NCBI GenBank assembly: GCA_965214865.1
Contig: CBDCCN010000004.1
Coordinates: 2,801,300 to 2,865,299, forward strand
Direction of reading: 5' to 3'
DNA from: Vicinamibacterales bacterium
GTDB taxonomy: Bacteria; Acidobacteriota; Vicinamibacteria; Vicinamibacterales; UBA8438
DNA length: 64,000 nucleotides
The notes below the pieces were generated by a model. The model did not search any database and was not told where the DNA came from. It saw nothing but the letters and a program-made list of their open reading frames with translations. The position numbers were made by a program, and so were the translations under genes. This document shows, in pieces, positions 1 to 64,000 of this stretch (positions within the stretch are counted from its first letter, which is position 1; each line of letters opens with the position of its first letter).

Positions 1-70
1 TGACGGCTGGCCGCCGGCCGCCGCCGAGACCGACCGGCGGCGGCGATCTGATTGACCCGCGCGGGCCGCC

Positions 71-1609
71 TCATCTGAGCACCCGGATGCGGTGCGCCTC
101 GCTGTCGCCCACGTACAGGGCGCCGGCTTCGTCCACCCAGATGCCGTGCGGCCGGTTCATCCGGCTGCGCCGCGGTTCCGGTTCCGGCCCGTCGCCGCGC
201 TCGCCGGTCCCGAGCGCCGTCGAGATGATCCCGGTCGCGACGTTGATGCGCCGGATCACGTGGTTCTCGGTGTCGGCGACGTAGAGGGTGCCGCCGGCGG
301 CGTAGGCGAGTCCCTTGGGGCCGGCCAGGGTCGCCTCGCGCGCCGGCCCCCCGTCGCCGCTGTAGCCCTGCTCGCCGGTGCCCGCCACGTGGTGGATCGT
401 CTCGTTCTCGAGGTCGATGCGGTAGATGGCGTTCCCTTCCCGCAGCGCGAGATAGAGGTTGCCGTCGGGATCCAGCGCCATCGCGCGCGGGCCGTTCAGC
501 GGCGTGCCGGCCAGCGGGGCGCCGTCCGGGGTCGGCTCGCGCTCGCCGGTGCCGGCGAAGGTCTCGATGCGCCCGGTCTCCACGTCGACGCGCCGCATCC
601 GGTGGTTGCCGATGTCGCAGATCAGCAGACGCCCGTCCGGGGCGAACACGATGCTGTGCGGGGCGCGGAGCTGCGCCTCGGCCGCCGGCCCGCCGTCGCC
701 GGAGAATCCGGCCTCGCCGGTGCCGGCGACCGTCGAGATGATCCCGGTCCGCATGTCGACCTTGCGCACCACGTGGTTGTCGCGCTCCACGATGTAGAGG
801 TCCCCGCGCGCATCGAACTGGATCTCGTGGGGCATGTTCAGCATGGCGTCCGTCGCGGGCCCGCCGTCGCCCCCGTAGCCCCGCTCGCCGTTGCCGGCAA
901 TCGTGGTCGTACTCCCCGTCGCGAGGCTCAGGCGCCGGATCATCTGGTTGTCGAGGTCGCAGAAATAGAGGGCGCCGTCCGGGCCGATCACCACGCCGTA
1001 GGGGTTGTTGACCTGGCTGTCGGAGAGGCCCGGCATGCCGTCGCCGATGACCGTCGACACCTCGCCGAAGACCTCGAAGGTCTGCTCCAGCGTCATCGCG
1101 GTGCCGGCGTTCGCGTCGCGCACCTCGGCCCGCACGAGGTAGCGGCCGAGCGCGTCGGCGGCCGTGAGATCGATGCCCGCGTAACCGACCGACAGGCCGA
1201 TGGTGCCCCGCGCCGGCGCCGGCTTGGCTCGCCACAGTTCCAGACCGGGGGTTCGGAAGAGAGCCGTGCCGTCCGGCCGGATCACCTCCAGGTCGAACGT
1301 CGTGTCGCAGACGCCGAAGCGGTTCTCGGCGCAGCCGATGAAGAAGATGAACGGTGCGAGCGATTCCCCGCGCCGGCCGATGCGCGTCGTGCTGATGGAG
1401 ACGCCGGGGGTCCGTTGCACCCAGGCCTCGAGGAATTCCTCTGGCCGGTTCGACAGCACCAGCATGGCGCCGAAGCCCGCCCGGAGCTTGCGCCAGGACT
1501 CGTCGCGCAACGGCTCGCCGGCGCTGTGCCACTGGCCCGCGGCCGGGACGCCGCCGAGAAGGACGGCGACGATGAGCGTCGGAAGCGTTCGCATCGTCAT
1601 TCTCGTCAT
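71..1609 (-). CDS. secreted NHL-repeat beta-propeller protein with an unknown ~190-aa N-terminal domain
   Basis: Lies inside ORF 71..2347(-). The credible start is the ATG at 1609 (MTRMTMRTLPTLIVAVLLGG, signal peptide). The C-terminal ~320 aa show six NHL-type repeats (P.G(I/V)..D..G.LY(V/I).D..NH.(I/V)RR(V/I)) separated by G.GE.G(Y/F)(S/G)GDGGPA. The part upstream of 1609 is R/P/G-rich and overlaps the next gene, so I excluded it. Confidence 0.85.
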   Translation of the reverse strand: MTRMTMRTLPTLIVAVLLGGVPAAGQWHSAGEPLRDESWRKLRAGFGAMLVLSNRPEEFLEAWVQRTPGVSISTTRIGRRGESLAPFIFFIGCAENRFGVCDTTFDLEVIRPDGTALFRTPGLELWRAKPAPARGTIGLSVGYAGIDLTAADALGRYLVRAEVRDANAGTAMTLEQTFEVFGEVSTVIGDGMPGLSDSQVNNPYGVVIGPDGALYFCDLDNQMIRRLSLATGSTTTIAGNGERGYGGDGGPATDAMLNMPHEIQFDARGDLYIVERDNHVVRKVDMRTGIISTVAGTGEAGFSGDGGPAAEAQLRAPHSIVFAPDGRLLICDIGNHRMRRVDVETGRIETFAGTGEREPTPDGAPLAGTPLNGPRAMALDPDGNLYLALREGNAIYRIDLENETIHHVAGTGEQGYSGDGGPAREATLAGPKGLAYAAGGTLYVADTENHVIRRINVATGIISTALGTGERGDGPEPEPRRSRMNRPHGIWVDEAGALYVGDSEAHRIRVLR

Positions 1610-1617
1610 CGTCCTGC

Positions 1618-2640
1618 CTAGAAGGTGGCGATCGGGTTGAGGGGCGACCCCATGCCCTTCTCGATGCGGAGCGGCGCGGCCACGAATAGGAACTCGTAGC
1701 GGCCGAGTTCGCGCGCCGTCGCGGCGAGAGCGTCGAAGTCCAGATTGTCGAAGATCCCGACGCCGAGCGCGACCAGCGCCAGGCGGTGGATCGGCAGCCG
1801 GACCTGGTCGGAGTACTCGTGCGGAAACGCGTCGTTCCACATGTCGTGGCCGATGAACGACACGCCCCGTTCCTTCAGGAAATAAGCCACGTCGGAGTGG
1901 TAGCCGGCCACGCCCTCCTCGGACGGGTTCCAGGGGCCGAGGGCGGCCCGCCGCTTCCAGCGGCCGGTGTGCAGCAGGATGACGTCGCCGGGCTCGACAC
2001 GCACGCCCTGGATGCGCTCCAGCTTCTCGAGGTCCGCGGCGCGAATCGCCGTGCCCGGCTCCACCCAGCCCTGCCCGGAGTCCTTGCCCGGCAGCAGGGT
2101 CGCGTCGAACAGGACCCCGCGCGTGAAGACGCCTTCCCGAAGGGCGTGGATGCTGCCCTGCGGGCAGCCCTCCGCCGCGATCACCTGCTCGACCGTCACC
2201 CCGTTGTAGCCCTTGCCCTCGAACATCACGTGGCAGGCGACCGAGTCGAGGTGACTGTGGATGACGCCGTGGTAGGTGCCTGTGTACTGGTAGCGGTCGG
2301 AGGCCCCGGTCTGGCTGACGTTGACCACCTGCCGGTCGAGATACCACCGGCCTTCGAGCGTCTCCGCCTGGATGATGTCGTGGGCGAGCGACACGCTGCG
2401 GCCCTCGGTCACCAGCGCGGCGGCCGCCTTCCGCTTGGCCGGCGTGATGAAGTTGGCGGCGCCCAGCCCGTCGTCGGGACCCCAGCGGCCCCAGTTCGAC
2501 AGTTCCTCCATGGCGTGGAGGAATTCCGCCTCGGTGGTCATCGCGGGACGCGACTGGGAGTCGACGGTGGCGGCCGCGGCGCCGATCAGCAGGGCCGCGA
2601 TGGCCGGGACGCCGCGACGTTGCAGAGCGTGCGTGAGCAT
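1618..2640 (-). CDS. cyclase-family (kynurenine-formamidase-like) protein with signal peptide, paralogue 1
   Basis: The ATG at 2640 is preceded by AGGAGG (rc of 2645-2650). N-terminus is MLTHALQRRGVPAIAALLIGAAAA. Contains SNWGRWGPDDGLGAANFITPAKRKAAAALVTEG, the HGVIHSHLDSVACH metal-motif region, GDVILLHTGRW and a C-terminal FVAAPLRIEKGMGSPLNPIA. It is colinear with 51111..52118 and more distantly with 22738..23700. An 8-nt gap separates it from the NHL gene downstream. Confidence 0.85.
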   Translation of the reverse strand: MLTHALQRRGVPAIAALLIGAAAATVDSQSRPAMTTEAEFLHAMEELSNWGRWGPDDGLGAANFITPAKRKAAAALVTEGRSVSLAHDIIQAETLEGRWYLDRQVVNVSQTGASDRYQYTGTYHGVIHSHLDSVACHVMFEGKGYNGVTVEQVIAAEGCPQGSIHALREGVFTRGVLFDATLLPGKDSGQGWVEPGTAIRAADLEKLERIQGVRVEPGDVILLHTGRWKRRAALGPWNPSEEGVAGYHSDVAYFLKERGVSFIGHDMWNDAFPHEYSDQVRLPIHRLALVALGVGIFDNLDFDALAATARELGRYEFLFVAAPLRIEKGMGSPLNPIATF

Positions 2641-2929
2641 GGTGCCTCCTTCGCCGAGCCGGGTCAGGCTCAGGCAGTTTACTCCGTCTCGCCGACGTCG
2701 CCCACGGCGGACGCGCTGGAGCGGGCCTGCGTGCCGGAGACCGCCATGCACGGGTTGCCGATTACCGGGTCGAGCACGCTCCGCGAGACGGTCGAGGCGC
2801 CGACTTCATCGGGAGTGCCGCCGGTGTGGGATAGACGGGCGATCGGCACGCGTACGACCCGCTGCCGTTCGCCAGGGTGTGGCTGCCTCGAGCCGAAGCG
2901 AAGAGGGTTATCAGGCTCTGTGAAAGCGT

Positions 2930-2954
2930 GCGGGTTCAAATCCCGCTCCGTTGC
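2930..2954 (+). other. tRNA-like T-arm plus 3' acceptor-strand fragment (not a complete tRNA)
   Basis: GCGGG-TTCAAAT-CCCGC (2930-2946) is a canonical T-stem/T-loop, followed by 7 nt TCCGTTG + C. No complementary 5' acceptor strand ([CT][AG][AG][CT]GG[AG]) is present in the ~100 nt upstream, and there is no CCA. Confidence 0.3.
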
Positions 2955-2963
2955 GAAAGCGAC

Positions 2964-2982
2964 GGGACGGAAGTCCCTTTTT
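2964..2982 (+). terminator. small intrinsic-terminator-like hairpin
   Basis: GGGAC-GGAA-GTCCC followed by TTTTT. This is the only clean stem + T5 tract I saw in the window. It lies 10 nt after the tRNA-like fragment. Confidence 0.4.
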
Positions 2983-3416
2983 GCGGTCCCCTGTTCGAGG
3001 CAGCCGCGTTTGCGCTGAGCCGAAGCGGGAGGGTTATCTGCTTGAAACGGAGACCTTCCCCTCCCGCACTTCTTCGTTCAGCGCGCTTCGGTCGATCGTC
3101 TCGAACGCGGTATGGAGCAGTGTCCCGGCTCCCTCATGCCCTGCCTCTCGAGCGCGTGCCGCAGTTCGTTGCAGTACCTGATGGTGTCGTTCGGTTCACG
3201 AAAACAGATCGAGCCTCCTTGGCGCGACAAGCCGTTGATCATGTTGACGAACGCGCGGGCGCCGCCGTTCCGTGCGCGTGGAACGGCGGGGGTGAACTAT
3301 GCGCCGGCGCCGGTCGCGCCTTCGCGCGCGTATCTTCATGTCCAACGACGAACGCGTGCGTGGACCAAAGGCGCTTCATGACCGGCGAGCGTCGTCCTCA
3401 CAGTCCGTTCTCCGCG

Positions 3417-5816
3417 TCAGTACCCCTCCAGGACGGGGAACCGCTCGTCGTCCGGCTGCGGCTGGACGCCGAACGCGTTGAGCGCCATCGACACCATCCG
3501 GTAGCGCGCCGCGGTGAGCGCGATGCTCATCATCTGGTGCGTGTCGTAGCGCGACGACAGGGCGGCCCAGGTCTCGTCCGAGATCATCGAGTCGCGGAAC
3601 ATCTCGTTGGCGGCGTCGATGAGGGCCAGCTCGTTGGCGTTCCAGCCCGACTGGTCGCGGCCCTGGGCAATCCAGACCGGGTCGAGGCCGTGGTCGCGGG
3701 CGCGGCCGACGCTGCCGACGTGCTTGGCCCACTCGTAGACCGAGCCGGAGTTCCAGCCCATGCGCAGGATCAGCAGCTCCCGGTCGTGCGGCGTCAGCCG
3801 TGACCGCTCCGGATCGAGCACGTAGCGCGGGTTCCGGTTGCGCGCCTCGACCATCGCGGGATGCTGCAGGAACGTCCGTGACACCCGCAGCCCGTCGCCC
3901 TCCACCGGCTCGATGCGCGGCGTCGTGAGCGGCGGCTCCTGGTCCGGGACCACGACGCGATAGCCGACGTCGTCGACCGGCATCAGCGCCTCGGCCGGGA
4001 CGCCGTCGTCCGGCTGGATGCCGAGCGAGTTGAAGAGGATGGCGTTGGTGGTGGTCGCGCCCACGGTCATGACCGCATCGATCAGGTTGTGGGTGTCGTA
4101 CCGCTCGGCCAGTGCTGCCCACGTCCGGTCGGTGACCGCCGCGTGGCGGAACAACTGGTCCGCGAACCCGATGAGGATCGCCTCGAACGGATCCCAATCG
4201 TCCCCCGGACCCTCGGCGACATGCATCACCTCGGCCGCGGTCAGGCCCGACTCGGCCGCCCGGCTCGCGTACGCGGCCCAGATGTTGGCGCTCTGGGTGA
4301 GCCAGGCGGTGCGCAGGATCAGGATCGCGCGGTGGCGTGGCGAGAGGGTCGTCTCGTTGGCGACGTAGTGCGTGAACGGCAGCACCCGGTCGGCCAGGGC
4401 GGGCACCCGGGCCAGCGTCCGCACGACGTTGGCGGAGTGGCCGTCGGCGGTGTACTGCTCGACGCTTGCCCGTTGCTCGTCCGTCCGATCCGCTTCCGGC
4501 AGCGGCGGCACCCGCGCGTCGGTCAGCCGCACCGCGGGCACGATGCTGCCCGGCGCCTCGGTGATGGCGCGGGCCGGCTCGATGCGCAGCAGGGCGCCGT
4601 TGTCCTCCTCCGTCAGAACGTACAGGTAGCCGTCCGGTCCCTGCTGCACGTCGCGCACCCGCTGCTTCAGCTCCATCAGCAGCCACTCGCGGCGGATCTC
4701 CTGTCCCTGCCGGTTGAAGACGATGCGCTCGAGGTGACCGGTGTGCTGCATCCGGCCCACCATCATCGAGCCGACGAACAGGTTGCCGCGCCAGGCGGGG
4801 AAGTGCTCGCCGTCGTAGAAGGTGAGGCCCGACGGGGCGATCGACGGCCACCACATGACGTGCGGCCCGGTGAAGTCCGGCAGCCAGGGGGTGTCCGTGA
4901 TCGGCCGGCCGCCGTAGGTCCGGCTGTAGGACGCGATGGGCCAGCCGTAGTTGGAGCCGGGCTGGATGATGTTGGCCTCGTCGCCGCCCTGCACGCCGTG
5001 CTCGGTCGCCCACAGCGCGCCGGTGTCCGGGTGGAAGGCGAGGCCGATCTGGTTGCGGTGGCCCAGCGTCCAGATCTCGGGGTGATAGTCGGGATCGCCG
5101 GCGAAGGGGTTGTCGTCGGGCGCTGTGCCGTCGTCGTTCAGCCGCAGCAGCTTGCCGAAATGGGTGCGCCCGTCCTGGGCGTACTCCCCGGTACCCGCGA
5201 ATTCGAACGCGCCGCCCACGGTCATGAACAGCTTGTTGTCCGGTCCCCAGATCAGCCGCGACGCGGCGATGCCGCCGCCCCAGCCGTCGGCGACGAAGAT
5301 GTCGCGCGTCTCGGTCAGCGCTCCGGCTCCTTCGTCGAGGCGACCGCGGGCCAGCGCCACGGTGGCGCCCTGCCGGCCGTCACGCTCTTCCGCTTTCGAG
5401 TAGGTGAGATAGACGAGGGTGTCGTCCTCGGGATGGACCACCACGTCCATCAGTCCCGCGAGCCGCACGCCGACGAAGACCTCCGGTACGCCCGGGATGT
5501 CCTCGTCGAGAAGCTGCCCGTTGCGGATGACCCGCAGCGTGCCCCGGTCGCGCTCGGTCACCAGGATGTCGCCGTTGCGGCGGAAGGCCATCCCCCACGG
5601 GTGGTCGAGCCCGGTCACGATCGGCACCACGCGGATGCGCGGCTGCTCGGCCGTGTACAGCACCACCGGCCGGTCCGGCGGCGGCAGGCCGGGCACGCCC
5701 CGGAGCGCCGAGGCGCCGGTGCGGTTCTGGGCCCCGACCGGGGTCTGAAGCAGCGCGGCGCAGGCGATGACGAGGGCGGCGGCGAGCGCGGTGCGGAACG
5801 GCGTCGTGCGGGTCAT
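3417..5816 (-). CDS. PQQ-dependent sugar (glucose/sorbosone) dehydrogenase-like beta-propeller fused to two carboxymuconolactone-decarboxylase (AhpD-like) domains
   Basis: The ATG at 5816 is preceded by GGGAGGGGG. Signal peptide is MTRTTPFRTALAAALVIACAALLQ. The N-terminal ~420 aa match the sGDH type (LDHPWGMAF, ITERDRG-like TERDRGTLRVI, GKLLRLNDDG, GHRNQIGLAFHP, GGDE(A)N, YGWP). Two CMD-like modules follow (RHRAILILRTAW...WAALAERYDTHNLIDAV and HDRELLILRMGW...WAALSSRYDTHQMMSIA). Confidence 0.85.
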   Translation of the reverse strand: MTRTTPFRTALAAALVIACAALLQTPVGAQNRTGASALRGVPGLPPPDRPVVLYTAEQPRIRVVPIVTGLDHPWGMAFRRNGDILVTERDRGTLRVIRNGQLLDEDIPGVPEVFVGVRLAGLMDVVVHPEDDTLVYLTYSKAEERDGRQGATVALARGRLDEGAGALTETRDIFVADGWGGGIAASRLIWGPDNKLFMTVGGAFEFAGTGEYAQDGRTHFGKLLRLNDDGTAPDDNPFAGDPDYHPEIWTLGHRNQIGLAFHPDTGALWATEHGVQGGDEANIIQPGSNYGWPIASYSRTYGGRPITDTPWLPDFTGPHVMWWPSIAPSGLTFYDGEHFPAWRGNLFVGSMMVGRMQHTGHLERIVFNRQGQEIRREWLLMELKQRVRDVQQGPDGYLYVLTEEDNGALLRIEPARAITEAPGSIVPAVRLTDARVPPLPEADRTDEQRASVEQYTADGHSANVVRTLARVPALADRVLPFTHYVANETTLSPRHRAILILRTAWLTQSANIWAAYASRAAESGLTAAEVMHVAEGPGDDWDPFEAILIGFADQLFRHAAVTDRTWAALAERYDTHNLIDAVMTVGATTTNAILFNSLGIQPDDGVPAEALMPVDDVGYRVVVPDQEPPLTTPRIEPVEGDGLRVSRTFLQHPAMVEARNRNPRYVLDPERSRLTPHDRELLILRMGWNSGSVYEWAKHVGSVGRARDHGLDPVWIAQGRDQSGWNANELALIDAANEMFRDSMISDETWAALSSRYDTHQMMSIALTAARYRMVSMALNAFGVQPQPDDERFPVLEGY

Positions 5817-6003
5817 GGATTCCCCCTCCCGTGGCGTGCCGACAAGACACCGGGACATTGGTATCGACCACGATTCTCATCGCGACTGCTTCCGAGCCCT
5901 GCGCACGGACCGCGCTCGATCCTCGCGCACCGCGTCACGGTCGCTCGTCAGTCTGGACCACAGTGCCGAACGAGTGCCGCGCCCGCCCGCGCCCACGGCG
6001 GGC

Positions 6004-7374
6004 TTACGCGTCGATCTCGTGCATCGGTGTCATGCTGTTCCCGAAGCGGTCGAGCGGCACCCCCATCCGCTGCAGCAGCGACAGGTGCAGGTTGGCGAGG
6101 TCGGTCGGCGCGGCGAAATCGAGCGCCCGCCCGCTCTTGATCGTGCCCCCGCCGCGGCCCGCGAGCAGCGTCGGCAGGTCGGCAGGATCGTGCTCGTTGC
6201 CGTCGCCGAGGGTCGCGCCGTAGACGATCATGCTGTTGTCGAGCAGCGTCCGGCCGTCCGGCTCCCGGACCGCCTCGAGACGGCCGAGCAGGTAGGCCAC
6301 CTGCCGGTGGTGCCAGCGGATGACCTCGGAGTACATCCGCTGCTTCTCCTCGGGGGAGCTCCACGACGTGACGCCGTCGTCGTCCTCGGTCTTGCCCGAC
6401 GCGTTCTTGTAGTGCGACAGCGCGTGCCACGTGCCCTTCACGCCCGGGATGAAGTTGAAGTAGCGGTTCGACTGCCCGTGGTCGAGCATGAACGTCGCGA
6501 CCCGCGTCGCGTCGGACTGGAACGCGGCGACCATCAGGTCCATCATCAGCCGCACGTACTCCTGGTGGTCGGCCGGGATGCCCGGCTCGGGCGCCGTCAG
6601 CGTGTCGGTCAGCGCCCTGTCCTTGCCCATGGACACGGAGCGCCGCTCCGAGAACTCGATCCGCCGCTCCAGGGCGCGGATCGACTCGAAGTACTCTTCC
6701 AGCCGCACTCGGTCGGTCCGGCTGGCGACGCGCTTCAGGGCGTTCGCATCCGCGAGGACCGCGTCCATCACCGAGCGGTTGCTCGCTCCGCCCGACGGCG
6801 GCCGGAACATCCGGTCGAAGACAGCGCGCGGCTCCACCTCGCGCGGCAGCGGCCGGTCCGCGGCCGACCACGAGATGCTGTTGCGCGGCAGCGAGTTCGA
6901 GAAGAACCCCTCGCCCCTGGTCGACAGCTCCAGCGACGACAGCAGCGTCTCCCGGCCGGCGTGCCGGCCGGCGATCTGGTCCGCCGACATCCCGCCGGCG
7001 CTGACCGCCTGCCGGTCGTAGTCGAACCCGGTCAGCCAGGTCGGCGTGCCGCCGACGTGCCCGTTGCCGAGCGGCGTCCAGACGTTGCGCGGGATGATCA
7101 GCTCGTCCTTGAACGGCTCCAGCGGGCTCATCCACTCGTTCAGCTTCAGGAGCTTTCCGCCGGGCCCGGTCTCGGCCGGATGCCACGAGCCGCGCGCGAT
7201 TCCGTTCGGGAAGTAGAGGTACGCCAGCCGCCGGGCGCCCGCCGCCGCGCCGGACGCCGCCGGAGCGCCTACGCCGAACGCGGACACCGGACGCATGACG
7301 TCGAGCAGGGGCAGCGCCATCGTGGCGCCGAGTCCGCGCAGAACGGTCCGCCGGGAGATGCGTCGTGTCGTCAT
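6004..7374 (-). CDS. DUF1552-family protein with TAT-type signal (pair A)
   Basis: ATG at 7374 with GAGGAA upstream. N-terminus is MTTRRISRRTVLRGLGATMALPLLDVM, and the same RRT.LRG.GAT.ALPLLD block occurs in 12429.. and 53813... It is colinear with the two other DUF1552 genes, but the HHP.SHH motif is replaced by WHALSHY. Confidence 0.9.
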   Translation of the reverse strand: MTTRRISRRTVLRGLGATMALPLLDVMRPVSAFGVGAPAASGAAAGARRLAYLYFPNGIARGSWHPAETGPGGKLLKLNEWMSPLEPFKDELIIPRNVWTPLGNGHVGGTPTWLTGFDYDRQAVSAGGMSADQIAGRHAGRETLLSSLELSTRGEGFFSNSLPRNSISWSAADRPLPREVEPRAVFDRMFRPPSGGASNRSVMDAVLADANALKRVASRTDRVRLEEYFESIRALERRIEFSERRSVSMGKDRALTDTLTAPEPGIPADHQEYVRLMMDLMVAAFQSDATRVATFMLDHGQSNRYFNFIPGVKGTWHALSHYKNASGKTEDDDGVTSWSSPEEKQRMYSEVIRWHHRQVAYLLGRLEAVREPDGRTLLDNSMIVYGATLGDGNEHDPADLPTLLAGRGGGTIKSGRALDFAAPTDLANLHLSLLQRMGVPLDRFGNSMTPMHEIDA

Positions 7375-7447
7375 CGGGTCAGTTCCTCGAGTCGACCTTG
7401 AGTCCGGCTCGTGCAGCCTGTTACAGCGTGCCGTCGAATTCCGGCGC

Positions 7448-9481
7448 TCAGTTGGACATCGCGGTCGGGTTCTTCTTGTGCTGGAACGGATAGCTGGCGA
7501 CGATCTCCTTCACCAGCGTCTGGAACCGGTAGTCGTCCGCCTCGAGCCCGGCGATGATTTTCCGCAGGGCCGGCTCGTCGTAGTACTCGAGCTGGCGGCC
7601 GAGCGCATAGGCGAGCATCTTCGACGCCGTCTGACGGACGAGGTCGTCGTGCCGCTCTTCCAGCAGGGTGCGCTTCAGCCCCGCCGGACCGTCGAACGCG
7701 GTGCCGCTCGGCAGCGCGCCGGCGGCCTGGATCGGCGTGTAGGTGTTCCGGTAGAAGCGCTTCTCCGTGAAGACGTTGGTGTCCTCGACGATGCGGATCT
7801 CGTCGGCTTCTTCTTCCGTCTCCACGCGCTCCCGGAAGTGGTAGCTGTCGCGCCAGCGGCCGAAGTAGTCGAAGTTCTCCAGGCTGAAGCCGATCGGATC
7901 GATGCGGCGGTGGCAGGCGCTGCACGCGGGGTTGCTGGAGTGCAGCTCCAGCTTCTCCCGGAAGCTGAGCTTGCGCAGGTCGCCGAGCTCCGCCGACAGA
8001 ACCCCCGCGCCCGGCGGCGGCGGCGGCGGCGGGGTGCCGAGCAGCACGTCGAGGACGTAGTGGCCGCGCTTGACCGGGCTGGTGTCCTTGTAGTTCGACG
8101 TCAGGGCCAGCACGCTGCCGTGGCCGAGGTAGCCGCCGCGGTTCGGGTCGTCGAGCGACACGCGGCGCATGTGCTCGCCTTCGATCCCCTCCATGCCGTA
8201 GAGGGTGCCGGCGAGCTCCTCGTTGACGAAGGTGTAATCGGCGTCGATGAGCCGGCGGATCGGCTGGTTGTCGCGGACGAGCGACAGGAAGAACAGGGAC
8301 GACTCGTTGCGCATCGCGGTCATCAGGGTGTCGGTGCACCACGGGTTGTCGATCGGGTCGAGCCAGATCCGCGACCCGACGTGCTGGAAGCCGAGCCACT
8401 GGGCGGCGAAGCTGGTGCCGAGGGTGTCGGCCTTCGGGTCCGCCAGCATGCGGTCGACCTGCGCGTCGAGGACGGCCGGGCCGCTCAACTCGCCGTGGCG
8501 GGCGAGGTCGCGCAGCTCGGCGTCCGGCATCGACGCCCACAGGAAGTAGGAGAGGCGCGAGGCGAGGTCCCAGTCGCTGATGCGGTAGGGCCCGGACGCG
8601 GCCGCTGCCGGAGGCGCTTCGGCGCGCAGCAGGAACCTGGGCGAGATGAGCACCGCCTGCAGCACCACCTTCACCGCCTCCTCGAACGCCTGCCCCGACT
8701 GCCGTGCCGCGCGGTAGCGGTCGAGCGCCCGATCGACGGCCTCCTCGCCGGGCGGACGGCGCCACGCCCGCTCCAGGAAGCGGCGAAGCACCAGCTCGGC
8801 CGCCTCCTCGTCGCCGAGGCCGCCGCCGGGCGTGGCGACGAACACCAGCGCGTGCGCGCGCCGCTCGGCATCGGTCGCCGGCTCCGCTGGGAGCATCAGC
8901 TCCACTACCCGCTCGGCCGCCGCGATGTAGCGCTCCATCAGCGTCGATTCGAGGAACAGCGTGTTCGCCGTGTTGTCGAAGCCGCTGGCGCCGGTCAGCT
9001 CGGCCGGGAAGCGGTCGGTCAGGGTGAAGTTCGCGCCGACGAGGTCGCGCAGCGTGTTGTCGAGCTCGCGGTGGGTGAGCCGCTTCAGCGGCTCGTAGCC
9101 CGGGTCGTCGACGGTGGAGTAGTCGAAGTTGTCGATGGAGTCGGACAGCAGCGCGTGGAGCGTTTCGCGCTCGGCGTCGGCCGGTTGCGGGGCGCCGGCG
9201 GGCGGCATCTTGCCGACCTCGAGCGCGTCCATCACGCGGATCCAGGCCTCGCGGTTGCGGACCAGCGGGCGCTGGGCGATCAGCCCGTCGAGGTTGACCC
9301 CGGCGGTCTGGGTCTGCGCGCCGTGGCAACTGAAGCAGTACTGCTGCAGCAGGGGCGCGGCCGGGTGGCGGTCCGCGTCGGCAACGCCCGGACCCGCCGA
9401 GGTCTGTGCCGACGTGCGCCCGGTGCCCGCCGCGGCGGCGAGGACGAGCGCGAACAGGGCGACGCGGTGGAACTTGCTCAT
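7448..9481 (-). CDS. PSCyt/PSD-type di-heme cytochrome-like protein (DUF1587/DUF1588/DUF1585-type), pair A
   Basis: The track ORF starts at a TTG (9487). The first ATG is at 9481 (MSKFHRVALFALVLAAAAG). There is an N-terminal CFSCH and a C-terminal second CxxCH (NPACSACHRRIDPIGFSLENFDYFGRWR). I saw no clear SD. It is about 130-150 aa shorter than the B and C homologues. Confidence 0.85.
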   Translation of the reverse strand: MSKFHRVALFALVLAAAAGTGRTSAQTSAGPGVADADRHPAAPLLQQYCFSCHGAQTQTAGVNLDGLIAQRPLVRNREAWIRVMDALEVGKMPPAGAPQPADAERETLHALLSDSIDNFDYSTVDDPGYEPLKRLTHRELDNTLRDLVGANFTLTDRFPAELTGASGFDNTANTLFLESTLMERYIAAAERVVELMLPAEPATDAERRAHALVFVATPGGGLGDEEAAELVLRRFLERAWRRPPGEEAVDRALDRYRAARQSGQAFEEAVKVVLQAVLISPRFLLRAEAPPAAAASGPYRISDWDLASRLSYFLWASMPDAELRDLARHGELSGPAVLDAQVDRMLADPKADTLGTSFAAQWLGFQHVGSRIWLDPIDNPWCTDTLMTAMRNESSLFFLSLVRDNQPIRRLIDADYTFVNEELAGTLYGMEGIEGEHMRRVSLDDPNRGGYLGHGSVLALTSNYKDTSPVKRGHYVLDVLLGTPPPPPPPGAGVLSAELGDLRKLSFREKLELHSSNPACSACHRRIDPIGFSLENFDYFGRWRDSYHFRERVETEEEADEIRIVEDTNVFTEKRFYRNTYTPIQAAGALPSGTAFDGPAGLKRTLLEERHDDLVRQTASKMLAYALGRQLEYYDEPALRKIIAGLEADDYRFQTLVKEIVASYPFQHKKNPTAMSN

Positions 9482-10008
9482 TCGCAAATGTGTCTGTGTG
9501 GAAAGCGCAAAGGTACCACAGCCGGGCTTTCGACGAACACCGCGAAGGAGGCGGTCGGCGGCGGGAAGGCGCCGCGGCCACGGTCGGTGCGCTCTTTCAC
9601 GCGAAGTGCTGCGGCTGGCCGCGGATGCCGACGGCGGCCGAGTGCTGCGAGGCGATGCGGGCCGAGGCGCCGACGCGCCGGCACCTGGCCATCCTGGCGA
9701 CGACCTGGGAATGAGAGGCGCCGAAACACTGCTGCTTCACTGGCGGCGAAGCCGCACGGATGAAAGGACGCAAGGCGGCGCCCCCGGCGCGTGAAGACCG
9801 GGAGCAACGGAGGCGCCACCACGCGGCGGCGACCCGACCGGTCCCGGATCCCGGCCGGCTCCGACGGCCGCACCCGTGGCCCCCCGGTCGAAATCGAGGG
9901 TAGCCGCCGGCGCGCGGGCCGTGTAGAATGCCGCCGAGCGCCGTATTCGAAATCCGGAGGCGGGATCCCCGCGGGGGCTACCCGCGGCCTCAACGAAGGA
10001 TGGCCACC

Positions 10009-12432
10009 ATGCGCTGGCTGAAGTTCGGCTCCGCGGCGATCGTGTGCGCGTTCCTCGCGTCGGGCGCCGCCGGCCCGGCAGCCGCCGCCGAGCAGACCGT
10101 TGCGGCCGGCGCTCCGCGGAGCGCCGTATCCACCGCGTCCGCGGATCGGGCGGTCATCCAGCGCTACTGCGTCACCTGCCACAACGACCGGCTCGCGACC
10201 GGCGGCCTGTCGCTCCAGGGCGTCGACGTCGCCGACGTCGCCGCGCATCGCGACGTGTGGGAGAAGGTGGTCCGCAAGCTGCGCGCCGGCGCGATGCCGC
10301 CGCGACCGCGCCCCCGGCCGGACGACGCCACCTACGCGCGCGTCCTGGCCTCCATCGAGACCGCCCTCGACGCGGCCGCCGCGGCGACTCCGGACCCCGG
10401 ACGCACCGCGACCTTCCGCCGGCTGAACCGTACGGAGTACCAGAACGCGGTGCGCGACCTGCTGGCCCTGGACATGGACGTCACCGCGCTGCTGCCGCGC
10501 GACGACTCTGCCTTCGGCTTCGACAACGTGAACGCGGGCGGCCTGTCGCCGACCCTGATGGAGCGGTACCTCGCGGCGGCGCAGAAGGTGAGCCGGCTGG
10601 CGGTGGGCAGCGACCTGCCGGCGCCCGGCAGCCGCGTCGTCGTGGTGCCCGCCGACCGGACCCAGGAGGACCACGTCGCCGGCCTGCCGTTCGGGACCCG
10701 CGGCGGCACCGCGGTCGAGCACACGTTTCCGGCCGACGGCGAGTACGAGATCCAGGTCCGCCTGCAGCGCAACCGCAACGAGAACGTCGAGGGGCTGACC
10801 GAGCCGCACGACGTGGAGATCACCCTGGACGGCGAGCGGCTCGCCCTGTTCACCATGGAGCCGAGCCGCAACTACGTCATGCAGGCCAACGCCGCGTACT
10901 ACGCGGACGAAGGCATCGACAATCACCTCAACGTGCGCATCCCGGCGCCGGCGGGGCCGCACGTGGTCGGCGCCACCTTCATCAAGAAGAACTCCGCGCT
11001 CATCGAGACGACACGGCAGCCCTACGACGCCCACTTCAACATGGACCGCCATCCCCGGCAGCAGCCGGCGGTGCGGTCCGTGTCGATCGTCGGTCCGTTC
11101 GATCCCACCGGAGTGGGGGAGACGCCGAGCCGCGCGCGCATCTTTTCGTGCCGGCCGCCGGCCGGGGCGTCCGACGCCGAGGCGGAGGAGTGCGCGACCG
11201 CGATTATCGCCGGGCTGGCCCGCCGCTCCTACCGGCGCCCGGTGACGGTGGCCGATCTCGATCGGCTCGTCTCCTTCTATCACCGGGGCTACGCCGCGGG
11301 CGGCTTCGAGACCGGCGTCGAGACGGCGCTGCGCGCGCTGCTCGCCAGCCCGGAGTTCCTGTTCCGCATCGAGCGCGACCCGGCCGGCGTGCCGCCCGGC
11401 GCCCCCTACCGGGTCAGTGACCTGGAACTGGCTTCGCGGCTGTCGTTCTTCCTGTGGAGCAGCCTGCCCGACGACGAGTTGATCGACGTGGCGGCGGCCC
11501 GCCGGCTGAGCGACCCGGCCGTGCTCCGGGCGCAGGTGCAGCGGATGCTGGCCGACCCGCGGGCCGAGACCCTGACGACGAACTTCGCGTCGCAGTGGCT
11601 GCACCTGCGGAACCTCGACGCGGTGCGGCCCGACGCCCGGCTCTTCCCGGACTTCGACGACAACCTGCGGCAGAGCTTCCGCCGCGAGACGCAACTGTTG
11701 TTCCGGAGCATCCTCGAAGAGGACCGCAGCGTCGTCGATCTGCTGACCGCCGACTACACTTTCGCCAACGAGCGGGTCGCGCGGCACTACGGATTCGCCG
11801 GCATCTACGGCGACCATTTCCGGCGCGTCGACCTGCCGGCGGGCAGCCCACGGGCCGGCCTGCTCGGGCACGGCAGCATCTTGACGGTGACCTCGTACGC
11901 CACGCGGACGTCCCCGGTGCTGCGCGGGAAGTGGATCCTGGAGAACCTGCTCGGGACGCCGCCTCCGGCGCCGCCGGCGAACGTGCCGCCCCTCGACGAG
12001 ACGCGGTCGAACACCCGCATCGTCTCGATGCGCGAGCGGATGGAGGCGCATCGGCAGAATCCGCAGTGCGCCGTCTGCCACCGGATCATGGATCCGGCCG
12101 GCCTGTCGATGGAGAACTTCGACGCCGTCGGCCGCTGGCGGGACGCCGAGGGCGGGACCGCGATTGACGCGGCGGGCAACCTGCCGGGCGGCGAGGACTT
12201 CGACGGCGTCGCCGGCCTACGCGAGGCGCTGCTCGAACGCCCCGAGGTGTTCGTCGGCACCGTGACGGAGAAGCTGTTGACCTACGCGCTCGGCCGTGGA
12301 CTCGACCACGCCGACGCGCCGGCGGTTCGTGCGATAACGCGGGCGGCCGCGGCCGACGATTATCGGCTGTCGTCGCTCATCCTCGGCATCGTCGAGAGCA
12401 CTCCCTTCCAGATGAGGAGATCCCAGTCATGA
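10009..12432 (+). CDS. PSCyt/PSD-type di-heme cytochrome-like protein (DUF1592/DUF1588 family), pair B
   Basis: Lies inside ORF 9928..12432. ATG candidates are 10000 (MATMRW) and 10009 (MRWLKFGSAAIVCAFLASGAAGPAAA). The GAAGGA at 9995-10000 favours 10009. Heme motifs are CVTCH (IQRYCVTCHNDR) and NPQCAVCHRIMDPAGLSMENFDAVGRWR. Colinear with 53810..56293. Confidence 0.85.
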   Translation: MRWLKFGSAAIVCAFLASGAAGPAAAAEQTVAAGAPRSAVSTASADRAVIQRYCVTCHNDRLATGGLSLQGVDVADVAAHRDVWEKVVRKLRAGAMPPRPRPRPDDATYARVLASIETALDAAAAATPDPGRTATFRRLNRTEYQNAVRDLLALDMDVTALLPRDDSAFGFDNVNAGGLSPTLMERYLAAAQKVSRLAVGSDLPAPGSRVVVVPADRTQEDHVAGLPFGTRGGTAVEHTFPADGEYEIQVRLQRNRNENVEGLTEPHDVEITLDGERLALFTMEPSRNYVMQANAAYYADEGIDNHLNVRIPAPAGPHVVGATFIKKNSALIETTRQPYDAHFNMDRHPRQQPAVRSVSIVGPFDPTGVGETPSRARIFSCRPPAGASDAEAEECATAIIAGLARRSYRRPVTVADLDRLVSFYHRGYAAGGFETGVETALRALLASPEFLFRIERDPAGVPPGAPYRVSDLELASRLSFFLWSSLPDDELIDVAAARRLSDPAVLRAQVQRMLADPRAETLTTNFASQWLHLRNLDAVRPDARLFPDFDDNLRQSFRRETQLLFRSILEEDRSVVDLLTADYTFANERVARHYGFAGIYGDHFRRVDLPAGSPRAGLLGHGSILTVTSYATRTSPVLRGKWILENLLGTPPPAPPANVPPLDETRSNTRIVSMRERMEAHRQNPQCAVCHRIMDPAGLSMENFDAVGRWRDAEGGTAIDAAGNLPGGEDFDGVAGLREALLERPEVFVGTVTEKLLTYALGRGLDHADAPAVRAITRAAAADDYRLSSLILGIVESTPFQMRRSQS

Positions 12433-13775
12433 TGATCACGAAGACGGCGCTCCCCCGGCGGACGTTCCTGCGCGGCGTGGGGGCCACGCTGGCGCTGCCG
12501 CTGCTCGACGCCATGGTCCCGGCCTCGTCGGCGCTCGCCAAGACGGCCGCGGCGGCGCCGCGGCGGCTCGGTTACGTCTACATCCCGATGGGGATGAACC
12601 CGGAGCCGTGGACGCCGGCCGAGGTCGGCAGGCTGACCCGCCTGTCGCCGTCGCTGTCGCCGTTGACGCCGCATCTCGACGACGTGAGCATCATCACCAA
12701 CCTCGAGATCGACGCCGCGCACATCTCCGGGAACCACGCCTCGGCGAACTCCGCGTTCCTGACCTGCGTGCGGCCGAAGCGCACCGAGGGCAGCGACTAC
12801 GTCAACGGGACGTCGGTCGACCAGATCGCGGCGAAGCAGATCGGCCGGGACACGCCGCTGCCGTCGCTGGAGATCGGGACCGACCTGATCGCGCAGGTCG
12901 GCAACTGTGACAACGGGTTCGCCTGCGTCTACATGAACAGCCTGTCGTGGGCGTCGCCGACCGCACCGAACCCGACCGAGGCCGACCCGCGCGTCGTCTT
13001 CGAGCGGCTCTTCGGCGACGGCGGGACTCCCGCGCAGCGGCAGGCGGAGCTGAAGACCAACCGCAGCATCCTCGACTGGGTGCTCGACGACATGGCCAGC
13101 CTGCAGTCGCAGCTCGGCACGGGCGACAAGCACCGGGTGAACGAGTACCTCGACACCGTGCGCGAGGTCGAGCGCCGCATCCAGCGCGCCGAACAGTCGG
13201 CCACCGACTCGCCGCTGAGCGACCTCACGCGTCCGACCGCCGTGCCGGAGGTCTGGGAGGATCACGTCAAGCTGATGTACGATCTGCAGGTGCTGGCCCT
13301 GCGCGCCGACCTGACCCGTGTCATCACCTTCCAGATGGCGCGCGAGGCGAGTACGCGGACCTACCCGCAGATCGGGGTCCCGGAGCCGCACCACCCGACG
13401 TCGCACCACGTCGACGATCCGGAGAAGCTCGCCAAGCTGGCGAAGATCAACCAGTACCACGTCTCGCTCTTCGGCTACCTGATCGAGAAGCTGAAGACGA
13501 CCGAGGACGGCGACGGGACGCTGCTCGACCATACGACGTACATGCTCGGCAGCGGCCTCGGCAACCCGAATGTGCACGATCACCGCAACCTGCCGGTCGT
13601 CGTGGCGCGCGGCGCCGGGTCGAAGATCGCGGGCGGCCGGCACGTCAAGTACGACGAGTTGACCCCGCTGGCGAACCTCCACCTGACGCTGCTCGACGAC
13701 GTCGGCGTGCGCCTCGACGAGTTCGCCGACAGCACCGGGCACCTCGGCGAGGTGGTCGAGCCGCTGTCGCTGTAG
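12429..13775 (+). CDS. DUF1552-family protein with TAT-type signal (pair B)
   Basis: Its start overlaps the upstream stop as ATGA (12429-12432). N-terminus is MMITKTALPRRTFLRGVGATLALPLLDAM and the HHPTSHH motif is present. Confidence 0.9.
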   Translation: MMITKTALPRRTFLRGVGATLALPLLDAMVPASSALAKTAAAAPRRLGYVYIPMGMNPEPWTPAEVGRLTRLSPSLSPLTPHLDDVSIITNLEIDAAHISGNHASANSAFLTCVRPKRTEGSDYVNGTSVDQIAAKQIGRDTPLPSLEIGTDLIAQVGNCDNGFACVYMNSLSWASPTAPNPTEADPRVVFERLFGDGGTPAQRQAELKTNRSILDWVLDDMASLQSQLGTGDKHRVNEYLDTVREVERRIQRAEQSATDSPLSDLTRPTAVPEVWEDHVKLMYDLQVLALRADLTRVITFQMAREASTRTYPQIGVPEPHHPTSHHVDDPEKLAKLAKINQYHVSLFGYLIEKLKTTEDGDGTLLDHTTYMLGSGLGNPNVHDHRNLPVVVARGAGSKIAGGRHVKYDELTPLANLHLTLLDDVGVRLDEFADSTGHLGEVVEPLSL

Positions 13776-13815
13776 CGCGGGCGCGGTCGACGGGAGACTG
13801 CGATATGCAGGAACC

Positions 13816-13851
13816 GCGGGCTGTCGGCTTCACATCAGGCCGGCAGCCCGC
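13816..13851 (+). terminator. GC-rich hairpin between DUF1552-B and the ankyrin gene (terminator or attenuator)
   Basis: GCGGGCTGTCGGC (13816-13828) pairs with GCCGGCAGCCCGC (13839-13851). This is a 13-bp stem with one G-T pair and a 10-nt loop. There is no U tract, and AAGGAG for the ankyrin gene follows. Confidence 0.35.
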
Positions 13852-13875
13852 ATCGCATTTGCAAGGAGCTTTCCC

Positions 13876-15369
13876 ATGCACCGCTCGATGCTCTCGTTTG
13901 TTGCGCTCCTGTCTATCTTCGCTGCGTTCAGCGGAGCCGCCCCCGCCGTGGCGGCGGAGGCGGCCGACGCCGGCCTGATCGGCGCGATCAAGGCCGTGGA
14001 CGACGCCGGGGTGCGCGCGGCGCTCGCGCGCGGGGCCGACGTCACCGCCGCGGACCCCGACGGCACGACGCCGCTCCATTGGGCGGTGCACGCGAACGAC
14101 GCCGCGATCGTCGAGCTCCTGCTCGACGCGGGCGCCGATGCGACGGCGGCCAACCGCTACGGCGTGCGTCCCATCTCGCTGGCCTGCACCAACGGCAACG
14201 CGGCCGTCGTGGAACTGCTGCTCGACGCCGGGGCCGACGCCGGCACGACGCTGGCGGAGGGAGAGACGGCCCTGATGACGGCGGCGCGCACCGGAGATCT
14301 CGACGTCGTCAGGCTGCTGCTGGACCGCGGCGCCGACGTGAACGCGGCCGAGTCCTGGCGCGGGCAGACGGCTCTGATGTGGGCCGCGGCCGAGGGGCAT
14401 GCGCAGTTGATTCCGACGATGCTGTCGTACGGCGCCGACGTCTCCGCGCGGTCCACGAAGGGCTGGACCCCGCTGCTGTTCGCGGTGCGCGAAGGGCGGG
14501 TCGGCGTCGTGCAGACGCTGCTCGAGGCCGGGGGCGACGTAGAGGAGTCGCTCCCCGTCACCCAGGAGACGCGCCGCGGCGGCACCAGCGCCGAGCGCTC
14601 GGCCACCGGGCTGAACGCGTTCCTGCTGGCTGCCGCCAACGCCCACTACGAGCTGGCCGCGCTGCTGGTGGACCGCGGGGCCGACGTCAACGTCGCCACG
14701 CGCGGCTGGACGGCGCTGCACCAGGTGTCGTGGGTGCGCAAGGCGGGCATCGCCGGCAGCAACAACCCGGCGCCCAAGGGCTCCGGCAACATGACGAGCC
14801 TGGACTTCGTGCGGAAGATCGTGGCCGCCGGGGCCGACGTGAACGCCCGCGTCACGCGCCGGCCGCCGGCCGGGATCACCCGGCTCAACTTCGTCGGGGG
14901 GACGCCGTTCCTGCTCGCGGCGCGTACCGGCGACGCCGACCTGATGCAGCTTCTCGCGGAGCTGGGCGCGGATCCGCTGCTGCCGAACGAGGACGACACC
15001 ACGCCGCTGATGGTGGCGGCCGGGGTCGGCACCTCCGCGCCGGGCGAGGATCCCGGCACGGAGCCGGAGGTCCTCGAAGCGGTCAAGGTGGCGCTGGCGC
15101 TCGGCGGCGACCTGAATGCCGTCGACGACAACGGGGAGACCGCCATGCACGGGGCCGCCTACAAGCACGTACCCGGCGTGGTGACGCTGCTGGCCGAGGC
15201 GGGTGCGGGCGTCGATGTCTGGAACCAGCCCAATTCGCAGGGGTGGACACCGCTCGACATCGCGACGGGCGTGCACCGTGGCATGAACGTCCAGCGCAGT
15301 CCGGCGACCGCCGCCGCCATTCGCACGGCGATGGAGGCAGCCGGCGTGCCGGTTCCGGTAGGTCAGTAG
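13876..15369 (+). CDS. secreted ankyrin-repeat protein (paralogue of 56365..57810)
   Basis: Signal peptide is MHRSMLSFVALLSIFAAFSGAAPAVAA. More than 10 ankyrin repeats are present (TPLHWAV..ND..IVELLLDAGAD, ..ALMTAAR.GDLDVVRLLLDRGADVN, GQTALMWAAAEGH...). Confidence 0.9.
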   Translation: MHRSMLSFVALLSIFAAFSGAAPAVAAEAADAGLIGAIKAVDDAGVRAALARGADVTAADPDGTTPLHWAVHANDAAIVELLLDAGADATAANRYGVRPISLACTNGNAAVVELLLDAGADAGTTLAEGETALMTAARTGDLDVVRLLLDRGADVNAAESWRGQTALMWAAAEGHAQLIPTMLSYGADVSARSTKGWTPLLFAVREGRVGVVQTLLEAGGDVEESLPVTQETRRGGTSAERSATGLNAFLLAAANAHYELAALLVDRGADVNVATRGWTALHQVSWVRKAGIAGSNNPAPKGSGNMTSLDFVRKIVAAGADVNARVTRRPPAGITRLNFVGGTPFLLAARTGDADLMQLLAELGADPLLPNEDDTTPLMVAAGVGTSAPGEDPGTEPEVLEAVKVALALGGDLNAVDDNGETAMHGAAYKHVPGVVTLLAEAGAGVDVWNQPNSQGWTPLDIATGVHRGMNVQRSPATAAAIRTAMEAAGVPVPVGQ

Positions 15370-15416
15370 GCGGCGGTAGCGCGGCGGGACCGCCGAGCCG
15401 GTGCCCCGCCGCCTAC
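15366..15416. terminator. inverted repeat spanning the convergent stops of the ankyrin-B and hepT genes
   Basis: GTAGGCGGCGG (15366-15376) is perfectly complementary to CCGCCGCCTAC (15406-15416). It covers both stop codons. Confidence 0.35.
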
Positions 15417-15835
15417 CGTGTGTGGTTCGTCAGACGGCCGAGAAACGCCAGAAGATCGGCAGGTCCGTCGGTGGCCGCCTGGTGGACCCGTTTCAGGTCC
15501 AGCGACTCGTAAGCGTGGGCCACGACGTTGCGAAATCCGGCCGCACGGACGAGACGGTCGGCGAGGACGGTTTCGATGATGCCGGCCGTCTCGAGACGAC
15601 GGAACGCATCCGCGTAGGTGCCGGGGGTGCCCAGCCGCAGCGCCAGACAGGCGCCCATCGCGACGTCGATCACGATCTGCGTGGCCTGCCAGAGATGGAG
15701 CACGACGGCGTCCGATGCATCGGTCGCCGGGTGAAAGTCGGCCGACGATGCCGGCAGCCGGTCCGCCACCCTCGCCAGATGGCGCTGGACGGTCATGGTG
15801 CGCTCGGCGAGCACGGCCTGGTCGAGAACGCTCAC
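15413..15835 (-). CDS. hepT: HepT-like HEPN-domain toxin (DUF86)
   Basis: Contains the HEPN R.{4}H motif in AAGFRNVVAHAYESL. A GTG at 15835 overlaps the MNT stop as GTGA. The alternative ATG at 15796 would give 127 aa. Confidence 0.8.
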   Translation of the reverse strand: MSVLDQAVLAERTMTVQRHLARVADRLPASSADFHPATDASDAVVLHLWQATQIVIDVAMGACLALRLGTPGTYADAFRRLETAGIIETVLADRLVRAAGFRNVVAHAYESLDLKRVHQAATDGPADLLAFLGRLTNHTR

Positions 15836-16284
15836 CGCCGCAGGGCCTCCAGGACTTCGTCGTACCCGCGTTCGAAGACGGGCGCGTTCTCGCACCAGAA
15901 CTGCACCGCTCCAAGGCTGTACCGATCGAGCAGGCCCGCCGCGGCCTCGTACACCAGCAGTCCATCACGCGCCGCCCGATACCGCAGCAGACCGCTTGCT
16001 CGACCAAGATCCACCAGATCGACGCGGTCGTCTTCGAGTACCTCTACCAGTGCGGCCAACAACCCCGGCACGTCGGCCGCCGCATCTGCCAGGTAGCCGA
16101 AGTCCCAGTCCGCGCCCGGCCGCGCGTCGCCGCGGGCCCGCGATCCGAACAGGATCAGCAGATCGAGCCCGACTATCGCACGGGCCGCCGAGGCCACGGC
16201 ATCGAGCGCCGAATCGGGCAGCGGTCGTTGCATGTCGGCATCGTACATCGGTAGGGCGCGACGGACGACGTGGTCACGAGTCAT
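15832..16284 (-). CDS. mntA: MNT-type nucleotidyltransferase antitoxin
   Basis: Contains the minimal nucleotidyltransferase motif LILFGSRARGDARPGADWDFGYL. The first ATG is at 16284 (the track ORF starts at TTG 16287). The internal ATGs (MYDAD.., MQRPL..) are also possible starts. Confidence 0.8.
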   Translation of the reverse strand: MTRDHVVRRALPMYDADMQRPLPDSALDAVASAARAIVGLDLLILFGSRARGDARPGADWDFGYLADAAADVPGLLAALVEVLEDDRVDLVDLGRASGLLRYRAARDGLLVYEAAAGLLDRYSLGAVQFWCENAPVFERGYDEVLEALRR

Positions 16285-16320
16285 CAAATCCGGGGCACGA
16301 ACGTACTGTCAATGCGACCG

Positions 16321-16775
16321 CTACACCAGCGTCCTCAACAGCGTCAAGGCCGGGGCGACGCGGATGCCGTCGGCGTTCACGTAGTTCTTCGTCCCGGTCG
16401 CCGAGATTTGCCACGCGTCGCAGTCGGGAAGCGCACCTTGAAGTAGCGCAGGCTCTTGGCGACCGGGGAGTCGGCCCACGTGCACGCGACGCAGCGCACC
16501 GGCTGCCGCCGGTCCACGACCACGAAGTCGACCTCGCGCCCGTCCGTGTACTTGTGGATCTCGTCGAACACCCACAGTCCGGAGGCGGGAAGCTCGCGGC
16601 GGAGGATGCGCTCGCGGTCCTCCGCGACGTCCCAGTTGAGGTAGCCCCGGCGGGCTCCCGGCAGCATCCGGGCGAGCGTGGTCTTGCCGACCTGCCGGGG
16701 ACCGGCCACGAAGACCATCTTCCTGGCGAGATCCTGCTCGACCTGTGCCGCGAGGTATCGGGGCGTGACCGGCAC
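16321..16775 (-). pseudogene. AAA_14/DUF4143-type ATPase, internally deleted and frameshifted
   Basis: The N-terminus has Walker A (VAGPRQVGKTTL) and Walker B (LWVFDEIHKY). It then jumps straight to the C-terminal DUF4143-like block (REVDFVVVDRRQPVRCV...LRYFKVRFP). The natural C-terminus (PDCDAWQISATGTKNYVNADGIRVAPALTLLRTLV, ends 16321) continues in another frame at ~16430. Intact homologues are about 400 aa (from memory). Confidence 0.6.
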
Positions 16776-16901
16776 GCGGACAGTTTACAAGTATTTTCAC
16801 TGCGGTATAAATTGCGAATTGCTTTTTCGACAACTATCAAAATTGGAGCAGAACCATTTTCCCCCCCGTCGTCAAATTGCAATGTAGTTGTTGCACAGTG
16901 C

Positions 16902-17153
16902 ATGGCCGGCATCCGCTTCGACTGGGACGAACGGAACACACTGAACCGGCGCAAGCACGGGTGCCCCTTCGAAGAGGCCCGGTCGGTATTCCTCGACGAG
17001 TTCGCGCTCTTGATTGCCCGACCCGGACGTGTCGCACTCGGAAGAGCGATTCTGACGCTCATCAACCTGTATCTGCGGGACTGCGCCGCAAGGCGCAGGA
17101 AGCTCGCCGTGCTGTGGCAGGCGCCGGCCGACGAATCCGACGCCGCCGACTGA
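16902..17153 (+). pseudogene. brnT: BrnT-like (DUF497) toxin remnant
   Basis: The N-terminus MAGIRFDWDERNTLNRRKHGCPFEEARSVFLDEFALL matches the (F/W)DxxKxxxNxxKHGVSFEEAxxVFxD signature. The expected continuation LPDPDVSHSEERF is in a different frame and ends in TGA. No brnA follows. Confidence 0.55.
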
Positions 17154-17275
17154 CTGACCGCGCGGCCGGACCGAGAGCTTCGCCGCCGACAGCGGGGAGC
17201 GACGGGCGGGACCTCCGGATCCGGACCTCTCCGCGGGCTTCGCCGCCGCCCGCGGGGGGAGCGACCGGAGTCGTC

Positions 17276-18298
17276 CTATCGAGGAGGCAGCCGCTCCCAG
17301 CGGAGCGCGGTCACCACCTCGCGGCCCTCGTCGTCCATGCGCACCGGAGGCCGCAACGTGAGGTGTGTGTCGGTCAGCTCGTAGTAGCGCCGCACGTCCG
17401 TGCCGGTGCCTCGCGGATCCTCGCTGCCGACTCGATGATGGGTCAGATAGCCCTGGTCCCGCGGACCGGGACACGTGATGCAGCCCGCCATCTCGCGCAC
17501 CGAGTACGGGCCGAAGTAGCTTCCGTAGCTCTCGGTCAGGCGCAGCGCTTCGTCGGCGGTCGGTCGATCGCCGGTGTACGGCGTGCGGCCGGGTCGCATG
17601 AGGTGCACCGACATGTGTCCCGACGGCGTGTAGAAGAGGTAGGCGGTCTCGTACTGGTCGACCTCCACCGCATAGCCGTCGGTGGTGTGGCGGGAGACCG
17701 ACTCGATGCGGTACGCGCCGAAGAGTTGCCGGTGCGTATCGGTTGTCTCCGACGCCGGCAGCTCGGTTTGCCGCACCCAGGTCACGAGCGTTGTCGAACC
17801 GTCGGCGCCGGGAGGCGGCTGGAGGGTCAGGCGATCCTCGGTGAAGGCGTACGAACGCGGGTAGTCCGCGCCGACGCCGCGCGGGTCGAGGCTTCCCTCG
17901 ACGTGATGCGTGACGGTTTCCTCGGCCTCGTCGACGGTGAACCGCCCGAAGTACGACGTGTAGCTGCCGAACTGCGCGAGCGCCTCGTTCGTGGTCGGGC
18001 CGTCCTCCGGGTGCGCCGTCCGGTCGGGGCGCATGATCGTCACCCCCATATAGCCGGCCGCGTCGTAGATGAGGTATCCGAGACGGTCTTCGAGCGGCCC
18101 CGCCAGCGGCGCGCCGTCGGCGCCGCGCCGCTCGATGCCGGCCAGCGACCACGCGCCGACGAACCGGCGCTCTGTCGCGGACAGGGCCTCCGTCGGGGAT
18201 GCCCCGGCGGTGTCGGCGGGCCGGGCGGACTCGCCGCACGCGAAGAGAGCGACGACGAGTCCGACGACGGTCAGGAGACGAGCGCAACGCTTGGGCAT
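17276..18298 (-). CDS. lipoprotein with two tandem lipocalin-like domains
   Basis: Lipobox is LVVALFAC. Two repeats are present: FVGAWSLAGIERRGADGAPL...LGYLIYDAAGYMGVTIMRPDR...SYTSYFGRFTV and LFGAYRIESVSRHTTDG...YLFYTPSGHMSVHLMRPGR...SYGSYFGPYSV. It starts 11 nt after the cytochrome c gene. Confidence 0.8.
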   Translation of the reverse strand: MPKRCARLLTVVGLVVALFACGESARPADTAGASPTEALSATERRFVGAWSLAGIERRGADGAPLAGPLEDRLGYLIYDAAGYMGVTIMRPDRTAHPEDGPTTNEALAQFGSYTSYFGRFTVDEAEETVTHHVEGSLDPRGVGADYPRSYAFTEDRLTLQPPPGADGSTTLVTWVRQTELPASETTDTHRQLFGAYRIESVSRHTTDGYAVEVDQYETAYLFYTPSGHMSVHLMRPGRTPYTGDRPTADEALRLTESYGSYFGPYSVREMAGCITCPGPRDQGYLTHHRVGSEDPRGTGTDVRRYYELTDTHLTLRPPVRMDDEGREVVTALRWERLPPR

Positions 18299-18309
18299 GG
18301 GTGCCCCGG

Positions 18310-19122
18310 CTACGGCGTGCAGGCGGCGTCCAGGCTCGCCACAGTCGTCACGTTGATCACATCGGCGGCGTCCTCCCGCCGGATCAGGAAGCCCTTGGCC
18401 TCGATCCGGTGACCCTCGTAGGGATCCGGATCCGGAAAGACGTACATCAACTCGAACGTGTTGGTCCCGAGCGGCGTGGCCCGGGTGAGCGTAAGCACGT
18501 CGCCGGTCGAGGCGTCGGGGTCGCGCGTGCGGATCGGCTCGCTGCCGTCGGTGACGATCCAGGTGCGGTCGTCGCGGGCGAGGCAGCCGACCACCTGCAC
18601 CATGGCGAAGTTCGGCACCGCGTCGGGGCCGTCCGCGCCGTAGACGAGCACCTCGCCGGCGCGCTCGGCCGTCAACTCGGCCTCGCCGTGCGGGAAGTCG
18701 TTCACTTCAAGCAAGTAGGCGATGATGTCGACGTATCCCGCTTCCCCGAGGCTGCCTGCGGCCCCCGGCGGCATTGTCTTCGCCCGCGTGAGGACGCCGT
18801 CCAGCTTCAGGCCGCCCCAGTCGCGGATGAAGCTCTCGCCGGCCAGCGGTCGGGCGTTCGCACCCGAGAGATCCTCCCCGTGGCACCGGGCGCAGGTAGA
18901 CTCGTAGAGCTTCCTGCCGCGCGCCGCCTGCTCCCCCGAGTAGACGCCGTCCCAGACCGACGGCTCGCTCGTCTCCTGGGCCGCGACCGGGTAGGCGCCG
19001 GTGAGCGTCAGGGCGCCCATGCAGACGGCGGCCGCCGCGAAACCCGCGCTGACTTCCCGGCTTGCGGCGCGCCTGCAGAGGCTGGCGGCGCGCGTCTTCA
19101 CGCTCGACTTCCGCTTCTGCAC
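18310..19122 (-). CDS. c-type cytochrome domain protein with an unknown C-terminal domain
   Basis: GTG start at 19122 with GGGAGG 8 nt upstream. Heme motif is CARCH (KLYESTCARCHGEDLSG) followed by ...MPPG. The C-terminal ~150 aa are unassigned. Confidence 0.8.
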   Translation of the reverse strand: MQKRKSSVKTRAASLCRRAASREVSAGFAAAAVCMGALTLTGAYPVAAQETSEPSVWDGVYSGEQAARGRKLYESTCARCHGEDLSGANARPLAGESFIRDWGGLKLDGVLTRAKTMPPGAAGSLGEAGYVDIIAYLLEVNDFPHGEAELTAERAGEVLVYGADGPDAVPNFAMVQVVGCLARDDRTWIVTDGSEPIRTRDPDASTGDVLTLTRATPLGTNTFELMYVFPDPDPYEGHRIEAKGFLIRREDAADVINVTTVASLDAACTP

Positions 19123-19126
19123 GCCA

Positions 19127-19564
19127 CTACCTCCCGAGGTAGTCGTCCTCGCTGACCGGCTCCTCCCAGCTCGTCTGCCCGCTGACGAAGGTCAGTTGCA
19201 CGACGTGCTGGTCCGGCGCGGCCCCGTGCCAGTGGACGACCCCCGGTCCGGCGTACACCGGGTTGCCCGGCTCCATGATCTGCATCGGCTCCCCGCGGAC
19301 CTGGGTGCGGCCCTGGCCCTCTTCGGCCATGATGATCTGCCAGTTGCCGTGGCTGTGCCAGTTGGACCGCACCCCGGCTTCGAACCGCAGGCGGACGGCG
19401 CGGATGTCGGAAGCGTCCGGCCGCGTCGGCGCGCCCCCGACGAAGTTGCTCTGCGCGGCGGCGAGCGTCCCGCCCGAATCGGCGGCGACGTACAGGATCC
19501 CCGTTGCGGCGAGGCAGGCCACGGCCAGGCCGAGTCGAAGCTGTCTGCGTGCTTTCGGCGTCAT
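19127..19564 (-). CDS. cupin-domain protein with signal peptide
   Basis: ATG at 19564 (MTPKARRQLRLGLAVACLAATG) with GGGAG upstream. Cupin motifs are NWHSHGNWQIIMAEEGQG...PGVVHWHGA. Confidence 0.75.
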   Translation of the reverse strand: MTPKARRQLRLGLAVACLAATGILYVAADSGGTLAAAQSNFVGGAPTRPDASDIRAVRLRFEAGVRSNWHSHGNWQIIMAEEGQGRTQVRGEPMQIMEPGNPVYAGPGVVHWHGAAPDQHVVQLTFVSGQTSWEEPVSEDDYLGR

Positions 19565-19646
19565 TTCCCCACTCCCTCGTAGATCCGGGCTGGATTCGGC
19601 CAGCACGGCGTCGTCTGCGCCGGCGCCGTTCCCTGCGGCGCGGCGC

Positions 19647-20882
19647 CTAGTCGAGCGTCCAGAGCGTCAGCGACGAAACGTCCTTGATGAAGAGTCGGTT
19701 GCCCGACAGGGTCGGCGCCGTCCAGGTCTCGCTGTCGGCGACCTCGTAGCGCTTTATCGGTGAGAACCGGCTGCGGCTGTGGGCCAGGACCACCAGCTCG
19801 GCGTCGTCCTCCAGCGCGAGAATGGTGTCGCCGGAGCGCAGGATCGAGGCGTTCTCGGCCTGCCGCGGGGCGCTCGTCCAGAGGACCTCGCCGGTGTCGA
19901 GATCGAGGCCGAAGTACTGGCCGCTGTTCCGGTGCGAGAGCCCGTAGAGGACGCCGTCGTTGACGACGCCGTTGGTCATGTGCAGCGACACCTCGTCGGT
20001 GTGCCAGACGTTCGCGGTGGTCCAGCGGCCGCTCCCCGGGCGGACGCGGAACGCGGTCACCCCGTTCCCGCGGCCGTTCTCGATCACCATGTCCTCGTAG
20101 AGGATCGGCGTCTGCGAGGTGGTCGTGGCCGCCGTCGTGAACGGCCGGCTCCAGAGCAGCGCACCGGTTTCGAGCGACACGCCGACGAAGTGCTCCTGCG
20201 TGAAGACGACCACCTGCCGCGTCCCGCCCAGCTCGAACAGCATCGGCGAGCCGTAGGCGGGACCGTCGCCGTCCCAGCTCCAGCGCACCGCGCCGGTGGC
20301 GGCGTCGAACGCCGTCAACGCGCCGTCGTCGTGGCCGCCGACGTGGACGACGACCAGGTCGCCGTCGACGAGCGGCGACATCGACGTGTGGAAGAGCGGT
20401 GTGAGGCCGGTGCCCGGATACTGCCAGAGCTGCTCCCCGCCGGCCGCGTCGAAGGCGGTGACGGCGCCGGTCATGCCGTGGGTGAAGAGACGGCCGTCCG
20501 CGAACGTGGGCGTCGACTTCGGCCCCGCGCGATGCCGTGCGGTCGCCGGGTTCATGTTGAACGGCGCTGCGTAGCTCGTCCGCCAGACCGTCTCGCCGGT
20601 GGCGGCGTCGAGCGCGGTCATGACCTCGTCGTCGCCCTGCCGGGTGAACATGTACAGCCGGTCGCCGATGAGCACCGGGCTGGCGTAGCCGAGTCCGATC
20701 TCCACCGACCACTGCCGGCGCAACGTGTCCGGCCAGCTCGCCGGCACGTCGAAGGCCGCCGCCACGCCGTCGCGCGCCGGGCCGCGCCACTGCGGCCAGT
20801 CCTGCGCGGCCACGCTCGACACGACGCCGAACAGCAGCGCCGCGACCGCCACCACCATGAGTGCGCGCGAGAGATGTCTCAT
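19647..20882 (-). CDS. PQQ-like (BamB-like) beta-propeller repeat protein, secreted
   Basis: ATG at 20882 (MRHLSRALMVVAVAALLFGVVSSVAAQDWPQWRGP). Repeated ..A(L/F)DAATGE..W.. blades are present. Confidence 0.85.
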   Translation of the reverse strand: MRHLSRALMVVAVAALLFGVVSSVAAQDWPQWRGPARDGVAAAFDVPASWPDTLRRQWSVEIGLGYASPVLIGDRLYMFTRQGDDEVMTALDAATGETVWRTSYAAPFNMNPATARHRAGPKSTPTFADGRLFTHGMTGAVTAFDAAGGEQLWQYPGTGLTPLFHTSMSPLVDGDLVVVHVGGHDDGALTAFDAATGAVRWSWDGDGPAYGSPMLFELGGTRQVVVFTQEHFVGVSLETGALLWSRPFTTAATTTSQTPILYEDMVIENGRGNGVTAFRVRPGSGRWTTANVWHTDEVSLHMTNGVVNDGVLYGLSHRNSGQYFGLDLDTGEVLWTSAPRQAENASILRSGDTILALEDDAELVVLAHSRSRFSPIKRYEVADSETWTAPTLSGNRLFIKDVSSLTLWTLD

Positions 20883-21068
20883 CGTCGATTGCTCCAGATT
20901 CCGATCCGTGGTTCCGCTCCCGAGAGCGCCACCATTGTACGAGCATTCGACCGGCGCCGCGAGGATCACGCCGAGACGGCGTCGCGATGGGGGGGTGGAA
21001 GAAATCCGGGAACCGATGCAGAATCACGGCGCGGGCGGCGTCCGGGTCCGGGAACCGGAGGTGGTCGC

Positions 21069-21642
21069 ATGACACCGCATGCACGAATCAAGTTGCTCGC
21101 AATGGTGGTGGTCGCAGCCCTCGCCACAGCGCCCGGCGCTGCGCAGGAGCCGGACACGAACGTCGGAGGGGACGACCTGCGCGGCGTGGTCCGCAGCCCG
21201 GGCGGTCCGGAGGCGGGCGTCTGGGTCATCGCCGAGACCGACGACCTCGACACGCTGTTCCGGAAGAACGGGCCGGAGGCGACCGGCCGGCATTGCCCGG
21301 AGGGCTGGACCGGTACCCCACGCCCGGGCCGCAGATGAAGGCGTGACCGACCCGGGCAGCGCCGACTACCACTACAATTGGGTCGATCAGTTCGACACGC
21401 TCGGGTTGGGGACCAACGTGCCGAGCGCGCCCGGGTCCGACTCGCTGCCTGGCGTTGCTCCGGGAGACCGGCGAGTGGGTGGTGCTGCGGGTGCCGTATC
21501 CGCTCGGCTTCGCGCGCGGCCTGGACGGGAGGATCGACGATCCCGGCCCCGGCCGCCACCGGGGCCGGCGGTGGGATTGAAGCCGGACCTCGCTGCTTCA
21601 CATGCCGGTGTGGGCAGCCTCGTGAACGGGAGGACGAGATGA
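21069..21642 (+). pseudogene. remnant of a large secreted protein gene (N-terminal and C-terminal pieces only, three frames)
   Basis: Signal peptide + MTPHARIKLLAMVVVAALATAPGAAQ...LRGVVRSPGGPEAGVWVIAETDDLDTLFRK then loses sense. Later pieces sit in other frames: DPGSADYHYNWVDQFDTLGLGTNVP, and RETGEWVVLRVPYPLGFARGLDGRIDDPG (stop 21578-21580). The motifs resemble 700+ aa carboxypeptidase-regulatory-like proteins of Acidobacteria (from memory only). Confidence 0.45.
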
Positions 21643-22649
21643 GCTGTCGAATGACGACCTTCGCGGGTGCGATCCTGGGGGCGGCCGCGCTCCTGCCTCT
21701 GGCGGCGGCGCCCGCCGGCGCCCAGACCGAGCCGCCGCGGACCGCCTGGGGCGCGCCCGACCTCGGAGGTGTCTGGGACTTCCGGAGCATCACCCGGATG
21801 GAGCGGCCGGAAGCGCTCGCCGACAGGGAGTTCCTGACCGCGGAGGAAGTGGCCGACCTGGAGCAGCGTGCGCTCGACCGCCTGAACGACTTCCTGGATC
21901 TGCCGGCCCAGCGCACGGAGGTGGGCGGCAACGTCGACCGGCGGCCGGACGGCGGGAACGGCTCCTACAACCACACCTGGCTCGATCAGGGGCTGGAGGC
22001 GGTCGACACGGGCCGCACGTCGCTGATCATCGACCCGCCGAACGGACGGTATCCGCCGCTCACGCCGGAGGGGCAGCGCCGCGTGGAGGCGCGCCGGGAG
22101 CACCGGCGCAACCAGCCGGCCGACTCGTGGCTGGACTTCAGCACCTACGACCGTTGCCTCCTGGGCTTCAACGCCGGGCCGCCGATGACCCCGAGCGCCT
22201 ACAACAACAACATGCAGTTGTTCCAGACGCCGGACCACGTCGCCATCGTGACCGAGATGGTGAACACCGCGCGCATCGTCCCGCTCGACGGCCGTTCCCC
22301 GCTCCCCGCCGACATGCTCCAGTGGTCGGGCGAGTCGCGCGGGCACTGGGAGGGCGACACCCTGGTCATCGAGACGACGAACTTCGATGCCCGGCGGCAG
22401 TGGCGTTCCACGACCGGCAGCATGCACCTGACCGAGCGCCTGACCCGCGTCGACGCCGAGACCCTGCTCTACCAGGCCGCCGTCGACGACCCGGAAACCT
22501 GGGAGCGCCCGTGGACGTTCGAGGTGCCGATGAAGGCGCTCGACGGCGAGAAGTGGGAATACGCCTGCCACGAAGGGCACCACTCGATGCCCCTCATGCT
22601 GGGCGGCGCGCGCGCCCTGGAGGCGAGAGAGGCCGCTGGCGGCCGGTAG
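21639..22649 (+). CDS. secreted protein of the unnamed PDLQG/WEGDTLV family, copy P1
   Basis: The ATG at 21639 follows GGGAGGA. Signal peptide is MSCRMTTFAGAILGAAALLPLAAAPAGAQ. Motifs: PRTAWGAPDLGGVW, TSLIIDPPNGRYPPLTPEG, DRCLL, YNNNMQLFQTPDHVAIV, ARIVPLDGRSPLP, WSGESRGHWEGDTLVIETTNF, ERLTR, WEYACHEGH. Confidence 0.85.
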   Translation: MSCRMTTFAGAILGAAALLPLAAAPAGAQTEPPRTAWGAPDLGGVWDFRSITRMERPEALADREFLTAEEVADLEQRALDRLNDFLDLPAQRTEVGGNVDRRPDGGNGSYNHTWLDQGLEAVDTGRTSLIIDPPNGRYPPLTPEGQRRVEARREHRRNQPADSWLDFSTYDRCLLGFNAGPPMTPSAYNNNMQLFQTPDHVAIVTEMVNTARIVPLDGRSPLPADMLQWSGESRGHWEGDTLVIETTNFDARRQWRSTTGSMHLTERLTRVDAETLLYQAAVDDPETWERPWTFEVPMKALDGEKWEYACHEGHHSMPLMLGGARALEAREAAGGR

Positions 22650-22689
22650 CCGCGGCGCCCGCGGGCCGGGTCCCACCGCGAGCCGACCG

Positions 22690-22715
22690 GAGACGGATTC
22701 CCTGCAGTCCGTCTC
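22690..22715. terminator. hairpin between convergent genes
   Basis: GAGACGGA (22690-22697) and TCCGTCTC (22708-22715) form an 8-bp perfect stem with a 10-nt loop. It lies between the stops at 22649 and 22738. Confidence 0.3.
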
Positions 22716-22737
22716 GGAGGGCGCGCGGTGTTCAACG

Positions 22738-23700
22738 TCAGTAGATGGCCACCGGGGCGACGGTCGATCCGGTGGCGCCCTCGATCTTCAGCGGCTGCAC
22801 GACGAACGCGAACTCGTACACCCCGGCCGCGGCCAGCTCGTCGAGCCGCATCCGCTCCACCAGGTGGATGCCGTTGACCACCAGCATGATCTGGTGGATC
22901 GGCAACGAGAGCTCCGGGTCCGGGTTGGGCGAGACCTCGACCGGCTGGTTGTCGGCGCCCAGCAGCATCGGATCCCGTTCCACGAGCCACTGCGCCGCGG
23001 CTACGCCGATCCCCGGGTTGCCCGCCATGAAGCGCTCGGCGTCGGTATCCCAGAGCACGCCCCATCCGGTGTGGATCAGCACCGCGTCGCCCGGCTCCAA
23101 CCCCACGCCCTGCTGCTCCAGCGCCTGCTGCAGATCGTCCACCGTGATCTCGTACCGGTCGGGCAGCATGTCGACGCCCTTGAGCGCCGCCACGTCGATG
23201 AGCACGCCGCGCGTCATCAGCGTGCCGACGTTCTCGACGCCGAGCCGCGAGAACCCGCTCCGCGTCATGATCTCGTTCTGGTCGAAGCAGTTGTAGAGGC
23301 TGTCCCCGATGGTCTGGTGGGTGAACCCGTCGAACTGCGTGCCCACCTGGCCCATCTCGGTGACGACCAGCTCCTCGTTCGAGCCGCGGCGGTTGGAGCC
23401 GACGTTCATGCCGGTCGGCTTCATGTAGAGGTCGAAGTGCCGCGCGCCGAGCGGCATCGAGCTTCTCAGCACCTGGCCGAGCTCGACCACGCGTCCCGTC
23501 CGGATCAGGCGCGCCGCCCGGAGCACCGTGTCGGGGCCCATGTGGTTGGCGGCGCCCCGCTCGTCGCCGGCGCCCCACTTGCTGGGACAGCGCTCGTCGG
23601 GTGACGGCGGGGACCACGATTGGCCGGCGGTGGGGGTCGCCCCGACCAGTAGAACGGCGAACGAAGCAGCGGCGGCGACGGTGAAAGTGGCGGATCGCAT
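22738..23700 (-). CDS. cyclase-family protein with signal peptide, paralogue 2
   Basis: ATG at 23700 with GGAGGAAAGG upstream. Signal peptide is MRSATFTVAAAASFAVLLVGATPTAGQ. Contains MGQVGTQFDGFTHQ, GDAVLIHTGWG and a C-terminal FAFVVQPLKIEGATGSTVAPVAIY. Confidence 0.85.
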   Translation of the reverse strand: MRSATFTVAAAASFAVLLVGATPTAGQSWSPPSPDERCPSKWGAGDERGAANHMGPDTVLRAARLIRTGRVVELGQVLRSSMPLGARHFDLYMKPTGMNVGSNRRGSNEELVVTEMGQVGTQFDGFTHQTIGDSLYNCFDQNEIMTRSGFSRLGVENVGTLMTRGVLIDVAALKGVDMLPDRYEITVDDLQQALEQQGVGLEPGDAVLIHTGWGVLWDTDAERFMAGNPGIGVAAAQWLVERDPMLLGADNQPVEVSPNPDPELSLPIHQIMLVVNGIHLVERMRLDELAAAGVYEFAFVVQPLKIEGATGSTVAPVAIY

Positions 23701-23850
23701 GACCTTTCCTCCGTGAGGGTGTCTCCGGGCGCCGCCGATTCTACTGAAACGCGCCGGCCGCCAGCCACCGCCGGCACCGCGACCCTCCCGAAGCCGGTTG
23801 GACAGGAAGTGCTTCCGCCGCCGTGTCGGACGCGGCCGCCGCCGGCGGGT

Positions 23851-24348
23851 TTATCGCCGGCGGTTCACCGAGAAGTAGTCGTCGATGAACGCGTCCACGA
23901 TCTGCAGCACGACGCCCTGCACCTGCGGCAGGTTGCCTGCGCCGACCGTCCCCAGCGAGTCGAGGTCCCAGGTGTCGACGAAGGCCCGCTGCTGGTTGCC
24001 TTCGATGGTGACGAGCTGCTGCAGCGACACCCGCGCGAAGTAGGCGTACAGGCCGGTAGCGCCGCGGTGCGTCCCGACCCGCACGTAGAGATCGCCGGCG
24101 CGCTGCGAGCGGCCCAGCGGCACGCGCCGTTCCCGCAGGCGCGCCGCGACGGCGGCTTCGATGCCGTCGCGGGTCAACCCGGCCGCCTCGGCGTCCGGGG
24201 CGAGATCGTCGACGAAGACGTTGATCTCGCGCAGGTCGGTCAGGTACTCCCGCTCGTCGTCGTCCTGCGCGCCGGCCGGCGCCGCGAGCCCGACTCCGAT
24301 CGTCAGCGCGCCGGCCGCCATCGCCGCGGCTCGCAGAATCGCCGGCAT
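23851..24348 (-). CDS. small secreted hypothetical protein
   Basis: ATG at 24348 with GGAGGAA upstream. Signal peptide is MPAILRAAAMAAGALTIGVGLAAPAGAQ. The amino-acid composition looks protein-like. No family recognised. Confidence 0.6.
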   Translation of the reverse strand: MPAILRAAAMAAGALTIGVGLAAPAGAQDDDEREYLTDLREINVFVDDLAPDAEAAGLTRDGIEAAVAARLRERRVPLGRSQRAGDLYVRVGTHRGATGLYAYFARVSLQQLVTIEGNQQRAFVDTWDLDSLGTVGAGNLPQVQGVVLQIVDAFIDDYFSVNRRR

Positions 24349-24536
24349 GCTCCGTTCCTCCGCTGTGCAGGGGCCTCGGTTTCGTTGGCCGCGAGCGCGC
24401 GGCGTCGCTCCGCGGCGGCCTGATTCCTGCTCACCATTTATGGAGCGACCCGCTGATCGAATACCCCGGAAGTGACAGTGACCGGACGGTCGGAGCCCGG
24501 TCGCCGGACGGCGGCCCCCGAACGAGTCCGCGGCGG

Positions 24537-25484
24537 CTACTGCTGCACGTACTTGTGGAGCTCCGGCCGCACCGTGTCGGCGACGAAGATGTCGCCGTTC
24601 GGCGTCATCGTCATGTAATGCGCCTCGCCGAACTCGCCGAGCCCGCGGCCGGGCTGGCCGTTGGCGCCGACCGCCCTGCCGTTCTCGTCCAGCTCGAGGA
24701 TCTCGCCGGCGAAGCCGCTGACCATGTACATCGTGCCGTCGGAATGGATGTAGAGCCCGCACGGGAGTCCCTTGTAGGCCCATTCCCTGATGTAGTTCCC
24801 GTCGCTGTCGAAGATCTGAATGCGCCGGTTCTGCCGGTCGGCGACGTAGACCATCCCCTCCGTATCGATGACGATCGAGTGCGGCGTGTCGAACTCGCTG
24901 GGCCCCGTGCCGGCCTCGCCCCACGACTTCAGCAGCGAGCCTTCGGGGTCGAACTTCAGCACGTGCGGGTCGCCGCGCCCGTGGCCGACGAGCACGAAGA
25001 TCTCGCCCTCGAGGCCGATGGCGAGGTCGGTCGGCTCGTTCATCAGCGGCGTGTCGTCGGGGTCGATGGTCAGCAGCACGTCGCCTTCGGGATTCATCTT
25101 GCGCACGGTGTCGCCGTTGACGTCGGTAGTCCAGATGTGGCCTTCGGAATCGACGCGCATGCCGTGGGGCCGGTCGTACTGGCCCTGGCCCCAGGCGCGC
25201 ACGAAGGTGCCGTCCGGCTCGAACTCCATCAGCGGGTTCGGGCCGCGGTTGAACACGAGAATCCGGTTCATGGAGGTCCAGCCGACGCTGGACGGCGCGC
25301 CCATCTCGACGTCGTCCGGGATCTGCAGCCCGTGCGGCACGGGCCGATATCCCAGGTCCGGCGCGCCCTCCATCTGGGCGGGGTCGGGAGCGTCCAGCAC
25401 CTGGGCCCCGGCGCCGGCGGAGAGGCCGAGCGTGAGCGCGAGGACGGCGGCGAACGTCCGGTGAACGCGGCGTGCTGGCGACAT
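24537..25484 (-). CDS. secreted NHL-repeat / peptidyl-alpha-hydroxyglycine-lyase-like six-bladed propeller
   Basis: ATG at 25484 with GAGGAG upstream. Signal peptide is MSPARRVHRTFAAVLALTLGLSAGAGAQ. Motifs: PHGMRVDSEGHIWTTD, PTDLAIGLEGEIFV, PHSIVIDTEGMVYVADRQNRRIQIFD, AHYMTMTPNGDIFVAD. Confidence 0.85.
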   Translation of the reverse strand: MSPARRVHRTFAAVLALTLGLSAGAGAQVLDAPDPAQMEGAPDLGYRPVPHGLQIPDDVEMGAPSSVGWTSMNRILVFNRGPNPLMEFEPDGTFVRAWGQGQYDRPHGMRVDSEGHIWTTDVNGDTVRKMNPEGDVLLTIDPDDTPLMNEPTDLAIGLEGEIFVLVGHGRGDPHVLKFDPEGSLLKSWGEAGTGPSEFDTPHSIVIDTEGMVYVADRQNRRIQIFDSDGNYIREWAYKGLPCGLYIHSDGTMYMVSGFAGEILELDENGRAVGANGQPGRGLGEFGEAHYMTMTPNGDIFVADTVRPELHKYVQQ

Positions 25485-25635
25485 GGCAACTCCTCGGAGA
25501 AATACTGTCGAACGGCTCGCATTGTAGCACCCCCATCCCTGGTGTCCCGCACCGCGGGTTCCGCCGTCGCGGCAAGGGCGGAAGCCGGTGCGCGTGCTAC
25601 GCTTCAAGTCCGGCGACTTGACGGAGGGGGTGCCT

Positions 25636-27174
25636 ATGGAGTCGAGATATCGTGAGCACATGCACAAGGTCGAGCTGCGCCTGTCGGGACCGGCCGCGGT
25701 TCCGGTCTGCATTCTTCTGGCCTGGAACGCGCTCTTCGCGGCGCCGGCCGGCGGGGAGCAGGCCGGCCAGCGCGCGGCGATGCTGGCCCGCGCCGCGGCG
25801 GCCGAGCTCGACACCGAGTACGTCGCCCCGCCCGGCGACCCGCTGTCGCACCACATCTCCGGCTTCGCCAAGACCCTTTGTTCGGCCGTCTTCGTCACCG
25901 GTCTCGACCCGGACTTCGCGGCCGAGAGCGTCGGGTTCTTCAGCGGACCCTACGAGCACCGGCGCCGCGTCACGAACCGCGAGGTCGACAACGACGAGCG
26001 GCGCATCCACCTGACCCTGCCGAACGGGGTCGTCCGCACCGCGAAGCTGAACGGCGATCACGGCTGCGTCACCCTGCCGGTCGGGGAGGACGACGTCTTC
26101 TTCGAGCCGATCGACATCCGGAGTGCGCTGCCGGACCCGGCGACCACGCCGTGGCCGATGGGAGACGTGCTGCCCGGCACGCCGCTGCCCGCCGACATCG
26201 ACGCGGACAAGGTCCGGCAGGCGGTCGACGCCGCCTTCGAGCCGGCCGAGGGACTGACCGCGGCGTTCGTCGTGACCCACAAGGGACGCATCATCGGCGA
26301 GCGCTACGGTCCCGGCATCACCATGCGCACGCCGCTCGAAAGCTGGTCGATGGGCAAGAGCCTGACCGCGACCCTGATGGGCGTGCTGATCCAGCAGGGC
26401 GTCTACGAGCTCTACCAGCCCGCGCCGGTGCCGGAGTGGCAGACGCCCGGAGATCCGCGCCGACAGATCCGCATCGCGGACATCCTGCGCATGTCCAGCG
26501 GCATCCGGTTCCGCGGCGTCGCCGATCCGGACCTCGATCCGTCGCTCGGCTATCCCGACCATCTCTACGTCTACACCGGCTCGGCGAACTCCTTCGAGTG
26601 GGCGGCGACCCGTCCCCAGCAGTGGCCGCCGAACACCATCGGCCGCTATCGCAACTCCGATCCGGTGCTGACCAACTACCTGGTCCGGCTCGGCGTGGAG
26701 GGCCGCGGCGACGAGTACCTGTCGTTCCCGCAGCGCGAACTCTTCGACCGGATCGGCGTCCGCGGATTCGTGCTGGAGACCGATCCCTACGGCAACTACC
26801 TGCTGCAGGGCTACGAGCTGGCCCCGGCCCGCGACTGGGCGCGGCTCGGCAACCTCTACCTGCAGGACGGCGTCTGGAACGGCGAGCGGATCCTCCCGGA
26901 GGGCTTCGTCGACTTCGTCAGCACCGTGGCGCCCGCGTGGGAGGCCGACGGCCGGCCGATCTACGGCGGCTTCTTCTGGATCAACGGCACCGGCTCGTTC
27001 CCGGTCCCGCGCGACGCGTACTACATGTCCGGGGCAGGCGGCCAGACGACCCTGATCGTTCCGTCGCACGACCTGGTCGTCGTCCGGCAGGGGCACTATC
27101 GCGGCGCGCGGTTCGGCGGACAGGCGCTGCGGCGCGCTCTGGCGCTGCTGATGGAGGCGGTGCCGGCGAGCTGA
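25636..27174 (+). CDS. beta-lactamase-family serine hydrolase
   Basis: The ATG at 25636 follows GGAGGGGG. SxxK motif is SWSMGKSLTA, YxN is RYRNSD, and there is a late GGQT/HD region. The N-terminus has a hydrophobic segment (VPVCILLAWNALFAAPAGG). Confidence 0.85.
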   Translation: MESRYREHMHKVELRLSGPAAVPVCILLAWNALFAAPAGGEQAGQRAAMLARAAAAELDTEYVAPPGDPLSHHISGFAKTLCSAVFVTGLDPDFAAESVGFFSGPYEHRRRVTNREVDNDERRIHLTLPNGVVRTAKLNGDHGCVTLPVGEDDVFFEPIDIRSALPDPATTPWPMGDVLPGTPLPADIDADKVRQAVDAAFEPAEGLTAAFVVTHKGRIIGERYGPGITMRTPLESWSMGKSLTATLMGVLIQQGVYELYQPAPVPEWQTPGDPRRQIRIADILRMSSGIRFRGVADPDLDPSLGYPDHLYVYTGSANSFEWAATRPQQWPPNTIGRYRNSDPVLTNYLVRLGVEGRGDEYLSFPQRELFDRIGVRGFVLETDPYGNYLLQGYELAPARDWARLGNLYLQDGVWNGERILPEGFVDFVSTVAPAWEADGRPIYGGFFWINGTGSFPVPRDAYYMSGAGGQTTLIVPSHDLVVVRQGHYRGARFGGQALRRALALLMEAVPAS

Positions 27175-27298
27175 TCGGGAAGAGGCGGCGCCGTCGCAGG
27201 CCGCCGAGTCGGTTTCGGCAGCCTGCGGCACACGCCGGACGTCGTTCGCGCTTCCGACGCCACCTTGTCTCGCGCGAGCGCGTCTCGAAAACGGTCCG

Positions 27299-28117
27299 TC
27301 AGCTCACGCTCGCCAGCGGCTCGAGGCCCGTCGCGGCGATCGTCGGGGCCGCCTCCGGAGAAGACAGGAAGTCAATGAGCTGCTGCGCGCCGGCCGGATT
27401 GTCCGCGTCCGTCGTGATCCCCGTCGAGAACATCGTCACCCTCTGATATTCGTCCGGAATGGGACCGGCGTACGCCGCACCCTCGATCGACAGTATCTCG
27501 CTCACCTGCTGAAAGCCGACCTCGACGTCGCCGCGCGCCACGACCGCGGCCACGCGTTCGCTGACGATGCGCCGGCTCTTCGGTGCGAGCTGCTCGGCCA
27601 AGCCGAGCCCGGGAAACAGTTCCGTGGACACGTAGGTCCCGCTGACGCTCGCCGAGTAGCCGATGGACTCGGCTGCGAGCAACGTCTCCACGAACGCCTC
27701 GGGCGTGCTGATGTCCGGCAGGGGCGCTCCCTCGCGCACCGCCATGCCGATCGACGAGCTGGCCAGATCGACCCGCGTGTCCGGCCGGACCAGTCCCCGT
27801 GCGGCGAGTGTGTGCAGGCCGGCCTGCGACATGATCAGGACGTCGAAACGTTCCCCGCGCTCCAGTCTGGCCGGGATCGAATCGGGAGCGCCGCCGGTCG
27901 ACGCGCCGTACGCGGTCACCAGCCGGATGCCGGTCGCGTCCTGAAACCGCGGGGCGAGCACATCGTAGGCCGCGGCCAGACCGCCCGACGTCACCACGGC
28001 CACGGCGGGGTTCGCTTCCGCCCGGGCGGCGGCGGGCGCAACGCCGGACGGCGGCGCGCAGGCCGCGAGCCGTGTCGCCGGCGCGAGCAGCAAGCCGAAG
28101 AACAGCCGTCTGTGCAT
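27299..28117 (-). CDS. ModA-like periplasmic substrate-binding lipoprotein (orphan, no transporter genes nearby)
   Basis: Lipobox is TRLAAC. The sequence is colinear with the molybdate/tungstate-type SBP fold (VVTSGGLAAAYDVL...FDVLIMSQAG...GYSASVSGTY...VGFQQVSEI). Confidence 0.75.
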   Translation of the reverse strand: MHRRLFFGLLLAPATRLAACAPPSGVAPAAARAEANPAVAVVTSGGLAAAYDVLAPRFQDATGIRLVTAYGASTGGAPDSIPARLERGERFDVLIMSQAGLHTLAARGLVRPDTRVDLASSSIGMAVREGAPLPDISTPEAFVETLLAAESIGYSASVSGTYVSTELFPGLGLAEQLAPKSRRIVSERVAAVVARGDVEVGFQQVSEILSIEGAAYAGPIPDEYQRVTMFSTGITTDADNPAGAQQLIDFLSSPEAAPTIAATGLEPLASVS

Positions 28118-28159
28118 GCCCCGGACCGTCGGAACGGAATCCCGCGCCAGCCGATGGTA

Positions 28160-28510
28160 TCAGGACACGAACGGACGGGTCCTGCCGACGACCCGGCGGG
28201 TCACGCGCACGCCGGTCACGCGCTGCGGCTCGTGGTGGATCGGGCTCCGCGGACGCATCGGCGTCGGTCGGGGACGCGGGGCGACCGGGCTCCACGGCGC
28301 CGTGCCCGGATTCTCGTCCGCGGGCGCCGGCCAGTCGTCGTCGGCGCCGTGGCTGGTGACGTGCAGCACGTCCTCCTTCGGGAAGGCGGCGATGGGCATG
28401 CCGTCGTGGCGGACGCACAGCAGGTCGTTCATGGTGGTGATCTCGTTGCCCTGCACGGTCGCGGTCGCGGCCCTGCCGCGGTGGTCGTACCTGATGGTGA
28501 ACGTTCTCAT
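28160..28510 (-). CDS. hypothetical small protein
   Basis: ATG at 28510 with GAGGGAA upstream. The first ~60 aa (MRTFTIRYDHRGRAATATVQGNEITTMNDLLCVRHDGMPIAAFPKEDVLHV) look protein-like. The C-terminal half is P/R-rich. Confidence 0.35.
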   Translation of the reverse strand: MRTFTIRYDHRGRAATATVQGNEITTMNDLLCVRHDGMPIAAFPKEDVLHVTSHGADDDWPAPADENPGTAPWSPVAPRPRPTPMRPRSPIHHEPQRVTGVRVTRRVVGRTRPFVS

Positions 28511-28918
28511 GCGCCGTTCCCTCTGGTTGCGATAGTCCTTGTCCGTGAGACCGGTTCCTAGCGCGCGGAGCGGACCAGACGGACGGCCTGTCGGTCTTCC
28601 CGGTCGACCTCGGTCTCCTCGCACGCGGAGCGGACCAGGCCGGTATGTATACATGTCGGTCGTTGGCGCGCACCCGAACAGGGCCGCCGCCGACGTTCTC
28701 GATCCCGGTCGAGACGGGGCGGCCGCATCGACGCGCCGGCAACACCTGCCGGCTGCTCGCGGGGCGCGCGGTCCGGCCGTCGGGTCCGGTCTCGGCGCGG
28801 TGCAAGGGCCCCACGAATCGTGCGGTGCGGAAGCAGATTCGGTGCGAGAACGGATCACAGGCATCCTGCGGCGGGAAAGACTGGTTTCAGCGGGGGGGCG
28901 GAACGAAGCAACGGCGAA

Positions 28919-29808
28919 ATGACAGTGACGCGCTTGCAGATCGGGGCGCTGGAGGAGTCGGTCACGGTCACCCGGGAGTCGCCGCTGGTCGACCTGACCT
29001 CGACGCAGGTCGGCGGCAACGTCTCCCTGGAGGAACTGAAGGACCTGCCGTCGTCGAGCCGCAACTTCACCAGCTTCATCGCCCTGCTGCCCGGCGTGCA
29101 GTTGACGCCGTCGAGCAGCCCCAGCTCGTCCGGCGTCCGCATCAACGGCCAGGACCAGACCGGCATCGTGTTCATGCTGGACGGCGGGGCCGACAACGAC
29201 GACCTGCGCGGCGGGCAGTCGCAGGCGAAACCGGCCCTCGAGGCGGTCGCCGAGTTCCAGGTCGTCACCAACCAGATGGACGCGGAGTACGAGTCCGCCA
29301 CCTCCGGCGTCGTCAACGCCATCAGCAAGACGGGGACCAACGAGTTCCACGGCAGCGGGTTCGGCTTCTACACGAGCGGGGGCCTGACCGCGGAGGACTT
29401 CTTCGTCAGGCAGCAGGACCTCGAGAAGCCCGGTACATGAGCGGCACGCCGTTCACGATCCACGACAGCGACTTCGACCCGAACCGCAACGGCCTGTCCC
29501 CGGACCCGCTGCCGCCCGGCGCCTACAGCGGCACGGGGCAGAACGCGATCACGGTGGAGAACGAAGGCGGGCTCAGAGGCGCCTACGGGCCCGACTACTT
29601 CCAGCTCGACATGCGGATCGGCTACCGCTATCGGGGAGGGGGAGAGCAGACGGTCGACGTCTTCGGCGAGCTCTTCAACCTGACCAACCGGGTCAACTTC
29701 GTCAACCCGTCGGGTGACCGGCGGTCCGGCAACTTCCTCGTCCCGACCCAGCTTCTGGCCGGCGGTTATCCGCGCCAGTTCCAGGTCGGCATCCGGTACG
29801 GCTTCTGA
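28919..29808 (+). pseudogene. TonB-dependent receptor remnant (plug region + last beta-strands only)
   Basis: Plug-like N-terminal part: ESVTVTRESPLVDLTSTQVGGNV..LKDLPSSSRNF..LLPGV...RINGQD...MLDGGADND...AVAEFQVVTNQMDAEYESATSGVVNAISKTGTNEFHGSGFGFY. It stops at 29438-29440. The other frame continues to a typical TBDR C-terminus (VDVFGELFNLTNRVNFVNP...YPRQFQVGIRYGF). About 300 aa remain, compared with ~1000 aa in intact genes. Confidence 0.65.
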
Positions 29809-29891
29809 TCGATTTTCGGCGGAGGGAATGGACGGCGTCCGGCTCGCAGGCGACTGCGAGCCGGATCTTCTTCGACGTCGGGTCTCCTCAA

Positions 29892-30344
29892 TCAGTACCG
29901 AGTGTCTTCCGCGGTCGCGACCGCGAGAATGATCAGGCCGACCGCGGTAGCGCTTCCGAGCCACGCCCCCTTCCTGCGCTTCCCGCCGGCTGCGTCGCTG
30001 TATCCCGCCGAGTAGCAGCGCGCATCGTCGCCGCGGTATTGCAAGACCGTGTCCGCCGGTGGTTGTGGCGTACTGACGTGCGCGACGATGGGCATGATCA
30101 CGGGGAGGAACAGGCCGCCGAGGAACCAGCCGACCGATCCCTGTCGCCGTTGTCCGTCTGTAGAGCCGTCCGTGGCGGCGGCCGCGCAACTGGTCTGCGA
30201 CGGCTGCATGGCAACCTTGGCGAGTCGCGTGTCGTTGGCGCGCTGGAGTGCCAAGTCCAGAAGATGACCGGCTTGAACCGGCGTGCCGGAGACGAGCAGT
30301 CCCCCGATGAGTCCGAGTGCGGTTACGTTGCGCATCTGTACCAT
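29892..30344 (-). CDS. hypothetical membrane/secreted protein
   Basis: ATG at 30344 with AAGGGAGG upstream. It has an N-terminal hydrophobic segment and two further hydrophobic segments (GWFLGGLFLPVIMPIVA, AWLGSATAVGLIILAVA). Confidence 0.55.
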   Translation of the reverse strand: MVQMRNVTALGLIGGLLVSGTPVQAGHLLDLALQRANDTRLAKVAMQPSQTSCAAAATDGSTDGQRRQGSVGWFLGGLFLPVIMPIVAHVSTPQPPADTVLQYRGDDARCYSAGYSDAAGGKRRKGAWLGSATAVGLIILAVATAEDTRY

Positions 30345-30477
30345 CTGTACCTCCCTTGTTCACACTACTACTACCAGCCGAAGTTTTTGCTCAACCGGAA
30401 CTCGCGGCGACGCAGATCGACGGACGGGCGTGATTCCTAACTAACTTCAGCTTCCTGAAACGGTACGGTTGGCCGAT

Positions 30478-30512
30478 GTCAGAACCTGTCGGTTGCCGAC
30501 AGAATTTCTGAC
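30478..30512. promoter_or_regulatory. interrupted 14-bp inverted repeat carrying the GTCAGAnCCTGTCnG motif
   Basis: GTCAGAA-c-CTGTCGG-ttg-CCGACAG-aat-TTCTGAC. It lies 54 nt beyond the stop of the WYL regulator gene. A 13/15-identical half-site occurs at 31709-31723 upstream of that gene. Confidence 0.35.
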
Positions 30513-30565
30513 GCGCGTGTCTTGGGCGGGAGTCCGGGGGGCGCTGGGGGCGCTGGGGACAGCCG

Positions 30566-31594
30566 TCAGATCAGGTCAGGCAGCCGGGTGGGGGCGCCGT
30601 CACCGGGCGCCGGCAGTCCGGGCAGTTCGAGCTGCCTGTCGCGGGCCGCGGACGTCGACCGATCGTCGTCCCGGTGCCGCTCGAACGCGCCGCCGGCGAT
30701 CTCGGCGACCCGCGCGACGAGGGCGGGCGGCTCGACGGCGCGGGCTGCGCCGGCGAAGCCCACGATCCAGCGGGCGATCTCGTCGAGGTGCGAGAGGGTG
30801 ACGCGGTACTCCAGTGCTCCGTTCTCCAGTGGTTTCGTGCGTTCCTCGGGATGGTGGGTTCCTGCCGTGACCAGCGGCGCGAGCGACGCATCGAAGTGGA
30901 CGACGATCGCGTGCAGGGTCCGGCCCTTGTACACCCCCCAGGTTTGCTGAAGGAAGGTCTCGAGATCGAAGGCCGGCCGTTCGAAGGCGCCCTCGAGCGG
31001 CTTCGCTTCGGCGATCCGATCGAGACGAAAGGTGCGGACTTCGCGGTGCAGGTGACATTGCCCGACCAGATACCAGGCGTTTTCCCGATGGAAGACCTCG
31101 TACGGATCGATGCCGCGCCACATCCGGCTGTGGCTCCACAAGGAGCGGTAGAGCATGGACACCGGGGTGTGTTCGCGAATCGAACGGTTCAGCAACGCCG
31201 TCAGTTCCTTCGCAATGGCGCCGGAGCGTTCCGGTCCGGCCAGGGTGAGTGCGCCGGGCGTTTCCTCCAACTGCCGGGTGGCGGAGTCCAGCTTCCGGTC
31301 CAACGCCGCGGTCACATCCGATGCGATGCGCAGGGCCGGTTGGTTCAGCAGCAGCTTCAGCGTCGCGCGTTCGGTGGCGGTCAGGGCCAACTGCGGCATC
31401 GTTGCGCCCTCGACCAGCCGGTAGCCGTGTTCGTCGCGCGTGATCGGGATGCTCTCCAGCCGCTGAAGGTCCTGCAGGTCGCGGTACACGGTGCGTTCCG
31501 AAACGCCGAAGTGTTCGGCGATCTCGGCCGGTCGCCGGGAGCGGCGCCCGCCCAGAAGCTGGAGGATCTCGATGAGACGAATCGGACGGTCCAC
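30566..31594 (-). CDS. YafY-like transcriptional regulator (wHTH + WYL + C-terminal extension)
   Basis: GTG at 31594 with GAGGGGAG upstream. HTH region is RLIEILQLLGGRRSRRPAEIAEHFGVSERTVYRDLQDL. WYL region is IDPYEVFHRENAWYLVGQCHLHREVRTFRLDRI. Confidence 0.85.
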   Translation of the reverse strand: MDRPIRLIEILQLLGGRRSRRPAEIAEHFGVSERTVYRDLQDLQRLESIPITRDEHGYRLVEGATMPQLALTATERATLKLLLNQPALRIASDVTAALDRKLDSATRQLEETPGALTLAGPERSGAIAKELTALLNRSIREHTPVSMLYRSLWSHSRMWRGIDPYEVFHRENAWYLVGQCHLHREVRTFRLDRIAEAKPLEGAFERPAFDLETFLQQTWGVYKGRTLHAIVVHFDASLAPLVTAGTHHPEERTKPLENGALEYRVTLSHLDEIARWIVGFAGAARAVEPPALVARVAEIAGGAFERHRDDDRSTSAARDRQLELPGLPAPGDGAPTRLPDLI

Positions 31595-31854
31595 AGGTGC
31601 TCCCCTCGTTCACCGCATCGAGTTCGGACGCCGGGTTTCCGTCGGCCGCGGCGGAGGACGGCGGCCCATGCCGACTCCGCCCCCCACTTCAACTTATCGG
31701 GCGCGTGCGTCAGATCCTGTCAGCCGGGTGGGCATGAGGGGGCGGATTCCCGGCGGTCCGGTCGCCGGACACCCTCGACCGGCGGTTCGCGCCCGGTTGC
31801 GCGTGCTACGCTGGATGGATGCGTGACACGATGATTCCCGGGAGGCGAGGCGCC

Positions 31855-32853
31855 ATGCGCAGGTCGGTATTGCTGGCAGGTTTTCTGATGGCGGGATGCG
31901 GCGGCGTGCCGGAGCCGGAGCCGGAGCCGGCCCCGGCGCCCGAGCCGGGCGCGGGGACGATAGAACGTCTGGATCCGTCCTTCGACCGGCTGGTGCCGGC
32001 CGACGCCGTGATCGAGCATCTGGCCGGGGGGTTCGGCTTCACCGAGGGACCCGTCTGGGTCGAGGACGCCGGCGGATTCCTGCTGTTCAGCGACATCCCC
32101 GGCAACCGCATCGTCCGGTGGGCGCCGGACGGGACGGTCAGCGACTTTCTCGCTCCGGTCTACGAGGGCGAGCACGAGGAGGGCCGCCTGGTCGGCTCGA
32201 ACGGCATCACCGTGGACCCGGACGGCAACGTCGTCTTCACCGAGCATTTCAACGGCCGGATTTCGCGGATGGCGGCCGACGGGACGCGCAGCGTGGTGGT
32301 CGACAGCTACGAAGGCGGGCGGCTGAACAGCCCGAACGATCTCGACTACCACTCCGACGGCTCGCTCTACTTCACCGACCCGCCGTACGGGCTGCCGAGT
32401 CCGGAGGCGCGGGAGCAGGACGTCAACGGCATCTATCGGCTGAGCCCGGACGGCGAGCTTGCGCGCCTGGCCGAGCAGACCGGTCCCAACGGGATCGCCT
32501 TCTCGCCGGACGAGTCGCGCCTGTACGTGGCCGACAGCAGCACGCAGCAGTGGTTCGTGTATCCCGTGGCGGAGGACGGCGCGCTCGGCGAGGGCGAGCT
32601 GCTGTTCGACGCCGGCGGCTCCGAAGAGAGCGGGGCGGCCGACGGTCTGAAGGTCGACGAGCTGGGCAACCTCTGGGCGACCGGCCCCGGCGGCGTGTGG
32701 GTCATCCGGCCGGACGGTCTGCATCTGGGCACCATCAAGCCGAACGAGGTTCCGGCCAACGTGGCATGGGGCGCCGGCGACCGGCGCACCCTCTACATGA
32801 CGGCCCGCACCGGGCTGTATCGGATTCGCGTGAACGTGGCGGGAGACCGGTAG
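31855..32853 (+). CDS. SMP-30/gluconolactonase/LRE-family lipoprotein
   Basis: The ATG at 31855 follows GGAGG. Lipobox is FLMAGCGG. Motifs: FTEGPVW, LLFSDIPGNRIVRW, SNGITVDPDGNVVFTEH, LNSPNDLDYHSDGSLYFTDPPYG, PNGIAFSPDESRLYVADS, ADGLKVDELGNLW. Confidence 0.85.
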   Translation: MRRSVLLAGFLMAGCGGVPEPEPEPAPAPEPGAGTIERLDPSFDRLVPADAVIEHLAGGFGFTEGPVWVEDAGGFLLFSDIPGNRIVRWAPDGTVSDFLAPVYEGEHEEGRLVGSNGITVDPDGNVVFTEHFNGRISRMAADGTRSVVVDSYEGGRLNSPNDLDYHSDGSLYFTDPPYGLPSPEAREQDVNGIYRLSPDGELARLAEQTGPNGIAFSPDESRLYVADSSTQQWFVYPVAEDGALGEGELLFDAGGSEESGAADGLKVDELGNLWATGPGGVWVIRPDGLHLGTIKPNEVPANVAWGAGDRRTLYMTARTGLYRIRVNVAGDR

Positions 32854-32899
32854 TTCGGTGAAAACCGGTCTCGGTGCGGGTCAAGGAAGGAGATCGACC

Positions 32900-33142
32900 A
32901 TGCGCCATTCAACTGTCGCGGCGTTGATCACGGCGGTTGCGGTCGTACTGGCGGCGGCGCCGGCCGCGGCCCAGGATGCGGACGCCGGCTGGACGCCCGC
33001 GCGGACGCCCTGGGGACATCCGGACCTGCAGGGGATCTGGGACCAGACCACCGGGACGCCGCCGGAACGGGCGGCCGAAGGGAACTGCGGCATGGAGGGC
33101 ATCCTCGCCGGCCATCGCGCCGAGGAGCAGGCGCTGCGATAG
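32900..33142 (+). pseudogene. in-frame internally deleted mini-copy (P8) of the PDLQG/WEGDTLV family
   Basis: AAGGAGA RBS followed by MRHSTVAALITAVAVVLAAAPAAAQDADAGWTPARTPWGHPDLQGIWDQTTGTPPER. This is joined directly to the family C-terminus (EGNCGMEGILAGHRAEEQALR; compare P6 ACHEGNLGMEGILAGGRAEDAEEAR). It is 80 aa, against 324-358 aa for the intact full-length copies. The ORF is open, so it may still be translated. Confidence 0.6.
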
Positions 33143-33150
33143 GAACCGTC

Positions 33151-33486
33151 ATGCACGAGACGTACTATCACGCGGAGGATCTCGAACGCTTCGCGGAAAT
33201 CGGCAGGAACCGCCCCGAGCTGGCGGAAAAGTTTTTCGCATGGTACGAGGCGGTGTTCGAGGACGGGGCGCTGTCGGCGCGGGAGAAGTCGCTGATCGCC
33301 CTGGCCGTCGCGCACGCGGTGCAGTGTCCCTACTGCATAGACGCCTACAGCACCGACGCGCTGGAGAAGGGCGCCGACCTGGACCAGATGACCGAGGCGG
33401 TGCACGTGGCGTCGGCCATCCGCGGCGGCGCTTCGCTCGTCCACGGTGTGCAGATGCGCAACCACGCGAACCGGGTCGGCATGTGA
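33151..33486 (+). CDS. arsenosugar-biosynthesis-associated peroxidase-like protein (CMD/AhpD-like)
   Basis: 111 aa. The block EKSLIALAVAHAVQCPYCIDAYSTDALEKGADLDQMTEAVHVASAIRGGASLVHGVQMRN matches my memory of this conserved ArsS partner family. It starts 8 nt after P8. Confidence 0.8.
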   Translation: MHETYYHAEDLERFAEIGRNRPELAEKFFAWYEAVFEDGALSAREKSLIALAVAHAVQCPYCIDAYSTDALEKGADLDQMTEAVHVASAIRGGASLVHGVQMRNHANRVGM

Positions 33487-33586
33487 CCCGCGCGTGCGTG
33501 GCGCGATCGGCGACGATACTTTCGGGATGCCCTGACAGCGGCCAGGCTGACGAATCCGGGTCGGTGCGCGTTCCGGGGTAGAACAG

Positions 33587-34636
33587 ATGGGCAGCACGCT
33601 CCCGTCGCTCGTTTCGCGGCAGCTCCCGCTGGCTTCGGCGCGCGAGCAGTTGGCGACGCTGCACCGCCTCCCTCTGGCGCGTGAGTTCGCGGAGGCGCTA
33701 GACGAGACCGGTCTGTATCCCCTGCGCCCGACCGGCATCGAGATCCTGCAGATCAACGTCGGCAAGCTCTGCAACCAGACCTGCGTGCACTGCCACGTCG
33801 ATGCGGGTCCGGATCGGCGGGAGATCATGACCCGCGAGACGATGGCGCAGTGCGTCGACGCCCTGAAGCGGACCGCGATAGCGACCGTCGACGTCACGGG
33901 CGGCGCCCCGGAGCTCAACCCGAACTTTCGCTGGCTCGTCGAGCGGTGCGCCGCGCTCGACCGCCACGTGATCGATCGCTGCAACCTCACCGTGCTCGGT
34001 CTGCCGTCGCAGGCGGACCTCGCGGAGTTCCTCGCCGAGCACCAGGTCGAGGTGGTCTGCTCGCTGCCGCACTACCGCCGGCTCAACACCGACAGGCAGC
34101 GGGGCGACGGCGTATTCGACAGGTCGATTGCAGGTCTTCGAAAGTTGAACGCGGTCGGCTACGGCGACGAATCGTCGGGGCTGCGCCTCGTGCTGGTGAC
34201 GAACCCGGTCGGGGCGTACCTGCCGGCGGGGCAGGCCTCACTGGAGCGGGAGTGGAAGTGCGAGCTCGACCGCCTGTACGGCATCCGGTTCAACGCGCTC
34301 CACACCATCACCAACATGCCGATCAGCCGCTTTCTGGAGTGGCTGGTCGACTCGTCCAACCTGGAACGCTACATGGAGCGGCTGGTTGCGAGCTACAACC
34401 CGGCCGCCGCGGGCGGGGTGATGTGCCGCAACACGCTGTCCGTCGGGTGGGACGGCGTGTTGTACGACTGCGACTTCAACCAGATGCTGGATCTGCCGGT
34501 GGAGCCGGGCGCCCCGCGCCACATCGCCGACTTCGACCTCGCCGCCCTCGAAGCGCGGTCGATCGTCGTCGACCGCCACTGCTTCGGCTGCACCGCCGGC
34601 GCCGGATCGAGCTGCTCGGGCGCCACCGTCGTGTAA
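33587..34636 (+). CDS. arsS: ArsS-type radical SAM / Cys-rich domain protein (arsenosugar biosynthesis family)
   Basis: Radical-SAM CxxxCxxC is in LQINVGKLCNQTCVHCHVDAGPDRRE. The middle block is TNMPISRFLEWL. The C-terminal Cys-rich tail is VMCRNTLSVGWDGVLYDCDFNQML...DRHCFGCTAGAGSSCSGA. There is no in-frame TGA, so this is the Cys form. Confidence 0.85.
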   Translation: MGSTLPSLVSRQLPLASAREQLATLHRLPLAREFAEALDETGLYPLRPTGIEILQINVGKLCNQTCVHCHVDAGPDRREIMTRETMAQCVDALKRTAIATVDVTGGAPELNPNFRWLVERCAALDRHVIDRCNLTVLGLPSQADLAEFLAEHQVEVVCSLPHYRRLNTDRQRGDGVFDRSIAGLRKLNAVGYGDESSGLRLVLVTNPVGAYLPAGQASLEREWKCELDRLYGIRFNALHTITNMPISRFLEWLVDSSNLERYMERLVASYNPAAAGGVMCRNTLSVGWDGVLYDCDFNQMLDLPVEPGAPRHIADFDLAALEARSIVVDRHCFGCTAGAGSSCSGATVV

Positions 34637-34765
34637 CCCCGGCCCGTGTTCAGTCCGTTTCGCCGGTCCTCGATCGGCGCTTCCGCCAAACGGACAAAGC
34701 CGGGGGGCGCGATGCCCACCCCGGCTTCGAGGGCTGCCGATCGGCGACGGGGCGCCGCCGCTCCC

Positions 34766-35932
34766 CTACGCGATGATCACGTTCCGCGGGAACTGCTCGT
34801 GGGACTCGAGGAACGTCAGCTTGTCCCCGAGCTCCTCCGCGGTCGGCTGCACGTTGCCGTTGACGTCGGTCACGCGGGAGACAACCGTGTGCTCGCCGGG
34901 GGCGGCGCCTTCCCAGCGGTAGTTGAAGAACTTCCAGCCGTACTTCTCGCGCATCGTCTCCGGGTCGAGCGCGGCCGGCTGCCAAGGGCCGTCGTCGATC
35001 CGCACCTCGACCGAGTCGATCGGCGTGCCGTCGTTCAGCACGACGCCGAAGACGTTGTGCGCGCCGTCGACCGCGGTGACTCGGGCGACGTACGACTTGA
35101 GCCGCATCGTCGAGATGGCGGTTTCCACCCACTTCATCTCGCCGTTGATCATCTCGCCCTTCAGCGTCCGGTACGAGCGGGCCTGCCAGCGGCCGAGGTA
35201 CTGGTCCTTCTGCGCGTGGACCTCGGCCACCCACTTCACGTTCGGCGCGCCGTACCAGCCGGGAACCAGCAGCCGCAGCGGACGGCCCTGGTGCTCGGAG
35301 AGCGGCTCGCCGTTCAGGGCGTAGGCGAGCAGCGGCTCGTCGGAGAGCGCCTGATCCCGCTCGAGGCTCCGGCCGTACTGCTGTTCGACGCTGAAGGTCC
35401 GGCCGCGCCACAGCACCTCCTCCTCGCCGCGGTCGGCGCCGAAGAAGACGAACTCGCGCGCGGCGTCCTGCACGCCGGCCCGCTGGAGCACGGTGCGCAG
35501 GGAGACGCCGGTCCAGCGGCCGTTGCTCGACAGGCCGTTCAGCGGGCCGCGGTTGCCGGAGCACTCGAAGCCGAAGATCAGCTCGCGGCTCGGCATGGCG
35601 CGCAGGTCGTCCATCGACAGCTCCAGCGGGGTGTCGACCAGGCCGGAGACGCGCAGGCGGTACGACGCCACGTCGACGTTCGGGTGGCCGTAGTGCTGCG
35701 TCGTGAAGAACTGATCGTTGGGCGTGAACGGGCCCTCGATGCGGCGGACGTCGATGATCCGCCGCTCCGCATCCCGGATCCACCGCACGTCGTCCGAGAC
35801 GTCGGTGAACTCCATCAGCGTCTCGCCCTGCGCGAGCGCCGGGAACGCCCATTCGGGCATGCCGATCACCCCGAGCCCCGCCATCGCCAAGCTTCCCTTC
35901 AGGATCTCACGCCGAGTGGTTTCTTTCGCCAT
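34766..35932 (-). CDS. molybdopterin-dependent oxidoreductase of the sulfite-oxidase family (TAT-exported, with dimerisation domain)
   Basis: TAT signal is MAKETTRREILKGSLAMAGLGVIGMP. Contains FFTTQHYGHP, a candidate Mo-ligand Cys in FGFECSGNRG, PLRLLVPGWYGAPNVKWV and a C-terminal Ig-like part. Confidence 0.85.
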   Translation of the reverse strand: MAKETTRREILKGSLAMAGLGVIGMPEWAFPALAQGETLMEFTDVSDDVRWIRDAERRIIDVRRIEGPFTPNDQFFTTQHYGHPNVDVASYRLRVSGLVDTPLELSMDDLRAMPSRELIFGFECSGNRGPLNGLSSNGRWTGVSLRTVLQRAGVQDAAREFVFFGADRGEEEVLWRGRTFSVEQQYGRSLERDQALSDEPLLAYALNGEPLSEHQGRPLRLLVPGWYGAPNVKWVAEVHAQKDQYLGRWQARSYRTLKGEMINGEMKWVETAISTMRLKSYVARVTAVDGAHNVFGVVLNDGTPIDSVEVRIDDGPWQPAALDPETMREKYGWKFFNYRWEGAAPGEHTVVSRVTDVNGNVQPTAEELGDKLTFLESHEQFPRNVIIA

Positions 35933-36328
35933 CTTTGCCCCTTTCCGATTTCGTCCGCCGTCCGAGTCTCACTGGTCAATCTACTGCCGCTCCGTGGCGG
36001 ATGGTGCTCACGACCGTCCGTGTTTCGGGCGCGATGCGTCCCGCTATCTTAGCGATGGAGCCGTCGCGCCCGCAACCGGCGCCGCTGGCGGGGTGCGATG
36101 GCGGCGGGAACCGCGCAGTTCCCATCGCAAGCGGCCGTCGGGGGACGCTGGACGTATAGAGCGGCCCCGCGCCGCGGGCGTGGGAGGTCTCCGGCCCGTC
36201 GACTGGCCCGCGCGACGTTGCGCCGAAGCGCAGGTTGCGGGAAGATGCACGGAGTGCGTGTGTCCGGGGGCGGACTTCAGTGCCGGTGCATCGGGGGACG
36301 GGTCCGTGCCCCGACGGAGGTGACCATC

Positions 36329-37321
36329 ATGCAGTCTCGACGTTTCGCGACCTTGTTGCTGGTGTTGGCAGTCGTGACCTGGACGGCGCCGCCTTCTTTC
36401 GGGCAGTCCGCGGGCTCTTGGGAGCTGCCGCGCACCCCGGACGGCCGGCCCGATCTGCAGGGGGTCTGGCTCAACAACGTGGCGACGCCGCTCGAACGGC
36501 TTCCGTCCCTGGCCGGCCGTTCGCATCTGACGCGGGAGGAAGTGGCGACGCTGACGGCGCGCGCCGAGCGCATCTTCGCCAACGGACGCAGCGCGTTCAC
36601 GACGCCCGAGGGCGCGTTCCGGGCGGCGCTGCAGAACGTCGAGACCTACATCGCGTGGTCGACCAGCAGCTCGATCGGGATGGTCGACGTGACGTTCACG
36701 GACCGGACGTCGCTCGTCGTCGACCCGCCGGACGGGCGGATACCCGCACTCACCCCGGCCGCCGAGGCGCGCGAGGCGGCGGTCGACCACGGCTGGGAGT
36801 TCAAGACCGGCCCGGAAGATCTCAACAGCATCCACCGCTGCATCACGACCGGGGTGCCGCGGCTCGGCGGCAACTTCGGCGCGGGACCGTACACCTTCTA
36901 CCAGATAGTCCAGACGCCCACTCATCTGGCCTTCATCAGCGAGGCGTTCCACGACGCGCGGATCATCCCGATCGGAGACCGGCCGCACCTGCCGGAGGAC
37001 GTCCGCCAGTGGAACGGGGATTCCCGCGGCCGCTGGGAGGGCGACACGCTGGTCGTGGAGACGACCAACTTCTCGCCCAAGAGCTACTACCGCGGCGCCG
37101 CCGACGGCCTGCACCTGGTGGAGCGGTTCACGCGCACCGGGCCGGACACGCTGGCCTACCGCGTGACGCTGACCGACCCCGGGACGTGGGCCTCGTCGTG
37201 GACGGCCGAGGCGCCGCTGCAGCGGCGCGACCAGCCAATCTACGAGTTCGCCTGCCACGAGGGCAACAAGTCGATCGTGGGGATGCTGCGGACCGCCCGG
37301 CTGGAAGACGCCGGCCGCTGA
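36329..37321 (+). CDS. PDLQG/WEGDTLV family, copy P2
   Basis: The ATG at 36329 follows GGAGGTGA. N-terminus is MQSRRFATLLLVLAVVTWTAPPSFGQ. Motifs: PRTPDGRPDLQGVW, TSLVVDPPDGRIPALTP, HRCI, YQIVQTPTHLAFISE, ARIIPIGDRPHLP, WNGDSRGRWEGDTLVVETTNF, ERFTR, YEFACHEGN. Confidence 0.85.
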   Translation: MQSRRFATLLLVLAVVTWTAPPSFGQSAGSWELPRTPDGRPDLQGVWLNNVATPLERLPSLAGRSHLTREEVATLTARAERIFANGRSAFTTPEGAFRAALQNVETYIAWSTSSSIGMVDVTFTDRTSLVVDPPDGRIPALTPAAEAREAAVDHGWEFKTGPEDLNSIHRCITTGVPRLGGNFGAGPYTFYQIVQTPTHLAFISEAFHDARIIPIGDRPHLPEDVRQWNGDSRGRWEGDTLVVETTNFSPKSYYRGAADGLHLVERFTRTGPDTLAYRVTLTDPGTWASSWTAEAPLQRRDQPIYEFACHEGNKSIVGMLRTARLEDAGR

Positions 37322-37390
37322 CGAGAGGAGGACGGCAATCGTCGAGCCGGCGCTGGGCGGACACCCGCGCACATACGCCCGCCATCGCAC

Positions 37391-38032
37391 TCACGCACCC
37401 GATTCCGGGGCGTCGAAGACGGCGGATACGTCGGCGGCGAAGACTGCGAGCAGTGGCGACGTGGACACCCCGCCGCGACCGAACACACCGTGCTGGACAT
37501 ACGCACCCCCTTCGAGCGTGAGCACGGTGATCGTCTCGTTACGGGGGTCGGCGATCCAGTACTCCGGAATGCCTCCCTCGGCGTAGTCCGCGCGTTTCTC
37601 GACCAGATCCCGCTCCGGGGCGTCGGGGCTGACGACCTCGACCACCAGGTCCGCGCCCAGCCAGTAGCGGTCCTGGCGGCGGGGATCCGAGCGGTCGCGT
37701 AACATCAGCAGGTCCGGCTCGCGGAACTTGCCCTCGCGGATGCGCATGCGCAGCGCGGAGAACCTCACGATTCCGCCGCGCGGTTCGAGATGGTCGTGGA
37801 ACAGGCGGTAGAGGAACGCGAGGACGGCCTGATGCGTGTCGGTCGGCATGGGCAGTTCCTCGACGTGCCCGTCGGTAAACTCGATCAGGCGGCCGGTGTG
37901 ATCGGTGAGCCACAGGTAGGCATCGTCGCTCCAGGCTCCCTGGGACGGCAGGATGTCGCACAGCAGGGAGGCCAGGGCATTCCGGGGGGCCGGGGCGGTC
38001 GGCGCGGATTCGACGGTTGTCATGGCATTCAT
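37391..38032 (-). CDS. Uma2-family (DUF820) putative endonuclease
   Basis: ATG at 38032 (or 38023). Contains REPDLLMLRDR, ADLVVEVVSPDAPERDLVEKRADYAEGGIPEYWIADP. The N-terminal extension in the track ORF was rejected. Confidence 0.8.
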   Translation of the reverse strand: MNAMTTVESAPTAPAPRNALASLLCDILPSQGAWSDDAYLWLTDHTGRLIEFTDGHVEELPMPTDTHQAVLAFLYRLFHDHLEPRGGIVRFSALRMRIREGKFREPDLLMLRDRSDPRRQDRYWLGADLVVEVVSPDAPERDLVEKRADYAEGGIPEYWIADPRNETITVLTLEGGAYVQHGVFGRGGVSTSPLLAVFAADVSAVFDAPESGA

Positions 38033-38238
38033 CGTAGCGTGTTCAATGGCTTCAAGACTCCCGACGCGGCCCCGGGAGAGAGCTGCGCCTACCGGAAACC
38101 GCGGGTCCGGCCGGCCTTTATCCAGGGCGACTGAAGCGCGGGGGCTCGACGCGCCGGCAGCAAGCGCGGAACGCGGGCACGGTGCGCCATGAACGTCTCC
38201 CTGGAGTCGATAGCGCGTAATGCGGGCCGCGGACGGAA

Positions 38239-38276
38239 GAACGCCCGCGAGGGCCGGAGCGGCCCCGCGGGCGTTC
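38239..38276 (-). terminator. strong GC hairpin downstream of the P4-P3-DUF6152 operon
   Basis: GAACGCCCGCG-a-GGGCC-ggagc-GGCCC-CGCGGGCGTTC, 16 bp paired in total. It lies 16 nt beyond the stop at 38292. On the minus strand it is followed by TTCCGTCC. Confidence 0.5.
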
Positions 38277-38291
38277 AACGTGAGGAGAGAC

Positions 38292-38726
38292 CTACTCCGG
38301 CTCGGTCGGATCCCGGCCGTCGCGCGGGGCGCCGGTGCCGGACGATCCGGCGAAGAGCCGCGTCCCGTCGGGGAACGTCACGTCACGGCCGTTGGCGCGC
38401 AACGCGCCGTCGATCGCCTGGTAGCCCTCGACGAACACCTCGGTGCCCGGGGTGACCGAATCCCGGCGCCAGCCGCGGCGCACCAGGGCTCCCGGCGGGC
38501 CGGCCTCGATCATCCAGTTCTCGACCGTGCCGTCCTCCCTCGTCACCTCGAGATGCATCCAGGCGTGCGGGTTGATCCACTCCATCCTGGTGATCTTGCC
38601 CCGCAGCGCCACCGGCTTCGTCGCGTCGAACTCGGCCGAGAACGCATGATGCGCGAGCGCCGAGCCGCCCGCCACCAGGATGGCGAGCGCGATGCCCGCC
38701 AGGGTCGTTGCCAGTCTGTTCCGCAT
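38292..38726 (-). CDS. DUF6152-family secreted protein
   Basis: Signal peptide ends ...GGSALAHHAFSAEFDATKPVALRGKITRMEWINPHAWMHLEV...WMIEAGPPGALVRRGW. This matches my memory of the HHSF.AEFD...W.NPH pattern of DUF6152. Confidence 0.75.
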   Translation of the reverse strand: MRNRLATTLAGIALAILVAGGSALAHHAFSAEFDATKPVALRGKITRMEWINPHAWMHLEVTREDGTVENWMIEAGPPGALVRRGWRRDSVTPGTEVFVEGYQAIDGALRANGRDVTFPDGTRLFAGSSGTGAPRDGRDPTEPE

Positions 38727-38772
38727 CGGTGATACCTCGCTGTCGTGCTGTTGCGGGTGCGTGACGGCCGAT

Positions 38773-40536
38773 CTACCGGCCGGCCGCCTCCGCCGCCTCG
38801 CGGTCGCGCGCCCGCGCGCCGCTCAGGATGTTGAACATGCCGTAGTTGCCCTCGTGACAGGCGTACTCGACCAGCTCGTACTGCTCGTCGTCCATGTCGA
38901 ACGTGAAGCGGCCGGTGAAGGGCGCGGTCCACACGACCGGGTCGTCCACCGTGAACTGATACTCGAGCCGCGTCGGGCTGATCCGCGTGAACCGCTCGGT
39001 CAGTATCATGTCGGGACTCGACCCGCGGTACGATGCCCGGCCGTTGAAGTTGGTCGTCTCGACCACCAGCGTGTCGCCGTCCCAGCGGCCCTGCGGGCTG
39101 CCGAGCCACGAGGTCAGCAGGGGGCCGTCCTTCGGTCGCGGGGCCGTCGGAATCACCCGCGTCTCGTGGATCATCTCCTTCTGGATCGCGACGAAACCGG
39201 GTCCCTGGTAGATCTGCAGGCCGTTGTTGTAGACCCCCGGGAACATCAGCCCCGGCAGCCCGCGCGTGATGCACCGGACGTACGGCGTCGCCTCCTCCGG
39301 ACCGGCGATGTTGCTGGTGGTGTAGCGGGCGCGGTCGCGCGCCACCGCCGCCGCCCGGCGCTCGCCTTCCGGCGTCAACGCGGGGATCCGGCCGTCGGGC
39401 GGGTCGATGATCATCGCCACCTGCGTGGAAGGCGCGTTCTTGTCGTAGCCGAGGGTGGTGTCGCGCCACTCCCGCTCGTAGCCCCAGATGCTGCCGAGGG
39501 TGCCGCGCTCGCGGCGCGCCGCCGCCTGCTCCGGCGTCAACGTCTCGAGATCGGCCACGTCGTCCGGGCGCTCCAGCGGGATGCCGTGCGAGGCGTTGCC
39601 GGTCCAGACGCCCTGCAGATCGGGCTCGTCCCAGGGGGTGCGGGGCGTGTCGTAGGGTTCGGTCACGTCGGCGAACACCGGCGCCGTGCCGGTCGCGTCC
39701 ACACCCGCGAAGCCGGTCTCGACGAGCGCCAGCCGCACGTTGTCGGGCCCGTAGATGAAGGCCCGCGGCACCGCCGCGCGGGCGTTCTCCGGTACCACCG
39801 GATCTTCCTGGAACTCGACCCCGGCCTCGCGCAGCTCGGCCGCGGCTGCTTCGAGGTCGTCGACGACGAAGCCGATGTGGTCGACGGCGCGGCCCTCGGT
39901 GGTGGCCGGCGTGCCCTCCCCGTGCTCGGAGGCGAAGAGCCAGACGCTCTCGAACCGCAGGCCCTCCTCCTGGCCCGCGTGTACGGCCCGCTCACCGCCG
40001 AGCATCTGCCGGTACCAACCGAGGGTCTCCTCGGGGTCGGTCGCGCTCAGGTGGATGTGGTGGAAGCCGAGGTGCTCCCGGTCCTCCAGCAGCTCGATCC
40101 GCGTGCCCCACGGGTCGAAGATGTAGCCGTGCAGGTAGCCGCCCGGGGCCTCCCGCAGCGTTGCGCCGCCGGGGAAGCGCTGCAGCCGCACGCCGGAGCC
40201 GCGGACGCCGACCGCCTCGAGATCGGCCATCTTCGCCGTCACGTCGGGGAAGGAGAACCCGATGTGGTTGACGCCGGTTCCCTGCGTGCTGCCGATCGTC
40301 GGCTGCGGGACGAAGGTCACCTCCATGCCGTGACAGTCGGCGGTGTCGTTGCGGTCGGCGACCGCCTCGCAGTCGAGGTGGCGCGAGTACCAGCGCACCG
40401 ACTCGGGCGGCGCGGGCGAGGTGATCTGGACGTGGTGGTAGTCGGCGTCCGCCGCCCGGACTTCGTCCGGCGCCGCACCGACGAGCACTCCCACGGCGAG
40501 GAGCGCAAGCGCAACGCGTGTCGATTTCAGTGTCAT
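38773..40536 (-). CDS. fusion protein: signal peptide + two VOC/glyoxalase-type domains + PDLQG/WEGDTLV family domain (copy P3)
   Basis: ATG at 40536 with GGAGGAA upstream (MTLKSTRVALALLAVGVLVGA). VOC modules: YHHVQI...VNHIGFSFPD...IFDPWGTRIELLE and FHHIHLSATD...VDHIGFVVDD...YGPDNVRLALVE. Then PRTPWDEPDLQGVW, IIDPPDGRIPALTPEG, VRCI, YNNGLQIYQGPGFVAI, TRVIPT, WLGSPQGRWDGDTLVVETTNF, ERFTR, VEYACHEGN. The 878-aa track ORF runs through the upstream gene and was split. Confidence 0.85.
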   Translation of the reverse strand: MTLKSTRVALALLAVGVLVGAAPDEVRAADADYHHVQITSPAPPESVRWYSRHLDCEAVADRNDTADCHGMEVTFVPQPTIGSTQGTGVNHIGFSFPDVTAKMADLEAVGVRGSGVRLQRFPGGATLREAPGGYLHGYIFDPWGTRIELLEDREHLGFHHIHLSATDPEETLGWYRQMLGGERAVHAGQEEGLRFESVWLFASEHGEGTPATTEGRAVDHIGFVVDDLEAAAAELREAGVEFQEDPVVPENARAAVPRAFIYGPDNVRLALVETGFAGVDATGTAPVFADVTEPYDTPRTPWDEPDLQGVWTGNASHGIPLERPDDVADLETLTPEQAAARRERGTLGSIWGYEREWRDTTLGYDKNAPSTQVAMIIDPPDGRIPALTPEGERRAAAVARDRARYTTSNIAGPEEATPYVRCITRGLPGLMFPGVYNNGLQIYQGPGFVAIQKEMIHETRVIPTAPRPKDGPLLTSWLGSPQGRWDGDTLVVETTNFNGRASYRGSSPDMILTERFTRISPTRLEYQFTVDDPVVWTAPFTGRFTFDMDDEQYELVEYACHEGNYGMFNILSGARARDREAAEAAGR

Positions 40537-40568
40537 GACGCGATTCCTCCGCGGTCCGATCGACCGCT

Positions 40569-41393
40569 CTAACGGGTCGGCTCCCTGCGCAGATGCCCGT
40601 ACAGGAGATCCTCCGAGTACTCGACGCACTTGAATTCCAGCACCCGCGCATTCTCCTCCAGCCGCCGGTACAGCAGCAGGCTGATGTCCCACGGCCGGGT
40701 GAACACGGTGGGATCCTCGATGGTGGCCTCGTAGCGGATCACGTTGGGTCCGAGCGGCGTGTAGCGCTCCTGCACCCGCAACGCGCTGCTGGCGAAGTTG
40801 CCGGCGCGGTCGAACCACGCCTCGCCGTTGAAGCCCTCGGCGTCGACGACGAGCGTGTCGCCCTCCCACCGGCCGTGCGAGCGGCCCATCCAGCTGTCGA
40901 TGGGCGCCGGCTCCGGATTTTCCTTGTCCATGTGGACGGTCCGGTTCGCCTCCGCGAAGCCGTAGATCATCAGGATCTTGCGGTCGCCCTGGATGATCCG
41001 GAACGGGTAGGGCATGTAGTTGGCGCGCGGCACCCCCGGCATGAAGCACTTCGCCTCCGGATCCGCGCTCATGCGGTTCGCGAAGTTCTCGTCCCGCTGC
41101 TGCCGCGCCGCGGCCTGGTAGGGGATCTCGTCCCCGACGACCACGCCCTGGCCGGGCGGGATCGCGCCGATCGCGCCGAGGTCGGGATGCCCGGGGCCGG
41201 AGGGATGATCCTCGAGGTTCCAGTTCGCCGAGCTCATCGTCTGCCAGACGCCGTTCAGGTCCGGCCGGTCGTCCCAGGCGCGCGGGACGTCGCCGCTCTG
41301 CGCGAACGACGGGGCGGCTGCGAGCGCCAGGACCACGGCGGCCAGCCCGGCGCAGATGCGGACGAGGTGCGAAGCGGGATGCGTTTTCGTCAT
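40569..41393 (-). CDS. short divergent member of the PDLQG/WEGDTLV family (copy P4)
   Basis: ATG at 41393 (MTKTHPASHLVRICAGLAAVVLALAAAPSFAQ). Motifs: PRAWDDRPDLNGVW, KCFMPGVPR, FRIIQGDRKILMIYGF, NRTVHMD, WMGRSHGRWEGDTLVVDAEGFN, ERYT. The C-terminus is LEFKCVEYSED instead of YACHEGN. The SD is weak. Confidence 0.8.
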   Translation of the reverse strand: MTKTHPASHLVRICAGLAAVVLALAAAPSFAQSGDVPRAWDDRPDLNGVWQTMSSANWNLEDHPSGPGHPDLGAIGAIPPGQGVVVGDEIPYQAAARQQRDENFANRMSADPEAKCFMPGVPRANYMPYPFRIIQGDRKILMIYGFAEANRTVHMDKENPEPAPIDSWMGRSHGRWEGDTLVVDAEGFNGEAWFDRAGNFASSALRVQERYTPLGPNVIRYEATIEDPTVFTRPWDISLLLYRRLEENARVLEFKCVEYSEDLLYGHLRREPTR

Positions 41394-41676
41394 GTGCGGA
41401 GCCACTCATTCACAAAGGGACGCGGTGCGCTGCGAAGCGCGCGAACACGGTGTGCCGGCGCGATGGCGGGCGTGACCTGATTCGAACCGGCGATCTCTGC
41501 GCTGACAACGCAGCGTCTTGACCACTTGACCACACGCCCGGAACTCGTCGCTGTACCCCCCTCGTTCGGCCGCGCGGCAGCCGTCGGGGCCATGGTCCGA
41601 TAATGATACCAGCGACGGCGTCCGACGGCGAAGGTGTGCCGGCGCCGGTTTGCTCGCGGCGTTCGGGACCGCGGTT

Positions 41677-43038
41677 ATGATGCGCAGGATGGCGTCGATG
41701 CAGGTGGCTGCGGCGTTCGTCTCGAGTCGCGGGTGGCGCCGGAGGCGCGTCGCCCCGGTTCTGGTCGGCGCCGCGGTCGTGCTCGGCGCAGCCTGTTCCG
41801 CCGGGTCCGGCGGGAGCGGGGACCCGCGGGAGGAGGCCGTCGATGCGCCGCGCGATGCGGAGCGGCCGAACATCGTCTGGATCGTGGCGGATGCGGTCGG
41901 CGCGTCCCACGTCGAGAGCTTCGGCGGAGCCCGCACGGTGACCGCCGAGACCGCCGCCGTCGCGTCCGACCCGGCGTCGGCGCGCGCAGCGTTGCTGACC
42001 GGCGTGCGCCCGGCGGCGCTCGGTCTCGACGCGGTGACGGGCCGGCTCGCCGCCCCGCCGCCCGCCGGGGTCACGGTCCTGCCGGAGCAGCTCCGGCGGG
42101 CCGGCTACTACACCAGCCGCGCCGGGGCGCCGCGCCACAATCTGGCGTCCGGCGAAACACGACCCGTCGACATCGTGCACGTTGACGGCGGGGTGCACGA
42201 TGCCGCGCGCGCCCTGCCGGTCCCCGTCGAGGACCTCGCGCAGCCGGGCCTGCTGGGCGCCTGGGACGCGGCCGGTCCCGGCGCCGGCTGGCGCGGACGG
42301 GAGAAGGACTGGGAGTCTCCCTGCACGGTGTCGTTCGGCTGCGGCGGGGCGCGCCGCCCGGGCGTGCGTCCGTTCTTCGCGCTGTTCAACGTCGACGCGG
42401 GCGGCGCCGGCCGGGGGCAGGCTCTCGAGGAACGGGTTGCGCGCATCGTCGACGCGCTGAAGGCTGACGATCTGCTGGAAGACACGGTCGTGTTCCTGAT
42501 CGGCGCGAGCGGCCCGACGCCGACCGTGGCCGTGCGCTGGCCCGCACGCCTCGCCGACGCCGTCGAGCCGGACGGCCCGGTCAGCCTGCTGGACCTCGCT
42601 CCGACCGCGCTGGCGCTGGCGGGTGTCCCGGCGCCCGCGTACATGGAGGGCCGTGCGCTGGTCGGTTCGGGCCCGCCGGTTGCGCCGCCGGCGTCCGCTC
42701 CGACCGCGGCGCGGCGCAACGTTGCCGCGCCGCGCCGCGCGGCAGCGCAGGACGGCGCAGGCATGGACTCCGCGGCATCGACGCCGGGCACGCCTCCGGC
42801 CGCCGCCACCCCGGGCGGCTACCCGACCGGCGGCCTGTTCCACGTCGCACCGCGCGTCGAGCTCCGGTGCGACACCGAAGGGGCGGCCATCGTCTACACC
42901 ACCGAGCGCGAGGCGCCGTTCTACTGGCGGCTGTACACGGGGCCGTTCCGGATGCGCTTCTGGACGCTGCGGTTCCAGTGCGGGCGCCTCGGGTACCGCG
43001 ACAGCGACATCGTGACGTTCGACTTCGACATCGAATGA
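41677..43038 (+). CDS. sulfatase-fold lipoprotein with degenerate catalytic motifs plus a chitobiase/hexosaminidase-C-like terminal domain
   Basis: The first ATG is at 41677 (the track ORF starts at TTG 41650). Lipobox is VVLGAACS. It is colinear with sulfatases (PNIVWIVADA, ARAALLTGVRP, LRRAGYYT, PFFALFN, DTVVFLIGASG, VRWPARL, SLLDLAPTALALAGVP). However, the CxPxR site, the DD/DN metal ligands and the K/H residues are substituted. The C-terminus is VELRCDTEGAAIVYTTE...YTGPF. Confidence 0.65.
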   Translation: MMRRMASMQVAAAFVSSRGWRRRRVAPVLVGAAVVLGAACSAGSGGSGDPREEAVDAPRDAERPNIVWIVADAVGASHVESFGGARTVTAETAAVASDPASARAALLTGVRPAALGLDAVTGRLAAPPPAGVTVLPEQLRRAGYYTSRAGAPRHNLASGETRPVDIVHVDGGVHDAARALPVPVEDLAQPGLLGAWDAAGPGAGWRGREKDWESPCTVSFGCGGARRPGVRPFFALFNVDAGGAGRGQALEERVARIVDALKADDLLEDTVVFLIGASGPTPTVAVRWPARLADAVEPDGPVSLLDLAPTALALAGVPAPAYMEGRALVGSGPPVAPPASAPTAARRNVAAPRRAAAQDGAGMDSAASTPGTPPAAATPGGYPTGGLFHVAPRVELRCDTEGAAIVYTTEREAPFYWRLYTGPFRMRFWTLRFQCGRLGYRDSDIVTFDFDIE

Positions 43039-43226
43039 ACGAGGCGCACCGGCCCTTGCCGGACATGACGGCGCGGCCGGTTCCGGGCGGCTGCGGGCGG
43101 TCGTCGAATTCCGGGGCACGCCCGCAAGCCGGCGGAAGGCGCGCCGGACCGACAGAGGCCCCGGCGGTTGCAACTCCGCGCCGGTCGGTCCATGATCAAC
43201 GCACCTGAACGCATCTGGAGGGTGTC

Positions 43227-44303
43227 ATGAGGCGGAGACACGTCCTGCTCGGAGCGGCGGTCGCAACGGCGGCGGCGATGACGATGGCGCCGGTCCCGGC
43301 GTCCGGTCAGTCGGCGGACGAGTGGTCGATGCCCCGAACTCCCTGGGGCCACCCGGACCTGCAGGGCTACTGGACGAGCTCGACCTACACGCCGCTGGAG
43401 CGGCCCGACAACCTCGGCGACCGGGCGTTTCTCTCGGAGGAGGAGCTCGCCGCGGCGAACGAGATCCTGACCGCCGAGGGAGTCGATCCGCTGCGTGCGC
43501 GCAGTTTCCTGGCCGGCGCGACCGAAGAGGAGCGGCTCGAACGGACGCGGCAGACGCAGGAGAACATCCACTACGACAACTCGATCTGGCTGCGCGAGAA
43601 TCGGCCGCGGCAGCTCACGACCCGGCGCACGTCGCTGATCGTGGACCCGCAGAACGGCAAGATCCCGCCGCTCATCCCGTCCGCGCAGGAGCGCGAGGCG
43701 CTGCGGCGGGCCGAGAGCCGCTGGCTGGTCTACAACATCTCGCCGCAGTCCTTCGACAGCCACCAGACCCGGACGCTGCAGGAGCGCTGCCTGGTGTGGC
43801 GCCACGAGGGGCCGCCGATGCTGCCCCCCTCCTACAACGACCTGATGCAGATCCTGCAGACCGAGGACTACGTGGTCGTCATGCAGGAGATGCGGGAGAA
43901 CGACGCGCGGATCATTCCCCTCGACGGCCGGCCGCACCTGCCGCCGGGCATGCGGGAATGGTCGGGCGACTCGCGGGGCCGGTGGGAGGGCGACACCCTG
44001 GTGGTCGAGTCCATCAACTTCAGCGAGAAGGTGCACTTCAACGGCTCGAGCACCGGGCTGCACGTCGTCGAGCGCTTCACGCGGGTCGACGACGAGAACA
44101 TCCGCTACGAGTTCACCGTCACCGATCCGACCACCTGGGCGCGGCCCTGGAGCGTCGAGTATCCGCTGATGCAGCGGGAAGGGCCGCTCTACGAGTACGC
44201 CTGCCACGAGGGCAATCACGACGCCAGGCACATCCTGGAAGTGGCGCGGAACCTCGACCGGGCGGCGGCCGCCGAGGCGTCCGCGGCCGGCGAGTCCAGG
44301 TAG
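43227..44303 (+). CDS. PDLQG/WEGDTLV family, copy P5
   Basis: GGAGGG RBS. N-terminus is MRRRHVLLGAAVATAAAMTMAPVPASGQ. Motifs: PRTPWGHPDLQGYW, TSLIVDPQNGKIPPLIP, ERCL, YNDLMQILQTEDYVVVMQE, ARIIPLDGRPHLP, WSGDSRGRWEGDTLVVESINF, ERFTR, YEYACHEGN. Confidence 0.9.
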   Translation: MRRRHVLLGAAVATAAAMTMAPVPASGQSADEWSMPRTPWGHPDLQGYWTSSTYTPLERPDNLGDRAFLSEEELAAANEILTAEGVDPLRARSFLAGATEEERLERTRQTQENIHYDNSIWLRENRPRQLTTRRTSLIVDPQNGKIPPLIPSAQEREALRRAESRWLVYNISPQSFDSHQTRTLQERCLVWRHEGPPMLPPSYNDLMQILQTEDYVVVMQEMRENDARIIPLDGRPHLPPGMREWSGDSRGRWEGDTLVVESINFSEKVHFNGSSTGLHVVERFTRVDDENIRYEFTVTDPTTWARPWSVEYPLMQREGPLYEYACHEGNHDARHILEVARNLDRAAAAEASAAGESR

Positions 44304-44335
44304 ACGAGTCCAAGTAGTAGAGGAAGGGAAGTGTG

Positions 44336-45949
44336 ATGCGCACCCAACGGACCGCGGTCGTTCTGTGCAGCGCCCTCGTCCTCTCGGCGTGCGGGGCGGG
44401 CGACGCCGATGCTCCCGGCGGCGAGCGGCTCGGGCCGGTCGTCGAGACCGGCCCGGGAACCCTCGAAGGGGAGCATGCCGCGGGCGACGACGGGGTGCTC
44501 GTGTTCCGGGGCGTGCCGTACGCCGAGCCGCCGGTGGGGGACGCCCGCTGGCGCGCTCCGGCGGCGAAGGCGTCGTGGGAGGCCGCGCGGTCGGCCACCA
44601 CCTTCGGACCGGCCTGCTGGCAGCGGCTCACGCCGGAATCCTCCATCTACACCCGCGGCGAACTGGACCGCAACGAGGACTGCCTCTACCTCAACGTCTG
44701 GACCGCGGCGACGGACGCGGCCGAGGCGCGGCCGGTGATGGTCTGGTTCCACGGCGGCGGGCATACCGGCGGCTGGGGCAGCGCGAAGGTCTTCGACGGC
44801 ACGGCGCTGGCGAAGAAGGGCGTCGTGCTCGTCACCATCAACTACCGGCTCGGGCCGTTCGGCTTCCTGGCCCACCCGGCGCTGACCGCGGAATCGCCGC
44901 ACGCAGCGTCCGGCAACTACGGCCTGCTCGACAAGGTGGCGGCCCTGGAGTGGGTGCGCGACAACGTCGCGGCCTTCGGCGGCGACCCCGGCAACGTGAC
45001 CATCTTCGGGCAGTCGGCCGGCTCGTGGAGCGTCTGCTACCTGATGGCGTCGCCGCTGGCGGCCGGCCTGTTCCACAAGGCCATCGGCCACTCGGGGGGC
45101 TGCTTCCGCGGCGGCCGGCCCGACCTGCCGGCGGCGCACGAGGCGGGTCTGACGGCTGCCGCCGCCCTCGGCGCGGAGGGCGGCGGAGCCGATGCGCTCG
45201 CGGCGTTGCGGGCGCTGGACGCCGAGGCGGTGCTCGACTCCGATCTCGGATCGGGCGCCATCGTCGACGGCTGGTTCATGCCGCGGCCGGCCCGCGCGAT
45301 CTTCGAGGCCGGCGAGCACAACGACGTGCCGGTCATCGTCGGCGCGCTGGCGAACGAGGGGACGACCCTGTACGCGAACATGCCGGAGCGGACCGCGGCG
45401 GAGCTGGCGTCCATGCTGCGCGAGCAGTACGGCGACCACGCCGACGCGCTGGCGGCAGCCTACGAGCCGGAGGTCGAGAAGTCGACGAAGTGGGGCGCGC
45501 AGGCGATCCAGGCCGACCGCAGCTTCGTCTGGGAGATGCGTACCTGGGCCCGCGCGGTGGAGGCGGCCGGCAACGCCGCGTATCTCTATTTCTTCAGCCA
45601 GGCGCCGCCGGTGTTCCGGATCTACGTCCCGGAGCGCGCCGTCATCGACATGCCCGACGGGCCGGACGGTTACGGCGCGTACCACTCCGGCGACCTCGCC
45701 TATGCCTTCGGCAACACCGGGCCGGTGGGGATAAACTGGACCGAGTGGGATCACGAGATAGCGCGCGCGATGTCGCAGTACTGGGTGAACTTCGCGCGCA
45801 CGGGAGATCCGAACGGCGACGGGCTCGCGACGTGGCCGCGCTACGAGGCCGCGGCCGACGAATGGCTGGAGTTCGGCTCCGACATCAAGACCACGCGCGA
45901 AGTGCGCAAGGAGAAGCTGGATCTGTTCGATCTCGTCAATGCGCCGTAG
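44336..45949 (+). CDS. type-B carboxylesterase lipoprotein
   Basis: The ATG at 44336 follows AGGAAGGGAA. Lipobox is LVLSAC. Motifs: FRGVPYAEPPVG, EDCLYLNVW, VMVWFHGGG, NYRLGPFGF, GNYGLLD, VTIFGQSAGS. It starts 32 nt after P5. Confidence 0.9.
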   Translation: MRTQRTAVVLCSALVLSACGAGDADAPGGERLGPVVETGPGTLEGEHAAGDDGVLVFRGVPYAEPPVGDARWRAPAAKASWEAARSATTFGPACWQRLTPESSIYTRGELDRNEDCLYLNVWTAATDAAEARPVMVWFHGGGHTGGWGSAKVFDGTALAKKGVVLVTINYRLGPFGFLAHPALTAESPHAASGNYGLLDKVAALEWVRDNVAAFGGDPGNVTIFGQSAGSWSVCYLMASPLAAGLFHKAIGHSGGCFRGGRPDLPAAHEAGLTAAAALGAEGGGADALAALRALDAEAVLDSDLGSGAIVDGWFMPRPARAIFEAGEHNDVPVIVGALANEGTTLYANMPERTAAELASMLREQYGDHADALAAAYEPEVEKSTKWGAQAIQADRSFVWEMRTWARAVEAAGNAAYLYFFSQAPPVFRIYVPERAVIDMPDGPDGYGAYHSGDLAYAFGNTGPVGINWTEWDHEIARAMSQYWVNFARTGDPNGDGLATWPRYEAAADEWLEFGSDIKTTREVRKEKLDLFDLVNAP

Positions 45950-46729
45950 GGCGGCGGGGCTCGCGATCCTTTTCTGTGTCGTTTACGCCATGGGACTCGG
46001 TGGAATCGTCCTCTGGTGCTGGAGGTTCGCGTCATCGTCCCGGGCGGCGTTTCGTTCCCCGACAGCCTGGCGCCGTGGGCCCGGACAGTCGTGGGTGTGA
46101 CGTGGATCGTTTTTTGCTGTTGTTTCATGACGCTGCTCCTCGGGAGTTTCTTGCCGCGACCGTTGTTGCGCCGGGAGTCCGAAGTTGACGAGGTCATCAG
46201 GGCCGGTGAAGAACTACTTGCACGGATCCGGTCCGTTCGATGACCAGCGAGCGCCATGACCCGGAGGCAGGCCGTTCGTCTAAGTTTCCACCCGGCAGGG
46301 CCGGACCCGCGCATGGATGAAACCCGTGAGTTTCCCAGTAGAATACCTTCGTTTCGAAGGGCACGCTGCCCGTTGCCGCGGGTGCCACGGTTGTCGTGAC
46401 GTTGGGGCAACTGTTCGACGATGAGTCCTGGCGGAGGGCTTTCGCGGCTGGAGGTCCCGCGTTGGCGGCGGTCGGTTCGGCCGCGCCGCGCTGGCTCGCC
46501 GAGCGTCTGGAGCCGTGGTTCCATCAGCGGACGGGCCTCGGACAAGTCGACGAGTGGCTGAGGAATCCCGACACGAGCGACGAAGACAAGAGGATGAACG
46601 TAACGAGCTGCGCATGGCGTACCTGGATCGGATACATCGAAGAATCGACGGGAGCAACAGGAACGACGCGCTGATTGCTTACGGAATGGTCCGGGTCGTC
46701 CAAACCACCGGGGCACAAGGGGAGGCATC

Positions 46730-47449
46730 ATGAAATCCGTCGCACTGCTGTGCACAGCCTTGTTGACCATCATGACCGCGCCGGCGGCGGCGCAGTCGCG
46801 GGACGTCGATCTCACCGGCGCGGACGGCACGAACCTGAAGGCGACCTACACGTCGCCCGGCCAACCCGGCCCCGCGATGCTGCTGGTCCACCAGTGCAAC
46901 ATGGACCGGACGTCGTGGAGCGGCATCGCGTCGCAGCTCGTCGACGCCGGCGTCCACGTGCTGACCCTGGACCTGCGCGGCTTCGGCGACAGCGGCGGCC
47001 CCCCGGTGCGCGAGATCGGCTTCCAGACCTTTCTGCCGCTGGCGCTGGGTGACGTCAAGGTCGCGTTCGACTACCTCGTCGAGCAGGAGGGCGTCGACGC
47101 GGATCGCGTGGCGGCGGGCGGGGCGAGCTGCGGCGCGATGCTGACCGCGGACCTGGCGGCGCGCCGCGACGTCGAGGCGCTGATGCTGCTCTCCGGCCCG
47201 CCGAGCGAGGCGGCCGTCGCCAACATGGCGTCGTCGCCCGAGCTCGCGGTGTTCGCCGCGGCGGCGACCGGCGACACGGTGACCCCCGGCGTGGCCGATG
47301 CGCTGCAGGGCGCGGTCGACGGCTCCCGCCATCCGCATTCGACGGCGAAGATCTACGACGGTCCCGAGCACGGGCTGCCGATGTTCGACAAGAACCCGGA
47401 CCTCGAGCCGGCGCTGGTCTCGTGGCTGAAGGCCGAGCTGCTGCAGTAG
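46730..47449 (+). CDS. secreted alpha/beta hydrolase, dienelactone-hydrolase-like, with a possible Cys nucleophile
   Basis: AAGGGGAGG RBS. Signal peptide is MKSVALLCTALLTIMTAPAAAQ. Contains LDLRGFGDSGG, nucleophile-elbow-like AAGGASCGA and a late GPEHG. Confidence 0.8.
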   Translation: MKSVALLCTALLTIMTAPAAAQSRDVDLTGADGTNLKATYTSPGQPGPAMLLVHQCNMDRTSWSGIASQLVDAGVHVLTLDLRGFGDSGGPPVREIGFQTFLPLALGDVKVAFDYLVEQEGVDADRVAAGGASCGAMLTADLAARRDVEALMLLSGPPSEAAVANMASSPELAVFAAAATGDTVTPGVADALQGAVDGSRHPHSTAKIYDGPEHGLPMFDKNPDLEPALVSWLKAELLQ

Positions 47450-47559
47450 CGCTCATGCCCGGCGCGTGTCGGGCGCCTTCCATCTGACCAGCGTTCCGAG
47501 TCCGAGGCGATCGCCGATCGGTTGCCGCCAAGCGCCCCCCGGAGAGGTGTAGGAGACCG

Positions 47560-48870
47560 ATGAGTCACAACAAGAAGGTGGCGATCCTGGTCGGCGGCGG
47601 TCCGGCGCCGGGCATCAACAGCGTCATCGGGGCGGCGACCATCCGCTGCTGTCTCGAGGACGTCGAGGTGGTCGGCATTCGCGACGGCTTCGAATCGATC
47701 ATGCGGGGCAACATCGACCACGTCACCCCGCTGACCATCGACGCCGTCAGCCGGATACACTTCCGCGGCGGCTCCGTCATCGGCACGTCGCGGGCCAATC
47801 CGACGACGGATCCGAAGCTGCTCGAGAACGTCGTCACGTCGCTGCTGCGGCTGAACGTGTCGCAGCTCGTCACCATCGGCGGCGACGACACCGCCTTCTC
47901 CGCCATGCAGTTGGAGCGCACCGGGTCCGGCCGGCTGGGCGTCGTGCACGTGCCGAAGACCATCGACAACGACCTCGACCTGCCGTCCCACGTCGAGACG
48001 TTCGGCTTCCAGACCGCGCGGCACCACGGCGTCGAGATCGTCAAGAACCTGATGGTCGACGCCAAGACCACCTCGCGCTGGTACTTCCTGGTCACCATGG
48101 GCCGCAAGGCGGGGCACCTCGCGCTGGGCATCGGCAAGGCGGCGGGCGCCACGCTGACGCTGATTCCGGAGGCTTTCCCGCAGGAGCGGGTGCGGCTGAA
48201 GACGGTCGTCGACACGCTCGCCGGCGCGATGATCAAGCGCTGGACCGAGGGACGCCGCGACGGCGTCGCGGTCGTCGCGGAAGGGCTCGCGCTGCGGATC
48301 GATCCCGACGACCTCAAGCAGCTCGCCGACGTCGAGCGGGACGAGCACGACAACGTGCGCATCGCGGAGGTGAACCTCGGCGCGATCCTCAAGACGCAGG
48401 TCGCGGTCCGTCTGGCCGGATTCGACCTGAAGATCACCACCGTCGCCAAGAACGTCGGTTACGAGCTGCGGTGCGCGGATCCCGTGCCGGCCGACATGGA
48501 GTATACGCGCGACCTCGGTTTCTGCGCGGCCAAGTACCTGCTCGAGGGTGGCAACGCGGCATTGATCTCGCTCGACGCCGGGCAGTTCGTGCCGATCCCG
48601 TTCGAGCGCCTCATCGATCGGGACACGGGACGTTTCCGCGTCCGGCTCGTCGACGTCGAGTCCACCCGCTACCGCATCGCCCACCGGTACATGATCCGGT
48701 TGCGGCGCGACGACTTCGACGACCCGCACGAGCTGGCGAAGCTGGCGGCCACGGTGGGGGTGTCGCGGGCGCAGTTCGAGAAGGAGTTCGCCTACCTGGT
48801 CGCCTCCGAGCCGGAACCGCTCGTGCTGGGCGCCGGCGGCAGGCAGGTAGAAGCGCAGGCTGCATCGTGA
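47560..48870 (+). CDS. pfp: 6-phosphofructokinase, probably PPi-dependent
   Basis: Contains KVAILVGGGPAPGINSVI, TIGGDDT (Asp where ATP-PFKs have Gly), VHVPKTIDNDL (Lys where ATP-PFKs have Gly), MGRKAGHLAL. GGAGAGG lies upstream. Confidence 0.9.
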   Translation: MSHNKKVAILVGGGPAPGINSVIGAATIRCCLEDVEVVGIRDGFESIMRGNIDHVTPLTIDAVSRIHFRGGSVIGTSRANPTTDPKLLENVVTSLLRLNVSQLVTIGGDDTAFSAMQLERTGSGRLGVVHVPKTIDNDLDLPSHVETFGFQTARHHGVEIVKNLMVDAKTTSRWYFLVTMGRKAGHLALGIGKAAGATLTLIPEAFPQERVRLKTVVDTLAGAMIKRWTEGRRDGVAVVAEGLALRIDPDDLKQLADVERDEHDNVRIAEVNLGAILKTQVAVRLAGFDLKITTVAKNVGYELRCADPVPADMEYTRDLGFCAAKYLLEGGNAALISLDAGQFVPIPFERLIDRDTGRFRVRLVDVESTRYRIAHRYMIRLRRDDFDDPHELAKLAATVGVSRAQFEKEFAYLVASEPEPLVLGAGGRQVEAQAAS

Positions 48871-48942
48871 ACCGCGGTTGACGGCCCCGGGTATTCCAGC
48901 GCCCGCCGTGGTCGGTACGGGTCTTGCTTTCAACACGGCGTC

Positions 48943-49194
48943 ATGCAGGCACTCACCGAATTCCGGCGGTTGGCCCATCTGCTCATCGTGAAGGACCTCC
49001 CCGACCGCGATGTCGACTGGATCGCGTGGCAGGTCCGCGCCATCTACCGCGAGATTCCGGGACTGGCGTTGACCGTGGAGGACGTGCAGGAGACCTTCGA
49101 TCTGGACCGCGCCACCTGCGACGTCGTTCTGCGCGCCCTGACCGACGCGGGCTTCCTGGAGACGGACGGCAGGGCACTCCGGCTCGCTGTCTGA
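48943..49194 (+). CDS. small hypothetical protein, possibly winged-helix
   Basis: 83 aa with non-biased composition. The C-terminal half (LTVEDVQETFDLDRATCDVVLRALTDAGFLETDGR) looks wHTH-like. No family recognised. Confidence 0.45.
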   Translation: MQALTEFRRLAHLLIVKDLPDRDVDWIAWQVRAIYREIPGLALTVEDVQETFDLDRATCDVVLRALTDAGFLETDGRALRLAV

Positions 49195-49199
49195 CGCGA

Positions 49200-49840
49200 C
49201 TGCGCCCTCGCTCGGAACGCGAGCTGCCAGCGGGTGTACAGCTCGTGGAGCGCCCCCGGCTTCTCGGCCGCGGGGCCGGTCCGGAAGAAGTCACCGGTCA
49301 GGAGCAGGCCCCCGCCGATCTCCAGCGCCGTCAGCGGACCCATCCGCCAGCGCGCCTCGGCCAGCAGCTCGTTGCCGATCGCGGTCGAGCCGCTCGCCGG
49401 GTTCGGCGCGTCGGAGCGCAGCCGGCCCGCGGCCAGGTATCCGGTCCACCGGCCGGCCGGCGGCTTGCTCGTAGCCGGCCGGCCGCGTCAGCAGGCCGAG
49501 TTCCCCGTTCTGCAGTCCGATCCCGAGATCGTTCACGTCGGACGGTCCCTGCGGCGAGGTCAGTCCCAGGAGGCTCCAGTAGGCCTGCGCGCCCCGGTTG
49601 TCGCGCACGCTCTGCGCGATGGTGCGGAACTCCCCGGAGCGGGTCGGGTCGGCGCCGTCGTCGCCGGTCGAGAAGACCGAGCGCAGGTGCAGGGTCCCCG
49701 CGGCCGGCGGAAACCGTGGTTGCGGCCTTGGCGGCCCAGCCGTCCGTGATCGAGATGTCCGCGGCCGCCGGATCGACGCGGAGCGGGGGGAGCGCGGGGA
49801 GCGGCAGGTTCGGCTGCCGACCCCCCGACGCAGCGGCCGG
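49200..49840 (-). pseudogene. frameshifted C-terminal remnant of an outer-membrane beta-barrel (alginate-export/porin-like) gene
   Basis: Minus-strand pieces in at least 3 frames read: DISITDGWAAKAATTVSAG / TLHLRSVFSTGDDGADPTRSGEFRTIAQSVRDNRGAQAYWSLLGLTSPQGPSDVNDLGIGLQNGELGLL / YLAAGRLRSDAPNPASGSTAIGNELLAEARWRMGPLTALEIGGGLLLTGDFFRTGPAAEKPGALHELYTRWQLAF. The alternating pattern and the terminal aromatic residue are barrel-like. Confidence 0.4.
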
Positions 49841-49848
49841 TGTCGTGT

Positions 49849-50823
49849 TTACCGGGCTTCTTCCGCGTCCTCGGCCCGGCCGCCCGCGAGAATGCCCTCC
49901 ATCCCGAGGTTGCCCTCGTGGCAGGCGTACTCGTACATCACCTCGGACGAGAGGCTGAACGGGTAGGCGACCGTCCAGGACCGCGTGTACATCTGCGGAT
50001 CGTGGACCTCCACCTCGTACTCGAGCGTCCCGGGGCCGACGCGGGTGAACCGCTCGACGAGCATCATGTCCTCACCGGAGCCGTCGCGCGAGTTGAAGGC
50101 CGACCAGGGTTGCAGCGCGCTCACCCGGTGATCGAGATTCGTGGTCACGACCACGAGCGTGTCGCCCTCCCAGTGGCCGCGCGAGTCGCCGTTCCACTGG
50201 CCGATGTCGTCCGCCAGCGGCGGGCGTCCGTCGAGCGGCACCACGCGCACCTCGTGCACCTGCTCCAGCAGCATCACGACGTGGTCCGGCGTCTGGAAGA
50301 CCTGCATGTTGTTGTTGTAGGAGCGCGGGAACATGGCGTTGGGCATCCCGCCGCGGGTCACGCAGCGCTCCCAGATGTGCCGGTCCTCCCACGTGTCATC
50401 GCCGCGCGGCTGGCTGATGCGGGCCTTCTGTCCCTCCGGGGTCAGCGGCGGGAAGCGGCCGTTCGGCGGATCGACCAGCATCGACGTGCGGTTCGTCCGG
50501 GCGCCGCGCTCCATCCAGAAGTTGTTGTAGGCGCCCACGTTGCCCCCGGCGGCGGTGCGCCGGGCGTCGGCGAGCAGGAGCTGCTGGTTGCGCTCCTCGG
50601 TCGCGCGCCGAATCTGCGCGACCTCCTCGTCGCTCAGGGTCGCGCGGCCCTGGTGCTCGTCCGGCCGCTCCATCGGCGTGGCCCCGGACGAGCTCCAGAT
50701 GCCCTGCAGGTCCGGGTGGCCCCACGGGGTGCGGTAATCGTCCGCCGACTGGGCGGCCGCCATGCCCGGTACAACCAGCACCAGAACGGGAATCGCGAGA
50801 AGATGGAACCGTCGAGCACTCAT
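49849..50823 (-). CDS. PDLQG/WEGDTLV family, copy P6
   Basis: ATG at 50823 with AAGGAGG upstream. N-terminus is MSARRFHLLAIPVLVLVVPGMAAAQ. Motifs: YRTPWGHPDLQGIW, TSMLVDPPNGRFPPLTPEG, ERCV, YNNNMQVFQTPDHVVML, VRVVPLDGRPPL, WNGDSRGHWEGDTLVVVTTNL, ERFTR, YEYACHEGN. Confidence 0.9.
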   Translation of the reverse strand: MSARRFHLLAIPVLVLVVPGMAAAQSADDYRTPWGHPDLQGIWSSSGATPMERPDEHQGRATLSDEEVAQIRRATEERNQQLLLADARRTAAGGNVGAYNNFWMERGARTNRTSMLVDPPNGRFPPLTPEGQKARISQPRGDDTWEDRHIWERCVTRGGMPNAMFPRSYNNNMQVFQTPDHVVMLLEQVHEVRVVPLDGRPPLADDIGQWNGDSRGHWEGDTLVVVTTNLDHRVSALQPWSAFNSRDGSGEDMMLVERFTRVGPGTLEYEVEVHDPQMYTRSWTVAYPFSLSSEVMYEYACHEGNLGMEGILAGGRAEDAEEAR

Positions 50824-51110
50824 CTGAAACCTCCTTCGGGAGCACGGGAACGCGGATTCGGCAGCTTCCGATCGGAGTAACGTGGCACAGGCGGCGCCCA
50901 GGGTCAAGATCTTCACCCGGATTCAGTGAAAAGCTGCCGTCGATGTATCCTCGACGCGATGTTCACCGCGGAAGCTTCCATGGCGCGACACGTGGTGATC
51001 CTCGCCGCCTTCCACGTCGCTTTCGGCGCGGCGCCTCTTCGCACCGCACGCTGCGGCGCGCCGAGTCGCGCGCGTCGGCGTGAGTTCTACACTACGCGAG
51101 GAGGGGTGAA

Positions 51111-52118
51111 ATGAAGACATGGTCGACCGGCATGCTCGTCGTCGGCGCCCTGGCGGTGGCTCTCGCCCTGGCGGGGCGGCCTCCGGCGTCGGCCCGGGAA
51201 TCGTCCGCGCCCCCGCTCGTGAGCCAGGAGCAGTTCGACCGCTGGCTCGTCGAGCTCTCCAACTGGGGCCGCTGGGGACCGGACGACGAGCTGGGCGCGT
51301 TCAATCTCATCACGCCGGCCCGGCGCGCCGCGGCGGCGGCGCTGGTCACCGAGGGCTTCACGGTGTCGCTGGCGTCGAACGCCCAGAACTACGAGAGCGC
51401 CGACGTGCCCTGCCCGGTCGAGTGGGAGATGGTGCGCGCCACGCGCCGGGGGGCCAGCGACCGGATCGCCTACCCGTGCATCCACGGTCCCGGCACCACG
51501 CACCTGGATGCGTTCGCCCACGTGTTCTTCGACGGCAAGATGTGGAACGGGTACGACGTCGACGGGCTGGTGACGATGGGCGGCGGCGCCGCCAAGAACT
51601 CCATCATGACCATGAAGAACGGCATCGTCACGCGCGGCGTCCTCTACGACATCCCGCGCCTGAAAGGCGTGCCCTGGTTGGAGCCGGGAACGCGCATCAC
51701 GGTCGAGGACCTGGAGGCGTGGGAGGAGATGGCCGGCGTGAAGGCCGGTCCCGGCGATGCCTTCCTCATTCGCTGGGGGCGCTGGGCCCGGCAGGACGCA
51801 CTCGGCCCGTTCGACACCGGCCTCGAGGCGGCCGGCCTCGACAACAACGTGATCCCGTGGCTGAAGGAGCGTGACGTGGCGGTGGCGGGTTGGGAGACGC
51901 CCGGCTATGCGCCGCAGCCGGAAGGTGACCTCCCGCGCACCGCGCTGCACAACTTCGCGCTGACGATTCTCGGGATCCAGGTGCTCGACCGCGCGGACTT
52001 CCAGGCCCTGGCCAACGCCGCGGCGGAACGCAACCGCTGGGAGTTCATGGTGACCATCGCGCCGCTGCCGATTCCGAACGGCACCGGCTCGCCGGTCAAC
52101 CCCATCGCCATGTTCTGA
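51111..52118 (+). CDS. cyclase-family protein with signal peptide, paralogue 3
   Basis: GAGGAGGGG RBS. Signal peptide is MKTWSTGMLVVGALAVALALAG. Contains SNWGRWGPDDELGAFNLITPARRAAAAALVTEG, IHGPGTTHLDAFAHVF, GDAFLIRWGRW and a C-terminal MVTIAPLPIPNGTGSPVNPIAMF. Confidence 0.9.
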   Translation: MKTWSTGMLVVGALAVALALAGRPPASARESSAPPLVSQEQFDRWLVELSNWGRWGPDDELGAFNLITPARRAAAAALVTEGFTVSLASNAQNYESADVPCPVEWEMVRATRRGASDRIAYPCIHGPGTTHLDAFAHVFFDGKMWNGYDVDGLVTMGGGAAKNSIMTMKNGIVTRGVLYDIPRLKGVPWLEPGTRITVEDLEAWEEMAGVKAGPGDAFLIRWGRWARQDALGPFDTGLEAAGLDNNVIPWLKERDVAVAGWETPGYAPQPEGDLPRTALHNFALTILGIQVLDRADFQALANAAAERNRWEFMVTIAPLPIPNGTGSPVNPIAMF

Positions 52119-52216
52119 TCATTCAGCCGCAAGACGAACTTCCGGCAGGCCAACGACTTGTGGGTGGCGACGTGCTTGTAACCTGTTCTGATGGGTGCTC
52201 CGTGCTCTGAACGAAA

Positions 52217-52370
52217 GGGCGGCTGAATCAGGGGGCCGACCGGGCCGACCAGCCGCCGTCCTGTTCCGAACGACAAGGGGCGGCTGAACCGCGTAACGGG
52301 TCAGTCGCCCCTGCCTGCGATTCTGAACGAAGAAAGGGGCGGCTGATCACCATGTGATCAGCCGCCCCTT
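52217..52370 (-). repeat. three tandem GC hairpins built on a GGGGCGGCTGA core, each followed (minus strand) by a TTCGTTC(A/G)G tail
   Basis: H1: 52218-52225 pairs with 52250-52257 (8 bp). H2: AGGGGCGGCTGA 52276-52287 pairs with TCAGTCGCCCCT 52301-52312 (12 bp, one G-T). H3: 52334-52350 pairs with 52354-52370 (17-bp perfect stem, 3-nt loop). Unit spacing is ~58-60 bp. The array lies between convergent stops at 52118 and 52431. Confidence 0.55.
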
Positions 52371-52430
52371 CGATGACACGCCGACGGCCGCTCCGTGCGG
52401 TCGGCTGCGAGCCAGTCCCCCGGTCGCGGT

Positions 52431-53813
52431 TCAGTTCGTGGCGCTCGCGACCCCCGACAGCTCCTGGATCTGCTCGCCGGTGCTGTCGCCGAACTGCTCC
52501 GTCGGCACCCCCAGCGAGTTCAGCAGCGTCAGGTGCAGGTTGGTCAGCCGCTGGGTTCCCTCCGCGTACTGCACGTGCCGGCCGCCCTGGACGCGGCCCG
52601 CGCCGCCGCCCGCCAGCAGGATCGGCAGGTTGCGGATATCGTGCCGGTTGCCTTCGCTGATGGCGCTGCCGTACAGGATGACGACGTTGTCCAAGAGCGA
52701 GCCGTCGCCGTCCGGCGTCTCCGCGAGCCGGTCCAGGTAGTAGTTGAACAGCGACGTGTGGTACGCGTTGATCTTCCGCAGGGCGGCGATCTTCTGCTCG
52801 TCCCCCCCGTGGTGCGAGATGGGGTGGTGCGAGTCGGAGACGCCGATCTGCGGATAGGTCGCGCCGCTCTGCTCGCGGCCGACCTGGAACGTGATGATGC
52901 GGGTGGTGTCGGTTTGCAGCGCGAGCGTCTGCATGTCGAACATCAGCCGCGCGTGCTCGTCGTAGCTGACCGGGATGCCGGCCGGCGAATCCACCAGCGG
53001 CAGCTCGCGCCCGCGCGTCTCCGCGTTCTGGATCCGCCGCTCGATCTCGCGCACGGAATCGACGTACTCGCCGAGCTTCAGGCGGTCGCGGCGCCCGAGG
53101 TCGCCCTCCAGGGAATGCACCTTGTCGAGCACCGAGTCGATGATGCTGCCCTGCCGGCGCAGGCGGGACTTCCGCACCGCCGGGTCGGTGCTCTCGACGC
53201 TGCCGAAGAGCCGCTCGAAGACCACGCGCGGGTTCGCCTCGATCGGCAGGGGGGTCGTGGGGCTGCTCCAGGCCAGCCGGTTCTGGTAGGCGCAACTGAA
53301 GCCGACGTCGCAGGTGCCGACCCCGTTGACCGTGTCGGTGCCTTCGAGGCCGAGCTCCAGCGACGGCAGCGGCGTCTCCTGCCCGATGGTCCGGGCCAGG
53401 ATCTGGTCCATCGACGTGCCGAGCTGCAGGCTGGAGCTGCTGGTCGTGCGCAAGGGCTCCACCCCGGTCATGAACGCTCCGGCCGGCTTGGCGTGGGCGC
53501 CCGAGTTGCCGGTGCGCGACATGGCCCCGGTGTTGTCGAGGCCGCTGAGCACCAGCAGGTGATTCCGGTGCGCCTCGAGCGGTTTCAGCGTGGGAGTGAA
53601 CTCGAAGCCGGTTCCCTCCGTCGCCGGGGTCCATCCCGCCATGATGATGCCGTTGGGCACGTAGACGGTGCCGAAACGGGCGATCGGCTTCGCCGCGGTC
53701 TTCGACAGGGCGGTGAGCGCCGGCACCATCCCGTCGAGGAGCGGCAACGCCAGCGTGGCGCCGATGCCGCGCAGCACGGTCCGGCGAGGAACGGCCTTCT
53801 TCACGATGATCAT
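52431..53813 (-). CDS. DUF1552-family protein with TAT-type signal (pair C)
   Basis: The ATG at 53813 overlaps the upstream stop as ATGA (53810-53813). N-terminus is MIIVKKAVPRRTVLRGIGATLALPLLDGM. HHPISHH is present. Colinear with 12429..13775. Confidence 0.9.
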   Translation of the reverse strand: MIIVKKAVPRRTVLRGIGATLALPLLDGMVPALTALSKTAAKPIARFGTVYVPNGIIMAGWTPATEGTGFEFTPTLKPLEAHRNHLLVLSGLDNTGAMSRTGNSGAHAKPAGAFMTGVEPLRTTSSSSLQLGTSMDQILARTIGQETPLPSLELGLEGTDTVNGVGTCDVGFSCAYQNRLAWSSPTTPLPIEANPRVVFERLFGSVESTDPAVRKSRLRRQGSIIDSVLDKVHSLEGDLGRRDRLKLGEYVDSVREIERRIQNAETRGRELPLVDSPAGIPVSYDEHARLMFDMQTLALQTDTTRIITFQVGREQSGATYPQIGVSDSHHPISHHGGDEQKIAALRKINAYHTSLFNYYLDRLAETPDGDGSLLDNVVILYGSAISEGNRHDIRNLPILLAGGGAGRVQGGRHVQYAEGTQRLTNLHLTLLNSLGVPTEQFGDSTGEQIQELSGVASATN

Positions 53814-56293
53814 GACTCTGACCTCCGCATGAGGAACGGTGTGCTCTTGACCACGGACGATACGAGGGCCGACCAGGTGAGCTCGCCGGGAGCCGTCTGC
53901 CGGCTGATCTGCCGGATCACCGGCATGTCGTAGTGCTCGAGGGTGCGTCCGAGGGCGTACGTCAGCAGTTTCTCGGTGACAGTCTCGACGAACTGGTCCT
54001 CCCGCTCCAGGATCACGTTCCGCAGCCCGGCCAGTCCGTGCAGCTCGGTGCCGTCGATCAGGGTGCCCGACGCGTCGATCGGGATCCCGGTGTCGAACGG
54101 CGTGCCGCCGCCGCTGGTGGCGCGGAAGCGGCCGATCGCGTCGAACTCCTCGAGCGCGAATCCGAGGGGGTCGATGGTGTTGTGGCAACTCGCGCAGATC
54201 GCGTTGGTGCGGTGCGTCTCGAGCCGCTCGCGGACCGAGCGGGCCACGCCGCCTTCGTTCACGCTCGGCAGGCTCGGCACGTCGGGCGGCGCCGGCGACG
54301 GAGGCGTGCCGAGGACGTTTTCCAGCAGCCAGACCCCGCGCACGACGGGCGACGTGCGGTTGGCGTACGACGTGATGGTGAGCAGGCTGGCGTGCCCGAG
54401 GATCCCGCCGCGGGTGTCGTCGGGATAGTTCACCCGCCGGAAGTGCACACCGTGCACGTCCGGGATGCCGTAGTGGCGCGCCAGACGCTCGTTGACGAAG
54501 GTGTAGTCGGCCCGCAGGGCGTTGACCACCGGGCGGTCCTCCCGCAGCTCGTTTTCCAGGAAGAGCTGGGTCTCCCGCCACATCGCTTCGCGCAGGTTCT
54601 CGTCGAACGCGGTATAGGTGGCCGTGTCCGGCGTTGCGTTGCGCAGCTTGCGGAGCTGCAGCCACTGGCCCGCGAAGTTCTCGACCAGCGCCGTCGAGCG
54701 GCGATCGGCCAGCATGCGCTCGATCTGGCGGTCGAGCACCGCCGGCTCGCTCAGTCGGCCCGCGGCCGCGAGGTCCAGCAGCTCGTCGTCGGGGATGCTG
54801 CTCCACAGGAAGAAGGACAGGCGCGAGGCCAGCTCCAGATCGCCGATGCGGTACGGCGCGCCGGGAGGGACGTCCGGCGGATCGGTCTCGATGCGGAAGA
54901 GGAACTCCGGATCCACCAGAAGCCGCTCCACCGCAGCCTGGATGCCGGCGTCGAAGGCGCCCTCGTTGCGGCCGTCGCGATAGAAGGGGAGCAGCGTCTC
55001 GACGTCCGCGTCGGTGGTCGGCCGGCGATAGGCCTGACGCGCCAGACGCGAGAGGATCTCCGTCGCGCATGCTTCCTCACCGGCCGCGCCGCCGGTCGGC
55101 TCGCACACGAACAGGCGATCCCGGCCCGGCAGCCCGGCCGCGCCGCTCGCGTTGTAGGGGCCGATGATCTGCACCTCGGAGACGCCCGGGTAGCCTTCCT
55201 GGAACTCGTTCTGCCCGTACGAGTACGTCGAGCGGTCGACCGGCAGCGGCAGAATCCCCTCCGGCAGCGCCGGGCGCCGGTGGAAGGAGAGGCCGACCAC
55301 ATGCCGGCCGGCGGTGACCGGCGTGCGGACCTCCAGCCCCTCGTCGGCGTGCAGGGCGTACAGCTCCCATTCCGGGAAGGACCGCGAGTCGTAGATGTCT
55401 TCGAACTTGCCGGCGTACCCCATCGGCGGACGCTGGCCCCGCTCCCAGTCGCGGCCCACCGTGAAGCCGCCCACGCGCTCGCCGTCCACCCGCACGTCGA
55501 GCTCGTGCGGCCGGCCGAGACCGCGCACGTAGCCGTACTCCTGCTTGCGCAGGCTGACGCGGATGATGTACTCGCCGTCGACCGGGAAGTGGTGCTCGAC
55601 CGCGACGCCGCCGCGCGACCCGAACGGCAGCTCGTCGCTGACGGGGCCGTCCTGGTCCAGCGCCCCGTGCACCGGATAGACTTCTGCCACCGCACGCAGG
55701 CTCGTGTCGCCCACGACGAGCTGGCTGATGCGGCGCGCCGCGGCCAGATACCGCTCGATCAGGGTCGGCGACACGGACAGCACGTCCGCGATGTTGTCGA
55801 AGCCTTCCTGCTCGTCGTCGGCCGGCAGCAGGGCGTTGACGTCGATTTCGAGGCCGAAAATGTCGCGGATGGCGTTGGCGTACTCCGCCCGGTTGAGGCG
55901 GTGGACGGCGGGCCGTCCGGGATCGGGGTTCTCGAGTCCCGCCCGGTCGAGCCCGGTCTCCAGCCACTCGATGAACTCGTGGGTCGCGGCGGCGGCGGGT
56001 CGCGGCCGGCCGGCCGGCGGCATCGCGTTGGCTCGCAGCCGGCGGATCACGTGCTCCCAGGTGGCTGCGTTCGTCTCCAGGTGCGCGACGTCCGGCGTGT
56101 CGAGGGCCAGCCCCGCGGTCAGCGTGCGCCGGTTGTGGCAGGCGACGCAGTACCGGTCGAGCAGGGCCCTTGCTTCCGCGGTGCCGGTTCCGGCTTCGTC
56201 TTGCGGGGCGGGTCGGGGCTCCGCGTGCAGGTCGAGCTGCGCCGCGCCGATCAGGGCCGCCAGCCCCACGCCTGCGAGTGTCCAGCGTGCCAT
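53810..56293 (-). CDS. PSCyt/PSD-type di-heme cytochrome-like protein (DUF1592/DUF1588 family), pair C
   Basis: ATG at 56293 with GGAGG upstream (MARWTLAGVGLAALIGAAQ). Heme motifs are CVACH (LDRYCVACHNRR) and NAICASCHNTIDPLGFALEEFDAIGRFR. The 1482-aa track ORF reads through the ankyrin gene region in another sense and was trimmed. Confidence 0.9.
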   Translation of the reverse strand: MARWTLAGVGLAALIGAAQLDLHAEPRPAPQDEAGTGTAEARALLDRYCVACHNRRTLTAGLALDTPDVAHLETNAATWEHVIRRLRANAMPPAGRPRPAAAATHEFIEWLETGLDRAGLENPDPGRPAVHRLNRAEYANAIRDIFGLEIDVNALLPADDEQEGFDNIADVLSVSPTLIERYLAAARRISQLVVGDTSLRAVAEVYPVHGALDQDGPVSDELPFGSRGGVAVEHHFPVDGEYIIRVSLRKQEYGYVRGLGRPHELDVRVDGERVGGFTVGRDWERGQRPPMGYAGKFEDIYDSRSFPEWELYALHADEGLEVRTPVTAGRHVVGLSFHRRPALPEGILPLPVDRSTYSYGQNEFQEGYPGVSEVQIIGPYNASGAAGLPGRDRLFVCEPTGGAAGEEACATEILSRLARQAYRRPTTDADVETLLPFYRDGRNEGAFDAGIQAAVERLLVDPEFLFRIETDPPDVPPGAPYRIGDLELASRLSFFLWSSIPDDELLDLAAAGRLSEPAVLDRQIERMLADRRSTALVENFAGQWLQLRKLRNATPDTATYTAFDENLREAMWRETQLFLENELREDRPVVNALRADYTFVNERLARHYGIPDVHGVHFRRVNYPDDTRGGILGHASLLTITSYANRTSPVVRGVWLLENVLGTPPSPAPPDVPSLPSVNEGGVARSVRERLETHRTNAICASCHNTIDPLGFALEEFDAIGRFRATSGGGTPFDTGIPIDASGTLIDGTELHGLAGLRNVILEREDQFVETVTEKLLTYALGRTLEHYDMPVIRQISRQTAPGELTWSALVSSVVKSTPFLMRRSES

Positions 56294-56364
56294 CGTTGCG
56301 CCTCCGTGAAAAGCCCTTCGCTTCGTTTCCGGCGCCGGGCTGGTGTCTGCTCCGGCGGTTCGCG

Positions 56365-57810
56365 TCAGTCCCGGTTCGCCATCCGCAGGAGATGGCGCTG
56401 CAGCAGATCGCGCGGTGTCGTTCCGTCCTCGCTCTTCCTGTCCAGATCGGCTCCGAGGCCGACCAGGAAGTCGACGACGCTCGTGAATCCGTACCGCGCG
56501 GCGGCATGCAGGGCGGTCTCGCCCGCCCGGATCGTCCCGTGCACGAGCTCGCCGGCCCCCGCGTCGACGGCGGCCTTGACGGTCTCCAGCACGCGTTCCT
56601 CGTCGCTCCACTGGGCGGTGACCAGTTCCGGCGCGATCAGCCGGCTGCGGCGCGTGGTGCTGCGGCTCAGGCCGAGTCCCACCGCCGCCATCAGCGCCGT
56701 CGTGCCGTCCTCGGTGCGCACGAGCGGGTCCGCCCCGGCCGCGGCGAGCATCCGGGCGATCTCCGGCTCCAGGTACTTTATTGCCAGCAGGAACGGCGTG
56801 GCGCCCTTTTCCCTGAGCGTGAAGACGAACTCGTACGTCCAGCGCGGCACCGGCGTGCTGCGTGTGAGGCGGGCGTTCGGGTCCGCCCCCCGGGCCAGCA
56901 GCATTCTCACCAGGGGCCGGTCGGCGCGCAGGACCGCCGCGTGCAGCGCGTTGTAACCGGCCCCGTTCGCGTCGGGATCGGCGCCGCGGGCGAGCAGGAA
57001 TTCCGCGAGTCGCGGATGGCCGCTCATGGTCGCCAGCACCAGCGCGCTGTTGCCGTCCGCGCCGGTCTCGTTGACGTCCGCCCCCGCGTTCAGCAGGCGG
57101 CGGGCGGACGCGACGTCGCCGTGGCGCGCGGCGAACAGCAGCGGCGTGAAGCCGCCGGCGTCGAAGTGGGTGGCGCCGGCCGGGCTGGTGGTGCTGCGCA
57201 GGCCGGTGCCGCGGAACTGTCGCCGGGTGATGGTGCGGGCGTCGACCGCCGCGCCGTGCTCCAGCAGCACCCGCGTGACGTCGGGCTGGAGGTGGGCCGC
57301 GGCCCACATCAGGGCGGTCTGCCCGTTCTCCGGCTCGGTCGCGTCGACGTCGGCGCCGTGCTCGATCAGCGCCTCCACCGCCGCCGGGTCGCCCGTCGCC
57401 GTGCAGCGCATCAGGACCGTCTCGCCCGCGAGAAGCCCGATGTCGGCGTCCGCGCCGGCGGCCAGAAGCTGCCGTACGACCTCGGTGTTGCGGCTGGCGC
57501 AGGCGACCCACAGCGGCGTGGCGCCCAGCTCGTTCGCCGCGTCGACGTGCGCCCCGGCCTCGATCAGCCGGTTCACCGTTCCCAGGTCGTTCCAGTGCGC
57601 CGCCCAGTGCAGCGCCGTCGCGCCGTCGCCCTGCGGGGTGTTGACGTCGATGTCCCGGTCCAGCAGGATGCCGACCGTGGCCCAGTCGCGGTTCTTCGCC
57701 GCGTCGACGATCCGGCGGTCGGAACTGGCGGCGGCCGGGCCTGCCGCCCACAGGCTGAACAGCACTCCGGCCGCGAACCGCGTACACGGATGCCGCAAGG
57801 TCACAAGCAT
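56365..57810 (-). CDS. secreted ankyrin-repeat protein (paralogue of 13876..15369)
   Basis: N-terminus is MLVTLRHPCTRFAAGVLFSLWAAGPAAA. The ankyrin repeats are colinear with the B copy (ATALHWAAHWNDLGTVNRLIEAGAHVD, GQTALMWAAAHLQ...). It ends 71 nt upstream of the pair C heme protein. Confidence 0.9.
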   Translation of the reverse strand: MLVTLRHPCTRFAAGVLFSLWAAGPAAASSDRRIVDAAKNRDWATVGILLDRDIDVNTPQGDGATALHWAAHWNDLGTVNRLIEAGAHVDAANELGATPLWVACASRNTEVVRQLLAAGADADIGLLAGETVLMRCTATGDPAAVEALIEHGADVDATEPENGQTALMWAAAHLQPDVTRVLLEHGAAVDARTITRRQFRGTGLRSTTSPAGATHFDAGGFTPLLFAARHGDVASARRLLNAGADVNETGADGNSALVLATMSGHPRLAEFLLARGADPDANGAGYNALHAAVLRADRPLVRMLLARGADPNARLTRSTPVPRWTYEFVFTLREKGATPFLLAIKYLEPEIARMLAAAGADPLVRTEDGTTALMAAVGLGLSRSTTRRSRLIAPELVTAQWSDEERVLETVKAAVDAGAGELVHGTIRAGETALHAAARYGFTSVVDFLVGLGADLDRKSEDGTTPRDLLQRHLLRMANRD

Positions 57811-58175
57811 CCGTCATGATAGCGCCGTGCGGATCTCGATCCAACCATTTTCGCGCCGTCAATCGGACATTTCTCACCCGCGAGAGGAGCGCTTCATGGC
57901 ATCCGGACTCAATCGCCGTCGGCTCGTGACGTTTGTGGGCTCGACGCACGGGGACGTTACGCCGGCGGGTCCCTGTACGCGGGTGACACGAGCCGCTACG
58001 CCGTGTGCACGGAGAACGGCGCCGAGCTGCTGCCCCTCGAGCCGCTGCTCGACGGGCCCCCGCGGGACTGAACGCCGGCGCGCAGAAGGCCACGCGGGCC
58101 GAGTGCGGGCGGCGGCGCTGCCGAAAGACGGGAGCTCGTCGGTCGCCGCGTCGCGTACCTCGATCGCGAGCGGCT

Positions 58176-58376
58176 TCAGGAAGGGTCGCTGCCGGAAGAC
58201 GGGATCTTGCGGCCCATGACGACCGCGACCACCAGGTGCAGCGTTCCATCGAGTGCATCGACCCGGCCGGTCAGCCGGTCCACCTTGCTGTTGACCACCA
58301 GCACGCCGACCGCGCTGACGAGCGAGAGCAGAGCCGTGAGGACATCGAGCACCGTAGCGTCCATACGTTCCATCAT
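58176..58376 (-). CDS. hypothetical small membrane protein
   Basis: MMERMDATVLDVLTALLSLVSAVGVLVVNSKVDRLTGRVDALDGTLHLVVAVVMGRK.. has G/C-ending codons in most positions. There is no SD and the local region has lower GC. Confidence 0.3.
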   Translation of the reverse strand: MMERMDATVLDVLTALLSLVSAVGVLVVNSKVDRLTGRVDALDGTLHLVVAVVMGRKIPSSGSDPS

Positions 58377-58519
58377 AAGACACAAGACGATTCAAGAGTC
58401 GGAGAACGGTCCGGGCGGCGCGGCGTTGCCTTCGGCGGCGATGCTGCCAGCCGGGGCCAGGCGGACGTCGGCCGACCGCGATCGCCCGACGGATCGCGGT
58501 CGGACCGTTGTGCGAGCGG

Positions 58520-59578
58520 CTACGGACCTTCGCTGGCTTCGGCCTCCTCGGCCCGCGACCCGCTCAACATGTTGAACATCCCGTAGTTGCCCTCGTGGCA
58601 CGCGAACTCGAACATCGGCTGGTGCTGGCGCGCATAGGGCAGGGCGCCCGACCAGGGCCTGGTCCAGGTCTCCGGATCGTCGATGGTGAACGTGTAGTCG
58701 AGCGTGTCGGGCCCGGTGCGCGTGAAGCGCTCGGTCACCGTCGCCGACTCGCTCAGCTTGCCGCGCGACAGCGCGTGCTCGGGGCGGCTCCAGCGCCGAA
58801 TGAAGGGCTCGCGCAGATTGGTGGTTTCGACCACCAGGGTGTCACCCTCCCAGCGGCCGCGCGAGCTGCCGGCGAACTGGCGGATGCCGTCCGGCAGGTG
58901 GGGCCGATCGTCGAGATAGACGACCCGCAGATCGTGAATGTGCTCCTGCAGGATCGCGACGTGGTCGGCTGTCTGGAAGAAGTGGAAGTTGTTGTTGTAG
59001 CCGGTCGGGATCGACGGGATCCCACGGTACCAGAGGCAGCGCTCGCTCAGGCCCATGTCCTCCGGACCGTCGGCGGGAACGACGCCGTTCTGCGCGTCGG
59101 CCAGGCGGCGCGACTCGGGCGACGTTATCCGGGCGAGCGCCTCCGGGGTCAGCGGGGGCAACCGGCCGTTCTCCGGATCGGTGATGATCGACGTGCGGTT
59201 GGTGCCGACCACCGACGTGTTCTGTTCCGTCCAGTAGCTGTTGTACGCGCCGACGTTGCCGCCCACCGGGAGCGGCTCGGTGCGCACCTCGCTCGGCGCG
59301 TTCTCGCGGTCCACGCGGGCCTGCGCCTGCCGCTCGAGCGCCGCCGCTTCCTCCGGGCTGAGAAATGCCTGCTCCGCGAGGTTCTCCGGGCGCTCGAGCG
59401 GCGTGATGGTGCCGTTGTTCCAGATCGCCTGGATGTCCGGATGGCCCCACGGCGTGCGCGGCGCCGTCCAGTCCGCGTCCGGCGCCTGGACCTGCGCCTC
59501 GACCGCCGCCGGGGCCAGGGCAAGCAGCGCAAGCACGGCCGCCCGCACTGCCGGCAACGTGAAACATCGTTGGCTCAT
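58520..59578 (-). CDS. PDLQG/WEGDTLV family, copy P7
   Basis: ATG at 59578 with GAGGAGG upstream. N-terminus is MSQRCFTLPAVRAAVLALLALAPAAVEAQ. Motifs: PRTPWGHPDIQAIW, TSIITDPENGRLPPLTPEA, ERCL, YNNNFHFFQTADHVAILQE, LRVVYLDDRPHLP, FAGSSRGRWEGDTLVVETTNL, ERFTR, FEFACHEGN. Confidence 0.9.
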   Translation of the reverse strand: MSQRCFTLPAVRAAVLALLALAPAAVEAQVQAPDADWTAPRTPWGHPDIQAIWNNGTITPLERPENLAEQAFLSPEEAAALERQAQARVDRENAPSEVRTEPLPVGGNVGAYNSYWTEQNTSVVGTNRTSIITDPENGRLPPLTPEALARITSPESRRLADAQNGVVPADGPEDMGLSERCLWYRGIPSIPTGYNNNFHFFQTADHVAILQEHIHDLRVVYLDDRPHLPDGIRQFAGSSRGRWEGDTLVVETTNLREPFIRRWSRPEHALSRGKLSESATVTERFTRTGPDTLDYTFTIDDPETWTRPWSGALPYARQHQPMFEFACHEGNYGMFNMLSGSRAEEAEASEGP

Positions 59579-59787
59579 CTCAACCTCCTCGCACATGCAG
59601 CGGAACGTTCACCCCGCCGTCGATCTCCCCCGGGACAAGTGTGCCACAAGAGCGATGCGTCCGTCCGGGGGCGAGGCTGCTGTTCCGCCGATGTCGTCAC
59701 CGGTGCGATACGAGCGGCGCGGAGCGCGGGCGCGAGGCCGGCGAGGGCGGTCGCTCAGGACGACCGCGACAATTGCTGCGGCAAACG

Positions 59788-60363
59788 TCACCGGATCATG
59801 TGTAGCGACTCCGAACAGGAACTGCTCGACGAGCTGGGCGAGGGCAAAGGCCGCGCTGCCGCCTTGGCGCGATCCCGACGCCGGCGTACGCGAGCGTTCT
59901 CGACGGCACGACTCCGACGACGGCCCACGTGTCGGTTCACGAGCTCCAACAAGATGCGCACCATCTGGCGAGCTTGCACCTCGTCCTCGACCTGCACGTT
60001 CAGGGCCGCCGGGACCTGCCGCTGCACACTGTCGCCGGGACCGCGTTCGAAATCCAGCGGGACGTCCCGCCGCTGTGTCCGTGCCTGACGAATCGCTTCG
60101 TGCCGCACGATTGTCCCGACCCATGCACACGCCGGTGGCTTGCCACGGTATTGCGACAATCCGTGCAGCACGGCGATCCAGATTTCCTGCAGGGCATCGT
60201 GTGCCGTCGCATCATCTCCCGCCACGCGGCGGGCGACCGGCAGGAACCGGGCGGTGCAGCATCTGATCCACGCCTCGTGGTCGCCGTCCAGGAGCGCGCA
60301 CTCGGCGGCGTCTTCGAGTGCCGGCAACGATTGCCTGGATTCCCTTGTCGCCGTCGAGTCCAT
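59788..60363 (-). CDS. ECF-type sigma-70 factor-like protein with atypical/short region 4
   Basis: ATG at 60363 (MDSTATRESRQSLPAL). Region 2 is clear (GDHEAWIRCCTARFLPVARRVAGDDATAHDALQEIWIAVLHGLSQYRGKPPACAWVGTIVRHEAIRQAR). After ILLELVNR, only SRAVENARVRRRRDRAK resembles the end of a region-4 HTH. Confidence 0.55.
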   Translation of the reverse strand: MDSTATRESRQSLPALEDAAECALLDGDHEAWIRCCTARFLPVARRVAGDDATAHDALQEIWIAVLHGLSQYRGKPPACAWVGTIVRHEAIRQARTQRRDVPLDFERGPGDSVQRQVPAALNVQVEDEVQARQMVRILLELVNRHVGRRRSRAVENARVRRRRDRAKAAARPLPSPSSSSSSCSESLHMIR

Positions 60364-60691
60364 ATACGCCTTGTCACGCAGCCAGCGTGTGCGGGATTCC
60401 GAGACGTCGCAGCCTACCCCTGCTAGTCGGTATCGCGCGGGGCGCGGCGTCGCGGTGGAGGCCACCGGCGCCGTGTCCGCCTACATGGGCGTTCCCCGTG
60501 GCAGTACGAGTTCCGGGGCCGCTCGACGACGCCGGGGCCGCCGGCTGGACCGCGTTGATCAACGCCGCGTCATCCGTCGCCGGCCTCTGGTGGGAAGGTC
60601 GATCAAGTGCCCCCGTCTTGACAGCGGGTCGGGGCGCGAGTACAACCGGTAGCTGCGTTCACTGAACACCCCGATACCCACGAGGAGCATC

Positions 60692-61843
60692 ATGCGACGA
60701 ATTCTTGTCCTGGCGGCGGTCATTGCGCTGTTCGCCCCGATCGTGCCCGCGGCCCAGGGGCCGGACGCCGAAGTGGCGGAGTGGTTCAAGGTCGGCACCT
60801 TCGACATCCATGGCGTGCCCCATGTCGGGCTGGTCCTGCGCGACAGCCTGGTCATCGACATCGAGCAGGCCAACGCGGCACTGGAAGCGGATCCGGCGTA
60901 CCCCAGGGTGCCGATGCCGGAGGACATGCTCGAGCTGATCGGGCGCTGGGACTACGGTCTCAAGTACCGGTTGTACGAGATCGTCAACCACGTGGTCGGG
61001 AACGAAATGCTCCTGGGCGCCGGCCGGGCCGAGTACGTCCACGACGTGAGCGACCTGCGGACGCGGCCGCCGATCATGTACCCGGGCAAGATCCTCAACG
61101 CGGCGGTCAACTTCTACAGCCACGTCAGCGAGGGCGCCGGCCCCGAAGAGCGTGCGGCGGAGATGCGCCGGCGTCGCGAGCAGCGCGGCGTGCCGTACCT
61201 GTTCCTGAAGCCGAGCCGCGGCGCCGTCGTCGGCAACGGCGACCCGATCGTCATTCCGTACGGGCGCGACCGGACCGACTGGGAGGTCGAGCTCGGCGCG
61301 GTGATCGGCCGCACCGCGAAGTACGTCTCGGCGAACGACGCGCAGGACTACGTGTTCGGCTACATGGTGTCCATCGACGTCTCCGACCGCGGCGGCCGGC
61401 CGCCGGGCGGCAATGCGACCCGCTCCGACTGGTTCGTCGGCAAGGGCCACGACAGTTTCGCGCCGCAGGGGCCGTGGATCGCCCCGAAGGAGTTCTACGG
61501 CGACCCGATGGCGAACCTGCGTCAGACCCTCAGCGTCGGCGGCCGGACGCTGCAGGATGCGCGCGCCGGCGACATGATCCACTCCCTGTGGGAGATCATC
61601 GAGTACGCCTCGTCGATCATCACGCTGTATCCGGGCGACGTCATCAACAACGGCACGTCGGGCGGCACCGCGGCCGGCGCGGCCGAGACACGCGGCGAAG
61701 AGGACCGCTACCTGAAGCCGGGCGAGGTGGTAGAGGCGAGCATCGACGGCATCGGCACGCTGCGGATGCCGGTGGCCGCCGGCGAGGAGCCGGCCGGGCT
61801 CACCGGTGCGCAGCTTCCGCCGGTCAGCAGCTACCGGGATTGA
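60692..61843 (+). CDS. fumarylacetoacetate-hydrolase (FAH) family protein with an N-terminal signal peptide
   Basis: GAGGAG RBS. Signal peptide is MRRILVLAAVIALFAPIVPAAQG. FAH-fold blocks: KILNAAVNFYSH, PYLFLKPSRGAVVG, DWEVELGAVIG, VFGYMVSIDVSDR, GKGHDSFAPQGPW, GDMIHS, LYPGDVINNGTSGG. Confidence 0.85.
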   Translation: MRRILVLAAVIALFAPIVPAAQGPDAEVAEWFKVGTFDIHGVPHVGLVLRDSLVIDIEQANAALEADPAYPRVPMPEDMLELIGRWDYGLKYRLYEIVNHVVGNEMLLGAGRAEYVHDVSDLRTRPPIMYPGKILNAAVNFYSHVSEGAGPEERAAEMRRRREQRGVPYLFLKPSRGAVVGNGDPIVIPYGRDRTDWEVELGAVIGRTAKYVSANDAQDYVFGYMVSIDVSDRGGRPPGGNATRSDWFVGKGHDSFAPQGPWIAPKEFYGDPMANLRQTLSVGGRTLQDARAGDMIHSLWEIIEYASSIITLYPGDVINNGTSGGTAAGAAETRGEEDRYLKPGEVVEASIDGIGTLRMPVAAGEEPAGLTGAQLPPVSSYRD

Positions 61844-61964
61844 CGGTTCGTGGCACGGACCTGCCGGCCTGCTCCTTGCGCCGGCGGGTCCTCCCGCCCT
61901 CATCTCTCGCCACTTCGCACTGCGCGGCGAGCGCGCCGATCCCGGGTCCCCCCCGCCGGCCGCG

Positions 61965-64000
61965 TCAGAAGCGGAACAGCCGGTTGAACTTGATGACGAA
62001 CGCGCGGTTCTGCAAGACCGGCCAGCGCCTGGCCCCGAACGAGAAGTCCGCCACGTCCCGCTGGTCGTTGTAGACGACGAACAGCTCGCTGCCCGGCTGG
62101 TATTCCCACCGCAGCCGGAGGTTGGCGCTCATGGTCTCGCTGACCGGGCTGTACTGTATCAGTGCGCCGAAGAACATCCGGGGCGTGAACGTATAGGTGA
62201 CCCGGCTCGTCACCAGAGGCACGGTGTACATCCCGTCCGGGAGCGAGATCCGGTTGATCGACATGCCGGGTTCAAGAGAGAACTGCGGCGTGATCTCGAC
62301 CCGGCCCCGCTGGTAGCCGACCGCGGTGATGTCGCCGTGGTAGTAGCCGCCCTGCCACAGCGACAGCGTGCCGGAGACCCGGCGTTGCTGTCCCATGGCG
62401 TAGGACAGGAAGATGCTCCGGTAGTCGTACTCGCCGACCGGGATGGGGACGACGCCGGCCGCGTCGAACGTCTCCGGCACCAGGTCGTAGCGCTGCTCGT
62501 AGTTGGCGCTCAGCCGGTCGCTGTTCTCGAACTCGATGCCGAAGATGCCCTGCGCGATCCGCGTCTCGGGCACCCCCGCGCCGTTCTCGAAGTAGTCGTA
62601 GCTGCCTTCCCAGGTGAACTGCCGCACCGACTCCATGGATGGCCGCGGGCTGTATCGCCCCAGGGCGTAGTTGCGCAGGAAATCGTCGCGGCGAACGAAG
62701 CCGACCTCCGGGTTGAAGGCGTCACCGACGACGAGGTGCTCGGCCTGCAGTCCGTAGAGGTCGCCCGCGTAGTTGAACGCCGCCTGGTAACTCCTATCGT
62801 TCCCCTTGGCGCCGGGGTCCGGCTCGAGTCCGCGCGTCCGCGTGCGGGCGTAGTAGCCGTAGAAGTTGACGTTGTCGTAGAAGGAAAAGGCGCCGTCGAG
62901 CCCGAAGGCCTCGTTGGTGTCGGTGCCGGACGTCGATACCGACCGGCCGGTGAAGATGCCGCCGATCCGGCTCCGGCGCAGGATGTCGCGCTTCACCCGG
63001 AAGACCGTGAAGTTGGTGCCGGCGGCCGTGGCGACCCCGTCGTCGGTCTGGATGTTCAGCGCCCCGATGGAGTAGCGGCCGGTCTTGCCGATCAACCGCG
63101 CGCCGCCGAGGATCGGTACGGTCTCGCTGCCGCTCAGGCCGATGCGGCGGCTGTAGAACACGGTCGGCACGTCGCCGCCGCCGAAGAAGCCGGAGCCGCC
63201 GAGGCGGGTGGCGCGGAACTGGCCCCCGCTGGCGCCGGCCGCGCGTCCGAAGTCGAAGATGCCGCGGCCTTCCAGGAAGAACTCCCGCTTCTCCGGGAAG
63301 AAGAGGTTGAAACGCGACAGGTTGAGCTGCGCCTCGTCGGCCTCCACCTGCGCGAAGTCGGTGTTGTAGGTGAAGTCGGCGGTCAGGTTCTGCGTCACGC
63401 CGTACTTGACGTCCACGCCGCCGTCGCCGGCGCCCTCGTTCAGTATCTGCGGCGTGGCGGTCAGGTTGCTGTTGACCGACCCGATGGCGTACGGCTTGAT
63501 CTCGAACCTGCGGTTGCCGCTCGGCACCTCCACGCCGGTCAGCGTGCCCGCCGCCGACAGCCGGAACATGCCGGGACCGGCGGAGATCGGGACGGTGGTC
63601 AGGTAGGTGGTCTCGTTCTTGTACCGGATGCGCCGCCCGAGCTGCAGCCCCCAGACCTGACCGACGCCCGGCCGGAACCGGAGCGACTTGAACGGGATCT
63701 CCATCTCGACGGTCCAGCCCCCGTCGAAGCGGCCCGTGCTCGAATTCCAGATAGGGTTCCAGTCGTTGTTGGGGTTGCCCTCGTCGGTGATCTCGTAATC
63801 GAAGAAGCCGCCGATCGGGGTCACCATGAAGGCGACGCCGTTGCGGCGGTCGTAGAACGTGTCCAGGCCGACGCTGAAGTAGTCGTTGTTGATGATCTGG
63901 AACGAGTCGCGCTGCATCTCGTTGGCGATCCACGCCGATTCGGGCGCGGAGGACCAGAGCCGCGCGGCCACGTAGACGTTGGCGTCGTCGAAGAAGACCC
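61965..64000 (-). CDS. DUF5916-domain protein (CBM9-like N-terminus), 5' end outside the window
   Basis: The reading frame stays open past 63971 to the window edge (VFFDDANVYVAARLWSS...). Blocks NRRFEIKPY, TADFTYNTDFAQVEADEAQLNLSRFNLFFPEKREFFLEG and the C-terminal FVIKFNRLFRF match my memory of DUF5916 proteins. Confidence 0.8.
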   Translation of the reverse strand, partial: VFFDDANVYVAARLWSSAPESAWIANEMQRDSFQIINNDYFSVGLDTFYDRRNGVAFMVTPIGGFFDYEITDEGNPNNDWNPIWNSSTGRFDGGWTVEMEIPFKSLRFRPGVGQVWGLQLGRRIRYKNETTYLTTVPISAGPGMFRLSAAGTLTGVEVPSGNRRFEIKPYAIGSVNSNLTATPQILNEGAGDGGVDVKYGVTQNLTADFTYNTDFAQVEADEAQLNLSRFNLFFPEKREFFLEGRGIFDFGRAAGASGGQFRATRLGGSGFFGGGDVPTVFYSRRIGLSGSETVPILGGARLIGKTGRYSIGALNIQTDDGVATAAGTNFTVFRVKRDILRRSRIGGIFTGRSVSTSGTDTNEAFGLDGAFSFYDNVNFYGYYARTRTRGLEPDPGAKGNDRSYQAAFNYAGDLYGLQAEHLVVGDAFNPEVGFVRRDDFLRNYALGRYSPRPSMESVRQFTWEGSYDYFENGAGVPETRIAQGIFGIEFENSDRLSANYEQRYDLVPETFDAAGVVPIPVGEYDYRSIFLSYAMGQQRRVSGTLSLWQGGYYHGDITAVGYQRGRVEITPQFSLEPGMSINRISLPDGMYTVPLVTSRVTYTFTPRMFFGALIQYSPVSETMSANLRLRWEYQPGSELFVVYNDQRDVADFSFGARRWPVLQNRAFVIKFNRLFRF

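Follow-up and report, generated by a model that had tools for sequence, protein, structure and literature searches.

The window analysed here, a stretch of 64,000 nucleotides from a Vicinamibacterales bacterium, contains seven full-length genes and one remnant belonging to a single protein family. An earlier note, made from the sequence alone, had described an eight-locus expansion sharing a colinear set of motifs; a search of the whole window (HMM of the seven copies against the six-frame translation) returned exactly the seven copies and the remnant and no further locus, and MAFFT alignment places the motifs, a set present in all seven full copies, in homologous columns, 30 columns being invariant.

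Five copies are solo long forms. The first (c1, 21639..22649, plus strand, 336 aa, HMM score 486) ends in the C-terminal motif YACHEGH and is divergent from a minus-strand operon (17276-20969) encoding a PQQ_2 propeller, a cupin, a cytochrome c and Lipocalin_5 twice. The second (c2, 36329..37321, plus strand, 330 aa), matched by the HMM of the seven copies and included in the alignment, diverges from a gene assigned by Pfam to a sulfite-oxidase-type molybdopterin oxidoreductase (34766-35932). The remaining three, found with the HMM, are c5 (43227..44303, plus strand, 358 aa), followed after 30 nt by a carboxylesterase gene (44333-45949, Pfam); c6 (49849..50823, minus strand, 324 aa), divergent from a Cyclase-family gene (51111-52118, Pfam); and c7 (58520..59578, minus strand, 352 aa), upstream of a same-strand ankyrin gene and a DUF1592/DUF1552 pair.

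The neighbours named in the earlier note (two Cyclase proteins, COesterase, VOC, DUF6152 and SGL) are all matched by Pfam, and its description of exported proteins amid exported neighbours agrees with the signal peptides recognized by eye (n-region, hydrophobic core, AxA|Q) on the family proteins and on most neighbours. Tat export was considered as a family trait and rejected, since just three of seven copies have RR-like n-regions and TAT_signal (Pfam) is matched with E=0.18. A GGAG/GAGG element precedes the remnant and, with the sole exception of the short form, all of the copies (six of seven) at a distance of 9-14 nt, in agreement with the GGAGG-type ribosome binding site ascribed to most copies. 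Many exported hydrolases are encoded in the window.

The copies are old, retained paralogues, as had been proposed, because their protein identity to copy 1 is only 26-47%; the long forms are 34-46% identical to one another vs 60-93% for orthologues in other MAGs. The likeness at the DNA level is confined to short conserved patches (65-90% identity over 25-470 nt) and the copies are therefore not recent duplications; recent duplication and gene conversion are both ruled out by these patches together with the low protein identity.

The remnant (32900..33142, plus strand, 80 aa; matched by the six-frame search over 32834-33139) is what is left of a full-length protein: residues ~1-57 and, from the other end, the last ~20, with the signal peptide and RTPWGHPDLQGIW running in frame straight into the C-terminal EGNxGMEGILAGHRAEE. 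A related MAG has the gene in full length at the syntenic position (L257:1550-2554), and compared with it the window lacks ~700 bp; in another MAG (L258) the gene is wholly missing. The comparison with L257 shows the remnant to be the product of an internal deletion that has kept the reading frame.

The short form and the three-gene operon

The two other copies are the first and second genes of a minus-strand operon. The first gene (40569..41393, 274 aa, identified by the HMM) is the short form; the second (38773..40536, 587 aa, with a signal peptide) is a long form whose family domain (38773-39720, HMM) lies C-terminal to two VOC/Glyoxalase modules (about 39721-40536; PF00903, E=2.2e-17, two stretches), as the earlier note had it in calling this gene a fusion. 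The third (38292..38726, 144 aa) encodes a DUF6152 protein, matched by PF19649 with E=3.5e-33 and 114 bits against a cut-off of 27. An 878-aa open reading frame at 38773-41409 was rejected as an artefact, its first ~290 codons being an alternative frame of the short copy.

The short copy misses ~75 aa of the N-terminal insert and carries KCVEYS instead of ACHEGN, the C-terminal motif of its subfamily being LEFKCVE(F/Y). It had been taken for a divergent form; it is not degenerate, its top 120 homologues being 69-89% identical to it, and on these identities the short form is the most conserved member of the family, within a separate, strongly conserved subfamily. In three loci (L008, L018 and L077) short forms carry a fused N-terminal cytochrome c domain (CxxCH, PF13442).

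The gene order short form, long form (VOC-fused or not), DUF6152 is found in Tara marine, Bryobacterales and JGI contigs with unrelated flanks and in five more loci (L046, L068, L070, L074 and L077), and between acidobacterial classes the identity amounts to 71-76% for the short form, 65-72% for the long domain and 71-77% for DUF6152. Starting from DUF6152 (a profile from a narrow alignment, 80 loci), a family gene lies within 4 kb in 77 of the 80 loci, the short form being present in 72, the long form in 70 and both in 65. Sphingobium and Novosphingobium plasmids have distant family genes with DUF6152 immediately after. Thus, judging from gene order, short form, VOC-fused long form and DUF6152 form an operon that recurs in Acidobacteriota and Gammaproteobacteria, and DUF6152 and VOC, listed in the earlier note as ordinary neighbours, are instead obligate operon partners. 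The short-form subfamily and its conserved three-gene operon are what is new here. The adjacency of the genes suggests that the short and long forms could associate as a heterodimer.

As in the VOC superfamily (glyoxalase/extradiol dioxygenase), two PF00903 modules make up the N-terminal half of the fusion, and H...H...E patterns occur where VOC proteins usually have their metal ligands. Unlike the usual VOC proteins, however, the fusion is exported and joined to a barrel domain; its modules score far below every NCBIfam equivalog cut-off and the best PDB match of this half, the L-DOPA extradiol dioxygenase, reaches only E=2e-4.

Extent and predicted fold of the family

With 28,376 clusters at 50% identity (E<=1e-3; 15,708 at E<=1e-10) the family qualifies, from its sequences, as a very large, uncurated group of Sec-exported (periplasmic) bacterial proteins. 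Its members abound in Acidobacteriota (MAGs from soil, groundwater, marine and probably sponge-associated sources) and occur also in Gammaproteobacteria and Sphingomonadales, and tandem multi-copy arrays are typical, at least two copies occurring in 48 of 80 family loci and as many as seven in some.

The earlier note could not name the family, and no name has emerged. The family domain of the window copies has no match in Pfam or NCBIfam at E<=1, barring sub-threshold chance ones (c5 and the remnant); a Pfam scan of 140 diverse representatives matched only extra domains fused to it, in four proteins, and three distant members from other loci have no Pfam match. Identity with a known Pfam or NCBIfam family is thereby ruled out, nothing being found above or near the curated thresholds. 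PDB sequences yielded no match to the family domain, whether queried with individual proteins or with three successively deeper profiles, and literature searches on DUF6152, on DUF6644, on calycins with PQQ and on the histidine brace with TonB turned up no account of the family. To define a family lacking curated model, structure and literature would mean adding a new domain to annotation pipelines.

Two independent AF2 models (pLDDT 72.5 and 66.3) agree in the order of strands and helices, which begins with the GxW strand at the N-terminus and continues through a variable helical insert and eight strands to a C-terminal helix. In Foldseek searches of the PDB both models find FABP, CRBP and SAHS barrels as their best and sole consistent matches, which are weak (E 7e-4 to 4e-3, target-normalised TM 0.45-0.57, rmsd ~5 Å). 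The G-x-W on the first strand, a calycin/iLBP feature, is present in the family: within DLQGxW the G is conserved at 97% and the W at 87% (150 representatives), and the strand is predicted with pLDDT ~90 in both models. The weak topology match points to a calycin/FABP-like β-barrel core of eight antiparallel strands. The family would share with FABP/CRBP/CRABP and the tardigrade SAHS proteins the N-terminal G-x-W strand, an antiparallel up-and-down barrel and helices inserted behind the first strand, ahead of the remaining barrel. It differs from them in that sequence identity is just 8-16%, that the insert, the most variable part of the protein, is longer (long forms ~150 aa, short form ~75 aa) than the ~25 aa of the FABP helix-turn-helix, and that its members are bacterial, exported, multi-copy and part of an operon, with two invariant Cys, an extra C-terminal helix and an E-[YF]-x-C-x-E motif.

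Lipocalin_5 proteins resemble the family in being exported, bacterial, small β-barrels with a GxW motif, and a two-domain Lipocalin_5 protein (17276-18298) belongs to the PQQ/cytochrome c operon adjoining c1. Kinship with Lipocalin_5 (PF13924) was nevertheless rejected, the family domain having no hmmscan match to this model and hhalign against the Lipocalin_5 protein of the window giving a probability of 2%.

Among 150 representatives mutually <50% identical the polar residues are strongly conserved, namely RC (99-100%), E200 (99%), R206 (99%) and E260 (100%) and, in the C-terminal motif, E301 (99%), C304 (98%), H305 (93%), E306 (97%) and N308 (96%). The two invariant Cys flank the barrel, one immediately ahead of it and the other immediately behind, and the pair may well form a disulfide clamping the ends of the barrel. 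Because pLDDT falls <50 exactly in the segments bearing the two Cys and the CHEGN motif, both this disulfide and the geometry of the pocket are inferred. The earlier note had thought of a metal, heme or disulfide site; a disulfide would be the simpler account in a Sec-exported protein. A covalent heme c site in the family domain is ruled out, since CxxCH does not occur there: the single C-H (ACHEGN) has no Cys at -3 and the short form has C-V.

The DUF6152 partner and possible periplasmic functions

The invariants of DUF6152 are A|HH, D, NPH, W and E. With the cleavage site placed by the AxA rule, A|HH is invariant in 12 DUF6152 sequences from Acidobacteriota and Sphingomonadales, and the predicted mature N-terminus is His-His; DUF6152 is therefore probably a metal-binding protein. 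A conserved His right after the signal peptide has been used to predict metalloproteins (PMC12537917), the comparison set including DUF4198, DUF6702 and anglerases (PMC12537917), and in CopC, YcnI and the LPMO histidine brace, as in DUF6152, a His stands directly behind the AxA cleavage site. DUF6152 is set beside these N-terminal-His metalloproteins by its small size, by further invariant His (NPH), Asp and Glu and, by assumption, by a β-rich fold; its sequence matches no solved structure. Unlike the known systems it begins with His-His and has a metal site that is only predicted, and its regular position beside a barrel family has no counterpart among them.

If the barrels are paired with a probable metal protein, which other partners could they have? 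Esterases, named among the neighbours in the earlier note, are not the recurrent ones: across genomes the commonest immediate neighbours of family genes are PQQ_2/PQQ β-propellers (16 of 137). Per 100 kb, family loci contain 4.4 PQQ-like ORFs and control acidobacterial loci 0.5, a ~9-fold difference to be read with a small control (3 ORFs in 0.6 Mb) in which some loci hold family genes. The small-molecule role previously envisaged is plausible in view of the predicted calycin/FABP-like barrel. Fusions among family representatives bring in cytochrome c, VOC, a methyltransferase and, in one, Lipocalin_5. No single pathway emerges, because the neighbours of the solo long copies vary widely.

Our best guess is that the family constitutes a periplasmic module for binding or processing small molecules, tied to metal and redox partners. 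The short form, the VOC-fused long form and DUF6152, co-transcribed as one operon, would act together in the periplasm, where the short and long barrels would pair and bind a small organic ligand; the metal chemistry would come from DUF6152 and, where present, from the VOC domain, and c-type cytochromes and PQQ dehydrogenases would be the partners in electron exchange. The five solo long copies would be ligand-specialised paralogues, differing mainly in the lid, that handle substrates or products of adjacent periplasmic hydrolases and dehydrogenases. Taken as a whole, with barrels and DUF6152 acting jointly and the solo paralogues specialised, the proposal is tentative and falls somewhat short of an even chance; the near-invariance of many polar residues across paralogues argues against a simple diversification of ligand specificity inside the barrel. 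A bolder version, which we consider decidedly unlikely, sees in short form, long form and DUF6152 the three components of a hitherto unrecognised redox metalloenzyme of the periplasm: the organic substrate would sit in the two paralogous FABP-like barrels and the catalytic or electron-transfer metal in the histidine-brace-like His-His protein, c-type cytochromes and PQQ dehydrogenases would supply the reducing equivalents, and the solo long paralogues would be substrate-specific adaptors plugging into the same chemistry.

The barrels could also be non-catalytic carriers or chaperones that shuttle hydrophobic or amphipathic nutrients or reaction products between TonB-dependent receptors of the outer membrane and periplasmic enzymes, the paralogues specialising through the lid and DUF6152 being an unrelated, co-regulated partner. 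The predicted FABP-like topology with its variable helical lid, the wealth of exported hydrolases in the window, the Lipocalin_5 fusion and the TonB-dependent receptors adjoining family/DUF6152 genes in a Sphingobium plasmid and one Bryobacterales contig speak for carriers; yet these receptors are outside the top 25 neighbour families of family genes, ~15 polar residues conserved at >93% in highly diverged members would be unusual for carriers of different ligands, and the fused cytochrome c, VOC and methyltransferase domains suggest chemistry more than transport, so that we judge this rather unlikely. That the paralogues might form a structural or immunity array of the envelope, diversifying against secreted toxins, or act as LolA-like lipoprotein/lipid carriers, is extremely improbable: tandem arrays of up to 7 copies and the gain and loss of a gene where the remnant lies would fit, but the motifs are strongly conserved and not diversifying, orthologues are stable across orders, and toxin, T6SS and Rhs genes occur neither in the window nor among the family neighbours, for which reason a toxin-immunity array was rejected.

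A further alternative is that DUF6152 and the family acquire and insert a metal (Cu, Ca, lanthanide or Fe) or PQQ into the neighbouring PQQ dehydrogenases and VOC domains, with no action on organic substrates. The enrichment of PQQ propellers, the N-terminal His-His, and the pairing with a membrane protein (DUF6644) in sphingomonad loci, recalling CopC/CopD-type pairs, are consistent with this, and there is precedent in small periplasmic metal-cargo proteins beside quinoprotein systems (bioRxiv 10.64898/2026.07.10.737718) and in secreted metal binders with an N-terminal His (PMC12537917). We nonetheless hold it very unlikely: an adjacent PQQ gene is often absent from operon loci, the family domain is devoid of the acidic or His cluster typical of metal carriers, 7-8 paralogues per locus are hard to explain for a chaperone, and the small lanthanide cargo protein has no conserved domain (bioRxiv 10.64898/2026.07.10.737718) and is hence distinct from DUF6152, so that identity of the two is ruled out.

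Should the three-component redox enzyme prove real, it would represent a modular periplasmic oxidation of dissolved organic matter in Acidobacteriota, sponge symbionts and sphingomonads; if the module turns out to be a redox enzyme of the periplasm or to handle cofactors, some of the many "hypothetical exported proteins" of acidobacterial genomes, and of the organic-matter metabolism of these bacteria, would be accounted for. The DUF6152 partner with its probable metal site, the cytochrome c and VOC fusions and the link to PQQ dehydrogenases offer a concrete experimental target, and genetics is feasible because cultured Novosphingobium and Sphingobium carry a family gene paired with DUF6152.

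An operon of short form, long form and DUF6152

The main new result is an operon, hitherto undescribed as a three-gene system, in which two genes of the exported-protein family under study stand together with a DUF6152 gene (PF19649); in the window it lies on the minus strand in the order short form (40569-41393(-), 274 aa), VOC-fused long form (38773-40536(-)) and DUF6152 (38292-38726(-)). The first of these had been described in the earlier note as a short divergent form, a reading that has to be abandoned: this copy is not a decayed paralogue, the best 120 of its at least 8,000 homologues being 69–89% identical to it. The same pattern of short form, long form and DUF6152 is found in every short-form-bearing locus of the first genome scan, and in contigs with unrelated flanks (Tara Oceans, Bryobacterales, JGI) the long form and DUF6152 always come after the short form, the Tara Oceans marine metagenome contigs having DUF6152 in second place and then two VOC-fused long forms.

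The association was also examined in the reverse direction, starting from 80 DUF6152 loci, each with 4 kb on either side. A family gene is present in 77 of them, a short form in 72, a long form in 70 and both in 65; likewise in 65 of the 80 DUF6152 is preceded on its own strand by a family gene whose end lies <400 bp away. As to gene order, short, long, DUF6152 is found in 37/80 loci (19 with and 18 without an insert of VOC size), short, DUF6152 in 18/80 and long, short, DUF6152 in 8/80. Conservation between Vicinamibacterales and Bryobacterales is strong throughout, with identities of 71–76% for the short form, 65–72% for the long domain, 71–77% for DUF6152 and 55–57% for VOC. On sphingomonad plasmids a family gene is paired with DUF6152, either once or twice in tandem, and at a locus retrieved from elsewhere (L064:2927-5717) the gene order is long form, DUF6152, third type, DUF6152, the third type being more distant and ending in the motif E[FY]IC[NE]ENNR; since this type alternates with DUF6152, the pairing reaches beyond the short and long types.

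The residues invariant in 12 DUF6152 sequences from two phyla are the Ala at position -1 of the signal peptide (the cleavage site being placed by the AxA rule), followed by His-His, an Asp eight residues further on, an N-P-H triplet, a Trp and a Glu. Secreted proteins that bind Ni, Cu and Zn have been discovered through a conserved His located right after the signal-peptide cleavage site (PMC12537917) and, by analogy with this feature, DUF6152 probably carries a metal site; sequence searches of the PDB yielded no relative of DUF6152.

Two observations concern the surroundings of these genes. A tRNA-Asp (GTC) gene (41464-41539(-)) stands at the head of the window operon, preceding the short-form gene by ~70 nt. 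On two sphingomonad plasmids, pairs of DUF6644 genes encoding predicted membrane proteins are encoded on the other strand, immediately next to the family and DUF6152 genes in one case (L090:9391-10409(-)) and ~1.7 kb upstream of them in the other (L091:4017-4992(-)); no such DUF6644 genes were seen among the acidobacterial loci.

Window copies, gene loss and distribution

The colinear motifs which the earlier note had listed for eight loci are seen upon translation of the long forms (21639-22649(+), 36329-37321(+), 38773-40536(-), 43227-44303(+), 49849-50823(-) and 58520-59578(-)), the short form and the remnant (32900-33142(+)), and their homology is confirmed by the MAFFT alignment, in which the motifs of the seven full copies occupy the same columns, with 30 invariant positions and 26–47% identity to the copy at 21639-22649(+). 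An HMM built from the seven copies matched only these genes and the remnant, so that no further family locus was detected in the six reading frames of the window. Because DNA similarity between copies is confined to short conserved patches, these are, as had been proposed, old paralogues; strong ribosome-binding sites, likewise claimed for most copies, are recognizable as GGAG or GAGG 9–14 nt 5′ of the start codon in six of the seven and in the remnant. The product of 38773-40536(-) is indeed a fusion, consisting of a signal peptide, two VOC/Glyoxalase modules and the family domain at the C-terminal end, its true start being at 40536 with GGAGGA 12–14 nt upstream. An 878-codon ORF (38773-41409(-)) was rejected as an artefact, since its first ~290 codons merely read the short-form gene in another, Arg/Pro-rich frame; in DNA of ~70% G+C, as in this window, such a spurious ORF could lead gene prediction astray.

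In a related Vicinamibacterales MAG (L257), syntenic with the window at ~85% nucleotide identity, the position of the remnant is occupied by a full-length family gene of 334 aa whose N- and C-termini match those of the remnant, from which ~700 bp are absent; in a second relative (L258) the family gene at this position is lost altogether. The array is thus subject to gene loss. Synteny with the window, at ~89% nucleotide identity, is also found in a Vicinamibacterales MAG (CAXXVU020000002.1). Directly 3′ of the remnant (33151-34636(+)) are a carboxymuconolactone-decarboxylase-family gene and a radical SAM/DUF3641 gene, the latter conserved in many phyla, and local synteny is retained in both L257 and L258.

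Searched with a profile, 1.84 billion representative proteins yielded 28,376 clusters (E ≤ 1e-3) or, with the stricter limit of E ≤ 1e-10, 15,708, and word-seeded searches gave at least 8,000 matches each for a long copy and for the short copy; among the matches listed, all names given by the source are "hypothetical protein" and there is no precomputed Pfam domain. The family domain of the window copies has no match in Pfam-A or NCBIfam, nor has that of three distant members or 140 representatives (<50% mutual identity) in Pfam, and three profiles found no match among PDB sequences; with respect to these collections the family is unnamed, as had been surmised. Full-text literature searches with DUF6152, DUF6644 and related terms found no paper on it. 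The genome matches belong mostly to Vicinamibacterales, others being from Bryobacterales, Thermoanaerobaculia, Holophagales, Terriglobia, Pseudomonadales/Porticoccaceae and other Gammaproteobacteria, with distant members, labelled hypothetical by PGAP, on Sphingobium and Novosphingobium plasmids. Clustering is typical: two or more copies lie within 21 kb in 48 of 80 loci, some of which have seven in tandem.

Conserved residues, predicted fold and possible function

Over 150 diverse representatives strong conservation is found in PDLQGxW, in G-R-x-P-P-L-T-P-E and in R-C (99–100%), and extends to the Q of the first barrel strand, E200, R206, G-x-S-R-G-x-W-x-G-D-T-L-V-V, E-R-F-T-R (E 100%), a Y, a D-P, a W, a C-terminal R and E-Y-A-C-H-E-G-N (C 98%, H 93%, E 97%, N 96%). 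When the short and more distant types are included the universal core shrinks to GxW, two Cys, an R, G-x-x-x-G-x-W-x-G, E-R and E-x-T-x-x-D, E-[YF]-x-C-x-E being present in most members. As the two invariant Cys occur in a protein exported by the Sec pathway, to judge by eye from the signals of the window copies, they would most simply form a disulfide joining the segments before and after the barrel.

The AlphaFold2 models of a long and the short copy (pLDDT 72.5 and 66.3, the two-Cys and CHEGN segments being of low confidence in both) share an N-terminal GxW strand, a helical insert, eight antiparallel strands and a C-terminal helix; the insert accounts for most of the difference in length between short and long forms and is the region varying most between paralogues. 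The iLBP/FABP topology consists of a GxW strand, then helices, then the barrel, and the same order is predicted here, a likeness from which we claim no membership of any family. With both models the barrels of FABP, CRBP, CRABP and tardigrade SAHS rank first in Foldseek against the PDB, through weak matches (E 7e-4 to 4e-3, target-relative TM 0.45–0.57), and the fold is accordingly filed as "calycin-like", a predicted variant of the calycin type.

At the N-terminus of some short forms (L008:10707-12215, L018:3-950 and L077:4804-6138) there is a cytochrome c domain of class I with CxxCH (PF13442, E ~5e-13), and in this subgroup the C-terminal motif is LDYDCVD instead of LEFKCVEF. VOC-fused long forms occur in many operons besides that of the window, and fusions of long forms with Lipocalin_5, a prenyltransferase/squalene-hopene-cyclase repeat and a methyltransferase were each met once among the representatives. 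Of the 137 ORFs immediately adjoining family genes in 80 loci, 16 match PQQ_2 and 14 match PQQ (best E 2e-187), four each match cytochrome c, DUF6152 and NHL, and three match Cyclase. Family loci amounting to 1.49 Mb contain 66 PQQ-like ORFs vs 3 in 0.60 Mb of control (4.4 vs 0.5 per 100 kb), the control, phosphofructokinase-gene loci of Acidobacteria, being small and partly overlapping family-rich regions. In the window, an operon with PQQ_2, cupin, cytochrome c and two Lipocalin_5 genes is oriented divergently to the copy at 21639-22649(+).

The family itself, its export signals, the operon, the fusions and the bias in neighbours are established and the class of fold is predicted, but what these proteins do, and by which mechanism, can be put forward only conditionally. 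The variable lid of the predicted barrel suggests small-molecule binding; the abundance of invariant polar residues, like the fusions with catalytic and electron-transfer domains, speaks for chemistry rather than simple transport, and we regard pure carriers as rather unlikely. A metal is suggested by the obligate pairing with a protein starting with His-His, and trafficking of a metal or cofactor for quinoproteins is a more doubtful alternative still, an immunity or envelope array being very improbable. We tentatively favor, at somewhat less than even chances, a periplasmic complex of short form, long form and DUF6152 that would bind and transform small organic molecules at a metal centre, with cytochrome c or a PQQ dehydrogenase as redox partner, the solo long copies being possibly ligand-specialised paralogues. 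The finding is of interest and can be put to the test.

Other genes of the island

The same island encodes another periplasmic quinoprotein, of 813 aa (3417-5858(-)), in which a PQQ-type glucose/sorbosone dehydrogenase (GSDH) propeller is combined with a CMD domain. Pairs of DUF1592-family and DUF1552 genes (PSD/PSCyt, HXXSHH) occur three times in the window (6004-9487(-), 9928-13775(+) and 52431-56269(-)), two of them flanked by ankyrin-repeat genes of ~480 aa (13876-15369(+) and 56365-57810(-)); in a related MAG (L092-L094) a trio of DUF1592, DUF1552 and ankyrin genes adjoins a putative family gene (327 aa, without Pfam match). Two adjacent short ORFs (28925-29440(+) and 29437-29808(+)) correspond to no more of a TonB-dependent receptor barrel than, respectively, the Plug with the first strands and the final 70 residues; together they suggest a receptor gene that has lost a large internal part, hence a probable pseudogene. 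Among the genes for exported enzymes there are also those of a Uma2-family putative endonuclease and of a WYL/WCX transcriptional regulator (37391-38278(-) and 30566-31594(-)).

Follow-up and report, generated by a model that had tools for sequence, protein, structure and literature searches.

Pairing of an unnamed exported protein family with DUF6152, with a VOC fusion as an optional middle gene

The window (the whole 64,000-nucleotide stretch of DNA that was analysed), which comes from an acidobacterium, carries three genes for exported proteins, P4-P3-DUF6152. They form a real set that is both conserved and transcribed, and its constant element is P4, a short member of an unnamed protein family, paired with the DUF6152 protein. 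The middle gene, P3, in which two VOC domains are fused to a longer member of the same family, is optional. Among the 80 genome loci closest to the window's DUF6152 protein (a sample whose linkage rate may not extend to all of PF19649), the DUF6152 gene is accompanied by a P4-type gene in 76, a link that a preliminary description of the locus had missed. The gene order is P4-VOC::family-DUF6152 in 43 loci, P4-family-DUF6152 in 12, P4-DUF6152 in 19 and DUF6152-P4 in 2. The linked loci range over three classes of Acidobacteriota and the Gammaproteobacteria, and 33 of the 76 are missing the VOC-bearing gene. The partners also occur on one chain: single ORFs with DUF6152 followed by a P4-like domain are found in L071 (two), L029 and L030, and the same one-chain protein is present in hundreds of soil metagenome sequences (79 of 80 soil loci, drawn from 572 relatives). 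Because many linked loci do without the VOC part, and the P4-DUF6152 pairing is constant and is also found fused, we conclude that the VOC fusion is an optional addition to a P4 and DUF6152 core. Both the pairing and the fusion of DUF6152 to the unnamed family are newly found here.

This changes the weight given to the VOC domains. The preliminary description had called their fusion the only functional hint for the family, a view superseded by the constant adjacent or fused pair of P4-type protein and DUF6152, and had presented P3 as a Rosetta-stone fusion. The Rosetta-stone argument holds for DUF6152 and the family, which are encoded apart in the window and at the 76 linked loci and fused in L029, L030, L071 and the soil loci. 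It is not borne out for VOC and the family, since the VOC part is never seen as a separate neighbour: none of the 43 VOC-carrying loci has a separate VOC gene adjacent to a family gene.

Layout and transcription of the cassette

The three genes lie on one strand, separated by 32 and 46 nt (Table 1), exactly as first described, and the proposal that they form an operon is upheld by the short gaps, by the synteny in 43 of the 80 genomes and by RNA-run contigs that cross both junctions. These are assembled metatranscriptome contigs of a relative (about 89-92% identical), in which DNA carry-over is possible, and they cover 39466-41315 and 38413-38869. The P4-fusion-DUF6152 order was found in four further contigs, in one of which P4 and the fusion gene overlap by 4 nt. 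The GC-rich hairpin that follows the DUF6152 gene probably marks the end of the transcript. Its span had been given exactly, but the pairing is 17 bp with one bulge rather than 16 bp; the 71-nt fold has an energy of -41.5 kcal/mol (z = -4.3 against shuffles). The hairpin has no U-tract and was therefore left uncalled by a consensus terminator scan. A consensus promoter scan of the locus, which is ill-suited to a genome of 70% GC, found no promoter; the tRNA-Asp gene upstream of P4 limits the room for one.

Table 1. Features of the cassette and its surroundings in window coordinates (a slash marks a cleavage site)
Feature	Position	Strand	Details
tRNA-Asp(GTC)	41464..41539	-	ARAGORN; 70 nt upstream of P4, same strand
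P4	40569-41393	-	274 aa from ATG; ORF and gene call
P3	38773-40536	-	587 aa
P3 signal peptide	40453..40536	-	residues 1-28, ...EVRA/AD; cleavage site by eye
P3 VOC domain 1	40081..40449	-	residues ~30-152; Pfam Glyoxalase, AF2
P3 VOC domain 2	39715..40071	-	residues ~156-274; best Pfam Glyoxalase stretch 158-269
P3 VOC-family flexible linker	39649..39714	-	residues 275-296; AF2, alignment
P3 family domain, long type	38776..39648	-	residues 297-587; family profile match
DUF6152 gene	38292-38726	-	144 aa
GC-rich hairpin	38239-38276	-	16 nt past DUF6152 stop codon; RNA fold
DNA-run contig, X1 record 4	39595-40556		over junctions
DNA-run contig, X2 record 18	39149-40617		over junctions

Signal peptides can be read from the translations of P4, P3 and the DUF6152 protein; together with the invariant Cys pairs of VOC domain 1 and of the family domain, they argue that the products of the cassette are exported. 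The genes flanking the cassette, in the window and in the relatives' loci examined, are not conserved and indicate no pathway. A divergent sulfatase-like gene at 41650-43038 was considered as a partner and rejected, being kept in the two closest genomes only; the sulfatases that adjoin the cassette in loci L003 and L004 are different proteins. Pfam scans of the flanks of the soil DUF6152::P4 fusions likewise revealed no partner that was conserved or informative; the matches were unknown small ORFs, weak DUF1080-like hits, a single RraA-like protein and a single TonB-type outer-membrane barrel.

The VOC domains of P3

P3 consists, as had been described, of a signal peptide, two VOC domains and a full domain of the unnamed family. 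The explanation that a frameshift or chimeric assembly merged a separate VOC gene with a family gene found no support, the source of the window, a metagenome-assembled genome, being the sole formal ground for it, and it is already refuted: the same architecture recurs in more than 120 independent 90%-identity clusters (576-603 aa, 65-100% identity), the VOC part is contiguous with the family domain in all 43 VOC-carrying genome loci, and independent, read-derived DNA contigs run through the VOC/family and P4/P3 junctions with 0-2 differences from the window.

The VOC motifs read as reported (HHVQI, HIGFSF and DPWGTRIELLE in the first domain; HHIHL, HIGFVV and GPDNVRLALVE in the second), and P3 scores 64 bits with Glyoxalase PF00903 (cut-off 20.6), matching it in two stretches (E=2.2e-17). 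In the AF2 model, residues 30-275 mostly have a pLDDT of 80-95, the signal peptide lies below 50 and has a helix over residues 6-19, and the linker, which is variable in the alignment, falls below 50 at residues 285-291. In a Foldseek search, the P3 model matched glyoxalase I of the two-domain type as well as GLOD4, at E about 1e-12 to 1e-10. More broadly, the best matches of P3 are two-domain VOC metalloenzymes, namely Zea mays glyoxalase I (5d7z/6bnz), human GLOD4, the Bacillus MhqO-like proteins (3oaj/1zsw) and the hydroquinone dioxygenase PcpA (4huz), at E 3e-12 to 2e-9 and a TM of about 0.6 on target, with a two-domain superposition rmsd of about 19 Å. Like these enzymes, P3 has four beta-alpha-beta-beta-beta modules per chain, and its candidate His and Glu ligands are conserved at the spacing expected of a metal site. 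It differs from them in being exported by a signal peptide, in a sequence identity of only 12-17% and in its C-terminal domain of 290 aa, which all of them lack.

The candidate metal ligands were assigned from spacing and from alignment to FosA (residues 4-87, with P3 residues 157-241) and to 2p25 rather than from coordinates. In domain 1, they are H35, E72, H91 and E148, conserved in 117, 117, 120 and 119 of 120 homologs, respectively; C56 and C68 are invariant (both 120/120). In domain 2, the candidates are H160/H162, H220 and E273: H159, H220 and E273 are kept in 120/120, H162 in 119/120 and H160 in 115/120, with Gln in the other five. The preliminary assignment of the VOC part to the glyoxalase / extradiol dioxygenase type was not supported, and the chemistry cannot be named because P3 falls below every curated NCBIfam cut-off for the named VOC enzymes: glyoxalase I (TIGR00068, 32.7 bits against an equivalog cut-off of 120), FosA-type thiol transferase (29.1 against 250), catechol 2,3-dioxygenase of the type I extradiol class (TIGR03211, 15.5 against an equivalog cut-off of 320.2), methylmalonyl-CoA epimerase and HPPD. 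No family in the NCBIfam scan exceeded its cut-off.

The unnamed family and DUF6152

P4 and the C-terminal half of P3 have no match in Pfam or NCBIfam, a PDB sequence search with the family profile gave nothing usable, and a literature search for the family motifs found no mention. The family is very large: clustering at 50% identity leaves about 28,400 representatives (15,700 at E<=1e-10), and the window alone contains eight copies. Even so, it lacks a Pfam or NCBIfam model, a solved structure and any literature. P4 is an exported member of this PDL(Q/N)G / WEGDTLV family; it has no helical insert or CHEGN motif of the long type, is 28-30% identical to the family and has the invariant columns in common. 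The signal peptide is of the lipoprotein type in some P4-like relatives, such as the one at L071:9740-10591 ('LLAACG'). The family domain of P3 comprises the PRTPWDEPDLQGVW motif, the helical insert, an eight-strand antiparallel beta region, the CHEGN motif and a C-terminal helix; the PRTPWDEPDLQGVW and GRWDGDTLVVETTNF motifs are present as described, and the PRTPW..PDLQG motif is indeed kept despite its internal position and is modelled within the domain fold. Many acidic residues and two Cys are invariant.

As the full P3 model retrieved only VOC proteins in Foldseek, the family domain was modelled alone (AF2: pLDDT 79, pTM 0.79), giving eight consecutive antiparallel strands. Against the PDB, the only matches are weak ones to FABP, CRBP, SAHS and streptavidin (E 2.5e-3 at best, TM about 0.5 on target, about 130 columns), and we suggest that the modelled beta-barrel weakly resembles FABP/calycin ligand binders. 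The likeness to FABP, CRBP, tardigrade SAHS and streptavidin lies in the up-and-down antiparallel beta region of about 130 residues; the scores are weak, there is no sequence similarity, and the family has in addition a conserved N-terminal PRTPWG-PDLQG-W segment, the helical insert, an invariant Cys pair and a long helix at the C-terminus. Other members are fused to Lipocalin_5 (one member), squalene-hopene-cyclase-like (SQHop_cyclase-like) and methyltransferase-like domains, and the paralogs in the window adjoin exported enzymes of the cyclase/formamidase type and a carboxylesterase.

The third gene encodes a DUF6152 protein (PF19649, 114 bits against a gathering cut-off of 27, E=3.5e-33), for which the Pfam entry gives no function, none of the papers in the library searched mentions it under either name and a PDB sequence search found no relative among solved structures. 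Its reported N-terminal motif reads ...SALA/HHAFSAEFD. With the cleavage site placed by eye (AxA/HH), the mature protein begins with His in 240 of 241 distinct domains, HH being present in 240 and the fixed HH-NPH spacing in 234; NPH follows 26 residues on, and the protein ends in a conserved GSSGTGAP tail. The invariant columns are H25, H26, E31, D33, E48, W49, N51, P52, H53, W55 and H57. In periplasmic copper proteins with an N-terminal-histidine site ('histidine brace'), such as CopC, the CuB site of PmoB and the LPMOs, the mature protein likewise starts with His and has a further invariant His downstream. DUF6152 differs in having two adjacent N-terminal His instead of one and no sequence match to solved structures.

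Proposed function and alternative readings

We have established the core of the cassette as the short P4, whose fold is putatively calycin-like, paired with DUF6152. Tentatively, at a probability of roughly 40%, we read the whole as a periplasmic, metal-dependent small-molecule module in which P3 is added to this core. The earlier proposal, in which the family's periplasmic role is to act on a small molecule or to deliver it, is plausible; it draws support from the three signal peptides, the weak likeness to FABP, CRBP and streptavidin, the other fusions and the paralogs beside exported hydrolases. The barrel would bind a small, probably hydrophobic or aromatic, molecule. In this lineage, P3, a long-type member that has gained two N-terminal VOC domains, sits between the two core genes, and these tethered domains, with one complete His/Glu/His/Glu candidate set and one partial set, may convert the barrel's ligand in a divalent-metal-dependent isomerisation, ring cleavage or addition, as in VOC enzymes. 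DUF6152 might use its N-terminal His-His together with the histidine of NPH to bind metal, and might contact the P4-type protein physically, as the pair's metal/redox centre or its metal supplier. The metal in this scheme is suggested by H35, E72, H91, E148, H220 and E273, each kept in at least 117 of 120 homologs, and by HH and NPH in about 240 of 241 DUF6152 domains. A bolder form, which we consider doubtful, is that the P4-type protein and DUF6152 make up an undescribed, widespread two-component periplasmic metalloprotein, as two genes or one chain, with an HH/NPH centre acting on the barrel-held ligand.

The same histidines could instead serve metal trafficking or buffering, with DUF6152 a Cu/Zn/Ni metallochaperone, the barrel ZinT-like, the VOC domains non-catalytic metal-holding scaffolds and the ligand the metal ion itself. 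The invariant HH and NPH, the acidic residues and two Cys of the family domain, the conserved His/Glu sets of the VOC domains and the lack of conserved catabolic pathway genes around the cassette would all suit such a role. We nevertheless regard it as unlikely, since the loci examined have no metal transporter, P-type ATPase, RND or ZnuABC-type genes beside the cassette, neither ZinT nor another metal-binding calycin is in the Foldseek top 50, and eight paralogs in 64 kb and some 28,000 representatives at 50% identity would be unusual for metallochaperones.

Two further readings seem to us very unlikely. In one, which concerns the handling of envelope lipids or lipoproteins, the barrel is a LolA/LppX/FABP-like carrier that takes lipids or acyl chains across the periplasm, DUF6152 an OB-like adaptor and the VOC part a lineage-specific add-on; fatty-acid- and retinol-binding proteins are indeed the top structural matches, every part of the cassette is exported and lipoprotein-type signal peptides occur among P4-like relatives. 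However, the structural similarity is weak, the His-His/NPH set has no obvious role in lipid carriage, and the paralog expansion and the adjoining soluble hydrolases fit varied substrates better than a single housekeeping route. In the other, P3 binds a toxic natural product in the periplasm, sequestering or detoxifying it without catalysis, the family domain is a second binding module, and P4 and DUF6152 are unrelated. The VOC superfamily does contain pure binding proteins (bleomycin-resistance-type), and the host apparently comes from natural-product-rich sponge or marine microbiomes, judging from the sequencing runs and ankyrin proteins, but the candidate metal ligands are almost invariant, which a binding-only VOC protein would not need, and P4 and DUF6152 are clearly more than incidental neighbours, given their linkage in 76 of the 80 loci and their fusion in others.

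Two independent recurrent fusions now anchor the family, one to the VOC scaffold and the far commoner one to DUF6152, and the invariant N-terminal His-His of this partner offers a further handle on it. Were the bolder form of the proposal true, the family of some 28,000 clusters would represent a new class of exported barrel, substrate-presenting or catalytic, that combines with varied enzyme partners: the VOC domains here, cyclases or esterases at other places in the window. With a function in hand, tens of thousands of 'hypothetical proteins' would gain an annotation; they occur among soil and sponge-associated Acidobacteriota and among Gammaproteobacteria.

The P4–P3–DUF6152 cassette and its surroundings

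The genes for P4, P3 and the DUF6152 protein form a conserved, transcribed cassette (see table). The window has a GC content of about 70% and corresponds to a contig from a metagenome-assembled genome; the closest relatives are labelled Vicinamibacterales, Acidobacteriota. Every motif quoted in the preliminary description is present in the sequence, and each of the three proteins has a signal peptide (cleavage sites judged by eye). Pfam recognises two Glyoxalase (VOC) stretches in P3 (E=2.2e-17); neither P4 nor the C-terminal 290 residues of P3 has a match in Pfam or NCBIfam. The hairpin has a fold energy of -41.5 kcal/mol over 71 nt (z=-4.3). In a marine metatranscriptome run, contigs of a relative (~89-92% identical) cross both gene junctions, one of 2121 nt covering 39466-41315 (P4/P3) and one of 462 nt covering 38413-38869 (P3/DUF6152). 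These contigs, the short gaps and the hairpin jointly support the single transcription unit that had been proposed; the contigs are assembled ones, come from a relative and may include DNA carry-over.

Features in the window (positions without prefix) and in other loci (prefix L, genome or metagenome loci)
Feature	Position	Strand	Remarks
PF04199 'putative cyclase', third gene	1618-2805		
Two divergent pairs of PSD/PSCyt (DUF1592/1588/1585/1587/1595) + DUF1552 genes	6004-13775		
Ankyrin-repeat protein	13687-15369	+	
Long-type paralog	21636-22649	+	full length
PF04199 'putative cyclase'	22738-23700	-	signal peptide; next to family paralog
TonB-dependent-receptor pieces (Plug, OMP_b-brl_4)	28562-29821	+	two short genes
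Family remnant	32900-33142	+	internally deleted; 80-aa ORF
CMD-family gene	33151-33486		begins 8 nt after remnant
Radical-SAM/DUF3641 gene	33587-34636		follows CMD-family gene
Long-type paralog	36323-37321	+	full length
Uma2-family putative endonuclease	37391-38140	-	PF05685 E=3.8e-32; directly downstream of hairpin
Hairpin	38239-38276	-	17 pairs, one bulge; 16 nt 3' of DUF6152 stop codon
DUF6152 gene	38292-38726	-	144 aa; Pfam DUF6152 E=3.5e-33
P3	38773-40536	-	587 aa; 46 nt to DUF6152 gene
P4	40569-41393	-	274 aa; 32 nt to P3
tRNA-Asp	41464-41539	-	directly upstream of P4
Divergently transcribed protein	41650-43038	+	462 aa; weak N-terminal Sulfatase match (30 bits, residues 73-155)
Long-type paralog	43227-44303	+	full length
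Lipoprotein-type carboxylesterase	44333-45949	+	starts ~30 nt after stop of preceding paralog; longer upstream ORF begins 17 nt after that stop
Long-type paralog	49849-50823	-	full length
PF04199 'putative cyclase'	51111-52118	+	signal peptide; next to family paralog
Ankyrin-repeat protein	56365-57813	-	
Long-type paralog	58520-59578	-	full length
VOC::family fusion genes	L005:3746-5467, L005:6001-7749		two-fusion cluster
VOC::family fusion, third copy	L025:2913-4248		degenerate; VOC part broken
DUF6152::P4-like fusion	L029:1766-2884		one ORF; counterpart in L030
DUF6152::P4-like fusion	L071:8194-9240		Pfam DUF6152 E=4e-21 (residues 16-106); BLASTP to P4 E=6e-8 (residues 187-321)
DUF6152::P4-like fusion	L071:10727-11749		one ORF
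Tandem arrays	L155:3815-6995, L159:1802-5793, L160:1220-5124		soil metagenome

The genes that flank the cassette show no conservation between the genomes compared, and neither the Uma2-family gene nor the tRNA-Asp is kept at the same position in other genomes. We rejected the sulfatase-like gene as a shared neighbour, as it is conserved in the two closest genomes only; at the equivalent position, two other loci (L003 and L004) have bona fide sulfatases that are not orthologous to the window's protein. The sequence occurs in DNA and RNA runs mainly from marine or sponge metagenomes and this origin, with the ankyrin-repeat proteins and the PSD/PSCyt–DUF1552 pairs, suggests that the source genome is that of a sponge-associated symbiont. 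The TonB-dependent-receptor pieces may be a disrupted receptor gene.

The unnamed family

Motif scans located eight family copies within 64 kb, a strong local expansion: the P3 domain, one remnant and six complete genes that stand alone, P4 among them. The further long-type paralogs are 35-43% identical to the P3 domain; long-type paralogs adjoin exported enzymes in the window (see table). In the remnant, the C-terminal EGNxGMEGILAG...RAEE tail follows immediately on a signal peptide and the PARTPWGHPDLQGIW motif. From the seven full copies we made a profile; it retrieved 28,429 cluster representatives (50% identity) at E<=1e-3, and 15,691 of them at E<=1e-10. They are nearly all stand-alone proteins of 310-370 aa, named in the source 'hypothetical protein' and nothing else. 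We note three single representatives that appear to have additional parts: in P0275 (714 aa) a squalene-hopene-cyclase-like N-terminus, in P0353 (545 aa) a methyltransferase-like C-terminus and in P0342 (440 aa) a Lipocalin_5 domain at the C-terminal end (E=2e-23).

The family has no match among PDB sequences. In an AlphaFold2 model of the P3 family domain alone (88 sequences; pLDDT 79, pTM 0.79), eight antiparallel strands in succession are accompanied by a helical insert and a long C-terminal helix; the packing of the conserved PRTPWG-PDLQG-W segment at the N-terminus is predicted with high confidence. A Foldseek search of the PDB gave weak matches, exclusively to calycin-type ligand binders (best E 2.5e-3, TM ~0.5 on target), namely tardigrade SAHS, CRBP1, FABP4 and streptavidin. 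Two Cys are invariant across the family, P4 included, which is consistent with a disulfide-bonded exported protein.

The VOC fusion and the partnership with DUF6152

P3 had been described as a fusion of VOC domains to the family, a claim that a frameshift or a chimeric assembly would have undone; such an error is excluded on two grounds. A search of 5.8 billion proteins found more than 120 clusters with the P3 architecture at full-length coverage (65-100% identity, 576-603 aa), all with glyoxalase Pfam matches and labelled by NCBI solely 'VOC family protein'. In two DNA runs, independently assembled contigs span both the VOC/family and the P4/P3 junctions, with 0-2 differences from the window. 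In the full P3 model, pLDDT is mostly 80-95 in the VOC region and the linker (residues 285-291) is disordered. Its closest structural matches (E 3e-12 to 2e-9) are maize glyoxalase I, GLOD4, 1zsw, 3oaj and PcpA, all of which have two VOC domains in a single chain.

The first VOC domain has candidate metal ligands H35, E72, H91 and E148, conserved in 117, 117, 120 and 119 of 120 homologs, respectively. In spacing they are like the His/Glu/His/Glu set of glyoxalase I-type sites (E. coli GlxI numbering), and we treat this as a lead. In the second domain, the candidates are H159, H162, H220 and E273 (120, 119, 120 and 120 of the 120) and H160 (115, with Q in the remaining five); the same homologs have no conserved Glu at the position equivalent to E72. 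P3 falls below every curated NCBIfam cut-off, and its VOC part is a member of the VOC superfamily to which no named enzyme class is assignable. The fusion, with its conserved candidate ligands, is an insertion in one broad lineage. Six other loci (L005, L020, L021, L023, L025 and L026) have two VOC::family genes per cluster, one on either side of DUF6152.

The preliminary description had also raised co-occurrence with DUF6152, and this linkage recurs in other genomes. We scanned one genome per species for DUF6152 relatives and annotated the best 80 of 460 loci with home-made profiles. The order P4–VOC::family–DUF6152 occurs in 43 of these 80, P4–family (without VOC)–DUF6152 in 12, P4 adjoining DUF6152 in 19 and DUF6152–P4 in two; three are truncated at the edge of a contig or ambiguous for other reasons, and one DUF6152 gene has no partner. 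The constant is thus the pair of P4-type protein and DUF6152, with the VOC-bearing long member an optional middle gene. The DUF6152 loci come from Vicinamibacterales, Bryobacterales, Thermoanaerobaculia (Ca. Multivoraceae), Holophagales and Gammaproteobacteria including Ca. Rariloculus. The P4–fusion–DUF6152 order was found again in contigs at 67-70% identity; in one of these P4 and the fusion gene overlap by 4 nt, and another has a second fusion gene 3' of DUF6152.

The P4-type and DUF6152 core is not only syntenic but recurrently fused. Several loci encode, in single ORFs, a signal peptide followed by DUF6152, a linker and a P4-like family domain. A metagenome scan with the L029 fusion protein as query gave 572 relatives, and 79 of the 80 best loci have both domains on one ORF. 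These loci are mostly from soil or rhizosphere, and extra DUF6152 and P4-like genes often lie in arrays. Three soil loci have tandem [DUF6152::P4-like]-DUF6152-DUF6152-P4-like(-P4-like) arrays; a small ORF (130-170 aa) with no Pfam match often lies 5' of such arrays. P3 had been presented as a Rosetta-stone fusion. In the classical sense, in which the parts are found both separate and fused, the term applies to DUF6152 and the family; it does not extend to VOC and the family, since no VOC part was found as a separate neighbour among the loci annotated.

DUF6152 orthologs are 58-94% identical, with H25, H26, E31, D33, E48, W49, N51, P52, H53, W55 and H57 invariant and the GSSGTGAP tail conserved. 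The HH pair, directly after an AxA-type signal-peptidase site, is present in 240 of 241 distinct domains, distant fused ones included, and lies exactly 26 residues ahead of NPH in 234 of the 241. No solved relative of DUF6152 was found in the PDB. By analogy, the mature N-terminal His and the downstream invariant His may recall a histidine brace or other His-rich periplasmic metal sites.

Possible function

We suggest, with a probability of about 0.4, that the family barrel would bind a small molecule, that the VOC domains would convert the bound molecule with a divalent metal and that DUF6152 would be a metal-binding partner in contact with the P4-type protein. The conserved His and Glu residues could instead belong to metal trafficking, which we regard as unlikely. 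Still less probable, and about equally so, are sequestration with no catalysis and carriage of lipid by the calycin-like domain. An artefact is effectively excluded.

We found no mention of the cassette parts in the searchable literature, and their database labels go no further than a DUF, 'VOC family protein' and 'hypothetical protein'. Within a known superfamily, the VOC fusion is a fresh variant; the pairing and fusion of P4 and DUF6152 appears to be undescribed. P4 and DUF6152 could form a novel type of metalloprotein module in the periplasm, and a large dark family now has clear handles for experiment.

Follow-up and report, generated by a model that had tools for sequence, protein, structure and literature searches.

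We analysed a 64,000-nucleotide stretch of DNA from a Vicinamibacterales bacterium (hereafter, the window), with positions counted from its first nucleotide. Two three-gene groups, each consisting of an ankyrin-repeat gene, a DUF1592 cytochrome gene, and a DUF1552 gene, were found where the initial annotation had placed them: ANK-C, DUF1592-C, and DUF1552-C at 52431-57810 on the minus strand (triad C), and DUF1592-B, DUF1552-B, and ANK-B at 10000-15369 on the plus strand (triad B). A third pair of DUF1592 and DUF1552 genes without an ankyrin gene (pair A, 6004-9487) provided an internal control. INS denotes an insert in the DUF1592 proteins.

Triad C:
56365-57810, minus strand: ANK-C, 481 aa, signal-like hydrophobic N-terminus, Pfam Ank/Ank_2; first gene of the triad
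53810-56293, minus strand: DUF1592-C, 827 aa, long-form PSCyt3/PSD protein by Pfam, two CxxCH motifs
56135-56149 and 54182-54196, minus strand: CxxCH motifs of DUF1592-C (C49-H53 and C700-H704)
55079-55696, minus strand: INS of DUF1592-C, residues 200-405, predicted beta-sandwich between PSD3 and PSD5
52431-53813, minus strand: DUF1552-C, 460 aa, N-terminus PRRTVLRG, HPISHH motif, Pfam HXXSHH (E = 4e-98)

Triad B:
10000-12432, plus strand: DUF1592-B, 810 aa, long form by Pfam
10168-10182 and 12067-12081, plus strand: CxxCH motifs of DUF1592-B
about 10621-11181, plus strand: INS of DUF1592-B
12429-13775, plus strand: DUF1552-B, 448 aa, N-terminus PRRTFLRG, HPTSHH motif, Pfam HXXSHH
13816-13851, plus strand: GC-rich stem-loop inside the 100-nt spacer before ANK-B
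13876-15369, plus strand: ANK-B, 497 aa, ankyrin repeats by Pfam, predicted to be exported; last gene of the triad

Pair A and the gene that follows it:
7448-9487, minus strand: DUF1592-A, 679 aa, short form without INS (27 residues versus about 190)
6004-7374, minus strand: DUF1552-A, 456 aa, partner of DUF1592-A, HALSHY in place of HxxSHH
3417-5858, minus strand: fusion of a PQQ-type sugar dehydrogenase (GSDH) with CMD, 813 aa, by Pfam

The gene order in triad C is ANK>DUF1592>DUF1552, with 71 nt between the ANK-C stop and the DUF1592-C start and with the DUF1592-C stop and the DUF1552-C start overlapping as ATGA. The same ATGA overlap was observed in pair B, where the order is DUF1592>DUF1552>ANK and ANK-B begins 100 nt downstream of DUF1552-B. 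An Rfam scan matched only a tRNA, and promoter and terminator scans returned nothing at either triad. The hairpin in front of ANK-B had been put forward as a hint that this ankyrin gene might have its own regulation. The stem-loop itself proved to be real: the spacer forms a 15-bp stem with a minimum free energy of -50.1 kcal/mol, as compared with -37.4 ± 3.1 for shuffled sequences (z = -4.1). It is not a canonical terminator, having no U tract and no flag in the terminator scan. Furthermore, the orthologous spacer in locus L003 is only 24 nt long and lacks a hairpin, and the structure is therefore not conserved.

By Pfam, each of the three pairs encodes a PSD3-PSD5-PSD4(DUF1592)-PSCyt3(DUF1588)-PSD2 protein, with an additional weak N-terminal match to cytochrome c (Cytochrome_CBB3/PSCyt1), and, directly downstream in the same orientation, an HXXSHH/DUF1552 protein. 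Inspection of the DUF1592 proteins showed a hydrophobic N-terminus and, after it, two CxxCH motifs, both of which are invariant across 62 long-form relatives. DUF1592-B shares 49% identity with DUF1592-C and 42% with DUF1592-A. An AlphaFold2 model of DUF1592-C was obtained with a pLDDT of 86.7 and a pTM of 0.88, and a fold search of the PDB with this model gave no match at E <= 0.001. The INS of about 190 aa was modelled confidently as a beta-sandwich, with strands at residues 202-384 of DUF1592-C. It matched nothing in Pfam, was found in 1566 cluster representatives at E <= 0.001, and weakly resembled carbohydrate-binding domains of the CBM35/36/6 type, its best PDB fold matches (E = 5e-3 to 5e-2, TM about 0.5 on the target). 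A beta-sandwich is the kind of fold used by binding modules.

The Pfam assignment of the third gene of each pair to HXXSHH/DUF1552 had E values of 1e-95 to 1e-98. The N-termini of the window proteins (PRRTVLRG, PRRTFLRG, and SRRTVLRG, followed by GATLALPLL) fit the twin-arginine pattern by inspection; the Pfam TAT_signal model reached E = 0.04 at best, and that in pair A only. Sequence searches with DUF1552 gave no PDB match and no other Pfam family, and searches of PDB and NCBIfam returned nothing for DUF1552, DUF1592, or a protein family X described below. The structural model of DUF1552 was of low confidence (pLDDT 57, pTM 0.72) and was built from 13 sequences. When this poor model was compared using Foldseek, nearly all of the best 40 matches belonged to the alkaline-phosphatase superfamily (LtaS, sulfatases, alkaline phosphatase, iPGM, and ENPP), with scores below significance (best E = 0.011, TM 0.35-0.38). 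On the basis of this model, DUF1552 may possibly be a metalloenzyme of that superfamily. A CxxGxxC cysteine loop in DUF1552, considered as an alternative correlate of the ankyrin, did not track it.

Both window ankyrins were matched by Pfam Ank/Ank_2 with E of about 1e-58 (189-193 bits for ANK-C and 172-195 bits for ANK-B, against cut-offs of 21-27), and the profile of the family matched ankyrin and DARPin structures with E values down to 1e-126. The two proteins had been described as colinear paralogues. Indeed, they aligned over their full length with 37% identity (E = 6e-64), and GQTALMWAA occurs in both. A hydropathy rule, which is a heuristic distinct from a signal-peptide predictor, found a hydrophobic, signal-like N-terminal segment in ANK-B and ANK-C and in 131 of the 133 members of the family. 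Orthologues of ANK-C, with 63-86% identity, preserve the order ANK>DUF1592>DUF1552. Those of ANK-B have 68-91% identity, and L003 preserves DUF1592>DUF1552>ANK; the gene order is fixed within each ankyrin clade. Judged from these sequence comparisons, the window ankyrins are members of two separate old clades with their own orthologues, not products of a recent duplication. A scan of one genome per species found at least 597 relatives.

Ankyrin counts from Pfam are routinely taken as a measure of eukaryote-like repeat proteins presumed to sustain host association (PMC8163846), and NCBIfam gave weak matches of our family to Legionella Ank effectors. The ankyrins might accordingly be viewed as exported effectors that manipulate a host, the usual assumption for such proteins in symbionts and pathogens; we regard this reading as extremely unlikely. 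The NCBIfam scores were only 20-115 bits against cut-offs of 450-1400 (best matches: AnkH at 98.5 bits for ANK-C and AnkY at 100.8 bits for ANK-B, each with a cut-off of 600), so that the likeness is confined to the ankyrin repeats. To judge from the isolate labels (nzgw79, FRAM_RAS, and MED-G28 and the prefixes SMAG_ and MFD), the family is common in metagenome-assembled genomes from groundwater, soil, and the open sea, its N-termini are of the Sec type, and no secretion-system genes were found near the triads in the annotated loci. Moreover, the ankyrin genes are locked to periplasmic redox genes. As a regular third partner of a periplasmic gene pair, the ankyrin most likely acts in the bacterial envelope and not on a host.

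This linkage was examined in a gene-neighbourhood survey, in which the enrichment of ankyrin genes beside DUF1592/DUF1552 pairs was found from both directions. In the 80 best genome loci anchored on the ankyrin, 73 of the 87 complete family genes touch a DUF1592+DUF1552 pair. This adjacency of 84% compares with about 1.7% expected by chance, as calculated from the density of ankyrin-free pairs over the same 1.5 Mb of loci. Over all loci, 117 of 133 family genes adjoin a pair, and the triad is present in at least 117 loci. From the other direction, 53 pairs with an adjacent ankyrin were found in 80 metagenome loci anchored on DUF1552, a sample biased towards the subfamily of triads B and C because the loci were drawn by peptide patterns from sequences of that kind. 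In two look-ups starting from DUF1592 proteins, the Pfam annotation supplied with the collection likewise showed the ankyrin. About 10% of the family members, falling into two to three orthologous groups, have no pair within 10 kb.

The arrangement of the three genes varied. The order 1592>1552>ANK was observed 73 times, divergent arrangements 26 times, ANK>1592>1552 24 times, and convergent arrangements 5 times; these four orders are spread over at least 20 clades. The median spacer in the ankyrin-last order was 40 nt, and some genes overlap. The taxa that carry the triad include Vicinamibacterales, Bryobacterales, Terriglobia, Gemmatimonadota, and Gammaproteobacteria. In L002, the triad is intact among transposases with unrelated flanks. 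Triads are also often clustered in tandem and spread by segmental duplication (L037, L064, L070, L103, L108, and the window), as would be seen if an ankyrin gene had come to lie beside an ancestral pair by accident and had been copied with the segment, the linkage having no function. Such hitchhiking would not, however, outlast rearrangement into four orders and orientations, flanks that are unrelated, a spread over several phyla, and divergence to 30-40% identity; it is also at odds with the ankyrin-anchored loci, in which only 5 of 75 pairs lack an ankyrin. We therefore regard it as very improbable.

Fusions of the ankyrin with DUF1592 or DUF1552 were not found among the surveyed loci. A concatenated profile of the C-terminal part of DUF1592 and DUF1552 retrieved only DUF1592 proteins and ten singleton DUF1592-DUF1552 "fusions", which probably stem from frameshifts or faulty gene calls and were not counted as Rosetta-stone evidence.

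The presence of the ankyrin followed the form of DUF1592. An ankyrin was present in 47 of the 48 pairs with INS and in none of the 7 pairs without it (Fisher p = 4e-8, a value that overstates independence, since the correlation probably reflects one ancestral event followed by retention). The sole INS pair without an adjacent ankyrin, L140, has one a gene further away. The linkage of the ankyrin is thus specific to the long-form DUF1592 subfamily that carries the beta-sandwich insert, which is a new observation here. It also accounts for the absence of an ankyrin from pair A, whose DUF1592-A lacks INS. Within the triad, INS and the ankyrin evolve fastest, with median identities of 39% and 43%, respectively, versus 52-55% elsewhere.

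We compared the divergence of the three proteins in 103 complete triads. The identity matrices of ANK and DUF1592 were correlated with r = 0.85 and those of ANK and DUF1552 with r = 0.78, as compared with r = 0.87 for the obligate DUF1592-DUF1552 pair itself (Mantel p <= 0.001 for co-divergence). The nearest neighbour of a DUF1592 protein was also that of its ankyrin in 61% of the triads and was among the top three in 83%. Partial correlation in the manner of a mirror tree did not single out INS as the ankyrin partner: the values were 0.50 for ANK and INS given the rest of DUF1592, 0.42 for ANK and the rest given INS, and 0.51 for DUF1552 and INS given the rest. The initial annotation had argued that an association which persists while the gene order is permuted reflects a functional link rather than chance. 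The four orders, the several phyla, and the co-divergence of the three genes bear this out. We take the triad to be a genuine module of three genes that selection maintains and whose products are destined for the periplasm.

Among the other neighbours, PQQ dehydrogenases were the commonest (46 of 164 loci), and of 26 lying within 1 kb, 22 were direct neighbours of the ankyrin gene. Several orphan ankyrins adjoin a PQQ dehydrogenase instead of a pair, and 7 of the 16 ankyrin genes outside triads had one within 1 kb, versus 8 of the 117 inside. In L165 and L166, the order 1592>1552>ANK>cytochrome-c-PQQ dehydrogenase was found on one strand. In the window, a PQQ_2 propeller and a cytochrome c are encoded at a distance of 3-5 kb from ANK-B, and the GSDH+CMD fusion, seen also in L085 and L086, holds the position in pair A that the ankyrin holds in triad B. 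These results could mean that the main partner of the ankyrin is a periplasmic PQQ dehydrogenase, which it would tether to DUF1592 as electron acceptor, the triad being the acceptor side of a modular system for periplasmic oxidation. We consider this improbable: no PQQ dehydrogenase lies within 10 kb of 84 of the 117 ankyrin genes in triads, the orphan ankyrins fall into only two to three orthologous groups and hence represent few independent events, and PQQ dehydrogenases may be numerous throughout the genomes concerned. A family of about 350 aa (X family) was also considered as a fourth partner and set aside; with at least five copies in the 64-kb window and presence in 37 of 164 loci, its adjacency may be chance.

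The reading that we favour, at about an even chance, is that the ankyrin belongs, as a cognate third subunit or as an adaptor, to a periplasmic complex formed by long-form DUF1592 and DUF1552. The DUF1592/PSCyt3 protein would be a Sec-exported di-haem c-type cytochrome in its long form, with the beta-sandwich insert of about 190 aa, and DUF1552 would be its translationally coupled, TAT-exported partner. The third component would be the Sec-exported ankyrin-repeat protein of about 480-500 aa, each paralogous triad having its own, which would use its repeat groove to bind the cytochrome/DUF1552 pair of that triad; of the candidate docking sites, the beta-sandwich insert ranks first. The ankyrin may then serve in the stability or assembly of the complex, or it may bring a client or a redox partner to it. 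The hydrophobic N-termini of the ankyrin and DUF1592 and the twin-arginine motif of DUF1552 fit a compartment common to all three. The analysis shows the genes, their export signals by inspection, the conserved linkage, the co-divergence, and the correlation with the insert; binding between the proteins, the place of docking, and a catalytic or electron-transfer role of the triad are what we infer. The periplasmic scaffold or chaperone role suggested in the initial annotation is plausible.

A role as a transient maturation or cofactor-delivery factor, loading haem or metal into DUF1592 or DUF1552 without being a stable subunit, was also weighed. Precedents are described for ankyrin proteins encoded beside a catalase gene: AnkB of Pseudomonas aeruginosa and Cj1386 of Campylobacter jejuni are needed for the activity of KatB and KatA, respectively, an effect that probably involves the binding of haem, and ank and katE form an operon in Leptospira (PMC7567364, citing PMC94626 and PMC4325098). 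In the triads too, an ankyrin gene with an export signal is linked to a haem protein. However, ankyrins of the AnkB/Cj1386 type are much shorter than those of the window, which have about 480-500 aa and more than ten repeats and show no sequence relationship to the catalase ankyrins beyond the repeats. Since haem of the c type is attached covalently by dedicated machinery, an ankyrin for haem delivery is less obviously needed. Furthermore, a single cognate copy for each paralogous triad, and co-divergence as tight as that of the obligate pair, are not what a generic chaperone would show. We thus judge the maturation role to be rather unlikely. Neither window triad has a catalase gene beside it, and none was found in the annotation examined for related loci.

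An extension of the adaptor reading, which is speculative and which we also hold to be on the unlikely side, is that the long-form triads are a large class of paralogously expanded, ankyrin-scaffolded periplasmic redox machines, in which the fast-evolving cognate ankyrin and insert would give specificity to the conserved, catalytic haem/DUF1552 core and recruit different clients. The clients could then be PQQ dehydrogenases or particular substrates; ankyrin repeats would be periplasmic specificity adaptors in electron transfer, and the several triads of a genome would be parallel channels.

The DUF1592/PSCyt3-DUF1552 pair of Planctomycetes and Verrucomicrobia ("planctomycete-specific cytochrome") is already known as a conserved pair of unknown function. 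Our pairs have the same Pfam architecture, PSD3-PSD5-PSD4-PSCyt3-PSD2 beside HXXSHH; here an ankyrin gene and a beta-sandwich domain are added, and the hosts are mainly Acidobacteriota. A search of the literature that was open to searching turned up no description of the triad, and the papers found on the pair name no ankyrin partner. The triad is an ankyrin-bearing variant of an already known gene pair, and it is the variant that is new. In Acidobacteriota and PVC bacteria, few gene pairs whose function is wholly unknown are as abundant as DUF1592/DUF1552, and the co-evolving third component and the correlated domain divide this family into testable subtypes.

DUF1501 proteins are TAT-exported and sulfatase-like and belong to the alkaline-phosphatase superfamily, which the predicted model of DUF1552 weakly resembles. 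The PSCyt1/PSCyt2 (DUF1549/DUF1553)-DUF1501 pair, in which a large multi-domain PSCyt/PSD protein stands beside an exported protein (PMC5615132), is a parallel two-gene design to DUF1592-DUF1552 with different Pfam families, and it is not known to be associated with an ankyrin. Cbp2D of Cellvibrio japonicus, an extracytoplasmic protein with a c-type cytochrome and a DUF1587/PSD3 domain studied as an electron donor to LPMOs (PMC8981238), shares only the DUF1587 domain and has neither a DUF1552 partner nor an ankyrin. The Ank effectors of sponge symbionts and Legionella share ankyrin repeats and an export signal with the triad ankyrins, which in contrast lie beside periplasmic redox genes and occur, among others, in lineages whose labels suggest free-living sources; exported ankyrins in environmental and symbiont genomes should not automatically be counted as eukaryote-like host effectors. 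In AnkB-KatB, Cj1386-KatA, and ank-katE, a bacterial ankyrin protein is encoded beside a haem protein, which is described as depending on it for its function in the envelope (PMC7567364). In the triads, too, an ankyrin gene stands beside that of a haem protein, the analogy being functional only: the partner is a catalase in those systems and a c-type cytochrome with DUF1552 in the triads, and homology is limited to the repeats. Should the proposed binding be confirmed, the triads would add to the AnkB-KatB type another and far larger group of periplasmic ankyrins that partner haem proteins.

The window (70% G+C) holds three DUF1592/DUF1552 gene pairs, A to C, and pairs B and C form triads with the ankyrin genes ANK-B and ANK-C.

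Pairs and triads in the window
7448-9487, minus strand: DUF1592-A, pair A, no ankyrin
6004-7374, minus strand: DUF1552-A, pair A
3417-5858, minus strand: GSDH (PQQ-type sugar dehydrogenase) and CMD fusion, after pair A
10000-12432, plus strand: DUF1592-B, pair B
12429-13775, plus strand: DUF1552-B, pair B
13876-15369, plus strand: ANK-B, after pair B
56365-57810, minus strand: ANK-C, triad C, ankyrin first
53810-56293, minus strand: DUF1592-C, triad C
52431-53813, minus strand: DUF1552-C, triad C

The DUF1592 cytochromes of the window contain two CxxCH motifs each, every DUF1552 protein in it has, by inspection, a twin-arginine motif at the N-terminus, and in B and in C the two genes of the pair overlap by ATGA. 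The triad described in the initial annotation was confirmed as a whole in the window: the spacers are 71 nt in triad C and 100 nt in triad B, as claimed, ANK-B and ANK-C are indeed colinear (37% identity), and the stem-loop reported before ANK-B is real (z = -4.1). No U tract was found after this stem-loop, which is absent from the orthologue in the related locus L003 and hence not conserved there. In ten database proteins (P0241-P0250), DUF1592-family and DUF1552 domains share a single chain. All but one of the ten form clusters with a single sequence, found on one or two contigs apiece, and truncation is seen in several; a frameshift or gene-call error at the ATGA overlap is a more probable origin than a true fusion.

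Anchored on the ankyrin genes, a scan with one genome per species and two peptide patterns derived by aligning the two ankyrin types yielded at least 597 relatives. The best 80 of these loci are mostly from Vicinamibacterales and also cover Bryobacterales, Terriglobia, one Gemmatimonadetes MAG and four gammaproteobacterial MAGs. When these 80 loci were scanned in six frames with HMMs from the window and L001-L004 proteins, a DUF1592/DUF1552 pair was detected within 700 nt of 73 of the 87 complete ankyrin family genes and 1.5-9 kb from a further three; no pair was found within the available flanks of the other 11. By chance, about 1.7% of the genes would be expected next to a pair, given how densely ankyrin-free pairs occur over the 1.5 Mb of these loci. 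A second scan, of metagenome contigs, used a DUF1552 alignment headed by the A-type protein, which has no ankyrin partner; it recovered three A-type orthologues together with 77 relatives (32-39% identity). An ankyrin gene adjoins 53 pairs in these 80 loci, a sample that is biased by peptide patterns from a B/C-like-dominated alignment and gives no estimate for the whole DUF1552 family. Furthermore, in two look-ups from DUF1592 proteins, the Pfam annotation supplied with the collection placed an Ank protein next to the pair each time. The neighbourhood survey supports the functional link initially proposed for the triad, narrowed to the long-form DUF1592 subfamily.

The long form is distinguished by an insert: the PSD3-PSD5 stretch comprises about 190-206 residues in DUF1592-B and -C versus 27 in DUF1592-A. 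Among the evaluable pairs of the DUF1552-anchored set and the window, an insert HMM separated the pairs, with an ankyrin present in 47 of 48 with the insert and 0 of 7 without it (Fisher p = 4e-8, which overstates independence because a single ancestral event, later retained, probably underlies the correlation). In the sole insert-positive exception, L140, a second DUF1552 gene lies between the pair and the ankyrin. Since some ankyrin-less cytochromes of equal length bear a different insert, the correlate is the insert domain and not length; the CxxGxxC loop of DUF1552, a control feature, did not track with the ankyrin. The insert profile matched 1566 cluster representatives at E <= 0.001, at about residues 200-410 in every full-length match, and therefore appears limited to the DUF1592 family. 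Regarding the short form, the GSDH and CMD fusion neighbour of pair A also occurs at its two closest relatives (L085:3461-4735 and L086:10048-10941), and because of this recurrence different pair subfamilies may have different third genes.

The DUF1592-C model, built from 94 sequences (pLDDT 86.7, pTM 0.88), showed a mostly helical body with the insert as a beta-sandwich at residues 202-384. A Foldseek search against the PDB gave no match at E <= 0.001; the best matches, which were weak, paired the insert with CBM35/36/6 and C1q-like sandwiches, and the insert had no match in Pfam. The DUF1552-C model was poor (pLDDT 57), and its best 40 matches, none significant, were nearly all to the alkaline-phosphatase superfamily; membership of DUF1552 in this superfamily is taken as a lead only.

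The best 120 database matches of ANK-C (~480 aa, 63-86% identity) and the best 120 of ANK-B (~495 aa, 68-91% identity) all came from acidobacterial assemblies. Because each ankyrin has its own orthologues and several contigs encode both types, one copy of each, the window ankyrins represent two old clades and not a recent duplicate pair. The ankyrin-first order was kept with the ANK-C type in L001 (71% identity) and in L002 (63%), the flanks of which are unrelated and rich in transposases. The ankyrin-last order was kept with the ANK-B type in L003, and L004 contains a second ANK-B-type copy within one genome with no pair nearby.

Gene orders over all loci
1592>1552>ANK: 73
ANK divergent from 1592>1552: 26
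ANK>1592>1552: 24
Convergent: 5

Ankyrin-last triads have a median spacer of 40 nt, with some genes overlapping, which fits a single transcript. When 103 complete triads were clustered by DUF1592, gene order was mostly fixed within each of the 24 groups; that of triad C is entirely ankyrin-first and that of triad B entirely ankyrin-last. The ankyrin identity matrix correlated with those of DUF1592 (r = 0.85) and DUF1552 (r = 0.78), and the obligate DUF1592/DUF1552 pair gave r = 0.87 (all Mantel p <= 0.001). The nearest neighbour of the DUF1592 protein was also that of the ankyrin in 61% of triads, and within the top three in 83%. Since genomes hold several paralogous triads, shared species history alone does not account for this co-divergence; the ankyrins keep to their own pairs.

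Put most cautiously, selection has kept the three genes together as a unit, and their products come together in the periplasm. As to the biochemical role of the triad, we infer that the ankyrin would be a cognate subunit or adaptor. This reading is favoured because every paralogous triad has a single ankyrin, with co-divergence as tight as that of the obligate pair, because the ankyrin and the insert evolve faster than all other parts (median identity 43% and 39%, versus 52-55% elsewhere), and because ankyrin repeats are protein-binding modules. A partial-correlation test did not single out an ankyrin contact site, and no ankyrin fusions were found in the loci. The main rival is that the ankyrin may serve in maturation, by analogy with the role of the AnkB/Cj1386 ankyrins for catalase (PMC7567364).

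A third reading would tie the ankyrin to neighbouring PQQ dehydrogenases, the commonest other neighbour (46 of 164 loci).

PQQ dehydrogenase neighbours
L165:11536-13728
L020, L025, L048, L055, L057, L063 and others
Window 19647-20969, minus strand

In the 26 cases where such a gene lies within 1 kb, it adjoins the ankyrin gene 22 times, including ankyrin genes without a DUF pair nearby; it accompanies 7 of 16 non-triad ankyrin genes, and in L165 and L166 it comes after the triad, in the same orientation. These are raw counts, and the independent events behind them are few. The cognate subunit or adaptor remains the favoured reading.

Other genes were also observed around the triads. Triad B ends at a toxin-antitoxin type pair of HepT-like RNase and nucleotidyltransferase (MNT) genes directly after ANK-B on the opposite strand (15413-16287, minus). 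Four one-strand genes 2-5 kb beyond ANK-B (17276-20969, minus) encode a lipocalin-like protein, a 270-aa cytochrome c, a cupin and a PQQ_2 beta-propeller protein. An unusually long gap of 709 nt (57811-58519), with a possible minus-strand ORF of ~65 aa containing a hydrophobic stretch, separates ANK-C from a gene of the X family (secreted proteins of ~350 aa). Rfam matched nothing in the window apart from a tRNA gene (41467-41539, minus).

Recurrent families
58520-59596, minus strand: X family
49849-50916, minus strand: X family
43227-44303, plus strand: X family
36098-37321, plus strand: X family
21378-22649, plus strand: X family
L004:11513-12556: X family
1618-2751, minus strand: "putative cyclase" (PF04199)
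22738-23700, minus strand: "putative cyclase" (PF04199)
51111-52118, plus strand: "putative cyclase" (PF04199)

The X family, with no match in Pfam, NCBIfam or the PDB, has at least five copies in the window, two of them flanking triad C, and occurs in 37 of the 164 related loci, in L004 directly 3' of the orphan ankyrin; given this abundance, its adjacency may be chance. Of the PF04199 paralogues, one is found immediately downstream of triad C, with a counterpart in L001, which is syntenic. Twelve loci, among them L051 (L051:2495-4012), encode a protein of ~480 aa that has a CxxCH motif at its N-terminus and lacks other Pfam domains; in half of them it lies no more than 300 nt from a gene of a triad.

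The DUF1592/DUF1552 pair has been described before as conserved and functionally uncharacterised (PMC5615132). In the part of the journal literature covered, the ankyrin partner is not mentioned under the DUF or PSCyt names, and none of the three triad proteins is represented by an NCBIfam model. When symbiont MAGs encode ankyrin proteins, these are usually classed as eukaryote-like factors of host interaction (PMC8163846). The window ankyrins score far below the NCBIfam cut-offs for the Legionella Ank effector families, and the host-interaction reading is disfavoured for the triad ankyrins because their genomic context and distribution argue against it. The triad is a known gene pair in a new form, with a third gene.
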